Virus record (IMG/VR): IMGVR_UViG_3300021400_001148
Coordinates: 96,001 to 160,000 of that record
Length of the DNA: 64,000 nucleotides
Source: a virus
Lineage: Duplodnaviria > Caudoviricetes
Reading direction: 5' to 3' (one strand)
In this document: positions 1-64,000 of the stretch, piece by piece
How positions within the stretch are numbered: the first letter of the stretch is position 1
How the letters are laid out: each line of letters starts with the position of its first letter
Position numbers and translations under genes: made by a program
Notes under the pieces: generated by a model
What the model was told of the DNA's origin: nothing
Database searches by the model: none
Seen by the model: only the letters and a program-made list of their open reading frames with translations

Positions 1-102
1 TATTATCTCTACTGTAATGTAATTGAGGTTCTCTTCCGGCTCAGTGATTTCCTCTTTTGCGTTTCCTACTAATATCTCTCCAAAGTATATCTTTCCTGTC
101 AT
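1..102 (-). CDS. Putative tail-associated protein, N-terminal part (truncated by window edge)
   Basis: ATG at 102; MTGKIYFGEILV resembles the N-terminus MSKGKIYLGDILV of 518-1717. Confidence 0.55.
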   Translation of the reverse strand, partial: MTGKIYFGEILVGNAKEEITEPEENLNYITVEII

Positions 103-105
103 ATG

Positions 106-528
106 TTATTTCCATTTTTTATTCTTGTAGTCATAATCGGAGAACATAATACCTCCCATAGCATAATCAATATCACTTGCTGACATAGATTCTATTTGTT
201 CAAGACTACGCTTATTGTCCGGGCTGCCGAGTCCAATCTCAGTAAGATTCTTAGCCCGCATAAACTCAAGAATCTTAAGACGCTGCTCATCGGATAAAAC
301 ATAAATCTGCCAGGATTTTGCAACGCGTAACAAGGAATACTTTACATAGCCATACCTCTCAATTACCGAACTTTGATATCCGTGGTCTTGAGCAATCTGA
401 GCCGCAATCTTTTCGTGGTCAGAAGAACCATAGATATAGTCGGAATATCCCCACACCTCTCCATCGGGGGCTATCCATCCAATTTCTGTTTTTGTTATAT
501 CTTTTAATATTTCCATACTATTTTGCAA
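106..528 (-). CDS. Hypothetical protein
   Basis: 140-aa ORF tightly packed in the minus-strand operon. Confidence 0.7.
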   Translation of the reverse strand: MQNSMEILKDITKTEIGWIAPDGEVWGYSDYIYGSSDHEKIAAQIAQDHGYQSSVIERYGYVKYSLLRVAKSWQIYVLSDEQRLKILEFMRAKNLTEIGLGSPDNKRSLEQIESMSASDIDYAMGGIMFSDYDYKNKKWK

Positions 529-1717
529 TATTTTCTCTAAATTTCACATAATCAACCGTCTCTTCGATTGGAATAGTCTGTTCTCCAAGACGCAAGCCAT
601 TATACCACTTTCTATCAATCATACCCTCATATGCATCAAAAGGAACTATTTCCCTCTCTTGCTTGACATATTTCATTGCGGGATACGTTCTTACATCCTG
701 AATCGGGTAAAGATTCGAATACCTGCAAGAAGTAAGAATACCATTAGCATAGAGATTCATATGATAATCGGTAATAAGATTATAGTATTCAACCTCTTCC
801 TGAATAGTTTCTGCGGATACTACTTTCACAATCATTCCGTTTTGCCTGAATGTATGTTTACCAACCATGTCAACAGCATAAGTGAAAGCATTATCTTCTA
901 AACACAGAAGTCTATGGCATTTTCCGTTAGAACCGACAAGATTCAAAATAGTACCATCTGAAAGAGTTATCTTGTGATACTCGTTTGTAACCATTGCTTT
1001 CGATATCCAGAGAGGTTTAGCACTTGCCACCTTGCCGTTATCGAAATCCCATACAAGAAGGTTATCATCATATGTGATATCTTCAACATTTTTCTTTACT
1101 CCATCAGATAGAGTAATTTTTGTTCCCCGGACAAAACATGGGCAATAACCATATTGAATCCAAAAACTATCAAATTCGTATGAGCCATCTTGAAAATGCC
1201 AACCGATATGAATATATCTCAAAGAATTACTCCATGAGGCAACAGCGCTCCCACCAAACTCACACCCATATGTTTTTCCATCAGTGAGGAAATCAAATAT
1301 GGTTCGATTAACCACAATATTCTTGGTCTCAACCTCAGTAATAAAAGGATTTGCTATTTGAGTTGTGCTTGTTTGCGTTGAACTATACCTAAAAGTATTA
1401 TAGGGCGAGTTTTCATTACATATAGCCTCTATACCTACACATAGGAAAGTAGCCCCAATTGGTTCTTCACTAAACTGATAAGTATGTGTGAACGATGGAT
1501 GATTTGTATCATACCCTGTAAAATCAGTAGCAACAATAATCCTTCCGTTTAGTTTGTTTAGCACCTTACTGCTACCCCCACCACCTCCACCACTTACATT
1601 CACCACAGCCTGTTCATACTCGCTGACATCGTGAGTTCCGTTCTCGGTAATGGTTACGCTACCTTCACTTGGCTTAGACACCAAGATATCACCTAAATAT
1701 ATTTTTCCTTTACTCAT
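518..1717 (-). CDS. Tail-fibre-like protein with C-terminal Hint (intein/Hedgehog-like) domain
   Basis: CFVRGTKITLSDG..KNVEDI (Hint block A) and YYNLITDYHMNLYANGILTSC (block F/G-like); Gly linker near the N-terminus. Confidence 0.75.
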   Translation of the reverse strand: MSKGKIYLGDILVSKPSEGSVTITENGTHDVSEYEQAVVNVSGGGGGGSSKVLNKLNGRIIVATDFTGYDTNHPSFTHTYQFSEEPIGATFLCVGIEAICNENSPYNTFRYSSTQTSTTQIANPFITEVETKNIVVNRTIFDFLTDGKTYGCEFGGSAVASWSNSLRYIHIGWHFQDGSYEFDSFWIQYGYCPCFVRGTKITLSDGVKKNVEDITYDDNLLVWDFDNGKVASAKPLWISKAMVTNEYHKITLSDGTILNLVGSNGKCHRLLCLEDNAFTYAVDMVGKHTFRQNGMIVKVVSAETIQEEVEYYNLITDYHMNLYANGILTSCRYSNLYPIQDVRTYPAMKYVKQEREIVPFDAYEGMIDRKWYNGLRLGEQTIPIEETVDYVKFRENIAK

Positions 1718-1826
1718 TATTGTATCTCCTGTTCCGTGTTATATCCATAATTAATCCCGTGTTTTTTCCTATAAGAATATTTCCGAAATATGCTTTTTCT
1801 AATGTACTCATTGTTACTTTACTTGA

Positions 1827-2426
1827 TTAATCCTCTGTTAAATAGAATGTTATTAAATCTGAAGAATTTACAGTGAAATAGCTTGACATAACGCTTTCTG
1901 CATTAAGAATAGGTAAACTCTTTGATTGCACAGTTATCGTTTGGCTCGATATTTTAGAACCAGTTTTGCTAATAACTATGTCTATCACACTATTGTTATA
2001 ACTAAAATAGTAAGACGTGGGTTCACCCTGCCCTAAAATATTACTTAGAAAATCATAAACACCTTCAATTGTTGCAGTGTAAGTGCCAGAAGCGCTCGTT
2101 CCAGCCGAGTTAACAACACATGCTACGTTCTCATACCATCCAACGATAGGGTCATCTTGTGTACCTGTACCGGTAAGTGGAAAAGGGTTTGGTTTAACTA
2201 TATATAAAGTAGTAGCATCCTTCGTGGTAAGAGCGGCATATTCACTTTCAGTAAGTGCTACTATAGAACTTACGCCATGTGAAGTAAAAGCGTTTATTTT
2301 ATTTAACAAAGATTGTATAACTTCATGAAGTGGGCTAGATGAGTCAGGATTATTTCCAGTATAATCACCGACGCCCTTAATATATACATCACCATTGAAT
2401 CCCTGATTTCCTGTTAATTTACTCAT
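1827..2426 (-). CDS. Putative tail fibre/adaptor protein
   Basis: IVALTESEYAALTTKDATTLYIV motif typical of phage tail-fibre segments; NGDVYIKGVGDY matches the module ends of 4600-10323. Confidence 0.6.
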   Translation of the reverse strand: MSKLTGNQGFNGDVYIKGVGDYTGNNPDSSSPLHEVIQSLLNKINAFTSHGVSSIVALTESEYAALTTKDATTLYIVKPNPFPLTGTGTQDDPIVGWYENVACVVNSAGTSASGTYTATIEGVYDFLSNILGQGEPTSYYFSYNNSVIDIVISKTGSKISSQTITVQSKSLPILNAESVMSSYFTVNSSDLITFYLTED

Positions 2427-2432
2427 ATCTTA

Positions 2433-2612
2433 TTACACGTTTTTTTCTTTTTCCTTATTATCTTCAGGGTTGGGATTGTCTACTTCTTCATAGTTTTCAA
2501 TGCTGTCGGCATCTCCCAAATCCAAGCCATTGCCCATAATGAAACCATCTGCCTTGCGACGGAATACTTTTCCCTCATTACAGTAATATTGTCTGTTGTT
2601 TTCTGTTTTCAT
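2433..2612 (-). CDS. Small acidic protein (59 aa), possible fibre chaperone
   Basis: Read manually: MKTENNRQYYCNEGKVFRRKADGF...; fills the gap between fibre genes. Confidence 0.55.
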   Translation of the reverse strand: MKTENNRQYYCNEGKVFRRKADGFIMGNGLDLGDADSIENYEEVDNPNPEDNKEKEKNV

Positions 2613-2642
2613 ATCTTTTGAATGTTCTATTTCCCTTTATGG

Positions 2643-4157
2643 CTAGATGTTTATTATCTGACTGTCTGCTGGCTGATAGGTAACACTTGCTGTTGCACCA
2701 ATCTGAGGAGTGATGTCTATCTGTAATCTATTACTTGAAGATGTTCCCTTCACACCCAAGCCAATCTTAATGTTTCTACAATAGTTTGTACTACTTGTTG
2801 TTCCTGTGCAGTAGGCATTAACATTTTGAACGCCATTTTCAACAATGAGATATTCTATGTAACCCTTTGTTTGTGCTGATGTTGTGGCACCCGTTGCATT
2901 GCCAGTGATGAACCATTGAACAGATTCACCGAAGGTGCTGGAGTGGCAATGGTCCCCAAAGGTGTTGGAGACGCAGCTGTTTCCAAAGGTGTTGTAGTAG
3001 CAGAAGTACCCAAAGGTATTACCGTTGCAGTTTGCCCCAAAGGTGTTGGATAAGCATCTGCTCGCAAAAGTGTTGGTGCTGCATCTGTTTCCAAAAGCGT
3101 TGGACTGGCAGTCGTTTCCAAAAGTGTTGGACTGGCAGTCGTTTCCAAAAGTGTTGGAGTGGCAGCCGTTTCCAAAAGTGTTGGAGTGGCAGCTGTTTCT
3201 AAAAGTGTTGGAGTTGCAGCTGTTTCCAAAAGTGTTGGAGTAGCAGAAGTGCCCAAAGGTATTACTGTTGCAGTTTGTCCCAAAGGTGTTGGAGACGCAG
3301 TTGTTTCCAAAGGTGTTGTAGTAACAACTGTGTCCAAAGGTGTTGGAGTAGCAACCACTTTCAAGCCTATTCGCATAGCATCCATAAAATGCACCATCTC
3401 TAAATTCATATGTTGATATAAAGCAGTTATTACTCAAAGCAAATGTAAATGATGACGGACTGTCAGGGTACAACTCATAAGGACTAAAACTTTCAATCTT
3501 ATTATCAAAAACACCATTATACTGACCTTCATCATTCGGCAATGCCTGTCCAACGATTGAAAGGTCTTCTATTTCATCATGCGCATTTATCCAAGTAAAT
3601 GTATAATACCAATAAGTCGTAGCAGTATCAACAGTGATACCTTTCGCACCATTTATTGAATATTGGCCTACCAAATCCGGTGCTTTCTGACAAGCAGTGA
3701 TTTTATATCTTGGGAACTGAATGTTCTTAAAGTCATAAGGACACTCATTATTCCACTCATCTTTCATATAGTAGATAACGCCACGCCCAGTCGCACCGGT
3801 AACGGCCCAATAAAATCTCTTATCATCATTGTCCAGACTATATTTAATCTCCCAAGCGTTTAGATTTGCACCGGCAGATGAGAAATATGTATCCCCTTCG
3901 TGCAGACAAGCCCTTGCGTTCTCGTTGAGTGTATGGTTATCGTCAGCAACGACAATAATATCAAACTGATGTCCTGCTGACTGAGTATCTTCTTGCACAG
4001 TTGTACAATTATAATCTGTTATACGATACTGCGTGCCCTTTACTAACTTTTTGGAATCTCTGAGGGATACCAACTCACTCCACGTAACGTCTTTTAATAT
4101 AAGTTTTTCAGTCACGCTTTTCAGTGAATCAATAACGAATTGTCTAATTGATGGCAT
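2643..4157 (-). CDS. Cys-rich NTFG-repeat beta-solenoid protein, probable fibre/receptor-binding protein
   Basis: About 13 tandem 11-aa repeats CxSNTFGxx; YRITDY N-terminal motif. Confidence 0.7.
   Translation of the reverse strand: MPSIRQFVIDSLKSVTEKLILKDVTWSELVSLRDSKKLVKGTQYRITDYNCTTVQEDTQSAGHQFDIIVVADDNHTLNENARACLHEGDTYFSSAGANLNAWEIKYSLDNDDKRFYWAVTGATGRGVIYYMKDEWNNECPYDFKNIQFPRYKITACQKAPDLVGQYSINGAKGITVDTATTYWYYTFTWINAHDEIEDLSIVGQALPNDEGQYNGVFDNKIESFSPYELYPDSPSSFTFALSNNCFISTYEFRDGAFYGCYANRLESGCYSNTFGHSCYYNTFGNNCVSNTFGTNCNSNTFGHFCYSNTFGNSCNSNTFRNSCHSNTFGNGCHSNTFGNDCQSNTFGNDCQSNAFGNRCSTNTFASRCLSNTFGANCNGNTFGYFCYYNTFGNSCVSNTFGDHCHSSTFGESVQWFITGNATGATTSAQTKGYIEYLIVENGVQNVNAYCTGTTSSTNYCRNIKIGLGVKGTSSSNRLQIDITPQIGATASVTYQPADSQIINI
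2930..3350 (-). repeat. 33-bp coding tandem repeat
   Basis: Recurring ccaaa(a/g)gtgttgga with 33-nt period. Confidence 0.85.
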
Positions 4158-4588
4158 TATCTTGTCTCCTTATACTTTTTAAACGCTTTTTCTTTTTGTC
4201 CTGCTGTAAGGAAAAAGCCATTATTTTCAATGTAAGATTCATATATTATTTTTTCATATGCATGTTTTTCGTCAATTTCATCGAATTTTCCACTAAACTC
4301 TTTTAAGTCTTCGATTGTAAAGCCGAGGTATTCGACGAACTCCGGTACCAGAAATTTACCCGCCACCATTGGGAGTTTCGAGTTCTTCACATCTTTTTTG
4401 AAATCGTCTTTTGACATGTTTCTAAAAAAGAAAACATCTTTACCATGAAGTCCTCTACATTGGATAGAATTCCCTTTAAACGAGAATGTATCCATGATAC
4501 ATAATTCATCCACATCTTTCGGCTCAAACCCATCCATGCCACCAAAAAACACGCAACTGCCTATTCTAAAAGTTTTAATCGGTTTCAT
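4157..4588 (-). CDS. Hypothetical protein
   Basis: 143-aa ORF whose stop overlaps the next start. Confidence 0.7.
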   Translation of the reverse strand: MKPIKTFRIGSCVFFGGMDGFEPKDVDELCIMDTFSFKGNSIQCRGLHGKDVFFFRNMSKDDFKKDVKNSKLPMVAGKFLVPEFVEYLGFTIEDLKEFSGKFDEIDEKHAYEKIIYESYIENNGFFLTAGQKEKAFKKYKETR

Positions 4589-4599
4589 AACTTTTCATT

Positions 4600-7500
4600 C
4601 TATTCAATCGCAATTATTGTTGAATACTTATTCGAGGGGTCCTCCCCTTCATAGTCACCCACACCTTCACCTTCTATCCACCTTACGACAAATGGACTAT
4701 ATGGTGTATTGATGTTATGTCCATCACATTCAAGAGTATGTGGATACAGGTCTTGGTATGTCATGTCCATTGGTAATAAACCGCCGTACATGTTTGAGCT
4801 ACCATCTGCGTAAAATTTGTATTCCACTCCCTCATATTCCACTGTTACTCCAACATCTTCCCAATATTGGTCGGGGTTATCATTATCTCTCACTGCTTGT
4901 ATGTAGTTATCCATTGTATCAACTCCGGCGTTATGCATTGACATGTACAAGCCATACTCATGGAAATCATCAAAATATATTTTTGCTATCGCAGAAGAAT
5001 GTTCTTGAATTGGTGTGCTTGAGTATTCCAATGTTTTAACGCATATTAACCTATAATCTACGTCAAGGTTATCGGTATATATATCACCCATCTCGTCCGG
5101 ACTACCATTAAATACAACAGCAAAAGGACAATAATGGTTATTCACGTTTGCTTCCATAGAGTTATTGTACAATGTTGTGTAGTCAAGATTTTTCGGTGCC
5201 AAGGCGTATATACTGTTTCGATTTTCGCCAGCGTTAAATCCCACCCACACGCGATATTCCGCGCCTTCATATTCCATAACATTGCAAGTCGGCATAAATA
5301 TATTCGTTCCCACATGGTCGGCGGCACTCATATTGTTGCAAACATCAGAGATATATTCCTGAATATTATTATAGCCAGATTCCTCTGCATATGTATTGCC
5401 ACCTTGTCCATCTTCAAAGTCATCAATATATAACGCGGCTATGTATCCACCACTAGCATCACCTTCGGTTCCTAAAATATAATCTAATTCAGACAATGAT
5501 AAACTTCTTATTTCACTTATATCGGCAAAGATTTTTTGCAAACTGTTATTAGAAGAAGGATTTGTCCCATTGTATCCACCAACCCCATAGAGGTAAGCGT
5601 TACCGTTCTGCATTATTTCAAAGGCGTTTTTGGTATCCGCCGTAGACGTACCAATACCAATAGAATGCTGAGTATTTCCTGAGTGACCGTAATCGAGTGA
5701 AAAAGTGTTGGATTTATTGAAATATCCCTCTGCATGCTCAAAAAGGTTCCGTGTTGTTGTGTTGGCACCTTCCGCATGAGAATAACCTCCGTTTGCTGTT
5801 GTACGATAACCTTCCGCATGAGAACAAGTGGCACTTGCTTTTGTGCGGTCACCTTCTGCATGAGAGGTATACCCGCTCGCCCTTGTGATATTTCCTTCGG
5901 CATGGGAAAAATTACCACTTGCAATTGTGGCGACTCCTTCCGCATGAGAATTCTCACCACTTGCGATTGCGCCATTACCTTCTGCATGAGAGGTATACGC
6001 GCTCGCCCTTGTGTTATTTCCTTCGGCATGGGAAAAATTACCACTTGCGATTGCGCAATAACCTTCTGCATGAGAGGTTGTTCCAGATGCAGTGGTGTCT
6101 TGTCCTTCTGCGTGAGAATACCAACCGAGTGCCTTGACAGACAATCCTTCCGCATGGGAATAATTACCGGCAGCATAATTGGCACTATCTGTGTCCATGG
6201 ATTCAGTATAATATTCAACCCCGGTGCTTAATGTCGCGCCACTCGCATTGAATAATACACCAAATATGTAAGTTTCGTCAACTTGTACTTCGGAGTCACA
6301 AAATACTGCATCAGTTATGACAGCAATTGGATGCTCGTGGTCACTATTTAAGTATACCATTGAACCGTCACGGGGACTATTCCAATCTCCCCAAAAATAA
6401 TATTCGAAAGACCTACCATAATGTTGCTGGATTGCCTGTTTTTCGTTATCGGTAAGTTCGGTTATTTGTGATTCAATGGTACTAATTTCACCGGAGCCTT
6501 CAGCGACCGCAAATTCACCCGACGCGATTGAATTACTTCGGCGCAATACAGCACTATGTTCACCCGTTCCCGCTTCAAATACATTCCCAGTATCCAAATT
6601 TCCAGAACCGAGGATTGAAACCCCATTAACAGTCTTGATATTTGTTCCACTGACGAGAGTATCTTGCTTCCCACTCACGACATTTTGCAATGTATTTGAG
6701 GTGCTTGCTGTTGCATTGGTACCATCATAACCACCGACGCCATATAAGTAAGTGTCACCATTCTGCATTATTTCAAAGGCATTCTTAGTATCAGCAGTTG
6801 ATGCACCAATGCCTATCGAATGTTGCGTGTTACCTGAATCGCCGTAGGTGTTAGAGGATTTATTGGATTTGTTGTAGCGTCCCTCTGCGTGTTCAGCCTC
6901 GTTTTGGGCTGTCGCATGTTCCCCTTCTGCATGAGAGCCGTATCCGGATGCCGTTGTCCCGACTCCTTCTGCATGAGAGCCGTATCCGGATGCCGTTGTC
7001 CCGACTCCTTCTGCATGAGAGCAGTATCCGAATGCCTTTGTCTCGTCTCCTTCTGCATGAGAGCATGTGTTGGATGCTGTCGTGTAACTACCTTCCGCAT
7101 GAGAGGATACCCCAGATGCTGTTGTGTGGTCACCTTCTGCATGAGAACCTGACCCGGATGCTGTCGCATGTTCCCCTTCTGCATGAGAGCCTGACCCGGA
7201 TGCTGTTGTTGCATTGCCTTCCGCATGCGATGCTCTACCAGTGGCGAAAGTTTTTTCACCTTCCGTATGTGATGCGATTGCTTGTGCTAGTGTTGCATTT
7301 CCTTCTGCATGAGCATAAGCACCAACTTTGGTATATGTTCCACCACTTAATGTGTTCTGGCTATCATTTCCACCAGTCTTTGTGTTAAATCCTTCGGTGT
7401 GTGAATCCTGCCCAGTAGCTTGTGTATTTTCACCTTCTGCATGTGCAGCCTGATTTAAGCTCATGGAACCTTGTCCTTCTGCGTGAGAGTAAAAGGCAAC

Positions 7501-10323
7501 AGCTTGTGTGTTATATCCTTCTGCGTGACCTGCTCTTCCTTTAACAAGCGTATACCATCCCTCCGCATGTCCTTGCATAGCTTGAACTTTAACCTGGTAG
7601 CCCTCGGCGTGTCCTTCTTCTTCGAGAACCTCATTTGAAAGTCCTTCCACATGCGAATAATTCCCGGAAGCTACATTTTGTTTTCCTTCAACATGAACAC
7701 CCTTTACGACAATACCATTCTTGGATATTTTATTACGGCAACCCTCCACATGAGAATAAGGGGCTTCTATAATAACGTTTCCTTGACCCTCAACATGTGA
7801 GCCCGTAGACTTTGTGTTGTAAAGTGAACCATCTGATGATGGTGGAACTTTTGTCGTATCACTGCCAAGATAATTGAGAGCACCTTCTATATGTGCATAA
7901 TTGCTTTCAACTGTATTTGTATATCCTTCTGCATGCGATGCGGTTCCAGAAGCCTCGGTTGATTGTCCTTCGGCGTGTGATGCAATTCCTGATGCTGTCG
8001 TTCCCGAACCTTCAGCAACTGAACTAACTCCACTTGCTACCGCACCACTTCCTTTCTGCTGAACACTATTTTCGCCGGAACCCGATTCCCAAAGAGAATC
8101 ATTTTCTAAAGATTTGATAACCTCCTGAACTGTTTTAGATGGTTTTGTTTCATCGGTTTTTAAATTGTTTCCTTCATAATCCCCAATACCATATAGATAG
8201 GCATCGCCATTCTGCATGATTTCGAAAGCATTTTTTCTATTAGCATCATCTCTACCTATACCTACTGAATGTTGCGTATTTCCTGAAGAGCCATAAATGT
8301 CTGAATGCTTGTTGGATATATTGTAGATTCCCTCTGCATGCTCAGTCTCGTTTTGGGCTGTTGTATTATACCCTTCTGTATGAGAGTTGTATCCGGATGC
8401 GGTGGTGTTTTCTCCTTCTGCATGAGAGGTTGTTCCGGATGCTGTTGTATTAAACCCTTCCGCATGAGAGTGGTATCCGGATGCGGTGGTGTTTTCTCCT
8501 TCTGCATGAGAGGTTGTTCCGGATGCTGTTGTGTGGTCACCTTCTGCATGAGAGTGGTATCCGGATGCCGTTGTATTATACCCTTCTGCATGAGAATCAT
8601 CTCCAGTTGCATTTGTTGTATTACCTTCAGCATGAGAGTTGTATCCGGATGCGGTGGTGGAACTACCTTCTGCATGAGAGTGGTATCCGGATGCCGTTGT
8701 ATTATACCCTTCTGCATGAGAATCATCTCCAGTTGCATTTGTTGTATTACCTTCAGCATGACTTGCACTACCTAACGCAGTAGTACCAATGCCTTCACTA
8801 TGTGATGCGTAACCTTTTGAGCCTGAATTTGATGAATAATAATTTACTTGAGAAATTATAAATTCAACATTCGCAGTCTTTTTATTCCCAATTCCTAATT
8901 TTTCAGATAATTGAAACCATTTTGAACCACCAGTGTATACAGCTGTTACTGTTATTCCTCTATCCGAAACATCAACCCCATTTAATTTGTATAGCATACA
9001 GCCTACTGAATAGACATCCGCAGCTGATGTACCTTCAGTTGTTTGATACAATCTAGTTTCCGTTGCAGCGGCTTTTATTGTGTCACTAATTGGTTGACCT
9101 GTTACTATAATTTTATAGCCAATCCCTTCAGCATGAGAATACCTACCTTCTGCTCTGGTATAACCTCCCTCTGCGTGCGAACCAACTCCCTGCGCAACAG
9201 TTTCAACTCCTTCAGAGTGAGATGATGCACCCTTTGCAGAATTGCTAAATCTACATTTTACATTAACGAATTCGTCCCCTTCTGTATCATTTGGAATATA
9301 ATCAGATAGATTAAGGTAGGTAGATATGCCATCTTCAGCTTCAATATTCTCAATATAAATAATTTTATCAAAATCTACAGTAGATGCACCAATGTTCAAA
9401 TGGCACAAATCGCCTGCATTTTGAACAAGAATGTATCTAGCAGATTCTCTATCAATTCGACGTAATGTTACCAATACTTCAGATTCGTGTTCATAGCCTC
9501 CCTCTTTATGAGAGCCATATCCTGTAGCAGAACCGCCTCTACCTTCGGAATGTGCAGCAGTTCCTACTGAGTAAGTACTATACCCTTCAGCATGTGCACC
9601 ATTACCATTAACTTTAGTTTGAAAACCTTCTGAATGAGCACCCTCTCCTTTCTCTACTTTGGTATAATATCCTTCAGAATGAGAAGAATTACCGGCGGCG
9701 ATTGCCCCAATACCCTCCGAGTGACTTCCGGAACCTTCTGACTTTGTTCCAAGACCTTCCGCATGAGCCCCACGGCCTGATGCCTCTGTATAAATAATAG
9801 TCTGTTCTCCTGTTTCTTTCCAATTACTATCATCAGTTACTGCTATAGAACCTTCTGCATGAGCTCCTTGACCTGATGCGTTTGTACCAATACCTTCGGC
9901 ATGTGATTTTTCACCACTTGCTTGAGTCTGTTGAGTATCTATGGTTCTTTCATCATCTTTGCCTTGGTGATATAATATCGAAGTACCACCATTCTCTGCA
10001 TGTGAATCTAAGCCTGATGCTATTGTTTCATGACCTTCGGCAACACTATTATCTCCACCAGCAACTGCCCCGGTTCCTTTTTGCTGAACACTATTTTCAC
10101 CAGAGCCTTTTTCCCAAATATCCTCTCGGGGCCCAAAAGTAACTATTTCATCACTGTCATTTTTAATAAACAAACCCTCCGTTCCTTCGTGGTAGTTCAG
10201 CGCTATTTCACCGTACTCTAAATCTATTGGTTGGGGAATTTTTCCTTCCCCTTCTGAAAGTGTTTCGTTGGAGCGTTTTAGCAATACAGTATATTTTTTT
10301 GCCATAGAATAAATGATTTTCAT
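4600..10323 (-). CDS. Large tail fibre/adhesin with YadA-head-like 14-aa repeats (start may be 10305)
   Basis: Dozens of SHAEGxxTxASGxx repeats in three modules, each ending SGNTQHSxGIG...KNAFEIMQNGxxYLYG. Confidence 0.8.
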   Translation of the reverse strand: MKIIYSMAKKYTVLLKRSNETLSEGEGKIPQPIDLEYGEIALNYHEGTEGLFIKNDSDEIVTFGPREDIWEKGSGENSVQQKGTGAVAGGDNSVAEGHETIASGLDSHAENGGTSILYHQGKDDERTIDTQQTQASGEKSHAEGIGTNASGQGAHAEGSIAVTDDSNWKETGEQTIIYTEASGRGAHAEGLGTKSEGSGSHSEGIGAIAAGNSSHSEGYYTKVEKGEGAHSEGFQTKVNGNGAHAEGYSTYSVGTAAHSEGRGGSATGYGSHKEGGYEHESEVLVTLRRIDRESARYILVQNAGDLCHLNIGASTVDFDKIIYIENIEAEDGISTYLNLSDYIPNDTEGDEFVNVKCRFSNSAKGASSHSEGVETVAQGVGSHAEGGYTRAEGRYSHAEGIGYKIIVTGQPISDTIKAAATETRLYQTTEGTSAADVYSVGCMLYKLNGVDVSDRGITVTAVYTGGSKWFQLSEKLGIGNKKTANVEFIISQVNYYSSNSGSKGYASHSEGIGTTALGSASHAEGNTTNATGDDSHAEGYNTTASGYHSHAEGSSTTASGYNSHAEGNTTNATGDDSHAEGYNTTASGYHSHAEGDHTTASGTTSHAEGENTTASGYHSHAEGFNTTASGTTSHAEGENTTASGYNSHTEGYNTTAQNETEHAEGIYNISNKHSDIYGSSGNTQHSVGIGRDDANRKNAFEIMQNGDAYLYGIGDYEGNNLKTDETKPSKTVQEVIKSLENDSLWESGSGENSVQQKGSGAVASGVSSVAEGSGTTASGIASHAEGQSTEASGTASHAEGYTNTVESNYAHIEGALNYLGSDTTKVPPSSDGSLYNTKSTGSHVEGQGNVIIEAPYSHVEGCRNKISKNGIVVKGVHVEGKQNVASGNYSHVEGLSNEVLEEEGHAEGYQVKVQAMQGHAEGWYTLVKGRAGHAEGYNTQAVAFYSHAEGQGSMSLNQAAHAEGENTQATGQDSHTEGFNTKTGGNDSQNTLSGGTYTKVGAYAHAEGNATLAQAIASHTEGEKTFATGRASHAEGNATTASGSGSHAEGEHATASGSGSHAEGDHTTASGVSSHAEGSYTTASNTCSHAEGDETKAFGYCSHAEGVGTTASGYGSHAEGVGTTASGYGSHAEGEHATAQNEAEHAEGRYNKSNKSSNTYGDSGNTQHSIGIGASTADTKNAFEIMQNGDTYLYGVGGYDGTNATASTSNTLQNVVSGKQDTLVSGTNIKTVNGVSILGSGNLDTGNVFEAGTGEHSAVLRRSNSIASGEFAVAEGSGEISTIESQITELTDNEKQAIQQHYGRSFEYYFWGDWNSPRDGSMVYLNSDHEHPIAVITDAVFCDSEVQVDETYIFGVLFNASGATLSTGVEYYTESMDTDSANYAAGNYSHAEGLSVKALGWYSHAEGQDTTASGTTSHAEGYCAIASGNFSHAEGNNTRASAYTSHAEGNGAIASGENSHAEGVATIASGNFSHAEGNITRASGYTSHAEGDRTKASATCSHAEGYRTTANGGYSHAEGANTTTRNLFEHAEGYFNKSNTFSLDYGHSGNTQHSIGIGTSTADTKNAFEIMQNGNAYLYGVGGYNGTNPSSNNSLQKIFADISEIRSLSLSELDYILGTEGDASGGYIAALYIDDFEDGQGGNTYAEESGYNNIQEYISDVCNNMSAADHVGTNIFMPTCNVMEYEGAEYRVWVGFNAGENRNSIYALAPKNLDYTTLYNNSMEANVNNHYCPFAVVFNGSPDEMGDIYTDNLDVDYRLICVKTLEYSSTPIQEHSSAIAKIYFDDFHEYGLYMSMHNAGVDTMDNYIQAVRDNDNPDQYWEDVGVTVEYEGVEYKFYADGSSNMYGGLLPMDMTYQDLYPHTLECDGHNINTPYSPFVVRWIEGEGVGDYEGEDPSNKYSTIIAIE

Positions 10324-10360
10324 ATAAATATCTGCTGAAAAAAAATTCTCGCATCTTCAT

Positions 10361-10505
10361 TTGACATACTCCCACGAATGAATTCGTGGGATTCTTAAGG
10401 TTTTACAAACACCGCGGCCCGATTTATTTTGTCCCCTAGTTTGTCGATGCCCCGACGAAGTATATTTCTGGCGGCATTCAGGTCCCTGCCGTGGGACTTC
10501 CCAGA
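10361..10505 (-). mobile_element. IS200/IS605-family right-end remnant: tnpB 3' fragment plus terminal hairpin
   Basis: Minus frame reads SGKSHGRDLNAARNILRRGI (TnpB C-terminal RuvC-III motif), then hairpin TCCCACGAAT-TC-ATTCGTGGGA and terminal TCAA. Confidence 0.75.
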
Positions 10506-10533
10506 CAATAACTAATCCACCGGCTTCAGAAAG

Positions 10534-10577
10534 ATGCGCCAGAATCCGGGAGGAAATTGAAATTATTTGTATATTTG
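10534..10577 (+). promoter_or_regulatory. Bacteroidota-type promoter with upstream TGCGCC element
   Basis: ATGCGCC (10534-10540), 29-nt gap, TATATTTG (10570-10577), heading the plus-strand gene run. Confidence 0.7.
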
Positions 10578-10639
10578 CAACACGGGACTAAAGTAGTGGG
10601 TTTTCTCCCGTAATTATCATAAAGAAAGGAGGAAAATAA

Positions 10640-10948
10640 ATGAAGTACATTAACACAGATAGACTGATTGCTGAGATAGAAAGGCGAAAGAAAGAGATTT
10701 TTGAAATTGGCGATGACACATTTGAGAACAGATGGGTTTGTGGCTCACTTGATGGTATCAAAGCATTTGCCATATCTCTCCAGCAGGAGCAGCCGGAGGT
10801 GGATTTCGAGAAGGAATTAAAAAACGAGAGGACTAAATTATTGGATGCGTTTGGTCCAATGAACGGAGAGCAATGTCTTGCTATTAGGAATTTTGCTCGT
10901 CACTTTTACGAACTTGTTAAAACCGCAAGAAAGGAGGAAAGTAAATGA
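10640..10948 (+). CDS. Hypothetical protein, paralogue family D
   Basis: MKYI..LIAEI...SLQQEQPEVD shared with 52479-52916. Confidence 0.75.
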   Translation: MKYINTDRLIAEIERRKKEIFEIGDDTFENRWVCGSLDGIKAFAISLQQEQPEVDFEKELKNERTKLLDAFGPMNGEQCLAIRNFARHFYELVKTARKEESK

Positions 10949-11117
10949 AATACGAAGCTGAAGGTATCGTAACAGATGCAGGTGGTCTTTTTGGATATGA
11001 TGTAGCCGCGTTTACGTTTGATGAAAACCACACATACATCGTGCTCCTTCCTCACGTAGAAGGCGGCAAGTGGGGTGACAAAGTTAAATTAACAATTACC
11101 AGAGAGAGCAAATAACC

Positions 11118-11372
11118 ATGACAAGAGAAGAGGCAATACAGAAGTTAACACCTTTCATCCCGTATAAGATTTATGTGCCTCAACATAATATTGAAGCAGG
11201 GAATATTCAAGAATTGAACGAACTTATTGTAGCAGGTTCAACGGAATACATTCGCAAGGACGCTCTGCTGGATTGGGCAAAAGAACAGGCTTCTATCACT
11301 GAGAAACTTAATGGCAAAGGCGCTATGTTGAAAGCGTGGGATAGTTTAATTGATAAAATCGAATCGCTATGA
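11118..11372 (+). CDS. Hypothetical protein
   Basis: MTREEAI start shared with 17609; EYIRKDALL motif. Confidence 0.65.
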   Translation: MTREEAIQKLTPFIPYKIYVPQHNIEAGNIQELNELIVAGSTEYIRKDALLDWAKEQASITEKLNGKGAMLKAWDSLIDKIESL

Positions 11373-11550
11373 CACAAGAAGAAAGATATAAAGAGGCAAT
11401 GGCATTTATTGATTCAAACAAAATGTCTCATTTCAGTGAATCATACGGACCGGATTGCCGAGTATATAAAGACCGTACAGATGTTGTTAGTGTTAATGTT
11501 GCTAAACTTGCCGTGGATATAGCGTTAGGTAAATTATAATTTCATTATAT

Positions 11551-11742
11551 ATGGTATTTTGGATTATTTTGTCAATCATTGCATATTCATTGTTAGGAAC
11601 AATGATTTGTGCTAAGATTGGTGTATTATGTGACAGCGATAATTTTTTGGGATTGGATGATTTTTTGGCATTGATTGTTGATACTATATTGATTGCCTCC
11701 TGGCCATTGACGCTTATATTTCATTTTTTATTGGAGGATTGA
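11551..11742 (+). CDS. Small membrane protein
   Basis: Two hydrophobic segments in 63 aa. Confidence 0.55.
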   Translation: MVFWIILSIIAYSLLGTMICAKIGVLCDSDNFLGLDDFLALIVDTILIASWPLTLIFHFLLED

Positions 11743-11747
11743 GAGTT

Positions 11748-12143
11748 ATGACACAAGAAGAAAAAAAATTACTGCTGAAAGACCTTTGCGCGAGGTTGCC
11801 TTATGAGCCACACATCTACATTAAAGCCGGAAAAGCACATGCAGATATTGTGCTGAACGGGACACATATTCACGACTGGATGACGGTTCCATCATGTCAA
11901 AACATAACCATCAAACCATATCTTCGTCCAATGTCAACTATGACTGGGGAAGAGAGAAAATATTATATCCACCTTCTTAATTTAACAAAATCTGACAGAA
12001 TTGTAATATCAAAGGACGGATTAGGAACATCAGGAGCAGAGGATATTATTGATTATCTCAATGCACATTACCTCGATTTTCGTGGTTTAATCCCTATGGG
12101 ACTTGCTCTTGAAGCGCCTAAGGATATGTATAAAACCGAATAA
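11748..12143 (+). CDS. Hypothetical protein, paralogue family A
   Basis: MTQEEKxLLLKDLCARLPY...KPYLRPMS...DFRGLIPMGLALEAP. Confidence 0.8.
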   Translation: MTQEEKKLLLKDLCARLPYEPHIYIKAGKAHADIVLNGTHIHDWMTVPSCQNITIKPYLRPMSTMTGEERKYYIHLLNLTKSDRIVISKDGLGTSGAEDIIDYLNAHYLDFRGLIPMGLALEAPKDMYKTE

Positions 12144-12154
12144 AATTTCTGTAG

Positions 12155-12346
12155 ATGAAAATAAAAGTAAACAAGAATCAGTGGCTTGACGATTACATTG
12201 CAGGAAATTGGGCACGCGAAATGCGGGATTACGATTTGAGTGTTACCCCTAACCACAATACGGGCGAATTTAAAATGGAGGATGTTACACCTGAACAGTT
12301 AATGGATTACATCAATAAAGGCTACGGAATTAAAATAAACTGCTAA
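12155..12346 (+). CDS. Hypothetical protein
   Basis: Packed ORF in the plus-strand run. Confidence 0.6.
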   Translation: MKIKVNKNQWLDDYIAGNWAREMRDYDLSVTPNHNTGEFKMEDVTPEQLMDYINKGYGIKINC

Positions 12347-12350
12347 GGCT

Positions 12351-12716
12351 ATGGGCAAGAAATTTTCAGAGTTGAAGGCGGGCGATTCTGTGTGGGTTTG
12401 GTGGTATAGTGAATTGTACGAATATGGACTTCACGAAATTCGTTCTGCTAAGATATTTTTGCTTACTGATGATGGGAAAGTAGAACTGAAACCGTCAGGA
12501 GAAATGTTAATGTCTTTAAACGGTGGCGGCGAATATGTAATACGCAACGACGAAAGCAACTATGAAGCATTTGTTTATGGATGTGATGGTCATGAATATA
12601 AAATTTTCGGCACGTCCAAGGAAGCAGTAAAAAACCTACTTCAAGAAGTTTTAACAAAAGACATAGAAAAAATTGAAGCCGACAAACAAAAATGGCTAGC
12701 CGAATTTGATAAATAA
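12351..12716 (+). CDS. Hypothetical protein
   Basis: Packed ORF in the plus-strand run. Confidence 0.65.
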   Translation: MGKKFSELKAGDSVWVWWYSELYEYGLHEIRSAKIFLLTDDGKVELKPSGEMLMSLNGGGEYVIRNDESNYEAFVYGCDGHEYKIFGTSKEAVKNLLQEVLTKDIEKIEADKQKWLAEFDK

Positions 12717-12720
12717 CACG

Positions 12721-13509
12721 ATGAGAATATTATGCATACTGCAAAACGCATGGGGTGACAGGGAACTTCCCATTACATTTATTCCCAATCCCTTCAATAA
12801 AAGCGCAAAAACCATCAGGAAAATGGTGGGTGACAACTTTTTTATGTTTTCCAACACAACCGATGTGGTAACGAAGACCTCAAGGGAAAAACCAAAACCC
12901 AATTACGAACACTTTGAAAAGGTGATAAAAAGGATAAAGTACTTCGACATGGTCCTCGTATGTGGAAAACAGGCGGAGGAAACAGTAAATAAATATATGA
13001 CGGAAATTGAATCGCAGGGAAAGCCAATTATGTTTGTTCCTCATCCTGCGGCCAGAAACCTCACTAACGCGAAATGTGAGGAAATTAGAGAACAAATAAA
13101 GAAATACGAAAAGTCCATGACACAAGAAGATAAACAACTATTACTTAAAGACCTTTGTGCAAGGTTGCCGTATATTACATATTATGACTTATCATACTAT
13201 GGGCATAAAACACGAGCCGTTTTACAAGAGCTTATAACAACAAAAGACCCATTAAAAAGTCTTGTAAAAGTTAACACCGTTGTCAGTCCAATTCCTTATG
13301 AGAATATCAAGCCTTATCTCCGTCCAATGTCAAGTATGACCGAGGAAGAGAAAAATGAATATTTTGGCAGAATAACAACAAATAGTCTTATTGAAACATT
13401 TTCACAACGAGTTATTGATTGGCTTAATACGCATCACTTTGACTATCGTGGTTTGATACCTATGGGACTTGCTCTTGAAGCACCAGAAGGAATGTATAAA
13501 AACGAATAA
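12721..13509 (+). CDS. Uracil-DNA-glycosylase-like domain fused in frame to a family A domain
   Basis: VLVCGKQA and VPHPAAR motifs; family A sequence begins at an internal Met near 13118. Confidence 0.5.
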   Translation: MRILCILQNAWGDRELPITFIPNPFNKSAKTIRKMVGDNFFMFSNTTDVVTKTSREKPKPNYEHFEKVIKRIKYFDMVLVCGKQAEETVNKYMTEIESQGKPIMFVPHPAARNLTNAKCEEIREQIKKYEKSMTQEDKQLLLKDLCARLPYITYYDLSYYGHKTRAVLQELITTKDPLKSLVKVNTVVSPIPYENIKPYLRPMSSMTEEEKNEYFGRITTNSLIETFSQRVIDWLNTHHFDYRGLIPMGLALEAPEGMYKNE

Positions 13510-13741
13510 GCATGTTTTGGATTTATGTACTCATAGTCGTAGGATTATTATTAGGCTTATATCTTTCGTATAGAGCATTGAAGTCCGACACCGATGAAGA
13601 GGCAGTATCTTTTTGTTTCTTAAGTGGGGCAATTCTTGGTTTTTCCATTCTCGGAATAATAGGAATAATATCAAGTTAATAAGGAAAATGGGATTTGATG
13701 AAGAGTGTGCTTGTTTATATGATTTGGTAAAAATATAGGAT

Positions 13742-14065
13742 ATGGAAAAGGAACGTAAAAAATATGTAGACAATGATGTCTTTGTGTTTGACTGCGTATT
13801 GAAATGGGATTTGTCAAGAATCAATGATATAACCATCTATACAAAGCCTTTCCCTTCAAAGGGGTTTGTTGCAATGGAAGAAGAACTTGATGCGGCAGAA
13901 AAAACCGTCAGGGAAAAGTATTTCACACAGGAAAGAATCAATGAACTGAAACAAGAACTGATTCAAAAAATACAGGAGTGTGAAAACCCATTTGAAATCT
14001 CTTGTGTGGATATGGATGGGGGTTACAATGTTACAGAAGATATGTTGTTTGATGTAGAAAAGTAG
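13742..14065 (+). CDS. Hypothetical protein
   Basis: Packed ORF. Confidence 0.65.
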   Translation: MEKERKKYVDNDVFVFDCVLKWDLSRINDITIYTKPFPSKGFVAMEEELDAAEKTVREKYFTQERINELKQELIQKIQECENPFEISCVDMDGGYNVTEDMLFDVEK

Positions 14066-14067
14066 AT

Positions 14068-14529
14068 ATGGTTACAGAAGACTACGTTAATTTTGAGGTA
14101 GCCAAACTCCTTAAGGAAAAGGGATTTGACGGGCCATGCTATAAAGTGTGGGAATCACATGGTGACTCGCAGACTCTTGTGGGGGCATCATGGTTTGCCG
14201 AAGGTGAAACAGTTGTTAACAGGGAATCAGTAGATGCTGCTGCTAAACAGTATGCTTATGAATATAACCTTAACAATAATGTTGAGGGATATTTGGCCCC
14301 AACCCTTCAAATGGTAATGAAGTGGCTGAGGGAAGTTCATAATCTGCACTGTTGTATTGACTACGATTTTGTTCTTGAGTGGTATTGTCAGATTACAAGT
14401 CTCAAAGAAACAGTTGAATATGACGATTTGGAAATGAAGCACTATCACCCCGATAAAGTTAATAGTTTCTCTTCGCCAGAAGAAGCCTGTGAAGTAGCAA
14501 TTAAATATTGTCTTGAAAATTTAATTTAG
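14068..14529 (+). CDS. Hypothetical protein, paralogue family B
   Basis: EDYVxFExAKLLKEKGFD...PTLQM..KWLRE...YCLENLI. Confidence 0.8.
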   Translation: MVTEDYVNFEVAKLLKEKGFDGPCYKVWESHGDSQTLVGASWFAEGETVVNRESVDAAAKQYAYEYNLNNNVEGYLAPTLQMVMKWLREVHNLHCCIDYDFVLEWYCQITSLKETVEYDDLEMKHYHPDKVNSFSSPEEACEVAIKYCLENLI

Positions 14530-14531
14530 AT

Positions 14532-14906
14532 ATGGCACAAGAAGAAAAACAATTACTACTCAAGGACCTTTGTGCAAGGTTGCCATATGAAACTATGTTT
14601 TATTCTGATAGATATGGAGAAGAATGTCTACTTAGTATTGACTTAGAGTATAACAAAGTCAATGAATTGTACTCATTAGAAGAAATTAAGCCCTATCTCC
14701 GTCCTATGTCAAGTATGACTGAGGAAGAAATAAACGAGTTTATCCTAATATCGGACACCGTGCTTTGGCTGGGTGATAAGAAGTCGACCAGTATATTAAG
14801 CCTTGAACAAATAGACTGGCTTAACGCTCATCACTTTGACTACCGTGGATTGATTGAAAAGGGCGTGGCCCTTGAAGCTAAAGAAGGAATGTATAACATC
14901 AAATAG
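14532..14906 (+). CDS. Hypothetical protein, paralogue family A
   Basis: Family A motifs. Confidence 0.8.
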   Translation: MAQEEKQLLLKDLCARLPYETMFYSDRYGEECLLSIDLEYNKVNELYSLEEIKPYLRPMSSMTEEEINEFILISDTVLWLGDKKSTSILSLEQIDWLNAHHFDYRGLIEKGVALEAKEGMYNIK

Positions 14907-14908
14907 TT

Positions 14909-15124
14909 ATGGAAGAAAACCTTACAAGATTAGAAGACTTTAACAATGCAGGGCAAGTCCTTGAATATAAAGGATATGTTATTAGTACTGACTATGACTC
15001 TGATTGTGACAACTATTGGAGAATACAAATTTGCAAACAGAATGGTGAACTAGTTAAATGTGGCGTTTATAGATATGAACTTGAACATATATTGGATAAA
15101 TTACCAGATTTAACTAAATCGTAG
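14909..15124 (+). CDS. Hypothetical protein
   Basis: Packed ORF. Confidence 0.6.
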   Translation: MEENLTRLEDFNNAGQVLEYKGYVISTDYDSDCDNYWRIQICKQNGELVKCGVYRYELEHILDKLPDLTKS

Positions 15125-15131
15125 AAAAATT

Positions 15132-16082
15132 ATGACACAGGAAGAAAAGCAAATATTGTTGATTGACCTTTGCGCAAGGTTGCCTTATGGGGTTAAAGTA
15201 AAAATAACTAATGAGGGTGTTCTATCGGTTGATAGTGAAAAAGGAACTCTTGATGGTAAAGAAATCATGAGTGATGACTGCTTCACTATTAAATGTGATA
15301 AGGATAGTTGGATATTGTCATATGATGAATTCAAACCTTATCTCCGTCCAATGTCAAGTATGACTGAGGAAGAGAAGTGGGAATCTATTGATATTAAGAA
15401 AGGGGAATGCAACGGCTGTGTTCTTACTGGAAAAGGTGACCCAAATACAGAATTTATGCTAGTTGATTTCTATAATAAGCATCACCTTGACTATCGCGGA
15501 TTGATTCCTATGGGAATTGCTCTTGAAGCCCCGGGGAAATGTATGAAAATATATAAAAACAAACAGAATATGACAAGAGAAGAAAATATCACCGTTCCTC
15601 GCTGGTTTCTCGAAACAGTGGAAGATACGCTTCGGATTCAGAACAATATCAACCTTGATAAAAGTACCGGGGAAACCTGTCAGGACCGAAATGTAAAAGA
15701 ATCTCTCAACGGATTGCGAAAACTTTTGAGAGGCGAAGAACTAACCGGGGGAGAAAGATTGGAAAAGTTACAGCCCTCCCTTCCCTCCAATCTGGACGAG
15801 GCAGCAGAAGAAACAGCCAAAAAATATTATTGTTCGTGTTTGGAAAAGCACAATGAAACCGGCATTTGCGATGGGTGCGAAAATGTAAAACTATCTTTCA
15901 AGGCCGGTGCCGAGTGGATGGCCGGACAGGGATATGTCGATACTCACGCAGTGATAAATGAATATAGAGATTGGGGTGACGGGTTTGCAAATCTGGAACT
16001 TGCCATTGCCACCAATGATGATTTCTTTGAAGATTGGCAAGAACCGAATGAAATAATCATCCAAATCCGAAAGAAACAGTAA
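15132..16082 (+). CDS. Family A domain fused to family C domain (possibly two genes that lost a stop)
   Basis: Family A motifs, then MTREE...QPSLPSNLDEAAE...FKAGAEWMAGQG. Confidence 0.65.
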   Translation: MTQEEKQILLIDLCARLPYGVKVKITNEGVLSVDSEKGTLDGKEIMSDDCFTIKCDKDSWILSYDEFKPYLRPMSSMTEEEKWESIDIKKGECNGCVLTGKGDPNTEFMLVDFYNKHHLDYRGLIPMGIALEAPGKCMKIYKNKQNMTREENITVPRWFLETVEDTLRIQNNINLDKSTGETCQDRNVKESLNGLRKLLRGEELTGGERLEKLQPSLPSNLDEAAEETAKKYYCSCLEKHNETGICDGCENVKLSFKAGAEWMAGQGYVDTHAVINEYRDWGDGFANLELAIATNDDFFEDWQEPNEIIIQIRKKQ

Positions 16083-16084
16083 CC

Positions 16085-16411
16085 ATGAGAACAAAACCCA
16101 TACATCCCGATGAAGAACTTTTTACAAAGTCCGGCTTAAGTTATGAGCGTATCCCCATCCCAACAGCCGTAACAAAAATACTTAGGCGGAAGGTGGGAGA
16201 TAAGGTATTAATTTGCCACTATGCGAGAAATACGCACGACACGGCTGTATTGAACTATGTGAGTTTCAATGAGGGATTTTTACACCAATATGCAGGCTAT
16301 AGTTTCGGTATATCCCCGGGGCAAACACTAAAAGAAAAACTCATTATAGTGGCAGAGAATATTGCTGAGACTTGGCCGGAATATGCAGTAAGAAAACGAA
16401 AGAAACAGTAA
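16085..16411 (+). CDS. Hypothetical protein
   Basis: Flanked by identical junction repeats. Confidence 0.65.
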   Translation: MRTKPIHPDEELFTKSGLSYERIPIPTAVTKILRRKVGDKVLICHYARNTHDTAVLNYVSFNEGFLHQYAGYSFGISPGQTLKEKLIIVAENIAETWPEYAVRKRKKQ

Positions 16412-16413
16412 CC

Positions 16414-16614
16414 ATGACAAAAAGCGAGTTATCAATACTTGAAAATGCATTGAAAGAAATACAAGACAAAGAACACGAATGTTTCCGGCAGATGGCTTAT
16501 CTTAAAGAACACAAGTTTGAAATGGAACGAGCCGCCATATCTTATAAGCAAGAGGCGTATAACAATAGCTGGCTAATTCTTTCATTCGCAATAGATAAAT
16601 TAAAGAAACAGTAA
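16414..16614 (+). CDS. Hypothetical coiled-coil protein
   Basis: ATG lies within the junction repeat at 16414. Confidence 0.6.
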   Translation: MTKSELSILENALKEIQDKEHECFRQMAYLKEHKFEMERAAISYKQEAYNNSWLILSFAIDKLKKQ

Positions 16615-16618
16615 CCAA

Positions 16619-16697
16619 GGGCGCGGAATGCGAGATAGATGAATAATGGCATAAGTATTAAGTCAGTCGCGACGCATATCTCGAACGCGCCCTTTTT
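16619..16697 (+). terminator. Long structured hairpin with T-tail (terminator or small RNA)
   Basis: GGGCGCG/CGCGCCC outer stem, CGAGATA/TATCTCG inner stem, then TTTTT. Confidence 0.5.
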
Positions 16698-16729
16698 ATT
16701 AACCCGGCGAAAGCCTAAAAGAGAAAAAG

Positions 16730-17131
16730 ATGATTAAAGTTACTGAACTTCAAATAGGAGATTGGGTGCAGAATCCGCTTGGATGGAAGGCACAAGTACA
16801 GTCTATTAGATATGTGAACACCATCAAAGATGAGTGGGAGTGGCTGGTTAAGATTGGAATCAATAATGAAACATTTCAAGACCATTTATCATTAACCGAA
16901 ATAGAGCCTATCCCCTTAACGCCCGAAATCTTGGAGAAGAACGGATTTTCATGCCGTGGTGTCTGGTGTCTTCCTGGTGAAGATTTGGGCCTTCGGCAAG
17001 ACGGAGACAGTTGGGGGCTACTCTCATATTACGCCGAATATGATGCTTTGGCGTTTTGCCATATCAAATATGTCCACGAACTTCAGAACGCCCTTCGGCT
17101 TTGTGAGATTGAAAAAGAAATCAAATTATAG
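16730..17131 (+). CDS. Conserved phage hypothetical protein
   Basis: ELQIGDWV...IEPIPLTPEILEKNGF...YVHELQNAL pattern. Confidence 0.75.
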   Translation: MIKVTELQIGDWVQNPLGWKAQVQSIRYVNTIKDEWEWLVKIGINNETFQDHLSLTEIEPIPLTPEILEKNGFSCRGVWCLPGEDLGLRQDGDSWGLLSYYAEYDALAFCHIKYVHELQNALRLCEIEKEIKL

Positions 17132-17204
17132 TATATATCTTTGAAAACTATATTCAGATTACAATTATGACAATGGTTAAATATAGACGTTAATTTAGAA
17201 TAAT

Positions 17205-17606
17205 ATGATTGTTGAAGATTATGTCAGTTTTGAGACTGCGAAACTCCTGAAGGAAAAGGGATTTGATGAACCTTGCCATTGTTTGTGGAATAATCCTCAT
17301 GGCACCCCTTATAATTCTATCGATTGTATGATGACGACCTATGAAGATATAGACCCCGAGGTTGTCCATCATTGGTATCTTTGTCCAACCCTCCAAATGG
17401 CAATAAAGTGGTTGAGGGAAAAACATTTAATTTTCTTCGACATTTTCCACATTATCGGAGACATTGAAGATGGCGAAGAGTTCCAAATAGGGGTTTATGA
17501 AAAAACAAGCACGGATACATACACTTGGAAAAATTGGATTAAAGGAGAAACATACGAAAAAACCTATGAAAAAGCAATCCAATATTGTCTTGAAAATTTA
17601 ATTTAG
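17205..17606 (+). CDS. Hypothetical protein, paralogue family B
   Basis: Family B motifs. Confidence 0.8.
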   Translation: MIVEDYVSFETAKLLKEKGFDEPCHCLWNNPHGTPYNSIDCMMTTYEDIDPEVVHHWYLCPTLQMAIKWLREKHLIFFDIFHIIGDIEDGEEFQIGVYEKTSTDTYTWKNWIKGETYEKTYEKAIQYCLENLI

Positions 17607-17608
17607 CC

Positions 17609-17974
17609 ATGACAAGAGAAGAAGCTATTGAGACTATAAAGGATATTTGTCTCACGACAGAACAGTTAACACACATTGAGGAAGCATTGGAGTGTTTGCT
17701 CTCCCAGCCCTCCCTTCCCTCCAACCTTGATGAGGCGGCAGAGAAGAACTTTGAAACCATGAAGGTTCTTGAACACGAAAACATCTTTGAAGAAACCCAC
17801 AATAGAATCTTCAAATCCGGGGCAGAGTGGATGGCGGGGCAGGGATATACAACAGAAAAAACGGTTAATAGAACGCCTCTTAACGGACCAGCTGGAATAT
17901 GCTTGAATCTTCACGATTCCACCGGCTTTAAGATTGGCGACAAAGTAATCGTTCAAGTCAGAAAGAAACGCTAA
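17609..17974 (+). CDS. Hypothetical protein, paralogue family C
   Basis: QPSLPSNLDEAAE...FKSGAEWMAGQG. Confidence 0.8.
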   Translation: MTREEAIETIKDICLTTEQLTHIEEALECLLSQPSLPSNLDEAAEKNFETMKVLEHENIFEETHNRIFKSGAEWMAGQGYTTEKTVNRTPLNGPAGICLNLHDSTGFKIGDKVIVQVRKKR

Positions 17975-18963
17975 TTTCCGTATTCTCCGTAACACCATTT
18001 TAACGGAATAATAAAGATGCGGACTTTTTCCGTGAATAGAATAGTATGAAGTCGGTGTTTCCCCGGGGTACGGATGTGGTTGACAGTCAGGATGTTATGC
18101 GGAAGCGCTTTGGGGGCCCCGGGGAAAAATAGGGGAAGAAAGTGGAAGAAAATGGAAAAAAGTGGAAAAATTGGCCTTCCGAACTGCGGCTCGTGCGGCC
18201 GCGACCCCCTGGAAACAGTAAAAAATTATTAAGTTACGAAAAAAAATCGACATATCCCCGGGGCCCGGCGCAATTCAATCAGCGGCGAAGTCCTTTCCGC
18301 ATTCAGCACATTTTATCGGAATATATTCTGCACAATATTTTATTTTTGTATATTTGTATAACCCCGGGGGTCCGGCAGTTTCCTTTTCCCCTGACCGGTA
18401 TTATTCCCCGGGGTTTTTATTATAATGGAATACGTTCGGCTACATAAGGCTGCAATTGTCAAAAGGTCGAAAAATCATCTATAGGAAATTCCGGAAAAGA
18501 GGGTATTTTATTGTCAAAAGGTCGAAATTCAGATGAAGTCCAAGTTCAAGATAGGAATGGAATCCCCGGGGGTTGTGATTGACACCACCTCTTGGGGATA
18601 TTCCCCCGGGGCGGGTGTGGATGTATTTTACCCACAGTGGATGAGGGCGGTTCTTTCTCCCCGGGGCGTGAACGACATCGGTGCCATATGGTTGTTCGGG
18701 GAAAGTATGAAAATGACCGGCCACGGGGATGTGTTCATCTTCAGGAACCAGAACCGGCTTAAGTACTACGGGAAATGAGAAAGGTTGACAGTCCCTCTGG
18801 TTTTAGGAGGATTTTCGAAGTCGGGGTGAAATATATTTTCGACCCGTATTTCTGGTACTATTCCCGGTACGAGCCTCCGCAGGATGAAAATCCCAATTCT
18901 TTCAGGGACTGGAACAGATTTTCAGAGCGGTGGTAATATTTATAGAGGATAAAACTTTTATAT

Positions 18964-19149
18964 ATGCCAGAAAGGGTTTTCAGTGGACTTATGATTGCAT
19001 TCGGGCTTGGGGGTGTGTTCTATTCCCTCGCGCATCTTATGCTTGTCAATCCCATCGCCGGGGTTGTCGGTTTCCTTGTGAGTATGATTGTGGCGATACT
19101 GGGTCTGGACGACAGTGCGAAGAACGACGAACGCAACGGGAAAAAATAA
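18964..19149 (+). CDS. Small membrane protein
   Basis: Two hydrophobic helices. Confidence 0.5.
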   Translation: MPERVFSGLMIAFGLGGVFYSLAHLMLVNPIAGVVGFLVSMIVAILGLDDSAKNDERNGKK

Positions 19150-19257
19150 CAGATTGAAACTTTTTTTGAATTTTTGCTTACGATTTTTTATTTTTTCGTA
19201 AGTGAATTTTTTGAAAACTGTAAGCAAAAAGGGGCTAACCTGAGAAAGGCTGGTCCC

Positions 19258-19911
19258 TTAATATTTTTTCGGTGTGTCGTGCATCCGTCTGAAGACATTG
19301 AGGCATTGGATGCTCCAGTTTATGAAATATACCTCCCGGGGGTTGGCGTTCATATATCCGCGGGAGACAAGTGCTCTTCTGGTGTTGAACATCTTGCTCC
19401 TGAGACTGATGGTATCTATCCCCGGGGAATCCGGTGTGCGGACACAGTGCCGGTAGAAAAATTCAATGTTTCTCATATTCTGTTTGGTTGGTCCCTGTGT
19501 ATCTTGTTTTCCGGGCGGTGCATTTTCCTGAACTCGTTGAGGTATTGGAGCGAGTAGTTTACGAAATAATGTGCCCCGGGGTCTTTGTTTTTGTCCCACC
19601 ACAGCATCTGGGAAGGAAAGACGAAAAGGCGGCCGTACCAATATTCTATGCCTATGCTTGCAGGGGAATCCATTGAATGTCCGGCGTGCTTGTTTGCAAA
19701 TTCAATCCATCTCATAATAATAGTCTTCCGTGTGCTGGTCTACCCATTCCGGGTTTCTTGTCCGTGGCCAGTTGGGGCCGAGTCCAAGTGCGATGTCCCC
19801 GGGGTACTGGATAAAAGAAAAGCGCTCCCAGAAGAAAATATCATCGGGAGTGCTGTCGAAGAGGCTGTCCTCGGGGAAATATCTTGCCGGCGATTCTGGG
19901 CCCCTTTCCAT
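19258..19911 (-). CDS. Three coupled small hypothetical ORFs (19702-19911, 19473-19715, 19258-19476)
   Basis: Overlapping stop/start junctions downstream of the DUF1599 gene. Confidence 0.45.
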
Positions 19912-19913
19912 TG

Positions 19914-20495
19914 TTACTTCCTGTGCAGGGCTTCTACTGCCATTATTGAATAGGCCGCAAGGTCCCTCAGCGTGTCTTCAATGCTTTCGTCCTTGACCTT
20001 CTGTTCAACCCCGGGGGATGTAAGGGTCTTCAGCCTGCGGTACTTGTCGCCGATACGCATAACATATGAATTGATGCCGAACTCCTTGTAGGATTCATAT
20101 GCAGCGTCACCGTAATCGTTGTTCTTCCGTTCGTGGAGGTCCATAATCTCACGGGCGATGGTGTCAAATGTGAGGATGCGATTCGTCTGGAAATCTGCTT
20201 TGGCTGCGGCGACTCCCTCATCGGAAATTCTTTCCTTGTCAGGGCCACAGCTCTCCCAAGGGCGGTAGGTGGCGTATTCCTCCCACCATTTTTTTCCTTC
20301 AAGCGTTGGAGATTCCTTCACTTCCGCCTCTGGTGCCACATAGGGCTTCCCTGATTTGTCTTCCTCTACCGGCACATTCCAGTATCTCGGTGTGTTTGCA
20401 TTAAGTTTATTCTTTACCATACTTTGTTTGTATTTTTTGTGGACCCCGGGGACGGTGACACTCCGCCTTACGCCCGGTAAAAGCCGGGGCTTCAT
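19914..20495 (-). CDS. DUF1599/Nmad1-like nucleotide-modification-associated protein
   Basis: ERKNNDYGDA...RIGDKYRRL...ESIEDTLRDLAAYSIM. Confidence 0.75.
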   Translation of the reverse strand: MKPRLLPGVRRSVTVPGVHKKYKQSMVKNKLNANTPRYWNVPVEEDKSGKPYVAPEAEVKESPTLEGKKWWEEYATYRPWESCGPDKERISDEGVAAAKADFQTNRILTFDTIAREIMDLHERKNNDYGDAAYESYKEFGINSYVMRIGDKYRRLKTLTSPGVEQKVKDESIEDTLRDLAAYSIMAVEALHRK

Positions 20496-20520
20496 AAACC
20501 AAAAGCCTCCCGGGGTTGTT

Positions 20521-21366
20521 TTATTCCAGCACTGTTATCGCACTGGGAGGGATGTTGTCGAAAGTGTAGACCGCCTGATACTGTCTGGGGTCATAGTAGA
20601 ACCTTGCCCCGGGGACTGCGGCCACATCTATTTCAAGCTGTACGAAAGTATCCCCCTCCGGATTCTTCTCCTTAAAATAAAATTCGGGTTGTATGGCGTT
20701 TTTCTTGGTGAAGAAATATATCCTCGATGTGTCGGCCTTCACATTCTCCGGTTTGAGCAGGGTCTCGTTTTCTCCCTTGGTGTGCCCGCCGAAGCCTTTC
20801 CACTGGCTCAGTTTGGGGTTGAGGCCGATGCGGAGGATTTTCTTCAGATGGCGGGTCTTGCAGAAATGGTAGAGTTTTCCCAGTTTCCGTACCTCGTCGG
20901 TAAGGTCCTCGGTGAACTTCTTCTCGAGCGAGACTGTCAGGCATCTCCCCCCGGGGATTCCCGAAAAACTTGAAACCCGTTCACTGACATATGCCCAGCC
21001 GAAATCCTGTGCACGGCTGATGGCTTTCCACTTGATGGTCTCCTCCATTTCCTGATTGGTTATGTGGATGATGATATGATTCTTATCCCCGGTAATCAGG
21101 ATGAACCCGTTGTACTCCCCCGGGGTGTATTCACTGGGGGTGTATTCATTGATGGGGCTCAGGTTGAGGAGACTGCACAGGTGCTTTACCAGCATTTCCG
21201 CGGGGTAGGTCCTCAACACCGCCTCGTCCAGCGCAAGAAGCGGGGCGTATTCCATCTTCGCCATATCCTCATCCAGTGACACCGGCCTGAGCCTTCCTCC
21301 GGTTATCATCTCCCCGGGGAAACCTCTGACCTCGCCGGTCTTTTCATCTATTCTTGCTTTTTCCAT
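20521..21366 (-). CDS. ADP-ribosyltransferase-fold (Tpt1/KptA-like) domain protein
   Basis: LYH..TRHLKKILRIGLNPK...RIYF...VYTFDNIPPSAI; start placed at MEKAR downstream of a TATATTTG box. Confidence 0.55.
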   Translation of the reverse strand: MEKARIDEKTGEVRGFPGEMITGGRLRPVSLDEDMAKMEYAPLLALDEAVLRTYPAEMLVKHLCSLLNLSPINEYTPSEYTPGEYNGFILITGDKNHIIIHITNQEMEETIKWKAISRAQDFGWAYVSERVSSFSGIPGGRCLTVSLEKKFTEDLTDEVRKLGKLYHFCKTRHLKKILRIGLNPKLSQWKGFGGHTKGENETLLKPENVKADTSRIYFFTKKNAIQPEFYFKEKNPEGDTFVQLEIDVAAVPGARFYYDPRQYQAVYTFDNIPPSAITVLE

Positions 21367-21881
21367 CTCTATGCAAATATACAAAAAATATTTGGAATTG
21401 TGAATAAAAGACCCCGGGGGAAAGATGCCTTTATTAAAAAAAAGCGCACGATGGAGAACATACTTCACGGTTAAAATTAAATTCGCCCCCTGCTTGTGCC
21501 TACTACTTTCTTTCGACATTATAAAGATACGAAAAATATTACTGACTTTACCGGCCTCGGCGCAATAAAGCCCCCGGGGGGAAATAATACGCCCACACTT
21601 CGGCGCAGGTTGGAGTCTAGTTTCTGCGGTTGGGGTCACTGCTCCGCAAGTATGGCTACTTCCTTTCACCAGTACAAAGATAGCAAAAAAATCTGAGAAC
21701 CCCGGGGACTGGGCGCAAGGTGCGCTGCTGAAAAATGCGCTGCTGAAAAAAAAAAGAAGCCCGACATCTCACGACGGCGGACTTCCGAATAAATGTAAAT
21801 AATGATACTAGTAAATAATGATAAAAGTCAGTACAAATATACAAAAAAATTTTCAGACTTTGCCGTGTACGGCGCAGCCCG

Positions 21882-22703
21882 CTACATCTCGTCAAGCGGT
21901 TTCTGGGGAACACCGTCCAGAACCGGAAGGTCCCTGTCCTGACGGGCCTTGACAATCGCACGCCCGAAGTTACGGTAATAGGATTTCAGTACCTCGTCGT
22001 AGATTTTCTTGAACTGCCCCGGGGATACTTTGTATTTCTTCAACTCCAGTTCGGTACGCTTGTCGGAAAGGAAATCCTCCTTGTTGTCGTTGAGGTATTT
22101 GATGTTCCGGTATACCACTGTACTTTTAAGAGCCTTCTCTTCTTCTTCCGGGGATTTAGCCTGAAGAACAGCGGCGTAGATATTGTTGATATTGGCGTCG
22201 GTCTCCGCTTTCTCGTAGTAGTAAAAGACAAAGGCCACGGCTCGCGGAATCAAGCTCATGCTGGCGAGACTGGCAGTAGCTGTCCGGTATATATTCTCGT
22301 CACGGACCAAGTTCGGCCTGATTCCGGAAGCGTGCTGGAATGCGTGGTGGAGTTCGTGCTGAAGGTTCAGGGAACTGATGAGTTTCTTCTCACTGACGAT
22401 ATACCCGGAGTTGAGGTAGATGCTCTTCGTGGCTTGGTTGTAACTGGAGTTCATGCCACCCCAGGAACTCGCACGCTGGTAGTCGGCCATAGTCTGGAAC
22501 GGAACGACCCTGTATACCACGGGGATTTCAATTTCTTTCCCCGGGGTTTTTATAGTCGCCCACTCATATCCAGTCAGGGTGTCACTTATCGGAGGATTGC
22601 TCTTGACTTTCTCGGATATCGCCTTCCAGATTCTTCCGGCCTCCGAGGCGACACTGTCATTCACCCCGAGTTCCTCGTTGATGTACTGTTTGATTTCTTC
22701 CAT
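21882..22703 (-). CDS. Putative zincin metallopeptidase
   Basis: LQHELHHAFQ (HExxH) with downstream Glu. Confidence 0.6.
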   Translation of the reverse strand: MEEIKQYINEELGVNDSVASEAGRIWKAISEKVKSNPPISDTLTGYEWATIKTPGKEIEIPVVYRVVPFQTMADYQRASSWGGMNSSYNQATKSIYLNSGYIVSEKKLISSLNLQHELHHAFQHASGIRPNLVRDENIYRTATASLASMSLIPRAVAFVFYYYEKAETDANINNIYAAVLQAKSPEEEEKALKSTVVYRNIKYLNDNKEDFLSDKRTELELKKYKVSPGQFKKIYDEVLKSYYRNFGRAIVKARQDRDLPVLDGVPQKPLDEM

Positions 22704-22706
22704 GTA

Positions 22707-23201
22707 TCAGTTATTCGGGTTTGTCCAGCCCCGGGGGATGTCCGTGTAGGCATCGCCCCTGAGCTGCTGCTTCCGCCAGTCGGAGGTATAGTGGTAGACC
22801 TGCCCCCGGGCCGCCTTCAATGTTTTCTCATATGCCCGTCTGCACTCTTCCTTCGCCGCATTGACAAACTCCGGGGCCTTGTCGTTGAGGAACGCGTCGG
22901 AGTCAATCATATTGTAGGCCTTGCAGTAAAAAGCCGCAAAGTATCCGTCGCTCGGTGCCTTGGCGTATGCCTCAACAACTTTCTCCCACTCGTCGTTTAT
23001 GCTCTTCACATACCGTTTCTTGCCCTCGTCACCGGTCTTGTGTTCTGTCACGGTAGCACTGTAAACGACGGAACCTATGCATATCACGAACTCCCTGTAG
23101 GTTTCAGCATACACATAGTTGAAGTTGAGGTGCTCGTGCTGTGACTTCCCCGGGGTGAGGAAGAGCAGGAGAGAAATTATGGAGAGGATTGTTCTTTTCA
23201 T
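22707..23201 (-). CDS. Secreted/periplasmic hypothetical protein
   Basis: MKRTILSIISLLLFL signal-peptide-like N-terminus. Confidence 0.6.
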   Translation of the reverse strand: MKRTILSIISLLLFLTPGKSQHEHLNFNYVYAETYREFVICIGSVVYSATVTEHKTGDEGKKRYVKSINDEWEKVVEAYAKAPSDGYFAAFYCKAYNMIDSDAFLNDKAPEFVNAAKEECRRAYEKTLKAARGQVYHYTSDWRKQQLRGDAYTDIPRGWTNPNN

Positions 23202-23249
23202 GCGTTGAGGTAAAATGTGGGACTCAAACGAGTACCAATAGCGCCGGTA

Positions 23250-23558
23250 TCAGAGGTCCTCCGGCTTCTCGAGGGTTTTCATCTCCGCAAGGATGCGGGT
23301 ACGGTCGGCGGCGGTGAGGGTGGGCCGTGCGACAGGTCTTGTGTGTGGGCCGGCGGGGTTGGGGTCGTGCGGTGGACGGGTGTCTTCTTTTTTCCCCGGG
23401 GTGTTCCCTTCATCGTGAGTCACCTCCCGGTGTATGGTAAGCACTTCGTCCTCTATCACATTGACCTCGTCCTTTACATAGTCCAGTTCTGACTTAAGCA
23501 GATAGTATAATACTATTGCAAGGGCAATTATAATTGCCAGAGAATACACGGTGTTCAT
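23250..23558 (-). CDS. Membrane-anchored hypothetical protein
   Basis: MNTVYSLAIIIALAIVLYYLL anchor; start adjacent to the upstream stop. Confidence 0.55.
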   Translation of the reverse strand: MNTVYSLAIIIALAIVLYYLLKSELDYVKDEVNVIEDEVLTIHREVTHDEGNTPGKKEDTRPPHDPNPAGPHTRPVARPTLTAADRTRILAEMKTLEKPEDL

Positions 23559-23559
23559 A

Positions 23560-23868
23560 CTACTCTTCCGCGGGCCTCCACATCCCTCCTGAATAACGCT
23601 GGGTGTTGAGGATACCCAGAAACTCCTCCGGGGTGGCATATGAAACTCTCTCCCGGAGCACCCCGTAACCGTTGAAGGAAGTCCTCTCCTTGACAAAGCA
23701 GGCCCCGGGGTATCCGTCCCCTCCCCTGTAATAAGTAATGCAGTCATATCCCAGACTCTTCCTCTGGTTGTCTGAAAGGTAGAGGGTTGTAGCGTGGGAC
23801 ATCTCATATTCCCCGCAGCCGCTCTTGGCAATGATATTATCAATAATGGTGATACAAGAATTAGTCAT
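23560..23868 (-). CDS. Hypothetical protein
   Basis: Packed ORF. Confidence 0.55.
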   Translation of the reverse strand: MTNSCITIIDNIIAKSGCGEYEMSHATTLYLSDNQRKSLGYDCITYYRGGDGYPGACFVKERTSFNGYGVLRERVSYATPEEFLGILNTQRYSGGMWRPAEE

Positions 23869-23870
23869 GT

Positions 23871-24575
23871 TTATTCTTCTAAGAGTTTTTTTAATTCAGC
23901 AGTCTTCTTTGGTAGCCCTAATTTTTCAATATGCTTTCTGATACTGGTTTCACTAACCCCTAATTCCCTAGATACAGCACTACGGTTGTAATCGTTCTCT
24001 TTTAATATTTTTATAAATTCTTCGTCACTTAAATTTATTTTGGCTCTTTGCTTTGATGCGCAAGAAAGACAATATATTGCTGCCTTTGTTTTGACCTCTC
24101 TCCCACAGATGGGACAATACTTTTTTTCTTTTTTACTTACCCCACAATAATTTTCTGTTTGGCTGTGGCAGTTGGGACATAAGATTTGCAAGTTTTCTAA
24201 TCTATTATCTTTATGGTTACCGTTTTTATGGTGTAACTGACACACCAGTGGTTTTCCTTGCCATTCACTAACACCGCATATCTCGCATTTATTCTCCTTA
24301 AAACCGTCCTTAATTAATCTGCTTTTTAATTTCGAAGAAGTAATGAATGTGCCATCTATAGTCAAGTATTCCTCGGTTTTTTTCTGTAGTTTTGGAATTT
24401 CTTTGGGGTGGAAAGTGAAATGCTGATTTGTGATATTGTACAATTCCATTTTCCTTTTAAGTGTACTAACATTATTTCCTTGGCATGGAATTCCTAATTT
24501 CCGCAAAGTTTCTTGATAAGAAAAACTGGCATTCACTGCCGCTCTTATGTCGCTTTCATTCCAATTGTATTTCAT
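23871..24575 (-). CDS. Free-standing HNH homing endonuclease with zinc finger and C-terminal HTH
   Basis: CEICG...LHHKNGNHKDNRLENLQILCPNCH; CPICG..CLSC; AVSRELGVSETSIRK; AT-richer than neighbours. Confidence 0.85.
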   Translation of the reverse strand: MKYNWNESDIRAAVNASFSYQETLRKLGIPCQGNNVSTLKRKMELYNITNQHFTFHPKEIPKLQKKTEEYLTIDGTFITSSKLKSRLIKDGFKENKCEICGVSEWQGKPLVCQLHHKNGNHKDNRLENLQILCPNCHSQTENYCGVSKKEKKYCPICGREVKTKAAIYCLSCASKQRAKINLSDEEFIKILKENDYNRSAVSRELGVSETSIRKHIEKLGLPKKTAELKKLLEE

Positions 24576-24593
24576 ATTTTAACACTATTTAAG

Positions 24594-24665
24594 TTGCCCC
24601 ACCCCGAGTTGAACAGGGATTACTGGTGCCAAAAACCAGTGTAATTACCGTTATACGATAGGGCA
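24594..24665 (-). tRNA. tRNA-Gln(TTG)
   Basis: Acceptor TGCCCTA/TGGGGCA; anticodon arm CTGGT-TTTTGGC-ACCAG; T arm CCCTG-TTCAACT-CGGGG; no encoded CCA. Confidence 0.9.
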
Positions 24666-24727
24666 GTCAGTTATAAATAGTGTTAGTACGAATTTTTTTT
24701 ACTTTATTTACAAACATTTTAGTGTTG

Positions 24728-25264
24728 TGGTCCCTGCAGGACTTGAACCTGCGACCCACTGATTCGTACCACTATAGCTTTCGCTACCAAAATATTGGGT
24801 CTCCCACCCAAGAATCGCTTGTTACAGCTTATTTTGTTTGTGGTCTGGACTCTATCTTAACCATATTGAAATCTTGCAAGATATAAAGTATGACTTAATG
24901 CTGGGTCTCACAGCCATCGGCCACATAGGTTCTCTTTCCTCATACTCTATAATTTCAACTTAGGTTCCTCCTGTATAGTCTCTACACACTGTCTATAAAC
25001 TTAACCGTCTATTATCATTTAAGAAATTCGAACAACTTACAATTTCCATAGATAATATGGAGAACTTAATTTTTTACGGTTAAAGTTTAATAACATTGGC
25101 TCGGTATTAGCATGAGCGAGGTTCATCCATATGATGATTTTCTTAACCTTCTTTTAGCTTTAACCGAATTAGGGAGGTTCTACATCCGGAGTTTCCCCCG
25201 GTGCATACAATTTCTTTTTTCAAAGAACTAATCAGTTGCTCTGACCAACTGAGCTTAAGGGACC
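24728..25264 (-). tRNA. Intron-split tRNA with Ile2/Met-like body; anticodon ambiguous (exons about 25264-25227 and 24764-24728)
   Basis: 5' half GGTCCCTTAAGCTCAGTTGGTCAGAGCAACTGATT; 3' half AATCAGTGGGTCGCAGGTTCAAGTCCTGCAGGGACCA; acceptor and anticodon stems pair across the insert. Confidence 0.85.
24765..25226 (-). ncRNA. ORF-less group I intron (IC3-like)
   Basis: P AATTCGGTTAAA (25159-25170), Q AATACCGAGC (25099-25108), R GTAGAGACTATA (24974-24985), S AAGATAGAGTCC (24847-24858); GAAA-capped P2; terminal G at 24765. Confidence 0.9.
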
Positions 25265-25271
25265 ATCTATG

Positions 25272-25727
25272 TTACTCGCCGTCAGCGATGCGGTCGATGT
25301 ATCTTTCATTGTGTTCCGCCACACCGTTCGCTTTCCTGTCGAACTCCCTTATCTGGGAATAGAACTCGCCCAATACATCCTGAAGGTCGGCCAGCCTCTT
25401 CCTCAGGGACTTCACAGCATTCAGATAGGCATTCCTCTCGGCCTTGGCGCGGGAAATCCTCTTGCCCTTTTCCACATCGAAGGTATCCCCCGGGGCTACA
25501 GTAGCGTATCCTCTGGCAGTTCCAGTGACATCCCCACCCGTCATACGCTTTCCGTCAATCCATCCGTAAAAGTAAAGCCCCTCCATGATGTTGGTTATGG
25601 GACGAGGCAGTATCGCCTGATAATCGATGACAGTCACAACCAGATTCTTCTTCTCGTCGACATAAGTCTTGGGAGCGTAGGTCCGCAGCTTGATGCTGTT
25701 GCGGTTAAATTTGGTAAACTTCTTCAT
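25272..25727 (-). CDS. Conserved phage hypothetical protein
   Basis: GDTFDVEKGKRISRAKAE motif; own promoter at 25755-25762. Confidence 0.7.
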   Translation of the reverse strand: MKKFTKFNRNSIKLRTYAPKTYVDEKKNLVVTVIDYQAILPRPITNIMEGLYFYGWIDGKRMTGGDVTGTARGYATVAPGDTFDVEKGKRISRAKAERNAYLNAVKSLRKRLADLQDVLGEFYSQIREFDRKANGVAEHNERYIDRIADGE

Positions 25728-25900
25728 ATTTTTTCTCTTTTAAATTTCTTTCTGCAAATATACAAATAAATTCCGGAATAATGCCCAGAGTGGCGCAATA
25801 TCGTACTCAAACGAGTCCTAAACCGCTTATATAGAGATGGTTATCATAGTTTTTGCACAATTTTCAAAGGGTATTATAACAGTGCAAATTACTATATTGT

Positions 25901-26709
25901 CTAGCAAACCCTTAGGATGGTAATGTTGAAAGGATTCGGCGATGTGCTCTTGACTGTCATGCTCTCCCCCGGGGAAAGAGCCTCAACCCTTTCCTGTGAA
26001 ACCCCGAGGACGAAGAAAGTCAGTTCATCCTCCCCCGGGGACACCGAGAGACTGGTCACCATAACTCCAGACGGGCCGTTCGGGGTCACGACAATATACT
26101 CCTTCCTCCCCTCTCCGTGGGACTGGAAATAAACATTCTCAATCATAGTTCCTAGATTTTACGGTAACGGAAATCCACCCCGGGGTTTCGCTCCTCGAGT
26201 TGCTTCTTGATGGCCTGTGCGTCAGACCTCCAGTCACAGCAAGCAACCATTGTCCACTTGCCTGCATCGTCATTGTATCTGCTTACGATGTACATATTAA
26301 TACCTGTGCAAAATGGTTTCTTCGAAAGTTGCGTTGAGGCCCTGCCCCACCAGTCTGTAGTAGTAGTCCCTCGCGGTGGCATAGTCCTCAAATGTGGTGG
26401 GCTCATACCCGTCAGCGGTGCAGTCCACGAGATATCCGGTTACTGTCTTCATACCCACCTCCCCTTTGAATTGCGTCCGTATACCCTTTCCAGCATATAG
26501 ACATCGTCAAAGAGGTTCTCCGGCTTGTCCACTCCGTCACCTCGCAGGTCCGAGACTTTCTTTAGACGCCTCTTCAAAATACAGATGCCGGTGTTAACCA
26601 GATTTTTGTCAATCAGCCAGTCGGCATATACCTTTGCACCCTTCAGAGTGCTTTTGATGGCGTAGACGACACTGCCCGCGCCCTCAACCACATAAATGAA
26701 ATTGCCCAT
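25901..26709 (-). CDS. Four small hypothetical ORFs (26449-26709, 26297-26452, 26152-26295, 25901-26146)
   Basis: Tightly coupled minus-strand ORFs. Confidence 0.55.
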
Positions 26710-26801
26710 ATAGTTTCCTCCTTCTTTTAAGCCTCCGGGGGAAAATGGTACTCAGATGAGTCCGAGCCCCGGGGTATATGTAACATTTTTGTTTCTTACC
26801 G

Positions 26802-27614
26802 CTAAATATCCTCAACAATCTCCGCCCCGGCCATGCCATACCTGAGAAACTTTCCGTCAGACAGTATTCCGTCCCCGGGGAATTTCCCGTACTTCAAAGA
26901 CACATGTTTCCACAGTCGCCGGAGAAATACCTTTGCTTCCCCGATGGTGCGCAAGTGAACCCTGTCAGCGGTGCAGTATTCACGGAGGCGGGCTCTCTCC
27001 CACTCCGGCCCGCATAACTCTATCCTTGCCTTCATGCCACAATCCTCCCCCAGAGTTTTCTTACATCACCGGCACTCATCCTGCTCCAGTCCACGCCCCA
27101 CATCACATCAGAACCATACCAAGGTCTGCACTGCAAACCCAGGAGGTCACCGGCCCATACCATAGAATAGGCTTGAAACTTTGTGTGCTTGCGGTCTCTG
27201 AGCTGTTTCCCGAAATCCGCGACAACAGTCTCCACACCAGGCTGACAGCGAAGATGGTTCTCTATCTCCGCCACCATAATGTTTTTTGTAATCCTCATAT
27301 TATGAATACATTAAAGCCAGTACCTCGTCGGCAACCGTACCGAGGTCATAATAGATTTTCGTCCCGTCCATGCAGGTCAGCCACACCACCTCGCTCACAT
27401 CATCCCGAACCTGCCTCGCGATGTCCGCGGTCTTCTTGTCGAAGGCATAAAACGAGGTCGCTCCCCCGTGCCCGTCATTTGACACCCGTCCGATGGGCGT
27501 CCCGTCACAAACAAGTGTGGCAATGTAATCGCAGGTCTCTTCCGAGTGGATGCCGAACTCAACATCCCTCAAGGCGAACATATGCCCGCCAATGTACTTG
27601 AATCTCTTTTTCAT
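26802..27614 (-). CDS. Three small hypothetical ORFs (27300-27614, 27032-27298, 26802-27035)
   Basis: Coupled ORFs behind the promoter at 27634-27641. Confidence 0.6.
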
Positions 27615-27920
27615 ATCTTGTTCTTCTTTGTTACAAAGGTACAAAAAACTCTCCGGACTATGGCGGATTTGGCGCAGCGTATGCGGATGTTACAAAAGTG
27701 GTGTTTACAAATGTAACATTCGAAAATGTAACATAAGTAATTGTTACAGAGGAAGTTATAAAAAAATATATTAAGTTACGAAAAAATTTTGAAACATCCC
27801 CCGGGGTAGGCGCAAGGAGGAAATGTCGGCACAAACAACTAATATAACAAAAAAATTTGGGACCCCCGGGGAGTTAGGCGCAAAAGTGGCAGCCCCGCTT
27901 GCGCCTAAAAAGAAAACGGG

Positions 27921-28896
27921 TCAGACCCGTTTCTTCTTCCGGCCGCGTGTTTTTTTCTCACTGCCTATTTCAGTTATTTTCTTTTTCTTCTCGTCCCATT
28001 TGTAGTGAGGGGTTTTGAAATAATCCAAACTTTTTTTATACCAATTTGGCAGGTTTGGCATCCGCCCGCACCCGACACGCAACATCGCATCGTTTATTTC
28101 CTTTTCAGTAAACATTATTTTATCCTCCTTATTTTGCTTTCAGCCACCCTCAGAATTCCGTTGATACGGGAATCGTCCTCAACGAAGAATCCGATGTAAT
28201 CTTCATTTTTGTGTTCCTCTGCGTAGGCAACAGCATCGTCACCGGTTTTCTTTATATACAGCCAATAGTTTTCGGCCGGCAGGTTGTGATATCGCCTTGC
28301 AATATCAACCGCAGTGCGGACATTTGCTGTTATCATTTGACGTATTCAATTGATTCGGGAATATCAAGGGCGAAGTCCTCCGCATCCCAATACCTACCAT
28401 CTGACATGCCGTTGAGGAATTCAAGTTGCGCCTGCTCATAAATTTCCTTGTCTTCTTCGGGCCCAACAAACTTGAAGTGCTCGTCAAACTCCTCACCCCA
28501 TTCTGCAATTTCGCTCATATAGGGGTCGATAACCCTCTCGCATTCGAAAGAGAAATAGTTCTCATCATTCGCGGGGCAGAAGAAAGGATACTGGTCTTCC
28601 ATAGTCTCCCGTGCATGTTCCCAACATACAACATCGCCACTGTTTACGGTCCTGAACTCCGGGGCGTACTGGTAGACATAAACATTCTCGACAGACCACT
28701 CTTTCTCCTTGCTGAGCAGTTCCTCGTTGCAGGCCATACCGAAAAGGTCTTTCAATTCAGAGTCATTTGCCGGAACGGCTGAAAGAACGATATTGTCATC
28801 GGCCTGATTTCCGTCAATCCATTTTACCCTGCCGATAACCCCGTGGCGATAATCGTATACAAGTTCACCCTTTGTTAATTCATGATGTCTTTTCAT
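27921..28896 (-). CDS. Unit of three hypothetical ORFs (28333-28896, 28115-28336, 27921-28115)
   Basis: Coupled ORFs behind promoter 28917-28924. Confidence 0.65.
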
Positions 28897-28983
28897 AACT
28901 TTTTCCTTTTGTATTACAAAGATAAGGAAAACATTTGATACTTTATTTGTTTTGGCGCAGCGAGGGCAGCCACCCTTGCGCCT

Positions 28984-29013
28984 AAAAGAAAATGGTACTC
29001 GTCTGAGTACCAT
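28984..29013 (-). terminator. Intrinsic terminator (representative; most units end in a hairpin plus U-tract abutting the dyad)
   Basis: ATGGTACTC-AGAC-GAGTACCAT followed by TTTCTTTT on the minus strand. Confidence 0.7.
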
Positions 29014-29714
29014 TATCCCCATAGGTTGTGAGTAACTTCTTTCATCTTCTCGATACGAGGGCCCCAAGTCTTTTCAAATTCCGCGTTTTGATATTCATAT
29101 CCGCGGCGGAGAGACCTTGATGCCTGCATCCGTGATATGTAGGCCTCTTCGTTGGTTGTCTTATAAACCTTGTAGGGCTTGTTGGTGTTGAGGCGGCAGT
29201 CCCATGTGGTGACATCTGCTTTTTCCAGTGTACTCTGATTGAGCTTCACCACCCACTTGTGGTTACCATAGTCAAGCACACAGATATAGACTGTAGCCAT
29301 GGTCTTGCGCTGTTTGCGTTCAGCATCCCTTGCGACCATATCGGCATTCACCTTACAGTCCTGCCTTGAGTCGCACCGCTGAATATCCATCCCGTGTTTC
29401 TTACCCACAAGATACGCCTTGTTCTCCCACCGCCATCCGTGGTGTTCATAAGGCCAACCCATCACATTGCACCAAAGGTGGCACATTTCGTGCAGGAGCA
29501 CCTTGAGGTATTCCTTTTCAGGAACATCGTAGTAATCGGAAATCTTGATGGTGTGAATGCCATAGGCTTCCGGTTTGTGCTGGCCGAGCATATGATAGGT
29601 GTGAGTTATCTTAAACCTGATACGGCTGACAGGCGGGAGGTCATTGTTGAAATCTTCCGCATTGTATTTCTCGTACCAACTTTTAAGTGTGTCAATTGTG
29701 AGTTTGAATTGCAT
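29013..29714 (-). CDS. SprT-like zinc metalloprotease
   Basis: YEKYNAEDFNNDLP...LGQH...VLLHEMCH...HGWRW. Confidence 0.8.
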   Translation of the reverse strand: MQFKLTIDTLKSWYEKYNAEDFNNDLPPVSRIRFKITHTYHMLGQHKPEAYGIHTIKISDYYDVPEKEYLKVLLHEMCHLWCNVMGWPYEHHGWRWENKAYLVGKKHGMDIQRCDSRQDCKVNADMVARDAERKQRKTMATVYICVLDYGNHKWVVKLNQSTLEKADVTTWDCRLNTNKPYKVYKTTNEEAYISRMQASRSLRRGYEYQNAEFEKTWGPRIEKMKEVTHNLWG

Positions 29715-29834
29715 AGTCCTTTTCTTTTTGTTACTCAAAGATACAAAAAAAAGTCCGAGACGTCCAAACATTAGGCGCAACCGCGGCAGCCACCCTTGCG
29801 CCTAAAAAAAAAATACGGGCCGAAACCCGTATGT

Positions 29835-30428
29835 TTAAAACTCTTTCTGATAGTTGATTGCCACTTCCTTGTTTTCATCGTCGGTGGCATTTGCACACGC
29901 ATCGAAAATCAGCCAAGCAAGTTTGCGGTCGCGGGATGCAGTGCGGTGTTCCTCTTCAGTGTCATCCACAAACATCTCGTCCCACCACATATTGATTGCG
30001 GTGTCGCTGAGTTTTCTAAGTTGCTCCTTGATGCTTTCATCTTGTTTGAGCTCATCAATGTCAGCATCGCACGGACCGGAATGATATCCCTTTTCAATCT
30101 GTGCGGGGGTAAGGATGAGGTCAATAGGGAATGAGGAGCCACTTGAAACCATATAGGCAAGACCAAGACTCACGAGATAATCGTACTCTGTGATAACCTT
30201 TTCTTCGTGGTTATCATCCCCGAAAATGGTGTCAATTTGGGCGTCTTCCCTTGAGCCGTAGGCAACCCAATCCCCGTCCTTGTCCGCCCATTCAAACGCA
30301 CGGCCGGTCTTTTCGTTGATGATAACAAAATTGACTTTGGAATCCTCAATGTATTCGTTTATACTCTTACCGAGGCTATTTGCCTTGTCCTTGAGCAGTG
30401 TGTAAATTTTCTGTGAAAGTCCTAACAT
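29835..30428 (-). CDS. Hypothetical protein
   Basis: Single-gene unit; start set by promoter 30454-30461. Confidence 0.7.
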   Translation of the reverse strand: MLGLSQKIYTLLKDKANSLGKSINEYIEDSKVNFVIINEKTGRAFEWADKDGDWVAYGSREDAQIDTIFGDDNHEEKVITEYDYLVSLGLAYMVSSGSSFPIDLILTPAQIEKGYHSGPCDADIDELKQDESIKEQLRKLSDTAINMWWDEMFVDDTEEEHRTASRDRKLAWLIFDACANATDDENKEVAINYQKEF

Positions 30429-30553
30429 GATTCTGTCCTTTTTGATTACATCACAAAGATAGTATTTAATTTCGTGATGGTGTTGGATTAGGCGCAAAGC
30501 CGGCAGCCACCCCTGCGCCTAAAAGAAAACCCCGGTGTGCTCCGGGGTATCCT

Positions 30554-31458
30554 CTATCGCATAAATTGGATGATGGTTTCAAGGTCGGTGTCATCAGCCA
30601 CCTTCATCAAATAATCATAGGAATATTTGTCCCAATCGAAATCGCTGAGGTAGACTTCTTCCGTGCCGTTGAAAATTTCCTTGTCCACCATTTCTTCCCA
30701 GTCCCGATAATAGAGGGCTTTCATAACCCAGCCGAGTTTATCCCAAGGGGCGGTGGCGAAAATCTTGTTTATTTTCTCGACAAGTTCGGGGTTGTGCCCG
30801 TTAGTGGTGTCCATTGCGTTGGAAATCCTTGTACAAGCAACCTGCCCAGAAGAAAGATTGTCAAAAATTTCGGCCTCGAAAAAAGTATCCCTTGAAGCAT
30901 CCACCATGTATCTTGCTTTCTCAATAGCATCACTCCTATTTTTTGCACTGACAATCTTATTTACCTGCGTGTTGTAAAAAAGTGTTACGCTGTAGAGTTG
31001 TTCCATTTTCTATTCCTCCTCTTCATCATTGTTTTCGTCTTCATCCTCATCTTCGTCCTGAGGGCCGTATTCATATTCTTCCCAGTTGTCGTAGCCGAGG
31101 TGCTGAGCAATGAAATTCCTTTCAAACCAAAGGAAATCATTGATTGCAGTTTTAGTCGGTGGTTCATCGCTATCGCAAAAGCATTCGTCAATGAACGATT
31201 CTACGGAATCCACATCGCCTTTTTCGATAAGAGTGTCGAGGGTGTCTCTTCCACCGCTCCAAGCCTCGAAGTGCTCAAGGTCTGTTTCCACCAAGTATTT
31301 CATATGCTTTTTACTGCTTTGATTAAACTTTTCTTAAAGTACTCCCGTGCGTATTTGGCAATAGCCTTTTTCTTCGCACTTGCAAGGTCTTTGGCCTCGA
31401 TGGTGTAGGTCTCGCAAGGCCCGTAGTGGTAATCCACAAAAATTTCGAATGTCTTCAT
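30554..31458 (-). CDS. Unit of three hypothetical ORFs (31300-31458, 31010-31303, 30554-31006)
   Basis: Coupled ORFs behind promoter 31480-31487. Confidence 0.65.
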
Positions 31459-31600
31459 ATCTTGTTCCCTTTTGTATTACAAATATAGTGAATGTATTTC
31501 AGAGATTGTCCGGCCAGGCGCAAAGTGGGCAGCCGACCTTGCGCCTAAAAGAAATGCCCCGGGAAAAGGAGCCCCGGGGCGAAACAAAAAGAACAAGACA

Positions 31601-32499
31601 TTACACTGTGTTCCAAATACTCCAGTGTATTTCATCATCGTATTTGAGGGCATCATTCCAGAGTTGCTCCAGATGGTGTGCCCAAGCCTGAAACTGCGGG
31701 GACATCGTTTCCAAATTCACTTTCCTGCCAAGAGAGACATTTGCAAAGGAATCAACATCACTCCAATTGCACCGGATTACACTTCCATCACTCGCCTGCG
31801 AACAGCCGACATAAGTTCCGGCAAGCCCCTCTCTCTTCCGAAGTTTTTTGTTGAGGGGAAAATAAAGGGAATATTCATCAACGTATCCCTCGTATTGTTT
31901 AGGTGCTCGGTAAAGTCTTATTTTCATTTCTCAGTTGTCTTAAGTGGCAATAAATAAACTCAAGGTCATCGGTTGACAATTGTCCCATACCACACTGTCT
32001 GCCTTCTTCATCGAAGAAACAAAGGCTCTCCGTTTCGTCAACATAAAAAAGAGCAATTTTGGTTTCGACCGGGTTGTGCCCGTTTTCATCCAAATGGTAG
32101 TAAGTGAGTTCATCGGTGGCTTTGGTATATGCCATCCGTTTTTCAGTATCGATTTCGGTCAGCAGACGGATTATATCCTTTTCCATCTGCCTACGAATCT
32201 TCACAATCTCAGCGAGCCAGTTTTTCATGTTCGAGAATTTTAAGAATAGCCTTTATCTCGGAAAAATCAAAAGACATAAGGTCATCAATCTCGCGTTTTC
32301 CGTCAATGTCAGTGGAGACACTGAACTTGCCCCCATTGAGAGATTGGCTGATTGAAACCAGCGTATGCTCTCTCAGCTCCTCGTAGTAGAAGAGTTTTAT
32401 CTTCGTTTCGGGAGCAAACTCGTGATAAAACCCCGGGGCAGGAAGATAGGACTTTGCATTTGAGATGAGAGCCCTTTTATTTTTTGGATTCTTTACCAT
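31601..32499 (-). CDS. Unit of three hypothetical ORFs (32209-32499, 31899-32228, 31601-31927)
   Basis: Behind the half-site promoter 32524-32531. Confidence 0.65.
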
Positions 32500-32572
32500 A
32501 TTCTGTTCCTTTTGTTTACACTACAAAGATAACGATTTTTCTTGACTTGGAAACCTATTCGGCGCAGGCGTG

Positions 32573-32731
32573 CTATACATAGATTCCCATTTCTTCGAGT
32601 TCTTCGATTGCGTCCTCCGGTACGAAATAGGAGCAGTCATCCCCAAACTCAATACCGAGGTTATCCATTTCTTCTTCTTCGAGGTCCATAAGAACCTGGC
32701 TCTGAGGCCAATTGACTTTGATGTATCCCAT
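32573..32731 (-). CDS. Small acidic protein, similar to the small ORF at about 39898-40074
   Basis: YIKVNWPQSQVLM...SYFV versus YVAVGWPEIQDLM...SAYFV. Confidence 0.55.
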   Translation of the reverse strand: MGYIKVNWPQSQVLMDLEEEEMDNLGIEFGDDCSYFVPEDAIEELEEMGIYV

Positions 32732-32861
32732 ATTCTTTTCCTTTTTGTTACATTGCAAAGATACTATCATTTTTTGATTTGCTGGTGGGTGTGGCGCAAT
32801 GACGGCAGCCGGCCTTGCGCCTAAGAAAAAAGTTGCGGTAAAAAATACCGCAACCGCCAGC

Positions 32862-33437
32862 CTATTTCTTAATGTTCTTGGCTTTTTTCCGTAGCGAATC
32901 AAAGTCGGTGTAAATAGCCTCTCCGTTGGAAAAACGGGCGGTGCAAACATATTCTCTGAAACCATACCCTTTTTTGATTCGGTTAATGATGCCGTTGGCA
33001 ATTTTTTCTTCTTCGTCCCGCAAGGCCTCTTCAAGGATATCGAAAGCCTTTTCCAGTTGGTATTCATAATCCTCGGATGTTACTTTGCATCCCCTGAAAC
33101 ATTTGTTGATTAGCCTTGTTGATGCGTAAGGAAAATAGTAGTGAACATCATCTATCAGTTCCTTGCGGTTGTGATTACGGAAATAGTATGCGCTGCCCAG
33201 CACATCGGTAAGACTTTCGGCATCGATGGCGTCAATACACGCATCCATGTAGTAGCCAGGAGTGAAAACAACCTTTATAAGGCGCAGTCCTTCATCTTCG
33301 GATTCTTTAATCTCGGTCGAAGGATAAGAACGACTTCCATCATTCCATTTGCCGAGTTCGGGGTAGTTTCCATATTCATAGTCATCGTTGGTAACTACAA
33401 CGCATCTTCTTTGGTATGAAAAATTTGGGGCACTCAT
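32862..33437 (-). CDS. Hypothetical protein
   Basis: Single-gene unit, MSAPNF...ARFSNGEAIY. Confidence 0.7.
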   Translation of the reverse strand: MSAPNFSYQRRCVVVTNDDYEYGNYPELGKWNDGSRSYPSTEIKESEDEGLRLIKVVFTPGYYMDACIDAIDAESLTDVLGSAYYFRNHNRKELIDDVHYYFPYASTRLINKCFRGCKVTSEDYEYQLEKAFDILEEALRDEEEKIANGIINRIKKGYGFREYVCTARFSNGEAIYTDFDSLRKKAKNIKK

Positions 33438-33568
33438 TGCTTTTTGTTCTTTCTGTTTTGCAATACAAATATAGTAAATCCTGTACAAAACCCAGTAAAT
33501 TCAGCGCAAAGCCGGCTGCCAATCTTGCGCCTAAAAAAGAAAACCCCGCATCAGCAGGGGTTCTTCTA

Positions 33569-34288
33569 TTATTCATCGGCATCCTCAAACTTCGTGTTTC
33601 CGATTTTGAGTCTGACCATCTCCCTTACTCGGTCATACCACATTGCCGTGATGTTTCGAATTTCTCCCTCCGTGTCCTCCACGACAACGCCAATTTCTTC
33701 AGAGCCATTGTAGGCGAGAGCTGCCTTTTCAATGCCACTGGCAATATCGTTCCAATCGGGATTTTCGCAGTCGATAGAGGTAACCATTTTGGCTGACTGA
33801 AGCAATGCTTCAAAGGAATCCACATCTTCGAGCTTGTCATATGGAATATCGAATCCGTCTGCGGTGATTGCAAATTCTTCGGTGAGATATTTGATTTGCA
33901 GGTTTAATCGGGCAGTAGGCCCCTGAACCCCATAGATATCTTCAAGTGTTTCATACATCCCCGTGATGGGAATCTCAATTGGTTTGTGCCCGTCACCGCC
34001 ACCCACATGATGTCCTTTGACAATTTCCATCAGTTGCCGGTAGACATCATCAATATCTTCCTCGGTTTCCACCGCGGAAATATCCTCTCCGTCCCCGTTG
34101 AGAAAAGTGGGCTCCTCGATGTCATCATCGTGGTATTCGTAAATTTCGTATTCACCCTCAAGGTATCCACTGCGGTCCATAAAAGTCTTGCAGTCTTCCT
34201 CGGTGGGGAAAACCATAAAGGAGGCGATTTCCTCTGGAATGTCCTTTGTGTTGATAAGTTCCGGCTGATAATAGGTTTTTCCTTTCAT
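33569..34288 (-). CDS. Acidic hypothetical protein
   Basis: Single-gene unit. Confidence 0.7.
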   Translation of the reverse strand: MKGKTYYQPELINTKDIPEEIASFMVFPTEEDCKTFMDRSGYLEGEYEIYEYHDDDIEEPTFLNGDGEDISAVETEEDIDDVYRQLMEIVKGHHVGGGDGHKPIEIPITGMYETLEDIYGVQGPTARLNLQIKYLTEEFAITADGFDIPYDKLEDVDSFEALLQSAKMVTSIDCENPDWNDIASGIEKAALAYNGSEEIGVVVEDTEGEIRNITAMWYDRVREMVRLKIGNTKFEDADE

Positions 34289-34487
34289 ATTCTTGTTCTC
34301 TTTTGTTACAATACAAAGATAGCAACATAAAATCGTACTCATCCGAGTACGGCGCAATGCGGGCTGCCAATCTTGCGCCTAAAAGAAAAAATGCCGGGAA
34401 AGGCCATTTTTAGGCGATTTCCGGCACTTTAAGAAAAAAGATGATGTGGAACACCACTTTAACCTTGCGGGGTTAATATAGGGGGTT

Positions 34488-35154
34488 TTATTCGTCTTTC
34501 CAGCCAGTCCACTCATTGGTCATGTCCTCATAGGTATCCGCGTCCTCTATGGATACCATTTCCACGAAGTCGAAACCAATGTCTTCGGTATCATCGGGAA
34601 CAGGCATCTGTTTGTGCCATTTGTTCTTGATGTCAGTCATGTCGTCACCCTCTATAAAGGCTTCAACGCGATATGTAAGTCTGATTTTCATAATTTAGTC
34701 CTCCTCCGGCCATTCAATTTCAGCCATTCCTCTATATGTTTCGTATTCGGTGAGTTTACCCCCGTCTTCAATTGCTGTGGCAAGTTCACGAAGAAACTCC
34801 GCAGTATAATAGAGGTCGGTAGTGATTTTGAGTGTTACTTGTTTCTCTTCCATATCTTTATTATTTGAGATTGGAGATATAGTGCTCCTCTATCCAATTG
34901 GCAAGAGCCTTTTTGTTCTGAGTGTCGAGGTCGCACCAAAAATGTGCGATGCTGGCTGCTGAATCATCATAGGCGTTGGCAAATAGTTTCCACTTGCTCA
35001 CCATGTGGTCAAAGTTGGTTGTCCACTCGGTTTCAATAAGGAAAACCGGAAGCGCGTCCGTCCTTTCGTCACCGAACATAGTCTTCCAAGTATGCATACG
35101 CATCTTGTAGTTCATTGCGAAGTTCAACAGAATTACATCAATAATCTTTTTCAT
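34488..35154 (-). CDS. Unit of small hypothetical ORFs (34861-35154, about 34695-34853, 34488-34691)
   Basis: Behind promoter 35179-35186. Confidence 0.6.
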
Positions 35155-35442
35155 ATCTTTGTCTTTTTGTTTACATTACAAAGATAGCAAAAACTTGTAT
35201 GCACCCAGCAGGTTAGGCGCAGTCTCGGCAGCCCACTTTGCGCCTAAAAAATCACCGCAGTTTCCCGCGGTGGTTTCTAAATCATTTCAACCCTTGTCAC
35301 CAGGCCTTTCAGTGGATAGCAACCGATTCTTTTCATATCGGAGATGAAATTCTTTTGCCAATCTTCGGCCTTTTCCTTGCTGTCAAATTCGTAGCAGGTG
35401 TTCACCACTCCGTCCACTATAGTCTTGAATACCCACATATCC

Positions 35443-35844
35443 CTAAAATTTTTCAGAGAGTTCCTCGATTTCTGCCCAAGAAAAGAGTTCTTCCATTTTC
35501 CGCAGGCTGTTGTGGCAACCATTGAAGGCTCTCCGCGCGGTAGCCATTTCCTCGTCTCCGTAGCCAAACTCGTTGGCAAATTCCCAGAAAAGCGGATTGT
35601 TCTTCGCTGCATAGCAGTCACTGACGATACAACCTATAGCATCCTCAATCAGAGACGGGCTGACGCGTCCGAGGCGGTAGTTGTAAACTGAATCGTGGAA
35701 AGTGAACTTTCTTTCAACCCCGCGGATGTTGATGATAATATAATAAGACTGATGCCAATCGCCAAGCAGGTCTTTGGTCACTTTGTTTTTGCGTGTTGAG
35801 ACTTTGAAAATTGTTCCGTCCGCAAGTGTGTAGTTCTTTGTCAT
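35443..35844 (-). CDS. Hypothetical protein
   Basis: Start set by promoter 35866-35873. Confidence 0.65.
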   Translation of the reverse strand: MTKNYTLADGTIFKVSTRKNKVTKDLLGDWHQSYYIIINIRGVERKFTFHDSVYNYRLGRVSPSLIEDAIGCIVSDCYAAKNNPLFWEFANEFGYGDEEMATARRAFNGCHNSLRKMEELFSWAEIEELSEKF

Positions 35845-36030
35845 GTTCTTGTTCCTTTTGTATAACAAAGATAATAAAAAAAGACGAAAGGATGACGGGC
35901 AAGGCGCAACCGCGGCAGCCTGCCTTGCGCCCATAAAAAAACCACGGGGTCTATCGTTTCGGTGGGTCGAAAATACCGCCTCTTAAAACCTACTGTGCTC
36001 GCCCGTGGATTGCAACAAAGATATGAAAAC

Positions 36031-36222
36031 TTAGTCTTCTTCGTTTCTGAGTTTCTGTATGTAAATTGCCTTGAGTTTCTTCTCCCTCTTCACAACGGAA
36101 GGCTTCTTGAATTCCTGCCGTTCCCTCTGTTCCTTTATGAGTTTGGTGTTGTTACATTTCCTCTTGAAAATCTTGAGGTATTTCTCAATTTTATCCGATT
36201 CTTCTACTGGCACTCTTAGCAT
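36031..36222 (-). CDS. rpsU: Ribosomal protein bS21, Bacteroidota type
   Basis: MLRVPVEESDKIEKYLKIFKRK...KEQRERQEFKKPSVVKR...KAIY, 63 aa. Confidence 0.9.
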   Translation of the reverse strand: MLRVPVEESDKIEKYLKIFKRKCNNTKLIKEQRERQEFKKPSVVKREKKLKAIYIQKLRNEED

Positions 36223-36413
36223 TTTCGTGTTGTTTTCTTTCTTATTTTTTTTAGCCACCCATCCCCGCACCGCCCGGGGAGTTCTCTCAGATAAGGAGAG
36301 CGGTCTCACTTTACCAGCCAACTATTTCAGACTGGCCTTTAATCCTAATGGGTAATAGCCGTCCGCTTTATTTATACTCGAGCAGACGGTCGAGTGGGGA
36401 GAAACCAAGGGCA

Positions 36414-36470
36414 GGGCACCGAGCACACCAACATAGTTTGTGGTTTACAGCCGTCTTTAAGCCAAGGCCC
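36414..36470 (-). ncRNA. Candidate structured RNA motif Y, diverged copy in the rpsU leader
   Basis: Shares GGCTTAAA..CGGCTGTAAACC..AACTATGTTGGTGTG..CGGTGCCC with 45811 and 53018. Confidence 0.5.
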
Positions 36471-36528
36471 GTGGTTTCGTATCACAAATATACAAAAACT
36501 TTCGTAATTTATAAATAGTTCGGTGCAA

Positions 36529-36693
36529 TTATTCCTCGTACAACTCGTCATTGAAGAGGACATATCCGAGAGCCTGCAGGACAGTATCCGCCTCATCACT
36601 TTCAATGCCGTTGTCTATGAGAACTTTTTCAGCCTTTTCAATATCTTCGGGGTAAAGTGTTGCCCGAACCACTACTTTTTCTCTTGGTGTCAT
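36529..36693 (-). CDS. Small hypothetical protein (54 aa)
   Basis: Read manually behind promoter 36714-36721. Confidence 0.55.
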   Translation of the reverse strand: MTPREKVVVRATLYPEDIEKAEKVLIDNGIESDEADTVLQALGYVLFNDELYEE

Positions 36694-36816
36694 ATCGTTT
36701 CCTTTTTGTATAACAAAGATAATAATTCTAGTTCCAAACTTTGTAGGTACGGCGCAAAGTCGGCAGCCACCCTTGCGCCTAAAAAGAAAATGGTACTCAG
36801 TTGAGTACCACCCTCT

Positions 36817-37602
36817 TTAGAAATTCTCTATGATAGAGACACTGCATCCACCATTTTTTCGAGTGTCGGGCGTTTTGTACATCTTGAGAACAACGCTTGT
36901 CTCATACCCAAGCAATGCCGTGCTCTTGAGAAAGTTCACCACATTCTTTTCATATTTGTTGAGAGCGTCTCTCTCCATAGTCACTTTGTCAGTGTCGGTA
37001 AACTTCACGACCTGATTTTTTCGGAAATCCTCCACCACCTCTTCCTTGCTCTTGAGGTAGTCGGCAACAAACTGCGAGATTTCGGAAAAGTAATAGGTAA
37101 TTGTTTCTTCCCCGTATTTCCAATACCCCGATGGAAGTGGATAGCATTCCCTTACAGTGAATGTGCATGGCTCATCGTAGTAGACCGAGAGTGATTCAAT
37201 GAAGACGAAAAACTTGTCAAGCTGCCCGTCAGTAAAACGATAACTTATCACAGAACTACCGAACCAACCAAGTCCAGGAGAAAGAACCACCTGCCCGAAG
37301 ATTTCCTTGATAGGCTGCTGAAAATAGTATGCAATATTTACCTGCCCATCGCCGGTCGCAAGGCATTCGGGGGTTACAAAAAGATAGGGTATTGAGTATG
37401 TGTCACTCCATAATGTTATTTGTCCAAGGCCAGCCACATTGGCCAGAACTTCTACCGAACCTATTTCCGGTCTTGTCTCCAGCTCGGGATGAAGAGTGAA
37501 CCCGAGAATCTTAGCTTCGCGGACTACATTATCAGTACCTCTGTAGTAGAAAATCTGCTTGTTCAGAATGTTGTTGAGTGCATCGTAGTTGATAGTGTCC
37601 AT
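36817..37602 (-). CDS. Hypothetical protein
   Basis: Single-gene unit. Confidence 0.7.
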   Translation of the reverse strand: MDTINYDALNNILNKQIFYYRGTDNVVREAKILGFTLHPELETRPEIGSVEVLANVAGLGQITLWSDTYSIPYLFVTPECLATGDGQVNIAYYFQQPIKEIFGQVVLSPGLGWFGSSVISYRFTDGQLDKFFVFIESLSVYYDEPCTFTVRECYPLPSGYWKYGEETITYYFSEISQFVADYLKSKEEVVEDFRKNQVVKFTDTDKVTMERDALNKYEKNVVNFLKSTALLGYETSVVLKMYKTPDTRKNGGCSVSIIENF

Positions 37603-37719
37603 ATCTTTGTTCTTTTGTTTACATCACAAAAGTAGTGAATTTTTTTCAGAACTTCACTTGTTAGGCGCAGCGGGGGCAGCCTGCCTTGCGCCTAAAAGAA
37701 AAACCCGCAGGTGCGGGCT

Positions 37720-38430
37720 TTACTTTGCAAACCTCGGAACAAAGAAATCTTCCAATTTGTAAGTATTTCGGTTGAGGTGTCTGTTGATTCCCGTAACATC
37801 ATGCAGGAAATCAATCGTGTCAGCCTTGAGCAGTTCATCCCACTTCATTCCGTAACCGCTTTCAGCAAGGACAAGCAAGTCCATGAAAATTGTAGTCCTG
37901 TCCCAATCTGGGAGATACCCCATCGCCCTTTTGACGATTTCGTTGATGGTTTTAATAGTCTCTTTCATAATTTTTTAGATTACGCCCCCGGGGAAAGCCA
38001 TACGGTGATTGACTTCCCTACCGTTCTCCGGCCCGGTCTTGATGAGGTAGGCGTTGAAACAGCCGTCAAAATATTTGTGGCCGAACTTGATGCCGTTGAC
38101 CTCAAAGCCCCTGTCACTACCGAACTTCTCGTAGATTTCGTCTCTGGTCAACTCGGTATTGGCTCCAGACTGTCTCCACTTCTCGTACATTGCACCCTCG
38201 TACTGTTCAAGTTCCTTGGCGTTGCCCTTGGGGAAAGTGTACCTCCAATCCTCAACGCGGTAACCGTCTGATTCACGCACGCCGTAGATGCGGACACTCT
38301 CCAGATAACCCCACTTGGAGTAATCCCATATATAACCCAGACGCTTGAGGTAAGCGAGGCCCTTCTTGTTAATGACTTCTCCCACAGGGAGGCTCTCAAA
38401 ATACTTCTGAATCTGTGTCTTTGTTTTCAT
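37720..38430 (-). CDS. Unit of two hypothetical ORFs (37975-38430; 37720-37968, DUF6874-like)
   Basis: DFLHDVTGINRHLNR...FVPRFA motif in the second ORF. Confidence 0.65.
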
Positions 38431-38603
38431 ATCCGTTCCTTTTACATTACAAATATAGTTAATGTTTTTCATTGACTGTCCGTTTTGGCGCAACGGGGGC
38501 AGCCGGCTTTGCGCCAAAAAGAAAATAGGTAGCCCCACTCCCAAAGGATGTACAAACCCCGGGGGAATAGGACTATCCTGTTGTAGTCTTTTTTTTTCGA
38601 GAT

Positions 38604-39777
38604 TTACTTTTCTAATGATGGCAGTCCGACAACTTTCCTGATTCGGTTTGCTATACTAAAGCAATCCCTTGCCAAATCCTCACCGCACTCTTTCTCCCCG
38701 AACGGCGGTTCCCATAGATACTGTTCACCCCTCTCGCGGATATACACCTGCGCGTCTTCCAGTATTTGCTTATCTTTTTTTCCGATTACTATAATCATGG
38801 CTTTATTCGTTAATGGTTTTGTTTACCACTCCCTCAGTTCGTTTATGTTTTTATTTACCACCACCTCAAACAGTGCGTTGACTGCTTTTTTGATTGTCGG
38901 ATAGAATTTGCCCTTAAGGAAAACCCTTTCCCCGTTGGCATCGCGCACATAATCGCACCAAACCTTTCCATAGGCAAGCCCTCTGCCGATACGCAGGTAT
39001 GCCACCTTACCATCATCCGTGCTAATCATAGGTGCAAGGCTCATGAATGTTTCTTCTGTTTTCATATCTCTTTTGCTTTTATCTACTGCAAATATAGGTA
39101 TTTTATTTCATTTCAGTGCAGGTACGGCGCAGCATCGGCAGCCACCCTTGCGCTTAAAAAGAAATGGGGCGAACCCCATTCTCTACCTTGTCACGAACTG
39201 CCGGATTTTTTCATAAACAAGTTCTCTTGCATTTTCGCGGTATTCATCGTACCACGCGGACTCGCCATCGTCTTCATATGGTTCACCGTTTGCATCAAGT
39301 ATCTGATACTCGTCTTCCGTCTTTTTAACGGCAGTATTCACAATATCATTCGCCAGAGTGTAAATTGCGTCCTCAATGCTGATGTCTTCAATGCACTCGT
39401 TGAGGACTTTTTCTGCGGTAAAAACTGAAATCGTTTCCTTTTTCATACTAATTGTGGTCTATAATGTGAAGATAGATATGGGAAAGTTGCTCGTTGTCAA
39501 GGGCGTCAATCGGGGTACTCTCCTTGTAGCACATACCACCCTCGTCCATAAATTCATAGTCAACGGTTGTTTCGCTGGTGACAAGACGCTCCCTTTCGTT
39601 GATGATAGGGGTGATGTTTGTATAGTGATACTGACCACCTGTGAAATCGTCATTCTCCCGCCCGTTGAGTTCTCCGTTTTCAATGTGGTGGCAGATTGCT
39701 GTGATATAAACTTTGTGGAGGTCTTCCTTCAGTTGGGTGATTCGCTCTTTGTAATAATCTGAAATTGTCTTTACCAT
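38604..39777 (-). CDS. Four hypothetical ORFs in two units (39448-39777, 39183-39446, 38823-39065, 38604-38798)
   Basis: Behind promoters 39797 and 39089. Confidence 0.65.
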
Positions 39778-40077
39778 TTTGTTTCCTTTTGTATAACAAA
39801 GATAGTAAAATATCCTCACCACTTGTCGGGTAAGGCGCAACATCGGCTGCCAGTCCTGCGCTTAAAAGAAAATGGTACTCAGTTGAGTACCACTCTCTTA
39901 TAAATCGTGCTCATTCATCCAATCCACATCCACGAAGTATGCGGAACTTCCGAAGTCATCCATACCCTTGTCATTATTGATAAGGTAAGCGTTGTCATCA
40001 AATCCCTCGACCATCATAAGGTCCTGGATTTCGGGCCAACCAACAGCCACATAGTTTCCTGTCCTGTTTGTCATATC

Positions 40078-40617
40078 TTAGCCAAAAACGAGTTCACCAA
40101 AAATTGCACACTGAAGGATTGCGTCATATCCCCAAAGGTCGATGTTCTCTTCAACGAGGTCTACCCAAAAGCGAGGGTATTTCTGCTGGACAATCTGAAG
40201 GCCCTTTTCGATGTCAGCGAGAGAAATCTCATGATTCCATTCTGCATCGGGGGCGTCTTCGTCCGGATTATATTCATCGGTTTCGTAGATGGTGATTTTG
40301 CCACCTTTGAGGAGAATGTCAGCGAGTTTGTCCTCAAAACAATCATCGGGGTTGGTGAGGGGTTTGTCTTCATCGCGGTAGTCCGCACCGAACCACGGGC
40401 TACCATAGAGAGCTCCCGAAAGGATATAACTCAGTTGCTCCTTGTCAGTGGTGTAAAACTTGATGTCGGTCGGCTCGTAGGTTTTCTTCCCATCCGTCTC
40501 CTCGGCAAATGTGAGGTCGAGGAAATGTTCCGCAATCGCAGACGGAATCATGTTTTCCGCAGGATTTGCCTTAACAAAACTGATGAGTTCCTGCTCGATA
40601 AATTCTTTTTTTGTCAT
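40078..40617 (-). CDS. Hypothetical protein
   Basis: Ends DAILQCAIFGELVFG; behind promoter 40642. Confidence 0.7.
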   Translation of the reverse strand: MTKKEFIEQELISFVKANPAENMIPSAIAEHFLDLTFAEETDGKKTYEPTDIKFYTTDKEQLSYILSGALYGSPWFGADYRDEDKPLTNPDDCFEDKLADILLKGGKITIYETDEYNPDEDAPDAEWNHEISLADIEKGLQIVQQKYPRFWVDLVEENIDLWGYDAILQCAIFGELVFG

Positions 40618-40741
40618 ACCTTTGTTCTTTTGTTTGCATTACAAATATAGTAAAAGTTTCCCTTATTTCTTGGATGTGGGCGCAACCGCGGCAGCCTGCC
40701 TTGCGCCCAAAAAGAAATCCGCCAAACGGGGCGGACTTCTG

Positions 40742-41308
40742 TCAATAAGGAAAATCGGTTATTTTTTCAAACCACCTGCAGTCATAGACATTTTTCGCAG
40801 GGTCGAAATCGTATTTCATTTTTTCAATACGGTCTTCAAGGTCTTCAATGTTTGCATCAGCCTTGACCATATATGCCCTGAAAGTGTTCGTGCCATCGTG
40901 ATGGGAAGACTCAAGGTAGAAGCAATCCATGTCGTAGGTGACTTTCAACCTATCTTCTGCAACCCTTTCAATGACCGAATCGAAGTCATCGAAAATTTCC
41001 GGCATAATTGTGGGGTTTCCCCACCAAAGTCCAAGCTGGCCAACTACCACAAACTTTGAGTTTGCGAGCACGCTGGAGTACTTGATATTGTTTCGGTCGC
41101 ACTCATAGCTATCCTGTCTCTCTTCCTCAAGCCAATCCCAATACCTTTGGCTGTCTTCGGGTGCGGGAGTGAGGTCGTTATCCTCACAAAATTGAACATA
41201 ATCAGCATACTCAAATTCGCTGTGACTGTCAAGTATGCAGGGAAGTTCATCCTTATGTTTTTCAGTGTATTTTTTGAACCAATTGATAAATCCTTTGTTT
41301 CTTTTCAT
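40742..41308 (-). CDS. Hypothetical protein
   Basis: GQLGLWWG and SHHDGTN motifs; single-gene unit. Confidence 0.7.
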   Translation of the reverse strand: MKRNKGFINWFKKYTEKHKDELPCILDSHSEFEYADYVQFCEDNDLTPAPEDSQRYWDWLEEERQDSYECDRNNIKYSSVLANSKFVVVGQLGLWWGNPTIMPEIFDDFDSVIERVAEDRLKVTYDMDCFYLESSHHDGTNTFRAYMVKADANIEDLEDRIEKMKYDFDPAKNVYDCRWFEKITDFPY

Positions 41309-41412
41309 GATGTTTTTCCTTTTGACAATACAAATATAGTGTGTTTCCGTCAGATTTCGGCTTGCACGGCGCAGCATCGGCAGCCGACCTTGCGCCTAAA
41401 AAAAAAGAGGCA

Positions 41413-41865
41413 CTAAATGTACCTCACAAAATGGGTTGTCGGATACGGGGCATAGTTTCCGTCCTCAGAAATTTCGGCCGCGAGTTCCTCTGCGGTCAGC
41501 GACCAGCCGTTGGCCTCGGCAAGCTGTTTGAACTCTTCATCGGACAGGTCGTTGTTGGTCTTGTCCTCGGGGATGAAGTCCGCATCCAGAACATAGAACC
41601 GCTTTTCGGGTTTTTCGGGGGTGGAGTCTTTACCCAGATTCATGTAAACATTTGTATCATAGACATCGCAAGCGAGACCGAAGGCGGGACAAGAGGTGAA
41701 ATAAGAAGAACCCCCTTCGGCAAGGGCATAGGTGGCTCCGGGGTAGTTCGCCATAAACTTGTCCACCATTTTTATCTCGTCATCCTCGAGACCAGTGGTG
41801 TCTCCGTTCATCAGATAGCATAAAGCCCAAGCAGGGATTTTTTCTGTAGCAACTTTCTTCAGCAT
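41413..41865 (-). CDS. Hypothetical protein (DUF6926-like N-terminus)
   Basis: IPAWALCYLMNGDTTGLEDDEI...YFTSCPAFG. Confidence 0.65.
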   Translation of the reverse strand: MLKKVATEKIPAWALCYLMNGDTTGLEDDEIKMVDKFMANYPGATYALAEGGSSYFTSCPAFGLACDVYDTNVYMNLGKDSTPEKPEKRFYVLDADFIPEDKTNNDLSDEEFKQLAEANGWSLTAEELAAEISEDGNYAPYPTTHFVRYI

Positions 41866-42115
41866 AGTCTTTATCTTTTTCTCAAAACAAATATAATGAA
41901 AAGATTTCTGCCTGTTGGTGATTAAGCGCAGTACCGGCAGCCACCCTTGCGCCTAAAAGAAAACCCCCGGGGCGGTCGCAACACTCGCTCCGAGGTACAT
42001 ACAACCTCCGCCGTTTTCGTGGTGGTTAGGGAACATTTTGCGAATTTCCTTAATCCAGCCCAGCATCTTAGATTGTTTTCGCGGACTTATGCAATCATCC
42101 GTTTTTATTTCTTCC

Positions 42116-42558
42116 TCAATCTTCCTCGTAATTTTCTATGGTTTTGTATTTAGGCTTTTTGTAAGCCTTCTCGCTTTGGTGGATTTTCTTTCCGCCTGCG
42201 GTGGTTATCTGCTTGCCGTGGAGTTCTATTTCAAGGTCTCTTGACGCTTTCTTCATCGCCTTGAGATAATCTTTTTCAGTTATTCTGCCTTTTGGTTTCA
42301 TCAGTCGCAATAAAATAAAATTGTTTCATTGTCCACCTGTCCGAGAAAATCTTCCTGCTGTTCTTCCGTCCAATTGTGGTCAGTCATCCACTCGTCCATC
42401 TGCTCATCGATTTCATCGGCAAGGGACGGGTCGGCCATTGAAAGCGGGCAGCGCATCCTGTCCATTACATTGAGAGCGTGCTGAACCCGCGGCTCATACT
42501 CTTCTATGTTTTTGTGGCAAAGTGCCTCGATTTCTTTTACGATTGTTTTTGTATCCAT
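42116..42558 (-). CDS. Unit of two small ORFs (42301-42558; basic protein 42116-42301)
   Basis: Coupled TGATG junction. Confidence 0.6.
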
Positions 42559-42660
42559 GTCATTTCCTTTTGACATTACAAATATAGCGAAAAACTCTGA
42601 ATTTTCGGCTGGTCAGGCGCAAAACCGGCAGCCAGCCTTGCGCCAAAAAAAAAGAGGAGA

Positions 42661-43209
42661 TTACTCCCCTCTTGCCTTTACCATATTTTCTTCATGCCGT
42701 CGCTCGTCCTGCAGGTCATTCACAAAATCCTTGCGTTCCGCCTTGTTGCGTTTTTCATTGGCTTTGAGGACAGCGTTTCGGTTGCCTGCGATACGAATCC
42801 AACAGTAAATTGTGCCGCGTTTCTCGACCTCGTAGGTAATTACATTGGTATTGTCCGCCCGAAGCTCAGCCGTTCCGCTTGTAAATGTCCAATTGGTAAA
42901 GTCCTTTGTGTATTCATCTTCACCGCTGGCACGCGAGGTACGACTTTCCGCGTAGGTCTCCGTCTTGGCCGTGATTCTTTTCACAAACTCACCGCGGAGG
43001 TCATTTTCGAGTTCGGCCTGTTTGCTCCTGCGGACGATGTCGGAAGCACCCACGGGGTAAGTTGTGTAACCCTCAACAAAGACAACATTCTTGTCCTTGA
43101 CTTCCTCGAAAGGAGAACCGATTTTGTTGGGCTGGAGAGAGAAATCCTTGATGGTTCCGCAAGACACCGCAAGCAGAACAAAAACCATGATTGTAAATAA
43201 CTTCTTCAT
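42661..43209 (-). CDS. Lipoprotein
   Basis: MKKLFTIMVFVLLAVSC lipobox. Confidence 0.75.
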   Translation of the reverse strand: MKKLFTIMVFVLLAVSCGTIKDFSLQPNKIGSPFEEVKDKNVVFVEGYTTYPVGASDIVRRSKQAELENDLRGEFVKRITAKTETYAESRTSRASGEDEYTKDFTNWTFTSGTAELRADNTNVITYEVEKRGTIYCWIRIAGNRNAVLKANEKRNKAERKDFVNDLQDERRHEENMVKARGE

Positions 43210-43310
43210 ATTCGTTCCTTTTTCTATTACAAATATAGTGATAATTTTTGATAGTCTTGGGGTTTCGGCGCAAAGTCGGCAGCCACCCTTGCGCCCAAAA
43301 AAGAAAACCT

Positions 43311-44942
43311 CTATCCGATGGACTTGAGGTATTCCTTTATTTTCCAGAGCATTTCTGCAGGGGTTTCCACTTTCTTGCGGTGCATCACCCACGAAGTTCG
43401 CTCGTTTGTGGTGTTCATCATGGTCTCGTTGCAGAGAATATAAATCCGTTCATAACCCCCCACCCCCACAAAGGTTGCGATACCAACGGGATTTTCCCCA
43501 CAATATTCAGACTTTACAAAGCCGAGGTTTGTCAACTCTTTTTCGAGTTCAGCCTGCTCCGAGGTGTTTTTGAAACGATAGTACATATTACCTGCTCCAA
43601 ATTGGTTGTTTGAAAATATTGTCCTCGCGTGAAATGTTCCACGCCTTTTCTACCTGCTCCCAAGTAAGACCGAAAAGTTCAAGGTCTTCTTCGGGGTTGA
43701 ACTGGTATTCGTCCCAATAGGTCTCCGGGGACTGCCAATCGACCATGTTGAAAACAAACTCCGCAACCTTTTCAAATCCTTCTCCACCCACGAGGTTGAG
43801 GAGGTCTTCGTAAGTCCAGCCGTTATTTTTGAAAACTTCTTCTCTCGATTCCTCATATTCTTCCCTTGTCAGTTCGTTGAAGATAAACTTTTCCTTGAGG
43901 TCTGCAAGGTCGTCTTCAATCTGCTCAAGGCCGAACTCCGAGATATAGCAAATACCTTTCTTTTCACCAAAAGCTTTCTTGTCTTTGTAGCAAACGCCAT
44001 TGAAAGTGCTTTCCCCAGTGTAGGAGAGGACTTTTCCATTTTCCTCTTCGTGGCGATAACCGATTGTTGCGAAAACTATTTTCATCTTTTTCCCTTTCGT
44101 TACTACAAAGATAATAAAATAAAATCATATTCGTTTGGGTACAGCGCAATGCCGGCAGCCGCCTTCGCGCCAAAAGAAAAGGGGCGGCACCCCAGCGGCC
44201 ACCCCATTGAAACCGTACTCACTTGAGTACTATATGCCGAGCAACTGCCCCATCAGCATAAGTCCTTCAACGGCCTTGACATCCTCCTCGCTGTTCATCA
44301 CGATGTTGGAGTTTGCCAGCATCTCCTTCTGACGCGGGCTGCAGGCGTCATGGATTTTCTTGAAATTCTGGAACATGGCTTCAGCCTTTTCACTTTCAGC
44401 CTTTGCCTTGCGGTCAATCAGCTGGGCGTAAACCTCACCCTGAAGGTCTTTGGGAAGTTTGGCGATGGCTTTCTTGAGAGCAGATTCGTAGTCGAATCTC
44501 TGCCAGTCGCGACCGCACCATGACACCTTGCTGTCACTCATGTTGTGGGTAATACAGCGGACTGTCTCACAGTAACCCATACGGGTGTCGGTAGACCAAG
44601 CTTTGAAAATAACGAGTTCACCGTTGACATTAGCCTCGAAACGGCTCTGATTGTATACTTTTGCCATAGTCGTAAGAATTAGCGGTTTAACATATCTTTG
44701 AGTTCCTTGAGTCCGTTGACAATCTCAACTTCAGCGGTGTAAACACCCTTGACTGAATCCCACACGCGTCTTGTAACCTCAACCTTTTCGATTACCCCAT
44801 CCCCGTTGATTCGCAGGGAAATGATTGGCCTGTTACCTTTTGACCAGTCTTCGAGGTGAGCCAACCCCATCCCAGGCACTTCGTTGGTCTTCCTATAGCC
44901 AGCTGCCTTGAGGTTCCTTTTTGCACTTTCGTAGTTAATCAT
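43311..44942 (-). CDS. Four hypothetical ORFs in two units (44679-44942, 44230-44667, 43588-44085, 43311-43586)
   Basis: Behind promoters 44963 and 44106. Confidence 0.65.
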
Positions 44943-45034
44943 ATCTTTTCCTTTTGACATTACAAATATACCACAATTTTATTATAAATTTGTGGCATAG
45001 GCGCAACCACGGCAGCCTTCCTTGCGCCCAAAAG

Positions 45035-45335
45035 AAAAAGCCCCGTGGCTGGGGCAAGTTCAACAAATCTAAAAAATCGAGTAATAAAATAAATAATATA
45101 TCTTGTTCCTCTTGGCGGTTGGGTGGTTCAGTAGTGGTTTGCCAGACCTTCTACTTATCGAGGGTTTTCAATTGACCTCGCACCCTTTGTTCCTCCCTTT
45201 GGGAGAATGCCGACAGCCTCCTAACTTTCCCCTTTTTGCCATTTAGGTCTTCTTGGCGGTGGTGGCCACTCACTGGGGTAATGCTTACTCTTGGTTTGTC
45301 GTAGTGCTTAGAGTTTCGTACCTAACTTCGTTTGT
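45035..45335 (-). ncRNA. Candidate ~300-nt noncoding RNA
   Basis: Promoter 45340-45347 and terminator GCCCC-AGCCAC-GGGGC-TTTTT with no credible ORF between. Confidence 0.5.
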
Positions 45336-45401
45336 ATTACAAATATACTACATTTTGTTTTTGTTTTGTCAGTTCCGGCGCAACGCACGCCCCTCCCACT
45401 T

Positions 45402-47120
45402 TTATACACTAATTTTAATCATGTCGGGAAGTCCGTTGGCAGAGTAGCCCCACCACTGCCTGCTGACCTTGAACCCCTCGGAGGTAAGGAATTTGATAAG
45501 GGCGGGGAACTTTTTGTTATCAAAAATTCCTACCTTGCAACCCTCGGCAGACGATGTACCACAAAGGGAATCAATGCAGACATATCCAATCCTCTTGATG
45601 CCTGCGGCTATCGTGGAAAGAATCTCATCTTTCCTCGGCATAATCTCGTTGTCAATAATCTGCTGGTCAGTGTTGGCCATTTCGGCTTTGAGTGTTTCTG
45701 CGTAGTTCATATCTTTGTCCTTTTGTTTACATAACAAAGATAGTGAAATTATTTGAAAACATACCAACCAAGGCGCAACCGCGGCAGCCGCTTTTGCGCC
45801 AAAAAGAAAAGGGGGCACCGGTCACACCAACATAGTTGGGTTTACAGCCGAATTTAAGCCCCTTGTTTCTATATGTCGCAGAACCTGTTTACAAGCCTTA
45901 TACTGCCGTTTGCAAGTTTCTCATTGAAAAACCTTTCGGACATACTCCAAAAATCGGAAATGCTCAGTTCCTCTGGGTTTTTGACCTTGCAGAAAGTGTA
46001 ATATGTCGCACCATATATCTGCCTCGTTTCCTTTGTGCGGAAGTAAAGTTCTTCTTTACCCGAATAAGGAAATTTGTAAGCGATTATCTGACCAATTTCT
46101 ACCATAGTTGTTCTCGTTTGTTTCTATACAAATGTAACGAAAACATTTGAAAGCCTTTCAGCTTCGGCGCAGCAGAGGTCAAACCTCTTCTTCAAGGTAC
46201 TTGACAAGCTCCTTCTCGTTATCGGTGGTAAACATATACTGCCCAGCAAACCCCGACCAAAAAAGATGCACCTGCCATATGGTGGCGAAAACATAATTGT
46301 AGCCACGCCTATCAAAAAGCACATAATAGGCAGTATCGTTGATAAGCACAGGCTGAACGGTTTCGTCCGACCTATCACAGTATTCAACATCAAGCCATTT
46401 GATTCTATTTTTCATATCCGTCTAATAATAACCGTTTGCAAGGTTTTTAATTTCCTTTTTCATATCCTCATTGTTGGAGATGATTACATCCCTGCGGACG
46501 GGGTCTCGGCTTGGTTCGTCGAAATAATATCCCCTTTGTGTATGCACAGAATTTATCTCAACAAGTTCCCCGCCGCCCAAAAGAGGGCTGGTTTTTACTG
46601 AATACCCCCTTTCAAGAAGTTTCTGAAATGTTTCATTGTCTATGAACTTACTCATAACCTTTTCTTTTTGTATTACAAATGTAATGATTTAGAATGTAAA
46701 TCTCGGGAGTGAGGCGCAAAGGCGGCTGCCAGCCTTGCGCTTAAAGGAAAACCCCGGGGTTGCTCATGTCCCGGGGATTGTTAGAGGATTTGCTGAAGAT
46801 AACCCCACTCTTGGGAACCTTGTCGGTTTATTCAAATCCTACCAAATTGTCAGGAATGCGTAATCGTTGTCCTTGTCAGCCTCTTCGAGAATAAGGCTGG
46901 CGGTTGTACCCCAAACCTCGTCTTTTTCCATTTTTCTTAATGTGGAGAAAGGAATTTCAACCTCGGTTTCTTCTTCATTGATAAAGATACCGTCATCTAT
47001 TTCAGTGCCCATTTTTGAACGGAGGAACTGAAGGAATTTCTCTACCTCGTCCCAGCCATTGATGGCGTTTCGGCCGTATTCTACTTTGTAGATTTTTGCT
47101 GTGTGTAATGATAATGCCAT
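45402..47120 (-). CDS. Five hypothetical ORFs (46839-47120, 46422-46655, 46179-46415, 45869-46105, 45402-45710)
   Basis: Each first ORF starts about 20-25 bp after a TAnnTTTG box. Confidence 0.65.
45811..45862 (-). ncRNA. Candidate structured RNA motif Y / terminator
   Basis: GGGGC...GCCCC closing stem, inner CCAAC-TAT-GTTGG; identical copy at 53018-53069. Confidence 0.5.
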
Positions 47121-47418
47121 AGTGTTGTGTTTTTCTTACAGTACAAAGATAGTAAGATAAAGTCGTACTCATCCGAGTACGGCGCAGTGCCGGCAGCCGC
47201 CTTTGCGCTTAAAAAGAAAAGGGGATTTCTCCCCTCTCTCAAATCTCTCAAAAGTTATTCCCCAATGTAGACAACACTTGCACCGAGTGTCGGCATATTA
47301 CTGTTGAGGTATTTTTGTGCTTCTTCTGGTGTCTTGAACCGCACAGGCTTATGAAATCCGTTAAGTGTTCCAAACGTCGGGCCCCAACCGCCCTCGACGA
47401 GCACCAAGCCGTCCATTC

Positions 47419-48223
47419 CTATTCCGTACATACGCGTTTCGTCATTTGTTGTACTCTGAGCAAATTTGATTTGCGTGTTCCGTTCATATATTCCAAGAGA
47501 GTGGCAAGGTCTTCAGTCTCAAAGAAATGCTCTGAAGCAAGGACAGTCTGCTCATCACCATACGCGGACTTTACCGTTATTTTGAGAAAACCAAGGTTGT
47601 CTTGAAACACCTCAAAAACATCGGGATAAGCCCCAGTTTCATCGGGGTATGATACAGCCACATCACAGTAGACTTTCTCTTCCTCCTCCACTTCATCCCA
47701 TCTGCGGAAAATAAATTTGGTTCTATTTTCAGTGAGGGCAATCATTTCAGCAAGTATGCCTTTGCGAATTTCTTTGAGAACAGTTGTGTAATTCATATTC
47801 GTTTCCTTTTTACAATACAAATATAATGAAAAACTTTCCGTTGCTGGTGAATTTGGCGCAAAGCCGGCAGCCAGCCTTGCGCCTAAAAAGAAAAGGGGAT
47901 TTCTCCCCCTTTCGTTAGTCGATGTAGCCGAATGTGCCGTCCGCAAGGCCTTTCCTGCGTTCCTTTGCGTTGTAACCGCACCACCGCCCGACATGGCCCG
48001 AAGTGGTGTGGGAGCAGTCATGCTCACAGCCGAAATAGTAGCGACCTTCGCTCCTGATATACACACCCACGATGGTTTCGTAGGACTGAAAAACCTCTCC
48101 GTTTTCATAGTAGATTATGAACTGATTGGGGGCTTTGCCATAGCCGTTTCTGGAGGGGCCGTTGGTTATCTTCCTGAGGGTGCCGAGTTTGGCAGAGAGC
48201 TGGGACATTGTCATTTTTTCCAT
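47419..48223 (-). CDS. Two hypothetical ORFs in separate units (47915-48223, 47419-47796)
   Basis: Starts set by promoters 48249 and 47818. Confidence 0.65.
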
Positions 48224-48356
48224 ATCTTCTTGTTTTCTGATTACATTACAAAGATACAACATTTTCTTTAGTGTGCTGTAGGTTGGGCGCAACGGGGGCA
48301 GCCGCCTTTGCGCCTAAAAAGAAACGGAATGGTGTCCCACTCCGTTTCCACATATA

Positions 48357-48422
48357 GCCGTCTTCGAGCGGTTTTACCTCTACCTCATTACCCCAAAAGG
48401 TAAGCCCGGTGTTAGATTCGGC
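48357..48422 (-). ncRNA. Candidate structured RNA motif X, copy 1
   Basis: Three-way junction with compensatory changes relative to 50294-50360. Confidence 0.6.
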
Positions 48423-48526
48423 ATTTATGTTTGCAACGAATTGCCCTCGTTGCCAGAGCCCAACCTCGTTTCCCTCCCTCGGTCGGCATTGGGCGCGGTC
48501 AGCTACTCCGCCTTCAGTTCTCTTTT

Positions 48527-48688
48527 TTACAAATGTGGCAAAATCTTTTCATCAAAGATAAGGCAGTTGAATACCCCGATGATTGAGAGGATAAGGTATC
48601 CCATATCACTTCGCCATTTCAGTGCTACGAATACAATCGGCAGGATTATCACCGCATACCCCAATATTCTTTTTGCTTTTGTGCTCAT
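48527..48688 (-). CDS. Small membrane protein (53 aa)
   Basis: MSTKAKRILGYAVIILPIVFVAL...; behind promoter 48709. Confidence 0.6.
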   Translation of the reverse strand: MSTKAKRILGYAVIILPIVFVALKWRSDMGYLILSIIGVFNCLIFDEKILPHL

Positions 48689-48807
48689 ATCATTTCCTTT
48701 TGACATTACAAATATAATACAATTATCGCAAATGCTGTCAGTTTCGGCGCAGCATCGGCAGCCGCCTTAGCGCCCAAAGGAAAACCCTCGCTCGGAGGGT
48801 TGCCCAA

Positions 48808-49605
48808 TCAGTAGATTTTTTCCTGATACTTCACTCGCCCCGTAGGGGTTTTGATAGTGATTTCTATGTACTTCCGCTTTTCGCCCTCGCACTCCACTTC
48901 GTAGTATTCGGAGTGTTTGCGTTCAAAGTCATCTATGTAGTTCTCCTCGCCCCTCTTGACTGAGATAGTGTCCTTGCTACCCCTTGCCTTGCGGAGTTCT
49001 TCAAGTATCCTTGCACACTTGTTCGGCTTGTTGTCAAGGAAACACCTCTCGCCATACTCGTCCCAAAGCCTTCCCCTCTTGCCACCCATAGCCGCGGAGA
49101 AGAGTTCATAGTTTCCGAGCGGCTTGTTGTACCCACCGAAGTTGGGGCCAGCCAGCGCGTACTTGTTGAGGTAGTTCTGCAAGGCCTTGTACTCCTTGCA
49201 AGGGGCATCTGCAAGGCAGACCTTTGCGATGTACTTCAACTTGTAGGTACACCAATAGGAAACCCCATTGTTGTACTCTATGGTATCTTCGACCACAGAC
49301 AGACCGCTCCACCCCTTTGTTTTCTTCAGCTGGTCAAACATCTTGCCGAGTTCGCAGAACACTTCGGAAATATCGGTGCGAGTTTTTACACTGCCCATTT
49401 CCTTGTTGTTCATCTTGATGGTGTAGGAATCGGTGTACCTCTTCCCATCTTTGTCCCACTTATCATTATCCCACACTGCGAAGTCCACCATTTGGCTCTT
49501 CCTGCTCCAAGAACCGAGAGGGAGACCTTTGTTAGACTTGCGTGTGCTTGCAAGGGCGGTCTTTGCCGCCTTGAAAATCTTTTCTGCCAATGTCTTGTTG
49601 TCCAT
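48808..49605 (-). CDS. Basic hypothetical protein
   Basis: Single-gene unit, 265 aa. Confidence 0.7.
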   Translation of the reverse strand: MDNKTLAEKIFKAAKTALASTRKSNKGLPLGSWSRKSQMVDFAVWDNDKWDKDGKRYTDSYTIKMNNKEMGSVKTRTDISEVFCELGKMFDQLKKTKGWSGLSVVEDTIEYNNGVSYWCTYKLKYIAKVCLADAPCKEYKALQNYLNKYALAGPNFGGYNKPLGNYELFSAAMGGKRGRLWDEYGERCFLDNKPNKCARILEELRKARGSKDTISVKRGEENYIDDFERKHSEYYEVECEGEKRKYIEITIKTPTGRVKYQEKIY

Positions 49606-49727
49606 ACCTTTGTGCTTTTGTTTACATTACAAAGATACACATTTCTCCGCAAGGCCGGTGTCCGGTGGCGCGGACGGGGCAGCCATCATCGCGCCGAGAA
49701 GAAAACCCTCACTTGGAGGGTTCGCTT

Positions 49728-51927
49728 TTACTGCTCAGCCTGAGCCTTTTCGTACTCCTTTGCAAGGTCAAGGAGGAAACTGAACACATCAGCCGCGTTC
49801 TCCCAACCTCCGTCAAGGACATCACACCACGCGCCATCACAAAGCCACTTCGGAGATTTTTTGTCTTCGGGGTCATAGTTCGGATTCTTGTAATAAACAA
49901 AACTCTCGAACCAATTGTTATTGTCCACATACACGCGTTCATCGTTCCATGCCTTTCCATTGTGGAAAAGTTCCACAAGTTCTTCGGGAAACTGTGAGGA
50001 CGCTCTATAGGATTCGTCATTGAAAACCACACGGACATCTCCTGCAACCCTGATAGAAACATAAAGACCGTCAGTTTCAAGGCTGGCAACTTCCTGACCG
50101 CTGTCGAGTTCCATTGAATCGTTTACACCGAGAAGAAAATCGGCTACTGAAAAATCGTATTTCATATCTTTGTTTCTTGGTTTATACAAATATAGTAATA
50201 AAATCCCAGACCTACTCCACCAAGGCGCAGCATCGGCAGCCGACCTTGCGCCAAAAAAGAAACGGAATGGCGTCCCACTCCGTTTCAGAAAAAGTCGGCT
50301 TCGAGCGGTTTTATCTCTACCTCATTACCCCAAAGGGCAAGCCCGGTGTCAAGCTTCGACTATATTTCAAACATATCCCTGACCATACTCTCAAGGTCTT
50401 TCGCTGTTTTAACACCCCTCCGCCTGAACTCCTCATTCAACTGCCTTGTGGTTACATACTTTGAGCAAGCGTAATATTCAGACGGATAGGATACTTCAAT
50501 CACCCTGAAAGTGCCTGTCTTCCAATCGTAGTCACATTCCCCCTCCCATGTGGCGTCTCCCGTACAGAAAGGATATGCACTGGAGCGTAAAGCAACTACC
50601 TCTGCGTGTGCTTTGAAACCCAATTTCTTTGCAGTATCGTTGATGAACTTTGCGAAAACTTTGCTAACTTGTACTTTCATAGTGTGTTCCCTTGTTTGCA
50701 TTACAAATATAGCCAATTTCTTTGAAAGGGCGGTCTTGTCTGGCGCAGCGGGGGCAGCCTGCCTTGCGCCTGAAAGAAAACCCCGAGAGCAATGCCCCCG
50801 GGGGAAACCAAAAAACATCAGTCGATATACCCGAGAAATCTCGTTTCATACACTCCCCAGCCATCGGCTATATACCAATCATGGGCTTTCTGCTCAGCCT
50901 CTTCCTCCGAGGAGGCCACGATGATTTCTTTTCTCGTTCTGCTTTCGTGATAGGGAAGCCCGAGGACAAAAAGTGTCGCTTCGTACTTTCCCGCCTTTGT
51001 CTCTGGCTCATAGGTAAGGCCGAGAAAATGCTTTGCAATTTCAAAGGTGTCTGCGTAGGGGTTTTCCTCAATGAATTTCCCCAGTTCTTTTTCAATAAAT
51101 CCGTCTCTTGACATAGTGTATTGTGTTTTGGTGTTTGCCTATTTGAAAATCGCCCAAAAATCAAGTTTGCAGACCAGCTCATCAACCTTGTTGCCCACCC
51201 TTTGGGCGAGTTCCCAAGCACCCTCATCAACCACTCCGTTTTCATCCTCGAAAACCTCTCCATCCGCACACCAATCAACGAACCTTTCAGTTCCCTGCTC
51301 CAACTCAATGTCATTGTAGAGCATATTGGTAATCTGATTTGCGACTTTCTTGATTTGTTCCTTTGTGTAATGCTTAACCATAGTGTTTGTTCTTTTACAT
51401 AACAAAGATAAGAAAAATCTCTTCCAGACCAGCGGACAAGGCGCAGCATCGGCAGCCGACCTTGCGCCACAAAAAAAAACGGAGGGTATCTCACGACAGC
51501 CCCCGTTACCCCTTATCTAACCCTATCTAAAATCTTATTCTTCTTCGTGTTCGTGCATACGGACTTCTTCCTTGCCGAAAAAAGCCTGCTCGAAAGTGGT
51601 TTTGAGGTTCCGCCTTTCCCACTTGTCCTTGATGTTGTAGGTGTGGATTACAAGCGGCTCGCCTTTGAGGATACAGACCATAAAGTCAATTCCGAGGGTT
51701 TTTCTACCATATTCAACGGATTCAGCCATACCACAGGGCTTTCCCTGCTCTGCAAGGCACTCCGTAAACCTTTCAAGGAGGTCGGCGCCAGTTTTTCTTA
51801 CAGTGAGGTAGACATTCTCCCCCTTTTCATACTTTTCGTATGCCTTCGGGAAGTCGATGAAGAGGTCGCCACTGCAAGAGTGGATATAATTCGCACAAAT
51901 GTGGAATATGTTGCAGATGTATTTCAT
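49728..51927 (-). CDS. Five hypothetical ORFs (51535-51927, 51139-51381, 50818-51114, 50360-50680, 49728-50165)
   Basis: Starts set by the unit promoters. Confidence 0.65.
50294..50360 (-). ncRNA. Candidate structured RNA motif X, copy 2
   Basis: See copy 1; followed by the same AAACGGA terminator. Confidence 0.6.
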
Positions 51928-52080
51928 ATACCTTTCTTTTACATTACAAATATAAACAAATTTCTTCGTTGTTTGCTGTCTTTGGCGCAGCGTGGGCAGC
52001 CACCATTGCGCCCACAAGTGTTTCCCACCCGCCATCTTCTCTGATTTACCCAATGATAGCAGGTGGGATTTTTTTTTATT

Positions 52081-52476
52081 CTATATCAAATTTTCAAGAT
52101 TTTCAAGATAGTACTTTATCGCTGCTTCGCAGGCTTCTTCATATTCCAAGGATTCACACTGATGGTAATCATCTTCGCAAGGTTTAGATGTCATTGGCTT
52201 AACATATGCATACCATAAGTGCTCCCATTCTGTATCAATGGCAATGTTATGCACTTCCCTCAACCACTTCATTGCCATTTGAAGAGTAGGTGCAGTACAT
52301 TCAAAATAGTTTTTTGTTATATCATTGTAATTAGAATTACGAATACTATCATATCTATTTAACTTACACAAGTCACCATAAGGCATATAAACCATTGATG
52401 TGCTCCAATCAAACCCCTTTTCCTTCAGGAGTTTTGCCGTTTCAAAACTAATATAGTCTTCATTATTAAGCACCAT
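52081..52476 (-). CDS. Hypothetical protein, paralogue family B
   Basis: EDYISFETAKLLKEKGFD...PTLQMAMKWLREVH. Confidence 0.8.
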   Translation of the reverse strand: MVLNNEDYISFETAKLLKEKGFDWSTSMVYMPYGDLCKLNRYDSIRNSNYNDITKNYFECTAPTLQMAMKWLREVHNIAIDTEWEHLWYAYVKPMTSKPCEDDYHQCESLEYEEACEAAIKYYLENLENLI

Positions 52477-52478
52477 AT

Positions 52479-52916
52479 TTATTCCTCCTTTTTTCTATTA
52501 AAATGAGTTGCTCCCCATTCAGCGAAGTAACGGGCGATATACGCATAGTCTTCGGGCTCTATATTGGTAGTATCAGCCACACTCGCATCGTGATATGTTT
52601 GCTCTATGATTTTCTCCAACTCCGCCCTTGCCGCCTCCGCCTCCAGCTGGCTTCCGTAAAGAAATTCTTGAACAGTAGGCCCTATATTACCCCAAGGCTC
52701 TAATTCTTTCCATTCCTTTTCAAGTTGCTCTTTCGGTGTTGTAGCAAGGTGGTGTTTAAGTTCTGCAACCAAATCCACCTCCGGCTGCTCCTGTTGGAGA
52801 GAGGTAGCAAATAAAAGAAGTTCATTAAGCCTTTTGTTAGCAACTCGGCTCTCTTTTAAGTCGATAAGCCTTTTTATCTCGGCTATCAGTTTTTCCGCGT
52901 CAATGTATTTAATCAT
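52479..52916 (-). CDS. Hypothetical protein, paralogue family D
   Basis: KYIDAEKLIAEI...SLQQEQPEVD. Confidence 0.75.
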   Translation of the reverse strand: MIKYIDAEKLIAEIKRLIDLKESRVANKRLNELLLFATSLQQEQPEVDLVAELKHHLATTPKEQLEKEWKELEPWGNIGPTVQEFLYGSQLEAEAARAELEKIIEQTYHDASVADTTNIEPEDYAYIARYFAEWGATHFNRKKEE

Positions 52917-52974
52917 GACTATAATTTTTAATGTTGCACTACAAATATAAGAAAACAATCTCAAACCCTGTCAG

Positions 52975-53074
52975 CCAAGGCGCAACCGCGGCAGCCGCTT
53001 TTGCGCCAAAAAGAAAAGGGGGCACCGGTCACACCAACATAGTTGGGTTTACAGCCGAATTTAAGCCCCTTGTT
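52975..53074. repeat. 100-bp exact duplicate of 45768-45867
   Basis: Dyad, A-tract and motif Y identical base for base. Confidence 0.9.
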
Positions 53075-53079
53075 ATTTG

Positions 53080-53948
53080 TCAGATTTTACCGAACACCGC
53101 ACCCTTGACGAAGTTATAAACCTCTCTGATGGTTTTCTTGCTGAGGTTTTCCCAAGGCAGGAGCACAATGTTGTCGCTCTCGCCATCGTTGTCATCGATG
53201 ATGATGCCACCAGGGCAGACTTCGGCCATAAACGCACTTCCAATCATAACGGGGTGCGTTTCCATAAAGTCGTAGTCGAGTTTGGGCATATGGAGCATCT
53301 CTACCCTGCGGGCGGCCCTAAGCATAGCCTCAAAGAACCAATCGTTCTGGTCGGTCTTGAACGAATCGTTGTACTTTTCTACTACCGCAGCAATCTTGCG
53401 AATCATTTTCTTTGTTCTCATGTCTTGTTCTCGTTTGGTATTACAAAGATAAACAATTTTATTTCCACCCTGCGGGTTTCGGCGCAACGGGGGCAGCCGA
53501 CTTTGCGCCTACAACGAACCCCCGAGGACCGCTCCCCGGGGGACAACAACCAAAACACAAACTATGAGAGTTAAACAAACACTACATTCTCGTTTAATAT
53601 TTCCATAAAGTGGTCAAAGTCCGCAGGACCGACACCGACACTATTTCCGCCAAGCGAAAAACTTCCGTTTTCGGGAAAGGCCGACACCTCTTTGAGGGAA
53701 TTTTCAGCGATTTTCACACCATAAGCGAAAGTAAATGCTTTGTTGGACTTCACTTGTTTCCTCCACCCAATCTTCCTTACACGCCTATCGAAAAACTGTA
53801 TACCTTTCTTTTTTGCAAGCTCCTCATCAGCCTTTTCTTCTGCCGATGAAAGGTCCTTTGCGTCAATGTGAAAACACACACTTCCGTATTGTGGCCAGTT
53901 GTTTATTACAAACTTGCTTTGGCAAGTCACACTGAAAATCTTTGTCAT
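53080..53948 (-). CDS. Two hypothetical ORFs in the first two units of the array (53571-53948, 53080-53421)
   Basis: Starts set by promoters 53968 and 53444. Confidence 0.65.
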
Positions 53949-54034
53949 ATCCCTTTCGTTTACATTACAAAGATACGAAAACATTTGAAGGGCCTTGCTG
54001 ATTGGGCGCAACCTCGGCAGCCACCTTTGCGCTG

Positions 54035-54545
54035 TACCCCTCCCTACACTACCCCTATGGGAGGACCTCCTACATCTTACCTCTATCTCCCCTCCCTACA
54101 TTTCCCCTTCCTACAAATGGCCGTTTAGGGGCGGACTGTTGGCCGTGAATTTTTTACTAATTAAAAACCCGTTTCACATAGGGGGTAGGGGTCTTTTTCT
54201 GAAAGGCCTTTTTCAAAAAATTTTTTTAAAAAATTCACGGAATTCTCCTAGCAGACCCCCGGGGGGGGTGGGAAAACAGAGGCCCCCGGGCCGGGGGAAA
54301 AGGTGGGGCGGGGGGAGGACGCGGTGAAGCCCCGGGGGCAATTGTGTGTACGGGGAAGCAAATGTACCGGGAACAACCGTTCAAATTTAAAATCTTGCTC
54401 TGAAACGGAAAAAACTTAGGGGTAGGGGGTCTTTTTCCCAAGGTACCATATCCCGAAAAAATTTTTTATATGTAACTTATTGATTTTCAAATATTTGCTA
54501 TTTGCTCACGAAAAGCAAAGCAAAACCCCCGGGGGGTTATCCGAG
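54035..54545. other. Noncoding G/C-skewed divergence region (possible genome end or origin)
   Basis: C-rich CCCTAC tracts, then G-tracts; GGGGTAGGGG(G)TCTTTTT twice; CCCCGGGG three times. Confidence 0.45.
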
Positions 54546-54899
54546 AGGTAGTGTTACTTTTTGATGATGTTCACCGTCACCTCAGCCGGCTCGTCTTCCC
54601 ACTTAAAGTCTTTGAATGCTTCTTTCATCCCCGGGAGATGTGTTATTTCCTCGGGGTCTCTGGTTGCGGCGACTGTATACCAAAACCCCCGTCAAGTTCC
54701 TCCCTTAACGGTTTATGTTCGAAAAAGAGCCAGAGGGAATTGTTTTTCTTGTCTCTGGTGACATATCCATCCACTAATTTCAATATATCCATAATCATTG
54801 CCAAGTGGTATATTTTACTCTTTGCAAATATACAAAAACCTTGGAAATATAACCGCGTAAATAGAGGGGGTTATATATTTATTAGAAAAACAACGGTTT

Positions 54900-56111
54900 A
54901 TGGACAATGTTAAGTATATATGGGTTGACAGCCGCGTTGAGGGCATCGGTTCCTCTTGGTACTACGGGGGACAGGACCAGATGACCCCGGATGAACTGCA
55001 GGCATTTTTAACTAAGTACAATGCTGTCGCCTTCTACAAGGGTAATTTCTATGACAATGTGAAAGACATCCCCCTTGGCTATGAACGCCAAGAATATGAC
55101 ACTTATGGAATGCCATCCGGCCGTTATACAACAGTGACGCCAACGGTAACAGTCGTACCCAAGGGAACTACATTGGACAACAACTTTCACCGCTTCAACT
55201 TTCCGGAGGGCTCGATGAAAAGAAGCGGACAGGTACCGGCCAGAAACTGGAGAAACTCCGTCAACGAAGCCTTGAGGATGAGGAAAAATACCGCAGATTA
55301 TTTTTCAACCGATGACCCCGAATCCATTAAGAAAATAAAGGGCCTCAAACAAAACTATGACCCGTATCTTTTTGGCCCCGACGCTGAACTCGAGCATAAC
55401 AAAAAAGAACTTACTGACTTGATTTCGGACCGTGCTGCTGGTAAGGAACACAACCTGCCGAGGCCTAAATGGAGATGGGGCGGCAACAGAATGGACGGCG
55501 AAACAAAAGAAGATTTTGACAATGCACTCTACCTGAACAAAGCATATTCCGAAAACCCCGAAGGTACTGAAAACCTTTATACTGATGAGCCCGGTTACGA
55601 GGAACCCGAGGAAATAAACGAAACTGTTAAACAGGTTGGCAAAAGAAGCATCACTAAAATCAACGAATCACAGTTAGGACAGATTATTGCTGAAAGTGTG
55701 AAGAATGTATTGAAAGAATATTTCAACGGTGTTAACAGAAATTCTTTCAGCAATGATGGAATAAAAAACTATCAGGGAACTGGCTCCGAGGAAAGTAAAG
55801 AAAGAGTGGAAAAAATAAGAGATAAAAGTTCCAAGTTTAGTTTCCCCGGGCCCGAATTTAAACACCCCGGAACGGGAGAAAATGATTCTAGTTATGATAG
55901 ATTCCGCAAACGCAGTGGTGGTGATTTTGAATATGCTCCTACTAACAATATGATGGCAAATCTGGTCTACCAGTACATTAGAGGCATTGCCGGTGGCGAC
56001 ACATCCCTTTCTTCGTCTTTGAAATATTATTTTGAAAAGCCCGAAAACGCCGCTGAGTTCATAGCGTACCTGCACAAAAATGGATTTAAGACAGAAAGAA
56101 TGTGGAAATGA
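54900..56111 (+). CDS. Hypothetical protein, possibly virion-internal
   Basis: Internal KINESQLGQIIAESVKNVLKE motif familiar from large-phage proteins. Confidence 0.7.
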   Translation: MDNVKYIWVDSRVEGIGSSWYYGGQDQMTPDELQAFLTKYNAVAFYKGNFYDNVKDIPLGYERQEYDTYGMPSGRYTTVTPTVTVVPKGTTLDNNFHRFNFPEGSMKRSGQVPARNWRNSVNEALRMRKNTADYFSTDDPESIKKIKGLKQNYDPYLFGPDAELEHNKKELTDLISDRAAGKEHNLPRPKWRWGGNRMDGETKEDFDNALYLNKAYSENPEGTENLYTDEPGYEEPEEINETVKQVGKRSITKINESQLGQIIAESVKNVLKEYFNGVNRNSFSNDGIKNYQGTGSEESKERVEKIRDKSSKFSFPGPEFKHPGTGENDSSYDRFRKRSGGDFEYAPTNNMMANLVYQYIRGIAGGDTSLSSSLKYYFEKPENAAEFIAYLHKNGFKTERMWK

Positions 56112-57034
56112 TTCTTACTGAAAAAGACCTTACATACCTCGTCAAGAAAACAATCCTTGAATACCATAAGGGGCAACAACTGATGTTGCCCTTTGACGGT
56201 AACAGTGAACCGTATAACTATATGCACTTCATGGAATATCTTGAATCGATTGGTAAATATGGGACACTCTCTTCGCAACTGGACCCGAAAGACCCTGAGA
56301 GTTATATCGGAAACAAACTTGAGACATATGTTGAAATAGCAGAGGGAATTTTGGAAGAAATGATTGGCAATGAGCCGGAGGACATCTATTACGAGTTCTT
56401 CCGCCCGTTCGTGAATAAATATGGGCTTGAGTGTATCCGCGGATATATTCGCAAGGAATTTGACGACAACCCGGATAATCTCCTGTGGTGGTGGGGAACA
56501 TTTTGTGATGAGGACTTAAGGTATGCCCTGGACATTGTGAACAAAGTTCTTGACCCGCACTATGTAAACCAGTGGAATGATTTCATGGGTGACTTGGCCC
56601 AAAAAGAAATTCTCAATCTTCTTCAGAGTTTTATAACTAACGAACGAGGGCTTGTATACTGTGAGAGGGAAATAAGTGTACCCAACCTTATGGGGCGGGC
56701 TGATTTTGCAACGCCAACCAACCCTCAAAAAGATGCATACGAATATTTTCGCGAAAACTTTTCCGGCATAGGAGAGTGTTGGTCATATAGTGTTGGTGGT
56801 GGGTGCGCGTATTGTGAAAATACTTACAGGGCAAACGGTGGCGCTACCCACCTGCTTTTAAAAGGCTGGGTGAGACCTGAGGATGTTGATTTGAATACAA
56901 CTATGGTTTTGACGAATTACGACGAGGTTGAACTGCGGCTTAAATTAAATGCTAAAGTCGAAGTTGATGAAATAGTTGTGAGTAAAGTTGGTAAGAGGCT
57001 TCCGCTTAAATCTCCTATAATACTACCAGTGTAA
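56108..57034 (+). CDS. Hypothetical protein with N-terminal LTE tag
   Basis: MILTEKDLTYLVKKTILE. Confidence 0.7.
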   Translation: MILTEKDLTYLVKKTILEYHKGQQLMLPFDGNSEPYNYMHFMEYLESIGKYGTLSSQLDPKDPESYIGNKLETYVEIAEGILEEMIGNEPEDIYYEFFRPFVNKYGLECIRGYIRKEFDDNPDNLLWWWGTFCDEDLRYALDIVNKVLDPHYVNQWNDFMGDLAQKEILNLLQSFITNERGLVYCEREISVPNLMGRADFATPTNPQKDAYEYFRENFSGIGECWSYSVGGGCAYCENTYRANGGATHLLLKGWVRPEDVDLNTTMVLTNYDEVELRLKLNAKVEVDEIVVSKVGKRLPLKSPIILPV

Positions 57035-57924
57035 TGAATATGTTATTGACCGAAAATGACTTAACTTACCTTGTAGGAAAAACCCTGTCGTTAATAAAGG
57101 AAAATTCAAACGACCGGAAGGCAAACGCGTGGGTGAAACAAAACCTTGGTTTGACCGATTTCAATGAAATCAGGGAGGTTATAATGGGTATATACAAAGT
57201 AATTCCATATTCACGCGTGGAAGGCGGAAAATATCTGCCAGGAGTAATGCGATATGTTTTCATTGACCGCATTCCGAGGGACGAATATCCCCTTCTTAAC
57301 AAATTCCTGTATATTATTAAAACCAATTACCCACTACAGAGACAGTTTGATACGGATTTCAACGGATTATCTTTCAGTGAACTGAAAACACAATTTAAAT
57401 CTAACGGTGAAAAACAAGTTGAACCCGTGAATTATGTTGAAAAACGACGGCGGGCAGCAAATGGCTACACTATTACACAAATAGATAATTTCCGTGAAAT
57501 GGAAATGGCTACCGATGGCGAGTGGTGTATCTCAAACAGCAAAAGTGATTGGGACGACATTGTTGGTTATTCCAATGTTACTGTTTACCTTGTTGAAAAC
57601 GAGAATCTAATTGATGAATATGATGCCTATTACGAAAAACATCGTGAAGAGGCCATTCATAAAAAATGGGATTTGGATAATAAAACTGAAGACGACGAGT
57701 GGGAGATGCCGCAGTATGGCAGTGGTGAAGCACCTTATGATGCCTATGGTTTGAGCCGTTTTGTCGTGATAGTATCCAAAGACGGGCATTTGTCAGAATG
57801 CTATTCAAGGTACAACTTACCCAATCTTGCCGACGGGTATTTTTTGAATGAAAGGCAATTGGAAGAAATGCTCGGTGGAAAGTTCGAGGCGTTGTTTCCA
57901 TATGTCAAACATGGCCTGGATTGA
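57034..57924 (+). CDS. Hypothetical protein with N-terminal LTE tag
   Basis: MLLTENDLTYLVGKTLSLIKE; EWCIS motif. Confidence 0.7.
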   Translation: MNMLLTENDLTYLVGKTLSLIKENSNDRKANAWVKQNLGLTDFNEIREVIMGIYKVIPYSRVEGGKYLPGVMRYVFIDRIPRDEYPLLNKFLYIIKTNYPLQRQFDTDFNGLSFSELKTQFKSNGEKQVEPVNYVEKRRRAANGYTITQIDNFREMEMATDGEWCISNSKSDWDDIVGYSNVTVYLVENENLIDEYDAYYEKHREEAIHKKWDLDNKTEDDEWEMPQYGSGEAPYDAYGLSRFVVIVSKDGHLSECYSRYNLPNLADGYFLNERQLEEMLGGKFEALFPYVKHGLD

Positions 57925-57956
57925 TAGAAATCAGTGTTTCAGCGTATTTATATTAT

Positions 57957-59603
57957 ATGGGAAAGATTATTAAATTATCTGAATCACAAATGAGAAAACT
58001 TCTTGGGGACAACTTTGTTTCGTCTGTCCTTAAGGAGGATAACAATAGTTTTGGGAGTGGTTTTGGCGCAGCACAGTCCGCCGGAAAGAGACCATATGAT
58101 ATAAAACCGGGCGAGGGGCGTGCCAAGATGACCAATCTAGGCCATACAGTAATGGGTGGGGAGGTAAAAAATCCTAACACCGAACACCCCGAGAATGAAG
58201 TGGGTCTTCCTGAGACGAAGAACGATTTCATCAATTCTGTAATCAAGTACATTTACAAGGAAAACGGTGGGCCGGTGAACATACTTGACGCCTTGGAAAT
58301 TATTGGCAAACTACAGGGGAAAAACATATCGTCCGAAATCCGTTCAAAGGGTGTTGAAATCGGTGACGATGTCAAGAATTTCCTCGACATGGTGGATATA
58401 TCAACAATTCTTTCCAACTACCTCATTATAGACCAGCCGGACTATGTCTATTACCGCCTGTCAAAACTGTCTCCAGAAGAAATTGCAAGAATCAAGAAAA
58501 CATACAACCGTGATTTCTCCAACTGGGGTAAGAAATGCGATGGTTGTGGCCTTGAGGTATGGAAAACCAATGTCTTCACTAACAGTGGTGATGATGCACA
58601 TATAAACCTGGAATATATGGGGTCCGCCGGTAAATCCTCTGATGGGACCAATCTCGGTGAGATGAAAGCGTACAGGATTCCATTCCAAATTCACCACATG
58701 AATGAAGTTCCGACAGACAATAGTCCGCTCAATCTTTCCTGCCTCTGTCCTAACTGCCACTCGCTCACCGGTTCATATGCAAAGAACCACTCAACAGGAC
58801 TCACAGTGGCGGAATTGGAGAACTTGGTAAAATCCGAGAGGAACAGCGAGGAGGAGAATGACGAGATTGCAAGAAATATTGGGGCTCGCTTGTCACACGG
58901 CAATTTCTTGGATACCTCTTTGTCCGATAAAATGAATTCGGATTTTGCAAGTGCGGAGAATATTAGCACACAAGAAATAGACGAGTGCGTGAATCAAATA
59001 ATTTCACTTGGCAAACAGTGGTTCAGGGATAACATCTCTGGTGAAAACATAGAAACTAAATGGGACGACACTGAGTTTAAGAAAACAAATAGAAGTGAGC
59101 CCCAGTTTGTTTCTGAGGTTGCCGGGCTAAAAGTTTATGCATCCTTCTTGTCTAAATCCAAGAAAACGCTTTTTGTAACTCTGTATACCGACCCCAATGA
59201 CGAGAGGCAAACTTCCAATGCAAGTAATATGCGGAGCAATCCAATTGAGATACCGGTGGTCCTTCCTCAGCAAGGAAACAAATCTCAAGAGATTGCTGAT
59301 AAACAAAAAAACGAATATCTTAGAAAACAGATTTCGCTGTTCATCTTCAGAGCATTGAAGAACAAGGTTTACGGTGGAGCCGAACTCAGTCGTGCTGATT
59401 TCTTGAGTAATTCCGGCGGTGACAAAATCGCCAAGAACAATAAACTTGCAAAGGAACGGGATGTTGACAATTATAACGCCATGGAAAAGAAATCGCCCGT
59501 CAAACTCACGGATAGGAGCCGCAAAGTAGTTGATGATTTATCGTCAATTCCTGACAATGACGTCGCAAAATCATTGGCTAAACTTTATTCAAAAAAAGGT
59601 TAA
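57957..59603 (+). CDS. Large protein with internal HNH nuclease domain
   Basis: IIKLSESQMRKLL tag; KCDGCG...QIHHMNEVPTDNSPLNLSCLCPNCH. Confidence 0.7.
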   Translation: MGKIIKLSESQMRKLLGDNFVSSVLKEDNNSFGSGFGAAQSAGKRPYDIKPGEGRAKMTNLGHTVMGGEVKNPNTEHPENEVGLPETKNDFINSVIKYIYKENGGPVNILDALEIIGKLQGKNISSEIRSKGVEIGDDVKNFLDMVDISTILSNYLIIDQPDYVYYRLSKLSPEEIARIKKTYNRDFSNWGKKCDGCGLEVWKTNVFTNSGDDAHINLEYMGSAGKSSDGTNLGEMKAYRIPFQIHHMNEVPTDNSPLNLSCLCPNCHSLTGSYAKNHSTGLTVAELENLVKSERNSEEENDEIARNIGARLSHGNFLDTSLSDKMNSDFASAENISTQEIDECVNQIISLGKQWFRDNISGENIETKWDDTEFKKTNRSEPQFVSEVAGLKVYASFLSKSKKTLFVTLYTDPNDERQTSNASNMRSNPIEIPVVLPQQGNKSQEIADKQKNEYLRKQISLFIFRALKNKVYGGAELSRADFLSNSGGDKIAKNNKLAKERDVDNYNAMEKKSPVKLTDRSRKVVDDLSSIPDNDVAKSLAKLYSKKG

Positions 59604-59640
59604 AAGAAAATCCGAGTCTATTTGACTCGGATTCTTTTTT
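59604..59640. terminator. Bidirectional terminator
   Basis: ATCCGAGTC-TATTT-GACTCGGAT flanked by A- and T-tracts between convergent genes. Confidence 0.7.
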
Positions 59641-60238
59641 CTGATTCAGCCCACTCCCCGAAAGTTTCCCCGAAAGTTGGGGCGTTTGCATCCTTTGTTG
59701 AGAATTGATAATATTTACCAGGCTTGATTGTGTCGAGCATATTAATGCACCTCTCAGACTCTTTCACCCACGGGGCATCCACCTTGTACTGTACTACCGA
59801 ATTCTCCAAGGCAAGGAAACCATGGGCATATCCTTTCGGTATTAAAACCCACTTGATTTCATCCGGTCTGTCGCAGAATTTCGTTGAAAGATGAAATTCA
59901 TGTATTTTTCCGAAGTCTTTGGAGTTAGGGTCTATGTTAACTGCATAATCCAGAATGTCTCCTTGAATAAGCCGTACAAGTTTGGTTTGCGCGTATTCAC
60001 CTTTTTGAAAGTGGAGGCCTCTTCCGAAATCGGCTCTTGTGAAAGACATATTGTCTTGGATGAAATGAATGTTCAACCCGGTACTTTCCGAGAATTTTTG
60101 CTCATTGAAAAGTTCAGTGAACCAACCCCGGTTATCGGGTATTAGTTTCTCTGTCACAATACTCGGTTCCAAACGGAGGACATCGGACAGTTTGTTAGCA
60201 CCCCCTAAGATAATTTCTTCGTATATTTTAATCTCCAT
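59618..60238 (-). CDS. rmlC: dTDP-4-dehydrorhamnose 3,5-epimerase
   Basis: DNRGWFTE...QDNMS...RGLHFQ...QTKLVR...IPKGYAHGF. Confidence 0.9.
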   Translation of the reverse strand: MEIKIYEEIILGGANKLSDVLRLEPSIVTEKLIPDNRGWFTELFNEQKFSESTGLNIHFIQDNMSFTRADFGRGLHFQKGEYAQTKLVRLIQGDILDYAVNIDPNSKDFGKIHEFHLSTKFCDRPDEIKWVLIPKGYAHGFLALENSVVQYKVDAPWVKESERCINMLDTIKPGKYYQFSTKDANAPTFGETFGEWAESEKRIRVK

Positions 60239-60467
60239 AACAAATATTACCAATTAATTTTTTAAGTCTTTCGTCGATTTCAACACCATCTTTCGGAACA
60301 ACTTTCACTGGGAATGATAATTCTTTTCCCGGCTTGGAAAAAGAGAATCCGCCACCCCAATCAAGGCGCTGCTGGTGATTATAGTCCCACAAAACGACCT
60401 CATAATTATCAAATTCCCGGTCTTGGAAATGAATAAGAATATCTCTCAAATCTCTTATTGTCATCAT
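60228..60467 (-). CDS. Hypothetical protein
   Basis: Coupled ORF. Confidence 0.6.
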   Translation of the reverse strand: MMTIRDLRDILIHFQDREFDNYEVVLWDYNHQQRLDWGGGFSFSKPGKELSFPVKVVPKDGVEIDERLKKLIGNICYGD

Positions 60468-61531
60468 TTTTGGAGGTGTTTAAGTATTTCAGCAACAACA
60501 TCAATTGTCCAGCAATTTCCGAGGAGTCTGTATATCTGGCGTTCGGAGACATCCCAAACATAGTTTTCGGGAAATGTCTGCAGTTTCGCGCACTCACCCG
60601 GCTTCAGTATACGAACTTCCACATGTTTAGGGTCATTGAACTCTATTGCTCCAGTGATGGTTTCTCGTATGAGTTTGCATCCGTTACTCGGTGCTTTATT
60701 TGCAAAAGTCTGTCTGACGGCACCAATCTTATTGACATTTTTGGGGAATTTGTGATTGTAGTCATCATAAGGCAACCAGTATCCCCGGGCAATTTCTTTT
60801 GGTACTGAGTCTACACTCATCTGGTCCAAAATTTTCTCAACACTTTCAGGGGGAAGGCAGTATTTGGCGTTGTCGGTTTCCCAGTCAAGGTAGTTGAAAA
60901 GGTCATACTTCCCAGTAAGGTCATCAACAAAATTAACATCATCAATAATGTTCGTCCAATAAAGTCTGCGTCTTGTTTGCCCTGAGATAACTTTACTATT
61001 AATATAAAGCGGTTTGACACCAAGCGAGTCACTTATAATGTTTTCCCATTTTTCATTCATACCAATGTTTTCCAAAAGGAATTTTACATTGGGATTAACA
61101 GTATTCACCTCATTTAATATTCTGATGAATTCCCAAATGAGGTACCCCTGTCCATCAAATTCAAAGCCGGTGTCCTTTAACTCGAGATACTGTTTTAGGC
61201 TTGTGACCTCAACGGGTTCAATTGGCAATTCAACATCTTTTCTGCCAGTAAAACAAAGCGACTGGCATAATACTCCACCGATGACAAGGCCTGCATCAGG
61301 GAACATCTTACCATCCACTTCGCGGGCATCGCCAATCTGCATAATTTCCGGAAAGTTTATATGCGTTTGATAAATGGCGTATTTGTCAGTTTCACTGGCG
61401 AAATAGCGTTTTGTTTTAATCCCACAACGGTCCAAAGCCAGTTTGGCCCCACCAATGCCATCAAAAAGACTCAGTACAGTAATCCCCGGATTTCGTTTAA
61501 AAATTTTTTTCAGTTTTGCAAAAAGGTTCAT
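60464..61531 (-). CDS. C5-cytosine DNA methyltransferase (atypical catalytic loop)
   Basis: LSLFDGIGG (I), GGVLCQ (IV, normally PCQ), ENI (VI), QTRRRLYW (VIII), LQTFP/LGN (IX-X). Confidence 0.85.
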   Translation of the reverse strand: MNLFAKLKKIFKRNPGITVLSLFDGIGGAKLALDRCGIKTKRYFASETDKYAIYQTHINFPEIMQIGDAREVDGKMFPDAGLVIGGVLCQSLCFTGRKDVELPIEPVEVTSLKQYLELKDTGFEFDGQGYLIWEFIRILNEVNTVNPNVKFLLENIGMNEKWENIISDSLGVKPLYINSKVISGQTRRRLYWTNIIDDVNFVDDLTGKYDLFNYLDWETDNAKYCLPPESVEKILDQMSVDSVPKEIARGYWLPYDDYNHKFPKNVNKIGAVRQTFANKAPSNGCKLIRETITGAIEFNDPKHVEVRILKPGECAKLQTFPENYVWDVSERQIYRLLGNCWTIDVVAEILKHLQK

Positions 61532-61532
61532 A

Positions 61533-62807
61533 TTAAAGTTTTTTTAAAATTACAATATATTCGTTTGTTATAGTGCTTGATTTTTCGCCAGATTTATTCG
61601 TCGGCGAATTCTTTGATGGCATACGCTTGGTAGGAAACTCCCTGACGATGGTTTCAACGTGTTTGAATCCGTTCTGTTCAAAAATTTCCGCTGTAAAATA
61701 ATCAAGTGGTATTTGAACATTCTTCACTGTGCGGTTTCCCACAACATAACAAGCAACGCCACCCGGGCTGATAATTCTTGAAATGTTACAAATTGATTTG
61801 TAGTAATCATTCAGAAAAGACACAACCTCAAAATATCTTTTTTCATCGGTTTTTTTTATTTCCACTAACGCCGATTCCACTGACTCGGAAGTAAATAACT
61901 CCTTGGTTTGCTTTTTGCCACCCATAAGTTCTTTGTCAAGTGACTTATCACTCAGCCCGAACCATTCATTGGCCCACGAACTAAATTCACCGTAAGCCAC
62001 GGTAGTTCTACTATCTCCATATGGGGGAGAAGTAACAACCATATCATAAGGAACCTTTTCAAAAGCACTAATGAAATTATCTGACATTTCACAAGAATTC
62101 ACTTTCATCGTAATAGCCGCACCCATTGCCCCGGGAGTTGGTAAAGCGGCACGGTAAGATTCCAAGCCCTTGAGGTTCCTCTCAACCTTATTCACAAATG
62201 TTCCGAAAACATCCGGGCTAAATCGTGCAAGTTTTTCCTTGTCCATCCGGTAACGCTTGAATTCCCCGTTTCTCGTAAACGATGTCTCCCGCACGGTTTC
62301 GGCCAAAGGTATGTAAAAGAATTGCCTGCCTTCCCCATCATCAACAACAAGGTCGATACACCGTTGTATGAAATGAAGTTTTTTGAAGGTTTCTTCACTG
62401 AACCAGTATTCCCAGTTCTTAATCTTTTTGTATTGGTCTGGTGTCACTGCATCCGGAAAATACCTCGTTAGCCGGTCTTTAATGTCGATGAAGTACTTGC
62501 CAAGCGGTGCGTTGGTAAACGAACGGCACTTTGTCTTACTTATCATCAATGCAAGGGGGTTTAAGTCGTAACCACAGACATTGAGGCCGGCGAGTAAACC
62601 TTCGACCAGAGAGGTGCCGCTACCACAATACGGGTCTAAAAGCGATTCCGCCCCAGCTGGCTTATATTCTGTAATGAGTCTTCTTGCTATCTGGGGAATC
62701 ATCATCGCCGGGTAATTGTGATAACAGTGCGTATATTCTTTGGTATCAACCCCCTGAAAATCCCACGAGTGGTCAATCGTTCTTTTATACTCCTTCATCG
62801 TTCTCAA
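61533..62807 (-). CDS. N4-cytosine DNA methyltransferase, M.MvaI-like architecture
   Basis: HNYPAMMIP, DPYCGSGT preceding TSPPY. Confidence 0.8.
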   Translation of the reverse strand: MRTMKEYKRTIDHSWDFQGVDTKEYTHCYHNYPAMMIPQIARRLITEYKPAGAESLLDPYCGSGTSLVEGLLAGLNVCGYDLNPLALMISKTKCRSFTNAPLGKYFIDIKDRLTRYFPDAVTPDQYKKIKNWEYWFSEETFKKLHFIQRCIDLVVDDGEGRQFFYIPLAETVRETSFTRNGEFKRYRMDKEKLARFSPDVFGTFVNKVERNLKGLESYRAALPTPGAMGAAITMKVNSCEMSDNFISAFEKVPYDMVVTSPPYGDSRTTVAYGEFSSWANEWFGLSDKSLDKELMGGKKQTKELFTSESVESALVEIKKTDEKRYFEVVSFLNDYYKSICNISRIISPGGVACYVVGNRTVKNVQIPLDYFTAEIFEQNGFKHVETIVREFPTKRMPSKNSPTNKSGEKSSTITNEYIVILKKL

Positions 62808-63603
62808 TCGGTTGTTGGTTCAACATGTTTTCGGCCAGTGCAATTCTTCGTTTAGAGATGTCGAAGTATTTCTCTACCTTTTCTATACCAATAAAGTTTC
62901 TTTTTGTCAATACCGCCATTTTACCAGTAGTACAACTTCCCATAAAAGGGTCGAGGACAGTATCCCCCTCATTACTCCACGATATGATGTGGTCTTTCGC
63001 AAGGTCTTCTGGAAATATTGCCGGATGCTCGAAGGCTATTTTATCTTTGGCAGAATTGCCCCCACCGATAGAATAATTCCAAATATTAAACCTTTTTCCA
63101 TAAGGCTCTCTGACCGAAGACTTTCCGATATTGCGAACCCCGTCCCTGTTCCTTCCGCTGGCACCTCTCTCGCATACATAAAGATTTTTACGGTCTTTAA
63201 TGAAATTGAGCGTCTTGGGTTTCCCTTTTGAAAAGACAAACATATATTCGAAAACCTGGTGATAGCAAGTTTTGGATGGAAAAGCAAAAGACCCTTTATT
63301 CCAAATCATCGTATCATGGAGATTGAAGCCAATCTCCTTGAAATACAACGCCTGCTTGAATGAACTTCCTGTTTCACTTCCCTTGATTACGGCGTCACCT
63401 ATCACCCACACAACAACACCACCTGGTTTCGTCACTCTGTAAAGTTCATTCGCAACCTGTTTAAAGATATCAAAGTTCCAAACAAGTTCTCCTTCATATG
63501 ACCTTAAATCATCATATGGAGGTGACGTCACGGTAAGGTCTATACTACAGCCCTCAAGTTCTTTAAGTTTTTCAACACAGTCACCAAGAATTAGTTTTAC
63601 CAT
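62785..63603 (-). CDS. Beta-class N4/N6 DNA methyltransferase
   Basis: TSPPY, HPAIFP, LDPFMGSCTT. Confidence 0.9.
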   Translation of the reverse strand: MVKLILGDCVEKLKELEGCSIDLTVTSPPYDDLRSYEGELVWNFDIFKQVANELYRVTKPGGVVVWVIGDAVIKGSETGSSFKQALYFKEIGFNLHDTMIWNKGSFAFPSKTCYHQVFEYMFVFSKGKPKTLNFIKDRKNLYVCERGASGRNRDGVRNIGKSSVREPYGKRFNIWNYSIGGGNSAKDKIAFEHPAIFPEDLAKDHIISWSNEGDTVLDPFMGSCTTGKMAVLTKRNFIGIEKVEKYFDISKRRIALAENMLNQQPIENDEGV

Positions 63604-63866
63604 ACCAAATCTTCCATTTCCTCAATTATATCAATCGCCTCATCCAAGCCCTCCATTTCACCCTGTTCATAGTCGTTTGCAACTTCTTCGGGCTCTGCTT
63701 CTGCCCTCACAATTACATTATGATTCTGGAGGATTTGGTCCTCAATAGCATGTTTTCTCAACTCAAAAGCGGCACGAACTTTATGTAATTCATGTACCTC
63801 GGCTGTTTTATATGCAAAAACACACGCAACAACACACACAACGATAAAGGTAATCAGTATCCACAT
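63597..63866 (-). CDS. Membrane-anchored hypothetical protein
   Basis: MWILITFIVVCVVACVFAY; promoter box at 63883-63890. Confidence 0.6.
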   Translation of the reverse strand: MWILITFIVVCVVACVFAYKTAEVHELHKVRAAFELRKHAIEDQILQNHNVIVRAEAEPEEVANDYEQGEMEGLDEAIDIIEEMEDLVW

Positions 63867-64000
63867 AGTATTTTTCTTTTTGCAAATATACAAAAAAAAC
63901 TATTTATTAGAAAGTTGTTTTTATGATTATAGGTGTTGATTTCGATGGAACAGTTGTTACTCATGAATACCCTTATATAGGTGAAGATATAGGTGCTGTG

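What the first reader, a model, noticed from the sequence alone, without database searches (positions are those of the whole stretch)
18061..27871. Regionally confined, highly iterated palindrome CCCCGGGG written through coding sequence
Seen: about 34 exact copies in 9.8 kb, against well under one expected by chance. They lie inside ORFs in several frames, forcing PG/PRG/PGE residues. I saw none in 1-15 kb, about eight scattered through the dyad array, and a small cluster at 54.2-54.55 kb. The dense zone ends where the first full dyad begins (27864 versus 27877) and skips the HNH/tRNA/intron block, consistent with those being later arrivals or under RNA constraint. Known: cyanobacterial HIP1 and DNA uptake sequences behave this way, but genome-wide. 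Inference: a local binding lattice (partition/centromere-like, packaging or injection-stop signal), a methylation-read domain, or a decoy for host restriction enzymes.
Basis: partly seen in the sequence, partly recalled or inferred. Interest (0 to 1): 0.82.

Follow-up and report, generated by a model that had tools for sequence, protein, structure and literature searches.

The report
Domain-restricted CCCCGGGG lattice in phage
A giant gut phage and at least three distant relatives keep about three copies per kilobase of the 8-letter palindrome CCCCGGGG inside one conserved 10-kb gene module, rewriting proteins to do so, which points to a DNA-level mark on one chromosomal domain whose reader is still unknown.

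Summary
There are 34 exact CCCCGGGG in window 18061-27871, 47 in the window and 72 in the 354.8-kb phage genome, where about 1 is expected.

The excess survives a codon-aware null: 23 coding sites against 3.0±1.6. Of the 23 Pro-Gly pairs in zone proteins, 21 are spelled by the motif. Coding and non-coding DNA are equally dense.

The main new result is that the zone is not an accident of this genome. Three further lineages share the same syntenic module at 26-76% protein identity, and all carry 2.6-3.2 sites/kb at 43-56% GC. Site positions are almost all different between lineages. In one lineage the zone again starts where an array of the GGCGCAA...TTGCGCC dyad ends.

Ten other jumbo relatives have no site, and candidate Bacteroidales hosts are not enriched. 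Sites are never closer than 40 bp. One-letter deviations fall on the outer letters, and some relatives enrich only the core CCCGGG.

Best reading (0.45): a selected lattice of binding or modification sites that marks one domain. It resembles HIP1 but is domain-restricted.

This scan earlier noted CCCCCGGGGG genome-wide in another giant-phage-like genome (e1-2851212); I did not compare the two.

The parts
18061..27871 (.). Dense CCCCGGGG zone: 34 exact copies (3.4 per kb), 23 in coding sequence and 11 intergenic. GC is 0.475-0.50 and GC3 0.64.
15529..16321 (.). Two outlying sites (15529, 16314) in plus-strand genes just left of the zone.
18040..18290 (-). Non-coding core conserved at DNA level in four lineages. 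In order: TTGCGCC half-dyad, T-run + GTAACTT promoter-like box, CAGTTCGG, CCCCGGGG, then 3-4 ten-bp TTCCACTTTC iterons (about 18131-18171). It lies inside the densest stretch of the zone (8 sites in 18061-18666).
27300..27614 (-). 104-aa gene (GIHSEE...NGHGG family), the first gene of the zone. In all four lineages the dense zone starts in the promoter region of this gene.
25272..25727 (-). 151-aa zone gene conserved in all four lineages. The predicted fold weakly resembles the RAD52 N-terminal (strand-annealing) domain.
19914..20495 (-). DUF1599 (nucleotide-modification-associated domain) gene, present in every motif-bearing module found. It carries two sites, one on a family-conserved Pro-Gly.
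23871..25265 (-). Site-free insert: HNH endonuclease gene (23871-24575, GC3 0.33), tRNA-Gln (24593-24665) and a tRNA-like gene split by a roughly 480-bp insert (24722-25265).
27877..27905 (.). First full dyad (GGCGCAA-N4-GGCAGCC-N4-TTGCGCC) of the neighbouring array. The zone/array junction is conserved in lineage NODE_167.
54257..54534 (.). Small intergenic cluster of three sites at the far (divergent) end of the dyad array, next to another T-run + GTAACTT box.
60464..63603 (-). Cluster of three DNA methyltransferase genes (C5 355 aa, 421 aa, N6/N4 272 aa). They are candidate writers. Their specificity is unknown and they are absent from the motif-free relative G003.

Best explanation
CCCCGGGG is a selected DNA-level word. 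It forms a lattice of about one site per 300-400 bp that marks one conserved chromosomal domain. That domain is a module of about 15 small genes, with an iteron-bearing non-coding core at a point of convergent transcription.

The lattice is most likely read by a dimeric sequence-specific protein. This could be a binding protein, or a methyltransferase/methyl-reader pair whose core site is CCCGGG.

Shown:
- The word is imposed on coding and non-coding DNA alike.
- It changes amino acids.
- Its density is held at about 3 per kb in four lineages while individual positions turn over.
- Its domain boundary is conserved.

Inferred:
- A protein reads it.
- Occupancy of the whole domain is the selected property. 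The purpose would be silencing or insulation, replication or recombination control, or segregation.
For: 1. Enrichment beyond codon usage: 23 coding sites against 3.0±1.6. Pro-Gly occurs 23 times against 7.3 expected, and 21 of the 23 are spelled by the motif. Density is about the same in coding DNA (23 sites in 6.66 kb) and non-coding DNA (11 sites in about 3.2 kb).

2. Conserved genes outside the zone: 7 of 11 orthologous positions in G003 and 5 of 7 in G006 hold other residues. The rest hold Pro-Gly with other codons. Only one site is shared with G006.

3. Three further lineages share the syntenic module at 26-76% identity: L267/NODE_167, L268-270 and L272/NODE_1040. They have 2.56, 3.18 and 2.86 sites per kb at GC 0.556, 0.426 and 0.486, against 3.43 per kb here. 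Only 3 aligned positions are shared between lineages.

4. The boundary is conserved. In all four lineages the zone begins at the promoter of the 104-aa gene. In NODE_167, 18 full dyads with 1 site in 14 kb are followed at once by 23 sites in 8.7 kb.

5. The feature is clade-specific. Ten jumbo relatives (126-412 kb) have no site. 80 loci with distant homologues of the 104-aa protein have 3 sites in 750 kb. Candidate host genomes have 18-20 sites per 1.8-3 Mb.

6. No two sites lie closer than 40 bp in 105 intervals. None of 5000 random placements achieves this.

7. The signal peaks sharply on the perfect word: 102 perfect sites against about 46 one-off variants in the four zones. Deviations fall mainly at the outer positions. 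Related lineages enrich the core CCCGGG with relaxed outer letters.

8. Flanks are pyrimidine-rich 5' and purine-rich 3', in mirror image.
Against: - No reader or writer was identified. Zone proteins have no Pfam or PHROG DNA-binding hits.
- Between strains 2-4% apart, motif letters change about as fast as expected: 4 substitutions and 2 indels in 288 bp, against an estimated 7. Purifying selection on single sites is therefore not demonstrated.
- There is no helical or other periodicity, and spacing is otherwise near-exponential.
- A repair-driven origin could also give turnover at constant density.
- The backbone is also enriched about 15-fold, so the word is not purely a domain mark.
- The >=40-bp exclusion could equally reflect avoidance of RNA or DNA hairpins between self-complementary copies.
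Confidence: 0.45

Rival explanations
1. A methylation-coupled repair drive of the kind Elhai proposed for HIP1. A phage methyltransferase modifies CCCGGG or CCCCGGGG. A methyl-directed very-short-patch-like repair then converts near-matches to the perfect word. The lattice would be a by-product without a function of its own, and denser where the process acts longest or most often.
For: - The phage has two C5 and three N6/N4-type methyltransferase genes, none with a homologue in the motif-free relative G003.
- One-letter deviations are biased to the outer letters, and centre CpG-to-TpG variants are almost absent. This is the pattern Elhai reports for HIP1 (PMC4390886).
- Core CCCGGG with variable outer letters in relatives.
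- Positions turn over while density stays constant.
Against: - No credible Vsr homologue: best hit 16.9 bits, below the cut-off.
- A genome-wide enzyme does not explain a 30-fold density step at a syntenically conserved boundary.
- As far as I know, VSP repair in E. coli gives only modest excesses, not 70-750-fold.
- Methyltransferase specificities are unknown. The one contig with an orthologous methylase trio was uninformative: 1 site in 11.9 kb, reached by 19 of 200 shuffles.
Confidence: 0.2
2. An RNA-level signal. The word acts in the transcripts of the module, for example as a target of a sequence-specific RNase or RNA-binding protein, or by pairing between self-complementary copies.
For: - The zone coincides with one or a few transcription units that start at the 104-aa gene promoter.
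- Copies closer than 40 nt, which would make stable 8-bp GC hairpins, are absent.
- Outside the zone, several intergenic copies are arms of terminator-like hairpins.
Against: - The word is a perfect palindrome.
- It is equally dense in genes of both orientations, in promoters and in untranscribed-looking spacers.
- Nothing requires an RNA motif to be palindromic.
- No Rfam family matches the zone.
Confidence: 0.08
3. A foreign island. The zone was acquired from a donor whose whole genome is rich in the word, and the local excess is only inherited composition.
For: The zone is compositionally distinct: GC3 is 0.64 against 0.37-0.43 in the backbone, with a sharp left boundary. One zone protein has no homologue outside this phage species.
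Against: - The same module with the same density sits at the same syntenic place in four lineages whose proteins have diverged to 26-76% identity, with different site positions. The excess is therefore maintained, not inherited.
- L268 has the density at only 43% GC.
- No donor was found, and candidate hosts are not enriched.
- The backbone also gains sites.
Confidence: 0.03
4. Protein-level selection for Pro-Gly turns, or a codon-usage artefact.
For: Nearly all coding sites read Pro-Gly (21) or Pro-Arg-Gly (2). The DUF1599 Pro-Gly is conserved across the family.
Against: - Non-coding DNA is equally dense.
- Synonymous shuffling removes most sites.
- DUF1599 homologues in motif-free phages encode the same Pro-Gly as CCT GGG or CCC GGA.
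- Orthologous positions mostly lack Pro-Gly.
Confidence: 0.02

Closest known systems
HIP1 (GCGATCGC) and alternate highly iterated palindromes of cyanobacteria (Elhai 2015, PMC4390886; Xu, Lawrence & Durand 2018, PMC5861425)
   Same: A GC-rich palindromic octamer, tens- to hundreds-fold over-represented. It is written through genes in several frames and through spacers. One-letter deviations are biased to the outer letters around an inner hexamer that looks like a methylase site. The function is unknown.
   Different: HIP1 is genome-wide in cellular genomes. Here 47% of copies lie in 2.8% of a phage genome, and this locality is conserved in synteny. HIP1 sites are reported to be positionally conserved, whereas here positions turn over between lineages while density is held. 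No cognate methylase has been identified.
Domain-marking binding sites of bacterial chromosomes: matS/MatP of the E. coli Ter macrodomain, and parS/ParB clusters near origins (my own knowledge, not tested here)
   Same: Short palindromic sites, tolerated inside genes, are concentrated in one chromosomal domain and read by a dimeric protein that organises that domain.
   Different: Those systems use far fewer and longer sites (about 23 matS in 800 kb; fewer than 20 parS). No MatP- or ParB-like protein was found here, and membership is untested.
Clusters of methylatable palindromes at control regions: GATC in E. coli oriC (SeqA sequestration) and in the phage P1 pac site (my own knowledge)
   Same: A local excess of a short palindromic methylase site next to iterons or an initiation region. 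Here a 10-bp iteron tract sits in the densest part of the zone.
   Different: Those clusters span 150-250 bp of non-coding DNA, not 10 kb of genes. Methylation of CCCCGGGG in this phage is unproven.
Earlier notes of this scan: CCCCCGGGGG genome-wide in another giant-phage-like genome (e1-2851212); AGTACT in Rak2-like jumbo phages (e1-123044)
   Different: Those are described as genome-wide. This one is domain-restricted, with a conserved boundary. I did not compare the genomes.

Membership tests
Highly iterated palindrome (HIP1-like) | A short GC-rich palindrome far above expectation under composition and codon-aware nulls | tested here: met
   47 against 0.65 in the window. 23 against 3.0 coding sites in the zone. 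24 against 1.6 in backbone coding sequence.
Highly iterated palindrome (HIP1-like) | Present in coding DNA in several frames and in non-coding DNA | tested here: met
   Frames 11/10/2, and 11 intergenic sites at the same density.
Highly iterated palindrome (HIP1-like) | Genome-wide distribution | tested here: not met
   34 of 72 copies lie in 9.8 of 354.8 kb. The same step occurs in NODE_167.
Highly iterated palindrome (HIP1-like) | One-letter deviations biased to the outer letters around an inner methylase-type hexamer | tested here: met
   Variants are commonest at positions 1-2 and rare at the centre. Relatives enrich CCCGGG with relaxed outer letters.
Highly iterated palindrome (HIP1-like) | A cognate methyltransferase for the inner sequence is present | tested here: inconclusive
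   Five methylase genes are present with unknown specificity. The orthologous trio in L367 was uninformative.
Highly iterated palindrome (HIP1-like) | Individual sites conserved between genomes beyond the neutral expectation (Xu et al. 2018) | tested here: not met
   Between strains, changes occur at about the expected rate. Between lineages only 3 aligned positions are shared.
parS/ParB- or matS/MatP-type domain marker | Palindromic sites concentrated in one chromosomal domain | tested here: met
parS/ParB- or matS/MatP-type domain marker | A cognate site-specific binding protein is encoded | tested here: inconclusive
   No DNA-binding family was found among zone proteins. The rest of the genome was not screened.
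DNA uptake sequences | The word is enriched in the genome of a naturally competent host and is shared by host and phage | tested here: not met
   Three candidate Bacteroidales host genomes have 18-20 copies per 1.8-3 Mb.
Intrinsic terminator stems | The copy pairs with a nearby complementary arm followed by a T-run | tested here: not met
   This is true for about 7 of the 12 intergenic copies outside the zone. Inside the zones no two copies lie closer than 40 bp.

The most novel reading that the evidence does not exclude
These phages partition an accessory region of their chromosome into adjacent domains, each painted with its own palindromic word. One is a promoter-linked dyad array. The other is a non-positional CCCCGGGG lattice, held at about 3 sites per kb, that coats a replication/recombination-type module and is read by a dedicated, still unknown protein. 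This would be a heritable 'chromatin domain' code in a virus, and a small tractable model for what highly iterated palindromes do.
Probability: 0.3. Interest if true: 0.85.

Novelty: new variant of a known kind. Interest (0 to 1): 0.7.

Why it matters
Highly iterated palindromes have lacked a demonstrated function for about thirty years, partly because they cover whole cellular genomes.

Here the same kind of signal is confined to a 10-kb module of a phage. It has a sharp boundary that is conserved in evolution, a similar density in all four lineages, and natural motif-free relatives to serve as controls.

That turns the question 'who reads or writes the word, and what does occupancy do' into a small experiment: pull-down or DAP-seq with a few candidate proteins, methylase expression, and long-read methylomes.

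It also shows that phage genomes otherwise purged of palindromes (GATC count 0) can strongly select for one.

Tried and rejected
- **Periodicity of spacing.** No significant period was found. Adjacent distances fall evenly into the three classes modulo 3 (34/36/35).
- **GC-skew sawtooth around sites** (a lead from earlier notes on other genomes). Absent beyond ±10 bp.
- **Host-wide enrichment.** Not seen in three Bacteroidales genomes that carry the phage's IS1595 transposase at 90-91% identity.
- **blastn and tblastn against cultured phages.** The zone has no match. The capsid is T4-like, at most 39% identical to isolates.
- **Two zone proteins in IMG/VR.** No relatives found.
- **Vsr.** Only a sub-threshold hit.
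- **Methylase link through an orthologous methylase trio in another 362-kb phage.** 1 site in 11.9 kb, which is inconclusive.
- **Lower divergence of the zone between strains.** 98.1% identity against 95-96% in the flanks, but at 4-fold sites only 3.8% against 5.8%, which by my rough estimate is not significant.
- **'Relatives avoid CCCGGG'.** G003 has 0 against 9.9 expected from composition, but only 0.5 under a Markov model, so I dropped this.
- **Rfam on the zone.** Only tRNA-Gln, no intron family.
- **Fold of the 151-aa protein.** RAD52-like at Z about 8, which is within the range of chance for such models, so it is kept only as a lead.
- **Whole-record counts for ENA contigs.** Not possible with these tools.


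Full report
**1. What the DNA is**

The window is bases 96001-160000 of a 354,809-bp IMG/VR phage record. IMG/VR classes it as having direct terminal repeats. The repeat is only 99 bp, so it most likely reflects a circular assembly. GC content is 41.3%.

The phage has a T4-like major head protein, a portal and an anaerobic ribonucleotide reductase, among others. The nearest cultured phages share at most 39% capsid identity. Identical or 95-98% identical contigs occur in several public assemblies.

An IS1595 transposase in the phage is 90-91% identical to copies in Bacteroidales genomes: Ca. Cryptobacteroides, the rumen MAG RUG13086 and a Bacteroidales MAG. This fits the Bacteroidota-type TAnnTTTG promoters seen in the zone.

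**2.

- CCCCGGGG occurs 47 times in the window, against 0.65 in shuffles.
- 34 copies lie in 18061-27871, and the whole genome has 72.
- In the zone, 34 of 37 CCCGGG are the full octamer. GGGGCCCC occurs once, and no flank is conserved.
- With the genes read as, 23 sites lie in 6.66 kb of coding sequence and 11 in about 3.2 kb of spacers, which is the same density.
- Coding sites use frames xxC-CCC-GGG-G (11), xCC-CCG-GGG (10) and CCC-CGG-GG (2).
- Pro-Gly occurs 23 times against 7.3 expected, and 21 of the 23 are spelled by the motif.
- Synonymous shuffling within genes gives 3.0±1.6 sites, largest 8 of 2000.

The backbone is enriched too. Its coding sequence has 24 sites against 1.6±1.2. Pro-Gly there is not in excess (177 against 232 expected), and only 23 of these are spelled by the motif.

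**3. The word is written over proteins**

I took backbone sites that lie in conserved genes and aligned the orthologous codons of two relatives. The relatives are G003 (capsid 66% identical, motif-free) and G006 (capsid 87% identical).

- In G003, 4 of 11 positions keep Pro-Gly with other codons (CCA GGA, CCT GGG and the like). The other 7 hold other residues.
- In G006, 1 of 7 positions is the same site, 1 keeps Pro-Gly with other codons, and 5 differ.

Sites therefore arose by both silent and replacement changes.

**4. It is specific to a clade**

- Ten jumbo relatives with 62-68% capsid identity (126-412 kb each) have no copy at all. The nearest relative, a 57.7-kb fragment, has four.
- Three candidate host genomes have 18-20 copies per 1.8-3 Mb.

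The word is therefore neither a host-wide word nor a family-wide one.

**5. The key result: the zone is conserved in evolution**

Homologues of the zone's DUF1599 protein led to contigs from other samples that carry the same syntenic module. The shared genes are the 104-aa gene, the 151-aa gene, the 86-, 102- and 102-aa (membrane) genes, DUF1599, a 61-aa membrane protein and small W/Y-rich proteins. Protein identity is 26-76%.

Site density per lineage:

| Lineage | Sites per kb | GC |
|---|---|---|
| G000 (this window) | 3.43 | 0.475 |
| L267 / NODE_167 | 2.56 | 0.556 |
| L268 | 3.18 | 0.426 |
| L272 / NODE_1040 | 2.86 | 0.486 |

Aligned gene by gene, almost no site is at the same position in two lineages. 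The exceptions are the family-conserved Pro-Gly of DUF1599, a site near its N-terminus and one in a small protein.

DUF1599 genes in a different genomic context (a 380-kb and a 97-kb phage) sit in DNA with no site. They encode the same Pro-Gly as CCT GGG or CCC GGA.

The boundary is conserved as well. In all four lineages the dense zone starts in the promoter region of the 104-aa gene. In NODE_167, 18 full GGCGCAA-N-GGCNGCC-N-TTGCGCC dyads are spread over 14 kb that hold a single site. These are followed at once by 23 sites in 8.7 kb. This is the same junction as 27864/27877 in this window.

NODE_1040 shows a gradient from about 0.5 to 3 sites per kb, and has no such dyads.

At 26-76% protein identity, neutral DNA would have been randomised. 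The density must therefore be maintained or continually regenerated.

**6. Variants of the word**

- A more distant lineage, which carries a 47%-identical homologue of the 281-aa zone protein, has 5 of 5 and 2 of 2 CCCGGG as the octamer, at 0.4-0.55 per kb and 38% GC.
- Another group (151-aa homologue about 30% identical; one locus also has DUF1599 and the membrane gene) enriches the core CCCGGG, with 14 in 5.3 kb. Its outer letters are relaxed, often CCCGGGGA.
- Two further loci with a 151-aa homologue have no CCCGGG.

In the four zones there are 102 perfect sites against about 46 one-off variants. The variants fall mostly at positions 1-2, and CCCTGGGG/CCCCAGGG are almost absent. G003 has one one-off variant in 349 kb, while the G000 backbone has about 105.

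This outer-letter bias is what Elhai reported for HIP1, whose inner hexamer is a methylase site (PMC4390886).

**7. Fine structure**

- Spacing shows no period and is otherwise near-exponential, with a coefficient of variation of 0.8-1.1. However, none of 105 intervals is shorter than 40 bp, and none of 5000 random placements reproduces that.
- The ten bases 5' of a site are pyrimidine-rich and the ten bases 3' are purine-rich. There is no longer-range skew pattern.
- The zone is GC3-rich: 0.64, against 0.37-0.43 in the backbone and 0.52 in the dyad array. The HNH gene inside it has GC3 0.33 and no sites, and it has no counterpart in the other lineages. A later insertion fits these facts.

**8. 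Short-term evolution**

I compared this genome with strains 2-5% diverged.

- 32 of 36 sites are shared.
- Changes are mostly C/G flips at the centre of the word (C4G4 to C5G3, or C5G4 to C4G5).
- There is also one in-frame 3-bp deletion, one gain by two changes (26734), and one loss paired with a three-letter gain 15 bp away inside a tandem duplication (21118 to 21133).
- C/G transversions make up 4 of 10 substitutions in motif columns, against 38 of 513 elsewhere.
- The number of changes in motif letters is not clearly below the number expected.

**9. Context**

The densest stretch, 8 sites in 18061-18666, lies where plus- and minus-strand gene blocks converge. It contains a non-coding element conserved at DNA level in all four lineages. 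In order, the element holds a TTGCGCC half-dyad, a T-run plus GTAACTT box, CAGTTCGG, CCCCGGGG and 3-4 ten-bp TTCCACTTTC iterons.

Some intergenic sites lie between the half-dyad and a promoter, but most sites are not linked to a promoter.

The 151-aa protein gives a confident model (pLDDT 82.7). Its best structural matches are RAD52 N-terminal domains (Z 8.2, rmsd 2.3 Å over 77 residues), which is only a weak lead. A weak SSB hit lies in the L272 module.

The phage has five methyltransferase genes. None has a homologue in G003 or in the fetched zone loci. Their specificity is unknown.

**10. Reading**

Three explanations are excluded by sections 2, 3 and 5: protein-level selection for Pro-Gly, codon usage, and simple inheritance from a donor.

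An RNA role is unlikely for a perfect palindrome that is equally dense in both gene orientations and in spacers.

The remaining choice is between two accounts:

- **Selection for occupancy of a domain** by a reader, whether a binding protein or a methyl-reader. The conserved density step at a syntenic boundary, the common density of about 3 per kb across very different GC contents, and the 40-bp exclusion favour this. I put it at 0.45.
- **A methylation-coupled repair drive.** The outer-letter deviation pattern and the lineage-specific outer letters show that a methylase-type recognition (core CCCGGG) is probably part of the system. I put it at 0.20.

What the domain does is not shown. Candidate roles are silencing, control of replication or recombination around the iteron core, or segregation.

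**11. Novelty**

The closest known kind is HIP1. This case differs in being viral, domain-restricted and syntenically conserved, with positions turning over. It also lies next to a second domain marked by a different palindromic dyad.

A full-text search for CCCCGGGG (773 papers hold the string; I read the titles and abstract openings of the 30 listed) showed no phage or genome-signature report among them. Another note of this scan (e1-2851212) reports CCCCCGGGGG genome-wide in a different giant-phage-like genome. I did not compare the two.

Noticed in passing
window 18040-18290 (minus strand); L268 8945-9150; L272 12665-12890; L267 11950-12190: A non-coding element conserved at DNA level in four lineages. 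It contains 3-4 ten-bp iterons (TTCCACTTTC), a T-run + GTAACTT box and CAGTTCGG. It could be an origin- or centromere-like site, or a small RNA gene with CU-rich (or, on the other strand, GGA-rich) repeats.
   Followed up: partly
window 22543, 22733, 25970; 21416 in L004: Between close strains, substitutions inside the motif are mostly C/G transversions at its centre (C4G4 to C5G3, C5G4 to C4G5): 4 of 10 against 7% elsewhere. This hints at a site-centred mutational process.
   Followed up: partly
whole genome G000, G003, and all zone loci: GATC is completely absent (0 against about 1000 expected in G000, 0 against about 870 in G003). ACGT, AGCT and CATG are strongly depleted in G000. G003 lacks CTGCAG, CAGCTG and CTCGAG entirely.
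   Followed up: partly
window 24722-25265 (minus strand): tRNA-like 5' and 3' halves flank an insert of about 480 bp, next to tRNA-Gln and an HNH gene. Neither ARAGORN nor Rfam recognises a tRNA or an intron here.
   Followed up: partly
window 31572, 46752, 50796, 53534; G000 294949, 344320: Outside the zone, several intergenic copies are one arm of terminator-like hairpins of the type CCCCGRGG-loop-CCYCGGGG followed by a T-rich run.
   Followed up: partly
window 21118-21147: A 15-bp tandem duplication (protein repeat EYTPS/EYTPG). In strains L004/L005 the site has moved from the first unit to the second, through one loss and a three-letter gain.
   Followed up: yes
L365+L267 (ERZ842383 NODE_167, contig 36989-51445): A second phage lineage carries the same 7-4-7-4-7 dyad array (18 full dyads, 400-1350 bp apart) upstream of its CCCCGGGG zone.
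   Followed up: partly
window 25272-25727 (minus strand): The 151-aa conserved zone protein is predicted as a beta-beta-beta-alpha domain plus a long helix. Its best matches are RAD52 N-terminal domains (Z about 8). It may be a strand-annealing protein.
   Followed up: partly
window 60464-63603; L367 7929-11077: The trio of methyltransferase genes (N6/N4 272 aa, 421 aa, C5 355 aa) is conserved in order, at about 52% identity (measured for the C5 enzyme), in another phage contig of 362 kb.
   Followed up: partly
L145 (IMGVR_UViG_2974785949_000001, 170 kb): An unrelated viral record with 63 CCCGGG and 19 CCCCGGGG in 12.5 kb at 53% GC. This may be an independent case of CCCGGG enrichment.
   Followed up: no
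G000 215947-216888: The phage's IS1595-family transposase is 90-91% identical to copies in Ca. Cryptobacteroides and other rumen Bacteroidales MAGs, which is a clue to the host.
   Followed up: partly

What the first reader, a model, noticed from the sequence alone, without database searches (positions are those of the whole stretch)
24765..25226. Self-splicing group I intron inside a phage tRNA anticodon loop
Seen: two tRNA halves separated by about 462 nt that contain all four P/Q/R/S core elements, P3 (CCTCC/GGAGG), a GAAA-capped P2 and a terminal G. The guide ATTG can pair with the 3' exon AAT (P10), placing the insertion at 36/37 as in the Azoarcus tRNA-Ile(CAU) intron. Known: IC3 introns occur in bacterial and plastid tRNAs, whereas classic phage introns sit in protein genes. 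Standard tRNA finders would probably miss this gene.
Basis: partly seen in the sequence, partly recalled or inferred. Interest (0 to 1): 0.72.

Follow-up and report, generated by a model that had tools for sequence, protein, structure and literature searches.

The report
Group I intron in damaged phage tRNA

Summary
On the minus strand, two tRNA halves (25264-25231 and 24764-24728) flank an ORF-less group I intron of the IC3 type.

Rfam RF00028 does not hit it, even at E<=10. That is a false negative. RF00028 scores a compact relative at 57.8 bits, and a profile of 24 compact tRNA-Leu introns hits this locus at E=1.9e-10. On 35 relatives, 49 core pairs (P2-P9 and the P3/P7 pseudoknot) are 93.7% paired, and 24 of them show changes on both sides.

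All close relatives are tRNA-Ile2(CAU) genes with the intron at 36/37, as in Azoarcus. The window's copy lacks CUCA of the anticodon loop and has an extra A before the D stem. By homology the intron is therefore 25230-24765 (466 nt), not 25226-24765. Splicing at those sites leaves a 3-nt loop.

The gene lies in a low-GC island with tRNA-Gln and a free-standing HNH endonuclease. Relatives of that endonuclease sit beside or inside many such introns.

This scan has already found the same phage tRNA-intron lineage on other DNA. Splicing itself was not tested.

The parts
25231..25264 (-). 5' exon: acceptor strand, D arm and 5' strand of the anticodon stem (ACUGA), plus a single loop base, U25231. 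There is an extra A between the acceptor and D stems (UAA instead of UA, 25257-25255). CUCA of the anticodon loop is missing relative to all relatives.
24765..25230 (-). Group I intron, IC3 type, 466 nt, no ORF. Boundaries were set by homology to relatives with intact tRNA(CAU) exons.
25207..25232 (-). P1 hairpin. It has the U25231.G25208 wobble at the 5' splice site, the A25232-U25207 pair, an intron-internal stem UUCUUU/AAAGAA and a GAAA loop (25221-25218).
   Evidence: read from the sequence; same hairpin in L061, L113, L114, L116, L118
25204..25211 (-). Internal guide sequence 5'-AUUGUAUG. AUU pairs with the 3' exon AAU (P10). G25208 pairs with U-1. A25206 replaces the G that pairs with C34 in 31 of 34 relatives.
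   Evidence: the strain in run X5 has G here
25186..25201 (-). P2, 6 bp capped by a GAAA tetraloop. All six pairs covary.
   Evidence: helix 1
25172..25177 (-). P3 5' strand (CCUCCC). It pairs with 24972-24967.
   Evidence: helix 2
25101..25167 (-). P4 (UCGGU / ACCGA) enclosing an extended P5. P5 carries a receptor-like motif (GCUAAA...CAUGC). U25162 replaces a G conserved in 32 of 34 relatives, so the last P4 pair is lost.
   Evidence: helix 3
24986..25100 (-). P6 with a long lineage-specific extension.
   Evidence: helices 4-5
24976..24982 (-). P7 5' strand (G-A-GACUA). A24981 is bulged, and G24980-C24848 is the presumed guanosine-binding pair. It pairs with 24852-24847, forming a pseudoknot with P3.
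   Evidence: helices 6-7; L113 has compensating changes at two pairs
24967..24972 (-). P3 3' strand (AGGAGG).
24860..24965 (-). P8 with the canonical 11-nt GAAA receptor (CCUAAG...UAUGG), a 7-bp extension, a variable insert and a bulged 8-nt palindrome CUUGCAAG (24880-24873).
   Evidence: (helices 8-9)
24847..24852 (-). P7 3' strand, inside AAGAUAGAGUCC.
24765..24843 (-). P9 domain. A closing helix CCAC (24843-24840) / GUGG (24772-24769) covaries with CUAC/GUAG. A terminal hairpin UAGC-GAAA-GCUA lies within 24787-24774. The tail UACG ends in omega-G 24765.
   Evidence: (helix 10)
24728..24764 (-). 3' exon: AA, the 3' strand of the anticodon stem (UCAGU), variable loop, T arm, acceptor strand and discriminator A24728. 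No CCA is encoded.
24593..24665 (-). Ordinary tRNA-Gln(UUG), 62 nt downstream, in the same low-GC island.
23871..24575 (-). Free-standing HNH homing-type endonuclease (234 aa), 152 nt downstream of the split tRNA.

Best explanation
This is an ORF-less IC3-type group I intron (466 nt, 25230-24765, minus strand). It belongs to a lineage that occupies many tRNA genes of large gut and rumen phages.

It sits in a gene descended from tRNA-Ile2(CAU), at the site of the classical Azoarcus intron (between positions 36 and 37). The RNA should fold as follows:
- P1 presents U25231.G25208 as the 5' splice site.
- The P2 GAAA loop docks on the 11-nt receptor in P8.
- The P9 GAAA loop docks on a receptor-like motif in P5.
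- P7 holds the guanosine site.
- Omega-G 24765 and the P10 pairing (AAU with AUU) fix the 3' splice site.

In this phage strain the exon has lost CUCA of the anticodon loop and gained an A before the D stem. Splicing at the homologous sites therefore joins ...ACUGAU to AAUCAGU.... The product is a tRNA-shaped RNA with a 3-nt anticodon loop that cannot decode. The gene is most likely a recently inactivated tRNA that still carries a largely intact ribozyme.

The gene is part of a low-GC island that also holds tRNA-Gln and a free-standing HNH endonuclease. That endonuclease probably mobilises or protects such intron-bearing tRNA loci.

Shown here: homology, fold, covariation, the deletion, and the island. 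Inferred: catalytic activity, the splice sites actually used, loss of decoding, and the role of the HNH enzyme.
For: Fold and family:
- 49 pairs of P2-P9 plus the P3/P7 pseudoknot are 93.7% paired on 35 sequences. Shuffled controls give 83.4% (0 of 500 reach the observed value) and slid controls 34-42%. 24 pairs change on both sides.
- The P9 closing helix covaries.
- The compact relative L008 passes RF00028 at 57.8 bits.
- A profile of compact introns hits this locus at E=1.9e-10.

Splice sites:
- With the 3' site fixed at the aligned omega-G, at least 30 of 35 relatives give a 7-nt anticodon loop with U at -1.
- Their guide sequences match each tRNA's exons in both P1 and P10.

Deletion:
- Eight relatives read ...CUCAU|intron|AA... 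and splice in silico to tRNA(CAU). The window's homologous product is not recognised as a tRNA.
- The deletion allele is real. It appears in an identical ENA contig (L112) and in 100%-identical RNA-library contigs from two studies.
- A related strain in DNA run X5 carries the four bases, and also G at the guide position.

Ribozyme integrity: the window has only 4 departures from columns conserved at 90% or more, which is mid-range for the family.

Island and HNH:
- GC is 0.36 against 0.49-0.50 in the flanks.
- The island has no CCCCGGGG where about 7.5 are expected.
- The HNH gene matches phrog_10822 at 9e-42.
- HNH homologues lie near 18 of 59 intron-tRNA loci (17 apart from the window's own), and one lies inside an intron.
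Against: - No splicing product was seen. The RNA-library contigs span both exon-intron junctions unspliced.
- RF00028 gives no hit. A custom core model gives only three weak partial hits (14.5-15.9 bits, E 0.06-0.15), although all three lie inside the intron.
- P1 keeps only two exon pairs here.
- The window's only two departures from conserved intron positions (A25206 in the guide, U25162 at the end of P4) both touch 5' splice-site recognition. The ribozyme may therefore be impaired, or adapted to another site.
- Two alternative splice-site choices each give a formally perfect 7-nt loop.
- A dead tRNA that persists in samples of 2013 and 2017 is somewhat unexpected.
Confidence: 0.6

Rival explanations
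1. The intron is 25226-24765, inserted at 36/37 of a working tRNA whose loop after splicing is UUAGUAA (anticodon AGU, Thr). After the deletion, four former intron bases serve as U33 and the anticodon.
For: The reading obeys the formal rules: U at -1, G at omega, and a 7-nt loop. ARAGORN accepts the product as tRNA-Thr(AGU). The 3' site is the family's own.
Against: In the conserved P1 hairpin, U25227 pairs with A25212, not with a G. The only register that puts it opposite G25208 gives just two wobble pairs (read). By homology, 25230-25227 (UAGU) are intron bases in the five closest relatives. From textbook identity rules, the body is Ile2-like and has G2-C71 where bacterial tRNA-Thr has C2-G71. 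ARAGORN needs a shifted acceptor register with mismatches.
Confidence: 0.08
2. ARAGORN's reading. The gene is tRNA-Arg(ACG) with a 462-nt intron between positions 32 and 33 (25230-24769). The 5' site is the homologous one. The 3' site has moved 4 nt upstream, so the intron's conserved UACG tail becomes U33 plus the anticodon.
For: It keeps the U25231.G25208 wobble. G24769 ends the intron, and the loop UUACGAA is a textbook Arg loop.
Against: ARAGORN makes the same Arg(ACG) call for relatives that clearly have CAU anticodons, because UACG is the conserved intron tail. G24769 is invariant and pairs with C24843 in a helix that covaries. For P10, UAC pairs with the guide at only 1 of 3 positions, against 3 of 3 for AAU. 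The genome already has an uninterrupted tRNA-Arg(ACG) at G000 351799-351873. From known ArgRS identity rules, position 20 is U here, not the A that ArgRS needs.
Confidence: 0.07
3. Both the tRNA and the ribozyme are dead. The intron no longer splices, and the locus is a decaying remnant carried along with the HNH island.
For: P1 is weakened. The guide mutation A25206 is not compensating, and the last P4 pair is lost. Only unspliced junctions appear in RNA-library contigs.
Against: Core conservation and pairing are as good as in relatives with intact exons: 3 unpaired cells out of 49 pairs. The strain in X5 that still has the four bases is a close relative (15 differences and 8 gaps over about 350 nt), so the deletion is probably recent and there has been little time for decay.
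Confidence: 0.15
4. It is not an intron at all, only a chance resemblance. The Rfam group I model finds nothing.
For: There is no RF00028 hit, even at E<=10.
Against: Searches show homology, covariation in every core helix, and guide sequences matched to the exons across the family. RF00028 also misses every long relative.
Confidence: 0.01

Closest known systems
Azoarcus sp. BH72 pre-tRNA-Ile(CAU) group I intron (subgroup IC3; type Ile2.5Ug of Williams 2020, bioRxiv 10.1101/2020.01.27.920355)
   Same: The host tRNA type in all close relatives is the same, and so is the insertion site (after U36, ...CUCAU|...G|AA). The guide GUG pairs with CAU. From my knowledge of the Azoarcus structure, it shares the IC3 core with GAAA loops on P2 and P9 and an 11-nt receptor in P8.
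   Different: This intron is 466 nt against about 205 nt, with long extensions in P5, P6, P8 and P9 and a bulged palindrome in P8. It is carried by a phage. The exon here lacks CUCA, so no CAU anticodon exists. RF00028 does not detect it.
[quoted passage not shown]
   Same: The core sequence blocks are the same (AAUUCGGUGAA, ACCGAGCCAA, GUGUAGAGAC, AAGAUAnAGUCCAGAC, GGUAnG tail). A profile of 24 such introns from IMG/VR contigs hits the window at E=1.9e-10.
   Different: The insertion site differs (34/35 against 36/37), as does the tRNA. Those introns are compact (about 196-205 nt).
Free-standing homing endonuclease plus ORF-less intron ('collaborative homing'), as for F-CphI and the psbA intron of cyanophage S-PM2 (Zeng, Bonocora and Shub 2009, cited from memory)
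   Same: An ORF-less group I intron has a free-standing endonuclease gene a short distance downstream on the same strand. Endonuclease relatives recur beside other members of the intron family, and once inside one.
   Different: The target here is a tRNA gene, not a protein gene. The enzyme is an HNH type. No cleavage site is known. Only 18 of 59 loci have the neighbour, and none of the closest Ile2-type relatives does.
'Enigmatic' tRNA introns of Lak megaphages (Devoto et al. 2019, PMC6784885)
   Same: These are also introns in the tRNA genes of very large gut phages.
   Different: Rfam could not classify the Lak introns, and nobody has explained how they are removed. This one has a full group I core.

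Membership tests
Group I intron (IC3, bacterial tRNA anticodon-loop type) | Core helices P3-P8, P4-P6 and P7, with the P3/P7 pseudoknot, supported by covariation | tested here: met
   93.7% of cells are paired, 24 of 49 pairs change on both sides, and 0 of 500 shuffles reach the observed values.
Group I intron (IC3, bacterial tRNA anticodon-loop type) | Guanosine-binding G-C pair in P7 next to a bulged A | tested here: met
   G24980-C24848 with A24981 bulged. These columns are invariant in 35 sequences. Binding itself was not tested.
Group I intron (IC3, bacterial tRNA anticodon-loop type) | U.G wobble at the 5' splice site inside P1, with the guide paired to the exon | tested here: inconclusive
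   The U25231.G25208 wobble is present and homologous to relatives. Only one further exon pair remains, and the guide base A25206 is mismatched.
Group I intron (IC3, bacterial tRNA anticodon-loop type) | Terminal omega-G and P10 pairing with the 3' exon | tested here: met
   G24765 aligns with the column that is G in at least 90% of relatives. AAU pairs with AUU at 3 of 3 positions.
Group I intron (IC3, bacterial tRNA anticodon-loop type) | Match to Rfam RF00028 at or above the gathering score | tested here: not met
   There is no hit, even at E<=10. The model also misses all long relatives, but it hits the compact L008 at 57.8 bits.
Group I intron (IC3, bacterial tRNA anticodon-loop type) | GAAA tetraloops on P2 and P9 with receptors in P8 and P5 | tested here: met
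   GAAA loops are at 25195-25192 and 24782-24779. P8 has CCUAAG...UAUGG, and P5 has the variant GCUAAA...CAUGC. Docking is inferred.
Group I intron (IC3, bacterial tRNA anticodon-loop type) | Self-splicing in the presence of guanosine and Mg2+ | not testable with these tools
   RNA-library contigs show only unspliced junctions. Contigs cannot show absence.
tRNA-Ile2(CAU) gene interrupted at 36/37 (Ile2.5Ug) | Splicing at the homologous sites gives a 7-nt loop CUCAUAA with anticodon CAU | tested here: not met
   The loop is UAA (3 nt), and ARAGORN finds no tRNA in the product. Eight relatives meet the feature.
tRNA-Ile2(CAU) gene interrupted at 36/37 (Ile2.5Ug) | tRNA body homologous to Ile2-type relatives | tested here: met
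   The acceptor, D, T and anticodon stems align with L022, L113, L114 and L118. The exception is one extra A after position 8/9.
Collaborative homing pair (ORF-less intron plus free-standing endonuclease) | An endonuclease gene lies next to the intron-bearing gene, and this recurs across the intron family | tested here: met
   The HNH gene lies 152 nt downstream. Both HNH copies in the 355-kb genome lie within 1 kb of an intron-bearing tRNA or tRNA half. 18 of 59 family loci have a homologue within about 1.5 kb.
Collaborative homing pair (ORF-less intron plus free-standing endonuclease) | The endonuclease cuts the intron-less allele at or near the insertion site | not testable with these tools
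   This needs a cleavage assay.

The most novel reading that the evidence does not exclude
After the 4-nt exon deletion, the ribozyme uses a shifted splice site, either 3' at G24769 or 5' at U25227. Bases that are intron in every relative would then become U33 and the anticodon. This would turn an Ile2(CAU) gene into a working Arg(ACG) or Thr(AGU) tRNA, that is, a change of tRNA identity made by moving an intron boundary.
Probability: 0.1. Interest if true: 0.8.

Novelty: new member of a known kind. Interest (0 to 1): 0.45.

Why it matters
A 2014 review stated that every phage group I intron then known sat in a protein gene (PMC3984707). In 2019 the Lak megaphage paper called introns in phage tRNAs unreported (PMC6784885). 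I found no open-access paper that describes group I introns in phage tRNA genes.

This locus belongs to a large phage lineage of classical IC3 tRNA introns that standard tools miss: default ARAGORN, Rfam tRNA and RF00028. tRNA sets of large phages are therefore under-counted. Automatic calls for split tRNAs can also be wrong. Here ARAGORN calls Arg(ACG) only because of the conserved intron tail.

The damaged exon next to an intact ribozyme is a natural case of an intron outliving its host gene. The neighbouring HNH gene makes intron mobility in tRNA genes testable. This scan has already reported the same lineage on other DNA, so this single locus adds detail rather than a new class.

Tried and rejected
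- Rfam RF00028 was run at the gathering score and at E<=10. It gave no hit, which I judge a false negative.
- A custom covariance model R1 was built from the core of 22 compact introns. It gave only three weak partial hits (14.5-15.9 bits), all inside the intron, because the long inserts in P5, P6 and P8 break the alignment. This is not usable as proof.
- BLAST against 50,697 deposited phage genomes, with the locus and with 10 kb around it, gave no match.
- Reads and contigs of three RNA runs and one DNA run were laid on 24400-25500.
  - No spliced joint appeared in the RNA runs.
  - In run X7 nothing covers the flanks outside about 24696-25288, but contigs cannot show ends or absence.
  - A 467-nt skipping joint in DNA run X5 has five other letters between its sides (loop CUGUUAA, an intron-less Asn-like tRNA of another organism). 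It is not a splice product.
  - A back-joint in X4 with 26 foreign letters is a path through a related intron.
- I looked for a recoded genetic code to explain the short ORFs at 26-54 kb. Freeing no single stop codon opens that stretch into long reading frames, although more and longer frames appear overall when TGA or TAA is read through.
- I searched viral contigs for the odd 3' flank of the contig-end intron and found none.
- I considered group IA (phage td-like, with P7.1/P7.2) early on. I rejected it once the compact relatives and the receptor motifs showed an IC3 layout with an extended P8.

Full report
**What is there**

The window is bases 96001-160000 of a 354,809-bp IMG/VR virus record. 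All features lie on the minus strand. A tRNA 5' half begins at 25264 and a tRNA 3' half ends at 24728, and about 465 nt lie between them. Default ARAGORN and Rfam find only the neighbouring tRNA-Gln at 24665-24593. With introns allowed, ARAGORN calls a split tRNA.

**Is it a group I intron?**

RF00028 gives no hit, even at E<=10 on 1.2 kb around the locus.

- The S-element pattern GGTTAAGATANAGTCCAGAC finds 89 stretches in IMG/VR. 79 of them lie in tRNA genes that ARAGORN calls as split.
- The compact tRNA-Leu(UAA) members, with introns of about 200 nt, pass RF00028 (L008, 57.8 bits). None of the long members does, including ones with perfect exons.
- A DNA profile of 24 compact members hits the 355-kb genome only at this locus (E=1.9e-10, 1.8e-6 and 0.006, in order along the intron) and at a second intron.
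- On a 35-sequence alignment (A1) I wrote the helices P2, P3, P4, P5, P6, P8, P9 and the P7 pseudoknot from the window's sequence.
  - 93.7% of cells pair, against 83.4% when shuffled (0 of 500) and 34-42% when slid.
  - 24 of 49 pairs change on both sides.
- A further helix closes the P9 domain: CCAC with GUGG, which covaries with CUAC/GUAG.
- P8 carries the canonical 11-nt GAAA receptor, P5 a variant of it, and P2 and P9 end in GAAA. From my knowledge of the Azoarcus structure, this is the IC3 layout.
- A custom covariance model of the compact core gave only three weak partial hits, all inside the intron. The long inserts defeat such models.

**Which tRNA, and where are the splice sites?**

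All family members end in ...GUGGUAnG, and the last G is the omega-G. With that site fixed, at least 30 of the 35 aligned members give a 7-nt anticodon loop with U at -1. Their guide sequences match each tRNA's exons in both P1 and P10: Leu ACUU/GAGU with AAA/UUU, Ile2 CAU/GUG with AAU/AUU, Lys, Arg-UCU and Ser likewise.

The window's closest relatives come from viral and metagenome scans (L061, L080=L118, L113, L114, L116, L117, L022, L035). They all read ...CUCAU|intron...G|AA.... In silico they splice to tRNA(CAU) with an Ile2-like body. This is the classical Azoarcus site, Ile2.5Ug in Williams 2020.

The window reads ...ACUGA-U|UAGUUCUUUGAAA.... The five closest relatives (L061, L113, L114, L116, L118) start their intron with the same UAGUUCUUUGAAA, but the four loop bases CUCA are absent here. 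There is also an extra A between the acceptor and D stems.

By homology the intron is therefore 25230-24765 (466 nt). The U.G wobble is U25231.G25208. The spliced loop is UAA, and ARAGORN finds no tRNA in that product.

**The two other readings**

ARAGORN's boundaries (25230-24769) give UUACGAA (Arg-ACG). Both obey the U-1/omega-G rule.

- ARAGORN's 3' site needs G24769, which is invariant and pairs with C24843 in the covarying helix. It also has poor P10 pairing.
- ARAGORN makes the same Arg(ACG) call for relatives with clear CAU anticodons, because UACG is the conserved intron tail.
- The genome also has an uninterrupted tRNA-Arg(ACG).

**Is the deletion real?**

Yes. An ENA metagenome contig (L112) is identical across it. 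RNA-library contigs from two studies match at 100% across both junctions: X7 covers 24970-25253 and 24730-24863, and X4 covers 24967-25500. A DNA run from another study (X5) holds a related strain with TGAG inserted behind 25231 on the plus strand, which is CUCA on the minus strand. That strain also has G instead of A at the guide position 25206. The deletion is therefore strain-specific and probably recent.

**State of the ribozyme**

The window departs from columns conserved at 90% or more at only four places, two of them in the exon. It has 3 unpaired cells among the 49 pairs, which is mid-range for the family. The two intron departures are A25206 in the guide and U25162, which abolishes the last P4 pair next to J4/5. 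Both concern 5' splice-site recognition. Activity may be reduced, but I cannot tell by how much. No spliced product was seen in contigs, and contigs cannot show absence.

**Context**

The split tRNA, tRNA-Gln and a 234-aa HNH endonuclease (23871-24575; phrog_10822, E=9e-42) form an island.

- The island's GC is 0.36, between flanks of 0.49-0.50.
- The flanks carry CCCCGGGG about every 236 bp. The island carries none, where 7.5 are expected.
- HNH homologues lie within about 1.5 kb of 18 of 59 distinct intron-tRNA loci (17 apart from the window's own). Most sit directly 3' of the tRNA, and in L042 the homologue is inside the intron.
- The genome's only other HNH copy lies about 1 kb downstream of the tRNA 3' half of the intron at the contig start.

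This resembles collaborative homing, a comparison I make from memory of the S-PM2 psbA case. The closest Ile2-type relatives have no such neighbour, and no cleavage was tested.

**What is known, and verdict**

- A 2014 review says all phage group I introns then known were in protein genes (PMC3984707).
- The Lak megaphage paper calls phage tRNA introns unreported and unclassified (PMC6784885).
- Williams 2020 lists Ile2.5Ug among four classical bacterial types.
- I found no open-access description of group I introns in phage tRNA genes.
- Earlier notes of this scan describe the same phage lineage on other genomes.

The locus is a new member of a known kind. It is a real IC3 intron in a phage tRNA gene, with its boundaries corrected by 4 nt at the 5' end, in a host gene that is probably broken.

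Noticed in passing
L003:1269-1616 and L002:1-482 (G000 354462-354809 and 1-482): A second intron of the same family spans the ends of the contig. Its 5' exon is a tRNA-Lys(UUU) half (acceptor strand GUCCCCG, anticodon-stem strand CCACA). Its 3' exon reads as a class II tRNA-Leu(UAG) half (anticodon-stem strand GCAUG, acceptor strand CGGGCCC). The two halves cannot pair. The 99-nt end overlap lies inside the intron, so the 'direct terminal repeat' and the circular closure may be a join between two different intron-bearing tRNA genes.
   Followed up: partly
window 23871-24575 (-); also L008, L019, L038, L098, L042 and others: HNH endonuclease homologues lie within about 1.5 kb of 18 of 59 intron-bearing tRNA loci. 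They often start 6-21 bp past the tRNA 3' end on the opposite strand. In L042 the homologue is inside the intron. Both copies in this genome lie close to an intron-bearing tRNA or tRNA half.
   Followed up: partly
window 18061-27871, with a gap at 23711-25487: CCCCGGGG occurs 47 times in the window, against 0.65 expected. 34 of these lie in 9.8 kb. The only long gap is the low-GC island that holds the HNH gene, tRNA-Gln and the split tRNA.
   Followed up: partly
window 24873-24880 (-): An 8-nt palindrome, CUUGCAAG, sits as a bulge in the extended P8 of all long family members. It stays palindromic when it changes (CUAGCUAG, CUCGCGAG, GUUGCAAC). It is too short for a hairpin, so it may be a dimerisation or protein-binding site.
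   Followed up: partly
L076:6109-6759: One family member, in a tRNA-Leu(UAA)-like gene, ends ...GGUACA where all the others have G at the omega position.
   Followed up: no
window 24844-24991 (-), runs X4, X7, X12: In three ruminant-gut metatranscriptome runs, contig depth over the conserved intron cores is many times that of the variable parts. Many joints lead into other sequence. Numerous related introns are therefore present in these RNA libraries.
   Followed up: no
G000 1208-1364: With introns allowed, ARAGORN also calls a tRNA with a 71-nt anticodon-loop insert and no ribozyme core. It lies next to tRNA-Leu(CAA).
   Followed up: no
L116:2232-2830: The relative with the most similar P5 region also has imperfect exons: two mismatches in the anticodon stem, an A-C mismatch in the D stem, and an extra base in the D loop. 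Exon decay beside a well-kept intron may not be unique to this phage.
   Followed up: no

Follow-up and report, generated by a model that had tools for sequence, protein, structure and literature searches.

The question raised by this locus is what recognizes, and what maintains, the palindrome that precedes each of 36 small gene cassettes in a 354,809-bp phage genome sourced from ruminant guts. The array, delineated by a pattern scan and the layout of open reading frames (ORFs), lies on the minus strand at positions 27877-54033 of the 64,000-nucleotide stretch analyzed here (the window), and all palindrome coordinates given below refer to that strand and stretch.

Anatomy of the cassette array

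The pattern GGCGCAR-N4-GGCWGCC-N4-YTGCGCC yielded 26 exact matches and 36 at up to three mismatches, and none in shuffled sequences (n=100). A scan of the whole genome (354,809 bp, up to two mismatches) detected no palindromes beyond the 36 at 27877-54033. Each cassette presents, in order, a terminator hairpin, a T-tract, the 29-bp palindrome, a 29-nt spacer, a TAnnTTTG box, an A-rich leader (19-28 nt) and its ORFs (one to three, occasionally up to six). The intergenic part of this layout, running from the T-tract of the previous terminator through palindrome, spacer and -7 box to the leader, constitutes a composite module of about 97 bp. On the coding (minus) strand, the TAnnTTTG box lies 29 nt from the palindrome in 33 units and 30 nt from it in two, those of palindromes 3 (29774-29802) and 31 (50742-50770), and the last unit of the array (palindrome 1, 27877-27905) has a degenerate -7 box, TATATTAG, 31 nt from the palindrome. 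In 33 of the 36 units, the palindrome borders in fixed register on a stable hairpin with a T-rich tract (seven or more T in 11), and terminator-like sites are about twice as frequent as expected (45 observed versus 21.9 ± 4.6). Palindrome 33 (51984-52012) has no T-tract upstream, and palindrome 36 (54005-54033), which opens the array, has no upstream terminator.

The unit of palindrome 20 (U43267, minus strand) illustrates this arrangement. The preceding unit ends in a terminator hairpin and T-tract (43296-43335) that adjoin the palindrome GGCGCAAGGGTGGCTGCCGACTTTGCGCC (43267-43295, about -70 to -42), which is followed by a non-conserved 29-nt spacer lacking a -33 TTTG element (43238-43266), the -7 box TATATTTG (43230-43237), and a 20-nt A-rich leader with an ORF of 182 aa (42661-43229). 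RNA-library contigs from two studies cover 42666-43208 and 42676-43207 of this unit. Apart from palindromes singled out elsewhere in the text, the remaining copies are located at 28954-28982 (palindrome 2), 30491-30519 (4), 31517-31545 (5), 32793-32821 (6), 33503-33531 (7), 34351-34379 (8), 35216-35244 (9), 35903-35931 (10), 37664-37692 (12), 39126-39154 (14), 39834-39862 (15), 40679-40707 (16), 41368-41396 (17), 45000-45028 (22), 46713-46741 (24), 47181-47209 (25), 47855-47883 (26), 48286-48314 (27), 48746-48774 (28), 50224-50252 (30), 51440-51468 (32), 52979-53007 (34) and 53481-53509 (35). Palindrome 23 (45772-45800) has a 141-nt duplicated stretch in common with palindrome 34.

A paralogy comparison of the 65 array ORFs revealed weak similarity in one pair only, and 61 of the 65 encoded proteins had no Pfam match. 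The cargo includes a SprT-like product in the unit of palindrome 3, an S21 gene in that of palindrome 11 (36751-36779) and a DUF6926 product in that of palindrome 18 (41925-41953); no DNA-binding domain was recognizable in the array proteins. The 26-kb block is hence a hyperplastic region of orphan genes, and its layout supports the view that the units are self-contained terminator-promoter-gene cassettes. A previous sequence-only reading had described them as such, with 36 palindromes following the U-tract of the preceding terminator at 29 bp (30 in a few cases) from the box, and with a short A-rich leader and one to three unrelated genes behind it. This description is borne out, with one degenerate box and the occasional larger unit as refinements, and the genome-wide scan that it had proposed establishes that the palindrome is confined to the array.

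A phage-wide promoter box

The proximal arm of the palindrome is not restricted to the array. Of 429 TAnnTTTG boxes in the genome, 65 have a TGCGCC sequence 29 nt upstream and three have it at 30 nt. At other distances within 100 nt, two stray copies of TGCGCC were found and no other spacing recurs. A total of 36 promoters carry the TGCGCC box alone, without the palindrome and with nothing conserved further upstream. The palindrome is therefore an extended form of this box, and not the independent key that had been proposed, since about 70 promoters, half of them without a palindrome, have its proximal arm as their upstream box. In the numbering of PMC6847099, which places the -7 element from T-12 to G-5, the TGCGCC box falls at about -47 to -42, and the full palindrome at about -70 to -42, with its center at about -56. 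No -33 TTTG element was found in the TGCGCC-box promoter class; in the related 363-kb phage G156, TTTG lies 17-20 nt upstream of its boxes.

Single-box promoters occur both within and outside the array. On the minus strand, one (TGCGCC-N29-TACCTTTG, 27634-27676) lies inside the last unit, and others lie inside U32793 (32524-32566), U46713 (46129-46171) and U45772 (45340-45382), the latter followed by an ORF-free stretch under an RNA-library contig. Outside the array, a TGCGCC-N29-TATATTTG promoter is found on the plus strand (10535-10577), and three more instances lie on the minus strand (21675-21717, 21834-21876 and 25755-25797).

This bipartite promoter had no matches in five Bacteroidales genomes or in ten related giant phages (terminase 62-70% identical). 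Across 151 Bacteroidales genomes, among which the true host may not be sampled, 56 matches were obtained versus about 33 in a reversed control, with at most three per genome, which corresponds to chance level, and scans of viral and metagenome collections produced single, chance-like matches only. The bipartite promoter is thus private to this phage among the sampled hosts and relatives. A scan with the sigma-70 consensus was also at chance (32 versus 26.7 ± 4.8 expected).

Searches of the whole genome returned no homologs of the activators Mor (PF08765), MotA (PF09114, MotA_activ) or Ogr/Delta (PF04606) at E-values up to 1, and no Phage_integrase or Resolvase match indicative of a tyrosine or serine recombinase at E-values up to 0.1; the sequence-only reading had remarked that neither an integrase nor a candidate factor is recognizable in the window. 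Nor was a phage RNA polymerase subunit detected. The genome does encode recombination genes: a RecA/UvsX-like protein, a gp32-like protein and a 5'-3' exonuclease.

Conservation of the palindrome and turnover of the cassettes

Among 45 orthologous module pairs, the strains differ by 0.63% in the palindrome blocks and 0.56% in the -7 box, compared with 5.8% in the N4 spacers and 2.5% in the 29-nt spacer. Within the genome, the blocks are likewise invariant and the spacers vary, generating 30 distinct palindromes among the 36. The center block is the most invariant part (36/36), with its W being T in 32 of 36 copies on the coding strand, and the arms vary very little; palindrome 29 (49667-49695) has a symmetric double change, with a mirror-image substitution in both arms (GGCGCG...CGCGCC). 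A separation of 11 bp would put the three blocks on the same side of the helix. Watson-Crick pairing between the N4 spacers matches the shuffle expectation, with positions 7 and 21 pairing in none of the 36 copies and no covariation. The spacers had been described as usually unpaired and freely varying; the former holds, but they are not wholly free, since 30 of 36 copies have G at position 8 (coding strand).

The element had no match in Rfam, and it starts directly after the terminator T-tract. Two studies contributed the 16 RNA-library contigs listed, which are assembled contigs with possible DNA carry-over, and 15 of them fall within a single unit; contig 45447-45781, subject to the same carry-over, crosses a promoter and reaches 10 nt into a palindrome. 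The divergence between strains shows that purifying selection acts on the palindrome blocks at the DNA level. Together with the lack of covariation and the position behind the U-tract, outside the predicted transcripts, this selection supports a reading of the palindrome as a double-stranded DNA site and not an RNA hairpin, as the sequence-only reading had surmised.

Differences in content between strains consist of whole units. U49667 is missing in three other strains, and elsewhere there are additional units 527, 441 and about 490 bp long, the first inserted upstream of palindrome 31 and the second at palindrome 21 (44143-44171); upstream of palindrome 19 (42616-42644), other strains have an extra cassette. 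Five indels could be mapped. Three have flanking repeats of 98, 40 and 93 nt over the module, the 40-nt repeat of the 441-bp cassette comprising exactly the T-tract plus the palindrome, and two break in the terminator or T-tract; some breakpoints fall in the terminator or between genes. Strain-only cassettes bring their own palindromes, one of them with a single mismatch in the center block. Substitutions form conversion-like patches, and the unit of palindrome 13 (U38487, 38487-38515) is 80% identical between strains, compared with 95-100% for its neighbors. Cassette order is collinear in all strains compared, and no indels were detected in the lower half of the array among seven strains.

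Cassettes are hence gained and lost at the terminator-palindrome-promoter modules. The comparison of cassette order and content between strains had been put forward as a check on cassette exchange, and it upholds exchange in the form of whole-unit indels that break at the module. The version invoking a dedicated recombinase is not supported, given the absence of tyrosine and serine recombinases, junctions that vary within a 40-98-nt module, and collinear order.

Known systems and competing explanations

Many small genes of unknown function, with their own or shared strong promoters, are gathered in one block in the host-takeover clusters of SPO1 and T5. The array resembles them, as the sequence-only reading had remarked, in its clustering of small genes of unknown function, for which the host-takeover or anti-defence role proposed by that reading is conjectural, 61 of the 65 proteins being without a Pfam match; we know of no shared operator-like palindrome described for those clusters. 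Integron/attC cassette arrays similarly present unrelated small genes between repeated imperfect palindromes and vary in presence between strains, but they rely on an integrase and hold promoterless cassettes under a common promoter, whereas the array has no integrase and each of its cassettes has its own promoter and terminator. In addition, attC sites are conserved in structure and variable in sequence, while the palindrome has fixed length and invariant blocks, and junctions do not fall at a fixed point. The absence of an integron-type tyrosine recombinase (E-values up to 0.1) and the cassettes' own promoters argue against an integron/attC array.

The closest analogy is provided by the promoter-early stem-loops (PeSLs) of the T4-type phages RB49, phi1, PST and nt-1 (PMC2839356; PMC4122927), a described analogue that corrects the term "undescribed" applied earlier to the regulon or cassette system; the palindrome belongs to a phage-private promoter set that constitutes a candidate regulon. 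In both systems, small conserved modules combining terminator and promoter occur in dozens of copies within hyperplastic orphan-gene regions, here with hairpin and T-tract in 33 of 36 modules, a promoter box following after 29-30 nt in 35, and 36 copies in one 26-kb block of 65 ORFs. Cassettes are transcriptionally insulated, and indels or replacements between close relatives break inside modules, as in the five indels mapped here. Neither system has a dedicated recombinase, and general phage recombination is therefore presumed to act in both. The array differs in phage lineage and host phylum, in its Bacteroidota -7 promoter without a -33 element, in the additional invariant tripartite palindrome of 29 bp, the proximal arm of which recurs at 36 other promoters as a phage-private box, and in the terminator stem, which is not the conserved part of this array. 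Because the promoter is of the Bacteroidota TAnnTTTG type and the sigma-70 scan is at chance, membership by descent in the PeSLs, with their sigma-70 early promoters, is ruled out, and the array works like PeSLs without being one of them.

As for the promoters themselves, T4 middle promoters keep the -10 element, lack a -35 element and carry a MotA box, and P2/P4 late promoters are bound by Ogr/Delta at a TGT-N12-ACA dyad near -55. In the Mor-dependent Pm promoter of Mu, the -10 is kept, the -35 is missing and a 16-bp dyad is centered at -43.5 (PMC4390567). By analogy, the bipartite promoters of this phage may be of this activator-dependent type: the host downstream element is kept, the upstream sigma element is missing and a phage box lies at a rigid distance, with centers near -44.5 (single box) and -56 (palindrome) that are typical of such activators. 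Unlike in those systems, there is no Mor, MotA or Ogr homolog in the genome, the host belongs to the Bacteroidota, half and full tripartite forms of the site coexist, and about 70 promoters are involved instead of a handful.

With moderate confidence, we interpret the array as a set of PeSL-like modules with promoters that depend on a phage-encoded factor. Two observations sit uneasily with this interpretation: the distal arm and invariant center are unaccounted for should 36 promoters manage with a single box, and the central T (32/36) and positions 7-8 break the symmetry, fitting a plain homodimer poorly. A host factor binding TGCGCC at variable positions may also act in place of a phage factor. 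The additional arm and center would be explained if the palindrome were the operator of a phage repressor silencing the whole array together, for instance in early-gene shut-off, with TGCGCC alone serving an activator or polymerase and the distal arm and center recruiting the repressor over the box. Their restriction to array promoters, the invariance of the center and the overlap with a box presumably required for activity are consistent with this possibility, which we nevertheless consider unlikely: a site centered near -56 leaves the -7 element and start site uncovered, and no repressor candidate was found.

The coincidence of presence/absence breaks with the palindrome or its borders, and the palindrome copy carried by every strain-specific cassette, could alternatively reflect an attC-like site at which a dedicated recombinase or nuclease cuts and rejoins the DNA. 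This appears improbable for a genome without tyrosine or serine recombinases, in which the breaks and 40-98-nt junction repeats are those predicted by homologous exchange, cassette order is collinear, every cassette carries a promoter, and the proximal arm serves as a promoter box 36 times without the palindrome. Even less credible is a structural role, either as an RNA hairpin (a second terminator, processing site or stabilizer) or as a DNA cruciform or a hairpin promoter of the phage N4 type. Pairing of the 6-7-bp GC-rich arms is conceivable, the symmetric change in U49667 preserves pairing and one RNA-library contig enters a palindrome, yet the paired arms would enclose a loop of 15-17 nt, the spacers lack covariation, position 6/22 is an A-C mismatch in 13 of 36 copies (coding strand), the invariant GGCWGCC center cannot self-fold, the element comes after a U-tract with no T-tract behind it, and no subunit of a phage RNA polymerase was detected. 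The blocks also contain GCGC and GCWGC, and genes for a C5-cytosine and an N6/N4 methyltransferase lie 6-8 kb upstream of the array in a genome strongly shaped by restriction avoidance (no GATC sites). We give very little weight, however, to methylation or restriction motifs through which the phage methyltransferases could tune promoters, as GCGC and GCWGC are mildly or not depleted elsewhere in the genome, the conserved blocks exceed the motif length, and the fixed 29-nt spacing is left without explanation.

Under the favored interpretation of PeSL-like modules, a phage-encoded DNA-binding factor would recognize the TGCGCC box and recruit or stabilize the RNA polymerase of the host, in the manner of activators acting on phage promoters without a -35 element. 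In the array, where the box is the proximal arm of the tripartite palindrome, this factor, either by itself or together with a partner, would bind as a dimer or higher oligomer. Since the same module precedes every cassette, it would supply the homology at which the UvsX/RecA-like and gp32-like phage proteins add, delete and swap cassettes, and the palindrome would place all 36 under common array-specific control, be it activation or timed shut-off.

Organization of the array and nature of the palindrome

The window comprises bases 96001-160000 of a virus record that is complete at 354,809 bp and has direct terminal repeats. A motif scan returned 26 exact matches to the palindrome GGCGCAR-N4-GGCWGCC-N4-YTGCGCC and 36 at up to three mismatches, against none in 100 shuffles, thereby bearing out the 36 copies claimed by the sequence-only reading. 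Extending the search to the whole genome at up to two mismatches added no others, and all 36 lie at window positions 27877-54033, in an array of minus-strand genes. When the units are aligned on the palindrome, a common order emerges. A variable, GC-rich hairpin leads into a T-tract of fixed register (TTTtyTTTTa); next come the 29-bp palindrome, 29 nt that show no conservation, a TAT(A/C)TTTG box and an A-rich leader of 19-28 nt between this -7 box and the ATG. The palindrome stands 29 nt from the -7 box in 33 units and 30 nt from it in two, in line with the spacing reported earlier (29 bp, or 30 in two or three cases), and the last unit of the array (27877) presents a degenerate -7 box. Terminator-like sites are found at twice the shuffle expectation.

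A simple gene call placed 65 ORFs across the 36 units, with no paralogy among them beyond one weak pair. Pfam matches were obtained for four of these ORFs (DUF6926, DUF6874, ribosomal protein S21 and SprT-like), and nine array proteins matched PHROGs of unknown function. The SprT-like metalloprotease-family protein (window 29013-29714, minus strand) is the sole enzyme-like cargo recognised in the array. Elsewhere in the window, a 1907-aa ORF with YadA-head repeats (4600-10323, minus strand) is probably a fibre or adhesin.

The palindrome could in principle act as a hairpin in RNA or DNA, as a methylation target or as a site for a protein on double-stranded DNA. The N4 spacers show no pairing covariation, with Watson-Crick counts at the shuffle expectation; palindrome positions 7 and 21 pair in none of the 36 copies, positions 6 and 22 of the coding strand show an A-C mismatch in 13 of 36, and the centre block GGCWGCC is unable to self-fold. 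The palindrome also starts directly after the terminator U-tract. Among 45 orthologous pairs of the repeated module (T-tract through leader), between-strain substitution amounts to 0.63% in the palindrome blocks and 0.56% in the -7 box, compared with 5.8% in the N4 spacers, 2.5% in the 29-nt spacer and 4.5% in the terminator. Such a pattern of change is typical of a site where protein binds double-stranded DNA, here through three contact blocks spaced 11 bp from one another. The absence of spacer covariation, the placement after the U-tract and the low block substitution hence uphold the earlier preference for such a site, leaving a hairpin as the weaker explanation. Methylation of the blocks is likewise weaker, having found no support. 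The palindrome departs slightly from perfect symmetry, with T as central base in 32 of 36 copies and G at position 8 in 30 of 36.

The genome, window included, presents strong restriction avoidance: GATC is absent from its 354,809 bp (about 1000 expected) and CCWGG is depleted three-fold genome-wide (106 vs 344). Adjacent genes encoding C5-cytosine and N6/N4 DNA methyltransferases are located just past the array (window 60464-61531 and 61533-62807, both minus strand).

The TGCGCC box as a genome-wide promoter element

The promoter-proximal arm of the palindrome, TGCGCC, is not special to the array. This box lies exactly 29 nt upstream of 65 of the 429 genomic TAnnTTTG boxes and at 30 nt in three, and only two stray copies occur at other distances within 100 nt. 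Thirty-six promoters carry it alone, with no distal arm, centre block or conservation upstream of the box, and 32 of these single-box promoters are scattered over the genome outside the array. Box promoters and distal arms together explain about 104 of the 134 TGCGCC hexamers on both strands of the genome. The -33 TTTG element is absent from box-class promoters. With the Bacteroidota -7 element numbered T-12 to G-5 (PMC6847099), the box falls at about -47 to -42 and the palindrome at -70 to -42, centred near -56. The full palindrome is confined to the array, but it does not form a separate key as proposed earlier: its proximal arm is shared with 36 palindrome-less promoters.

The larger genes sampled behind single-box promoters include an RNA-repair-like set, comprising an RlaP-like nucleotidyltransferase, an RNA ligase, a metallophosphatase and an AAA_33 kinase-like protein, together with NADAR, DnaJ, a DUF3575 protein and a DUF2828/TROVE-like protein. 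The RNA-repair-like set, NADAR, DnaJ and the DUF2828/TROVE-like protein (G000:C1:17059-18279, 51357-51968, 63491-64186, 72804-73709, 201348-202448 and 327099-328745, in whole-genome coordinates) suggest that the box marks an accessory or counter-defence gene class. Promoters with TTTTTG-TATATTTG only precede, among others, the genes for DNA polymerase B, gp32-like and RecA/UvsX-like proteins, 5'-3' exonuclease, SNF2 helicase, SAM synthetase and a DNA methyltransferase; a second metallophosphatase sampled with this batch belongs to the single-box class. Many single-box promoters read TATATTTGcaatATG (for instance G000:C1:13429-13480, 51310-51360 and 54350-54400), with an ATG beginning 5 nt past the box; as this is the expected transcription start, their mRNAs would be leaderless.

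A host-type promoter architecture was considered and rejected, because none of five ruminant Bacteroidales genomes contains the bipartite box/-7 pattern, which is at chance level in 151 Bacteroidales genomes (56 matches vs about 33 for a reversed control, with a maximum of three per genome); the phage holds 65 in 0.355 Mb. No copy was detected in ten related giant phages with 62-70% identical terminases, including the complete 363-kb phage G156, whose -7 boxes have a canonical TTTG 17-20 nt upstream. Judged from these sampled hosts and relatives, the box is private to the narrow lineage of this phage, and this points to a phage-encoded reader. Scans for the exact palindrome matched six IMG/VR stretches and, singly, more than 100 metagenome contigs, mostly soil-type records, all of them isolated and chance-like with no arrays. 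The variant GGCGCG...CGCGCC gave three single matches, the promoter pattern TGCGCC-N25-TTTGTATATTTG gave one match in IMG/VR, and a 403-aa protein encoded beside the array had no relatives in IMG/VR.

In the search for a phage RNA polymerase, no match to the beta subunit was obtained in the phage genome. Three sigma-70-like genes are present (G000:C1:337220-337966, plus strand; 169686-170705 and 248573-249340, minus strand). A sigma factor is nonetheless an unlikely reader, given that 29 nt separate the upstream box from T-12, which puts the box about 12 bp past the reach of sigma region 4, and that all three genes have orthologues in G156, which lacks the box. These phage sigma genes are fast-evolving, with 36-43% identity to their G156 orthologues against 62% for the terminase. 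No homologues of Mor, MotA or Ogr/Delta were identified in the phage genome.

The phage is present in cattle, sheep and goat gut metagenomes from 11 studies, four RNA libraries among them. In two RNA libraries, each from a different study, contigs span gene bodies inside units: for example, 42666-43208 and 42676-43207 lie over a 182-aa gene, and 44247-44948 spans both genes of one unit. A further contig, 45447-45781, runs through a promoter into a palindrome. Being assembled contigs with possible DNA carry-over, they fit a unit-by-unit mode of transcription, and the reading is confined to the parts of the array that such contigs cover. Unit U36751 encodes ribosomal protein S21 (63 aa; window 36031-36222, minus strand), which is nearest to Bacteroidales S21 (55-62% identity). 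Its upstream region (36223-36528) contains an internal TTTTTG-TATATTTG promoter near 36490 followed by about 270 nt with no ORF, and in both RNA libraries summed contig depth peaks at the S21 bin, a measure that does not rank expression. A single-box promoter at 45340-45382 leads into about 300 nt with no convincing ORF (window 45029-45340, minus strand) and then a terminator; an RNA-library contig spans 45037-45318 within this stretch, which may be a small RNA or micro-ORF cassette. The ORF-free stretches under RNA-library contigs gave no Rfam match and fold z-scores of -0.07 (45029-45340) and -1.2.

Cassette turnover between strains

Strain loci of 20 kb were obtained from contigs of other samples encoding identical copies of array proteins. 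The comparison of cassette order and content called for by the sequence-only reading showed collinear loci in which whole units differ, with junctions in the module or terminator. U49667 is missing from three strains, U52979 lacks its second gene in two strain loci (L131 and L133), and U38487 is just 80% identical between strains while its neighbours reach 95-100%. Units of 527, 441 and about 490 bp are specific to other strains, and the 441-bp insertion was seen again in an independent bovine run. Each of these strain-only cassettes comes with a palindrome, which in one case has one mismatch in the centre block. On either side of three insertions lie module-covering repeats of 98, 40 and 93 nt, the 40-nt repeat corresponding exactly to T-tract plus palindrome, and the remaining breakpoints fall in the terminator or T-tract. 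No indels were observed in the lower half of the array among seven strains. Short joints with less than 40 nt on one side in the read-laying output were palindrome-to-palindrome cross-alignments and were set aside.

Differences between orthologous modules are clustered in short patches, as from gene conversion. In a 141-nt stretch duplicated at 89% identity (window 45727-45867 and 52934-53074), two upstream genes that otherwise share no similarity have their 3' ends, with terminator, joined to near-identical palindromes; this looks like the footprint of an exchange reaching past the module. A 67-nt stretch is also duplicated, at 87% (48346-48412 and 50283-50349).

Composite promoter-terminator cassette arrays are already known. 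In T4-type phages, the promoter-early stem-loops (PeSLs) combine a terminator with an early promoter in a conserved module. They lie on either side of orphan genes within hyperplastic regions and give rise to indels through homologous exchange (PMC2839356; PMC4122927), and the array matches this model. Site-specific recombination would likewise place gain and loss junctions at the module, as observed, but the junctions vary and no tyrosine or serine recombinase was found in the genome, which makes it the weaker explanation. The genome encodes RecA/UvsX-like and gp32-like proteins, and this, combined with the lack of such recombinases, matches the PeSL model. The cassette part of the earlier claim is hence retained, and its recombinase part is not.

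Proposed mechanism and significance

We regard as reasonably probable a picture in which the modules are PeSL-like composite cassettes and the array promoters belong to a phage-private class, where a putative phage factor at TGCGCC would substitute for the missing -33 contact, analogous to Mu Mor, with its site at -43.5 (PMC4390567). The array palindrome embeds the box, and the putative factor, alone or with a partner, would bind it as an oligomer, giving the 36 cassettes shared control through enhanced activation or shut-off, while the repeated module would serve as crossover substrate for cassette gain and loss. A bolder reading, to which we assign a low probability, makes the palindrome the address tag of a phage-private cassette system, in which one putative phage protein would bind the tag, license transcription of every cassette and focus recombination at it. 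If so, orphan-gene cassettes would move only between tag-sharing phages and be expressed only there, in an integrase-free functional analogue of the integron with a built-in promoter 'dialect'.

To our knowledge, the giant phages of gut Bacteroidota are uncultured and nothing is known of their gene regulation. In the literature we found no description of a rigid GC-rich box (about -44.5) coupled to the Bacteroidota -7 element in some 70 promoters, of such a box being absent from sampled hosts and relatives, or of a box of this kind built out into an invariant tripartite palindrome that only an orphan-gene array contains. The genome offers a clean, testable regulon: in about 70 promoters a private GC-rich box is rigidly positioned relative to a host-type -7 element, and a second, palindromic form of the site is restricted to 36 cassettes of orphan genes. 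Identifying the factor that binds there would reveal how a phage of this kind directs Bacteroidota RNA polymerase, and could also provide orthogonal promoter parts for Bacteroides or Prevotella engineering. Furthermore, the strain comparisons carry PeSL-type module-mediated shuffling beyond the T4-type phages of Proteobacteria to a distinct ruminant phage lineage, and bear on the ways in which phages gain and replace accessory genes.
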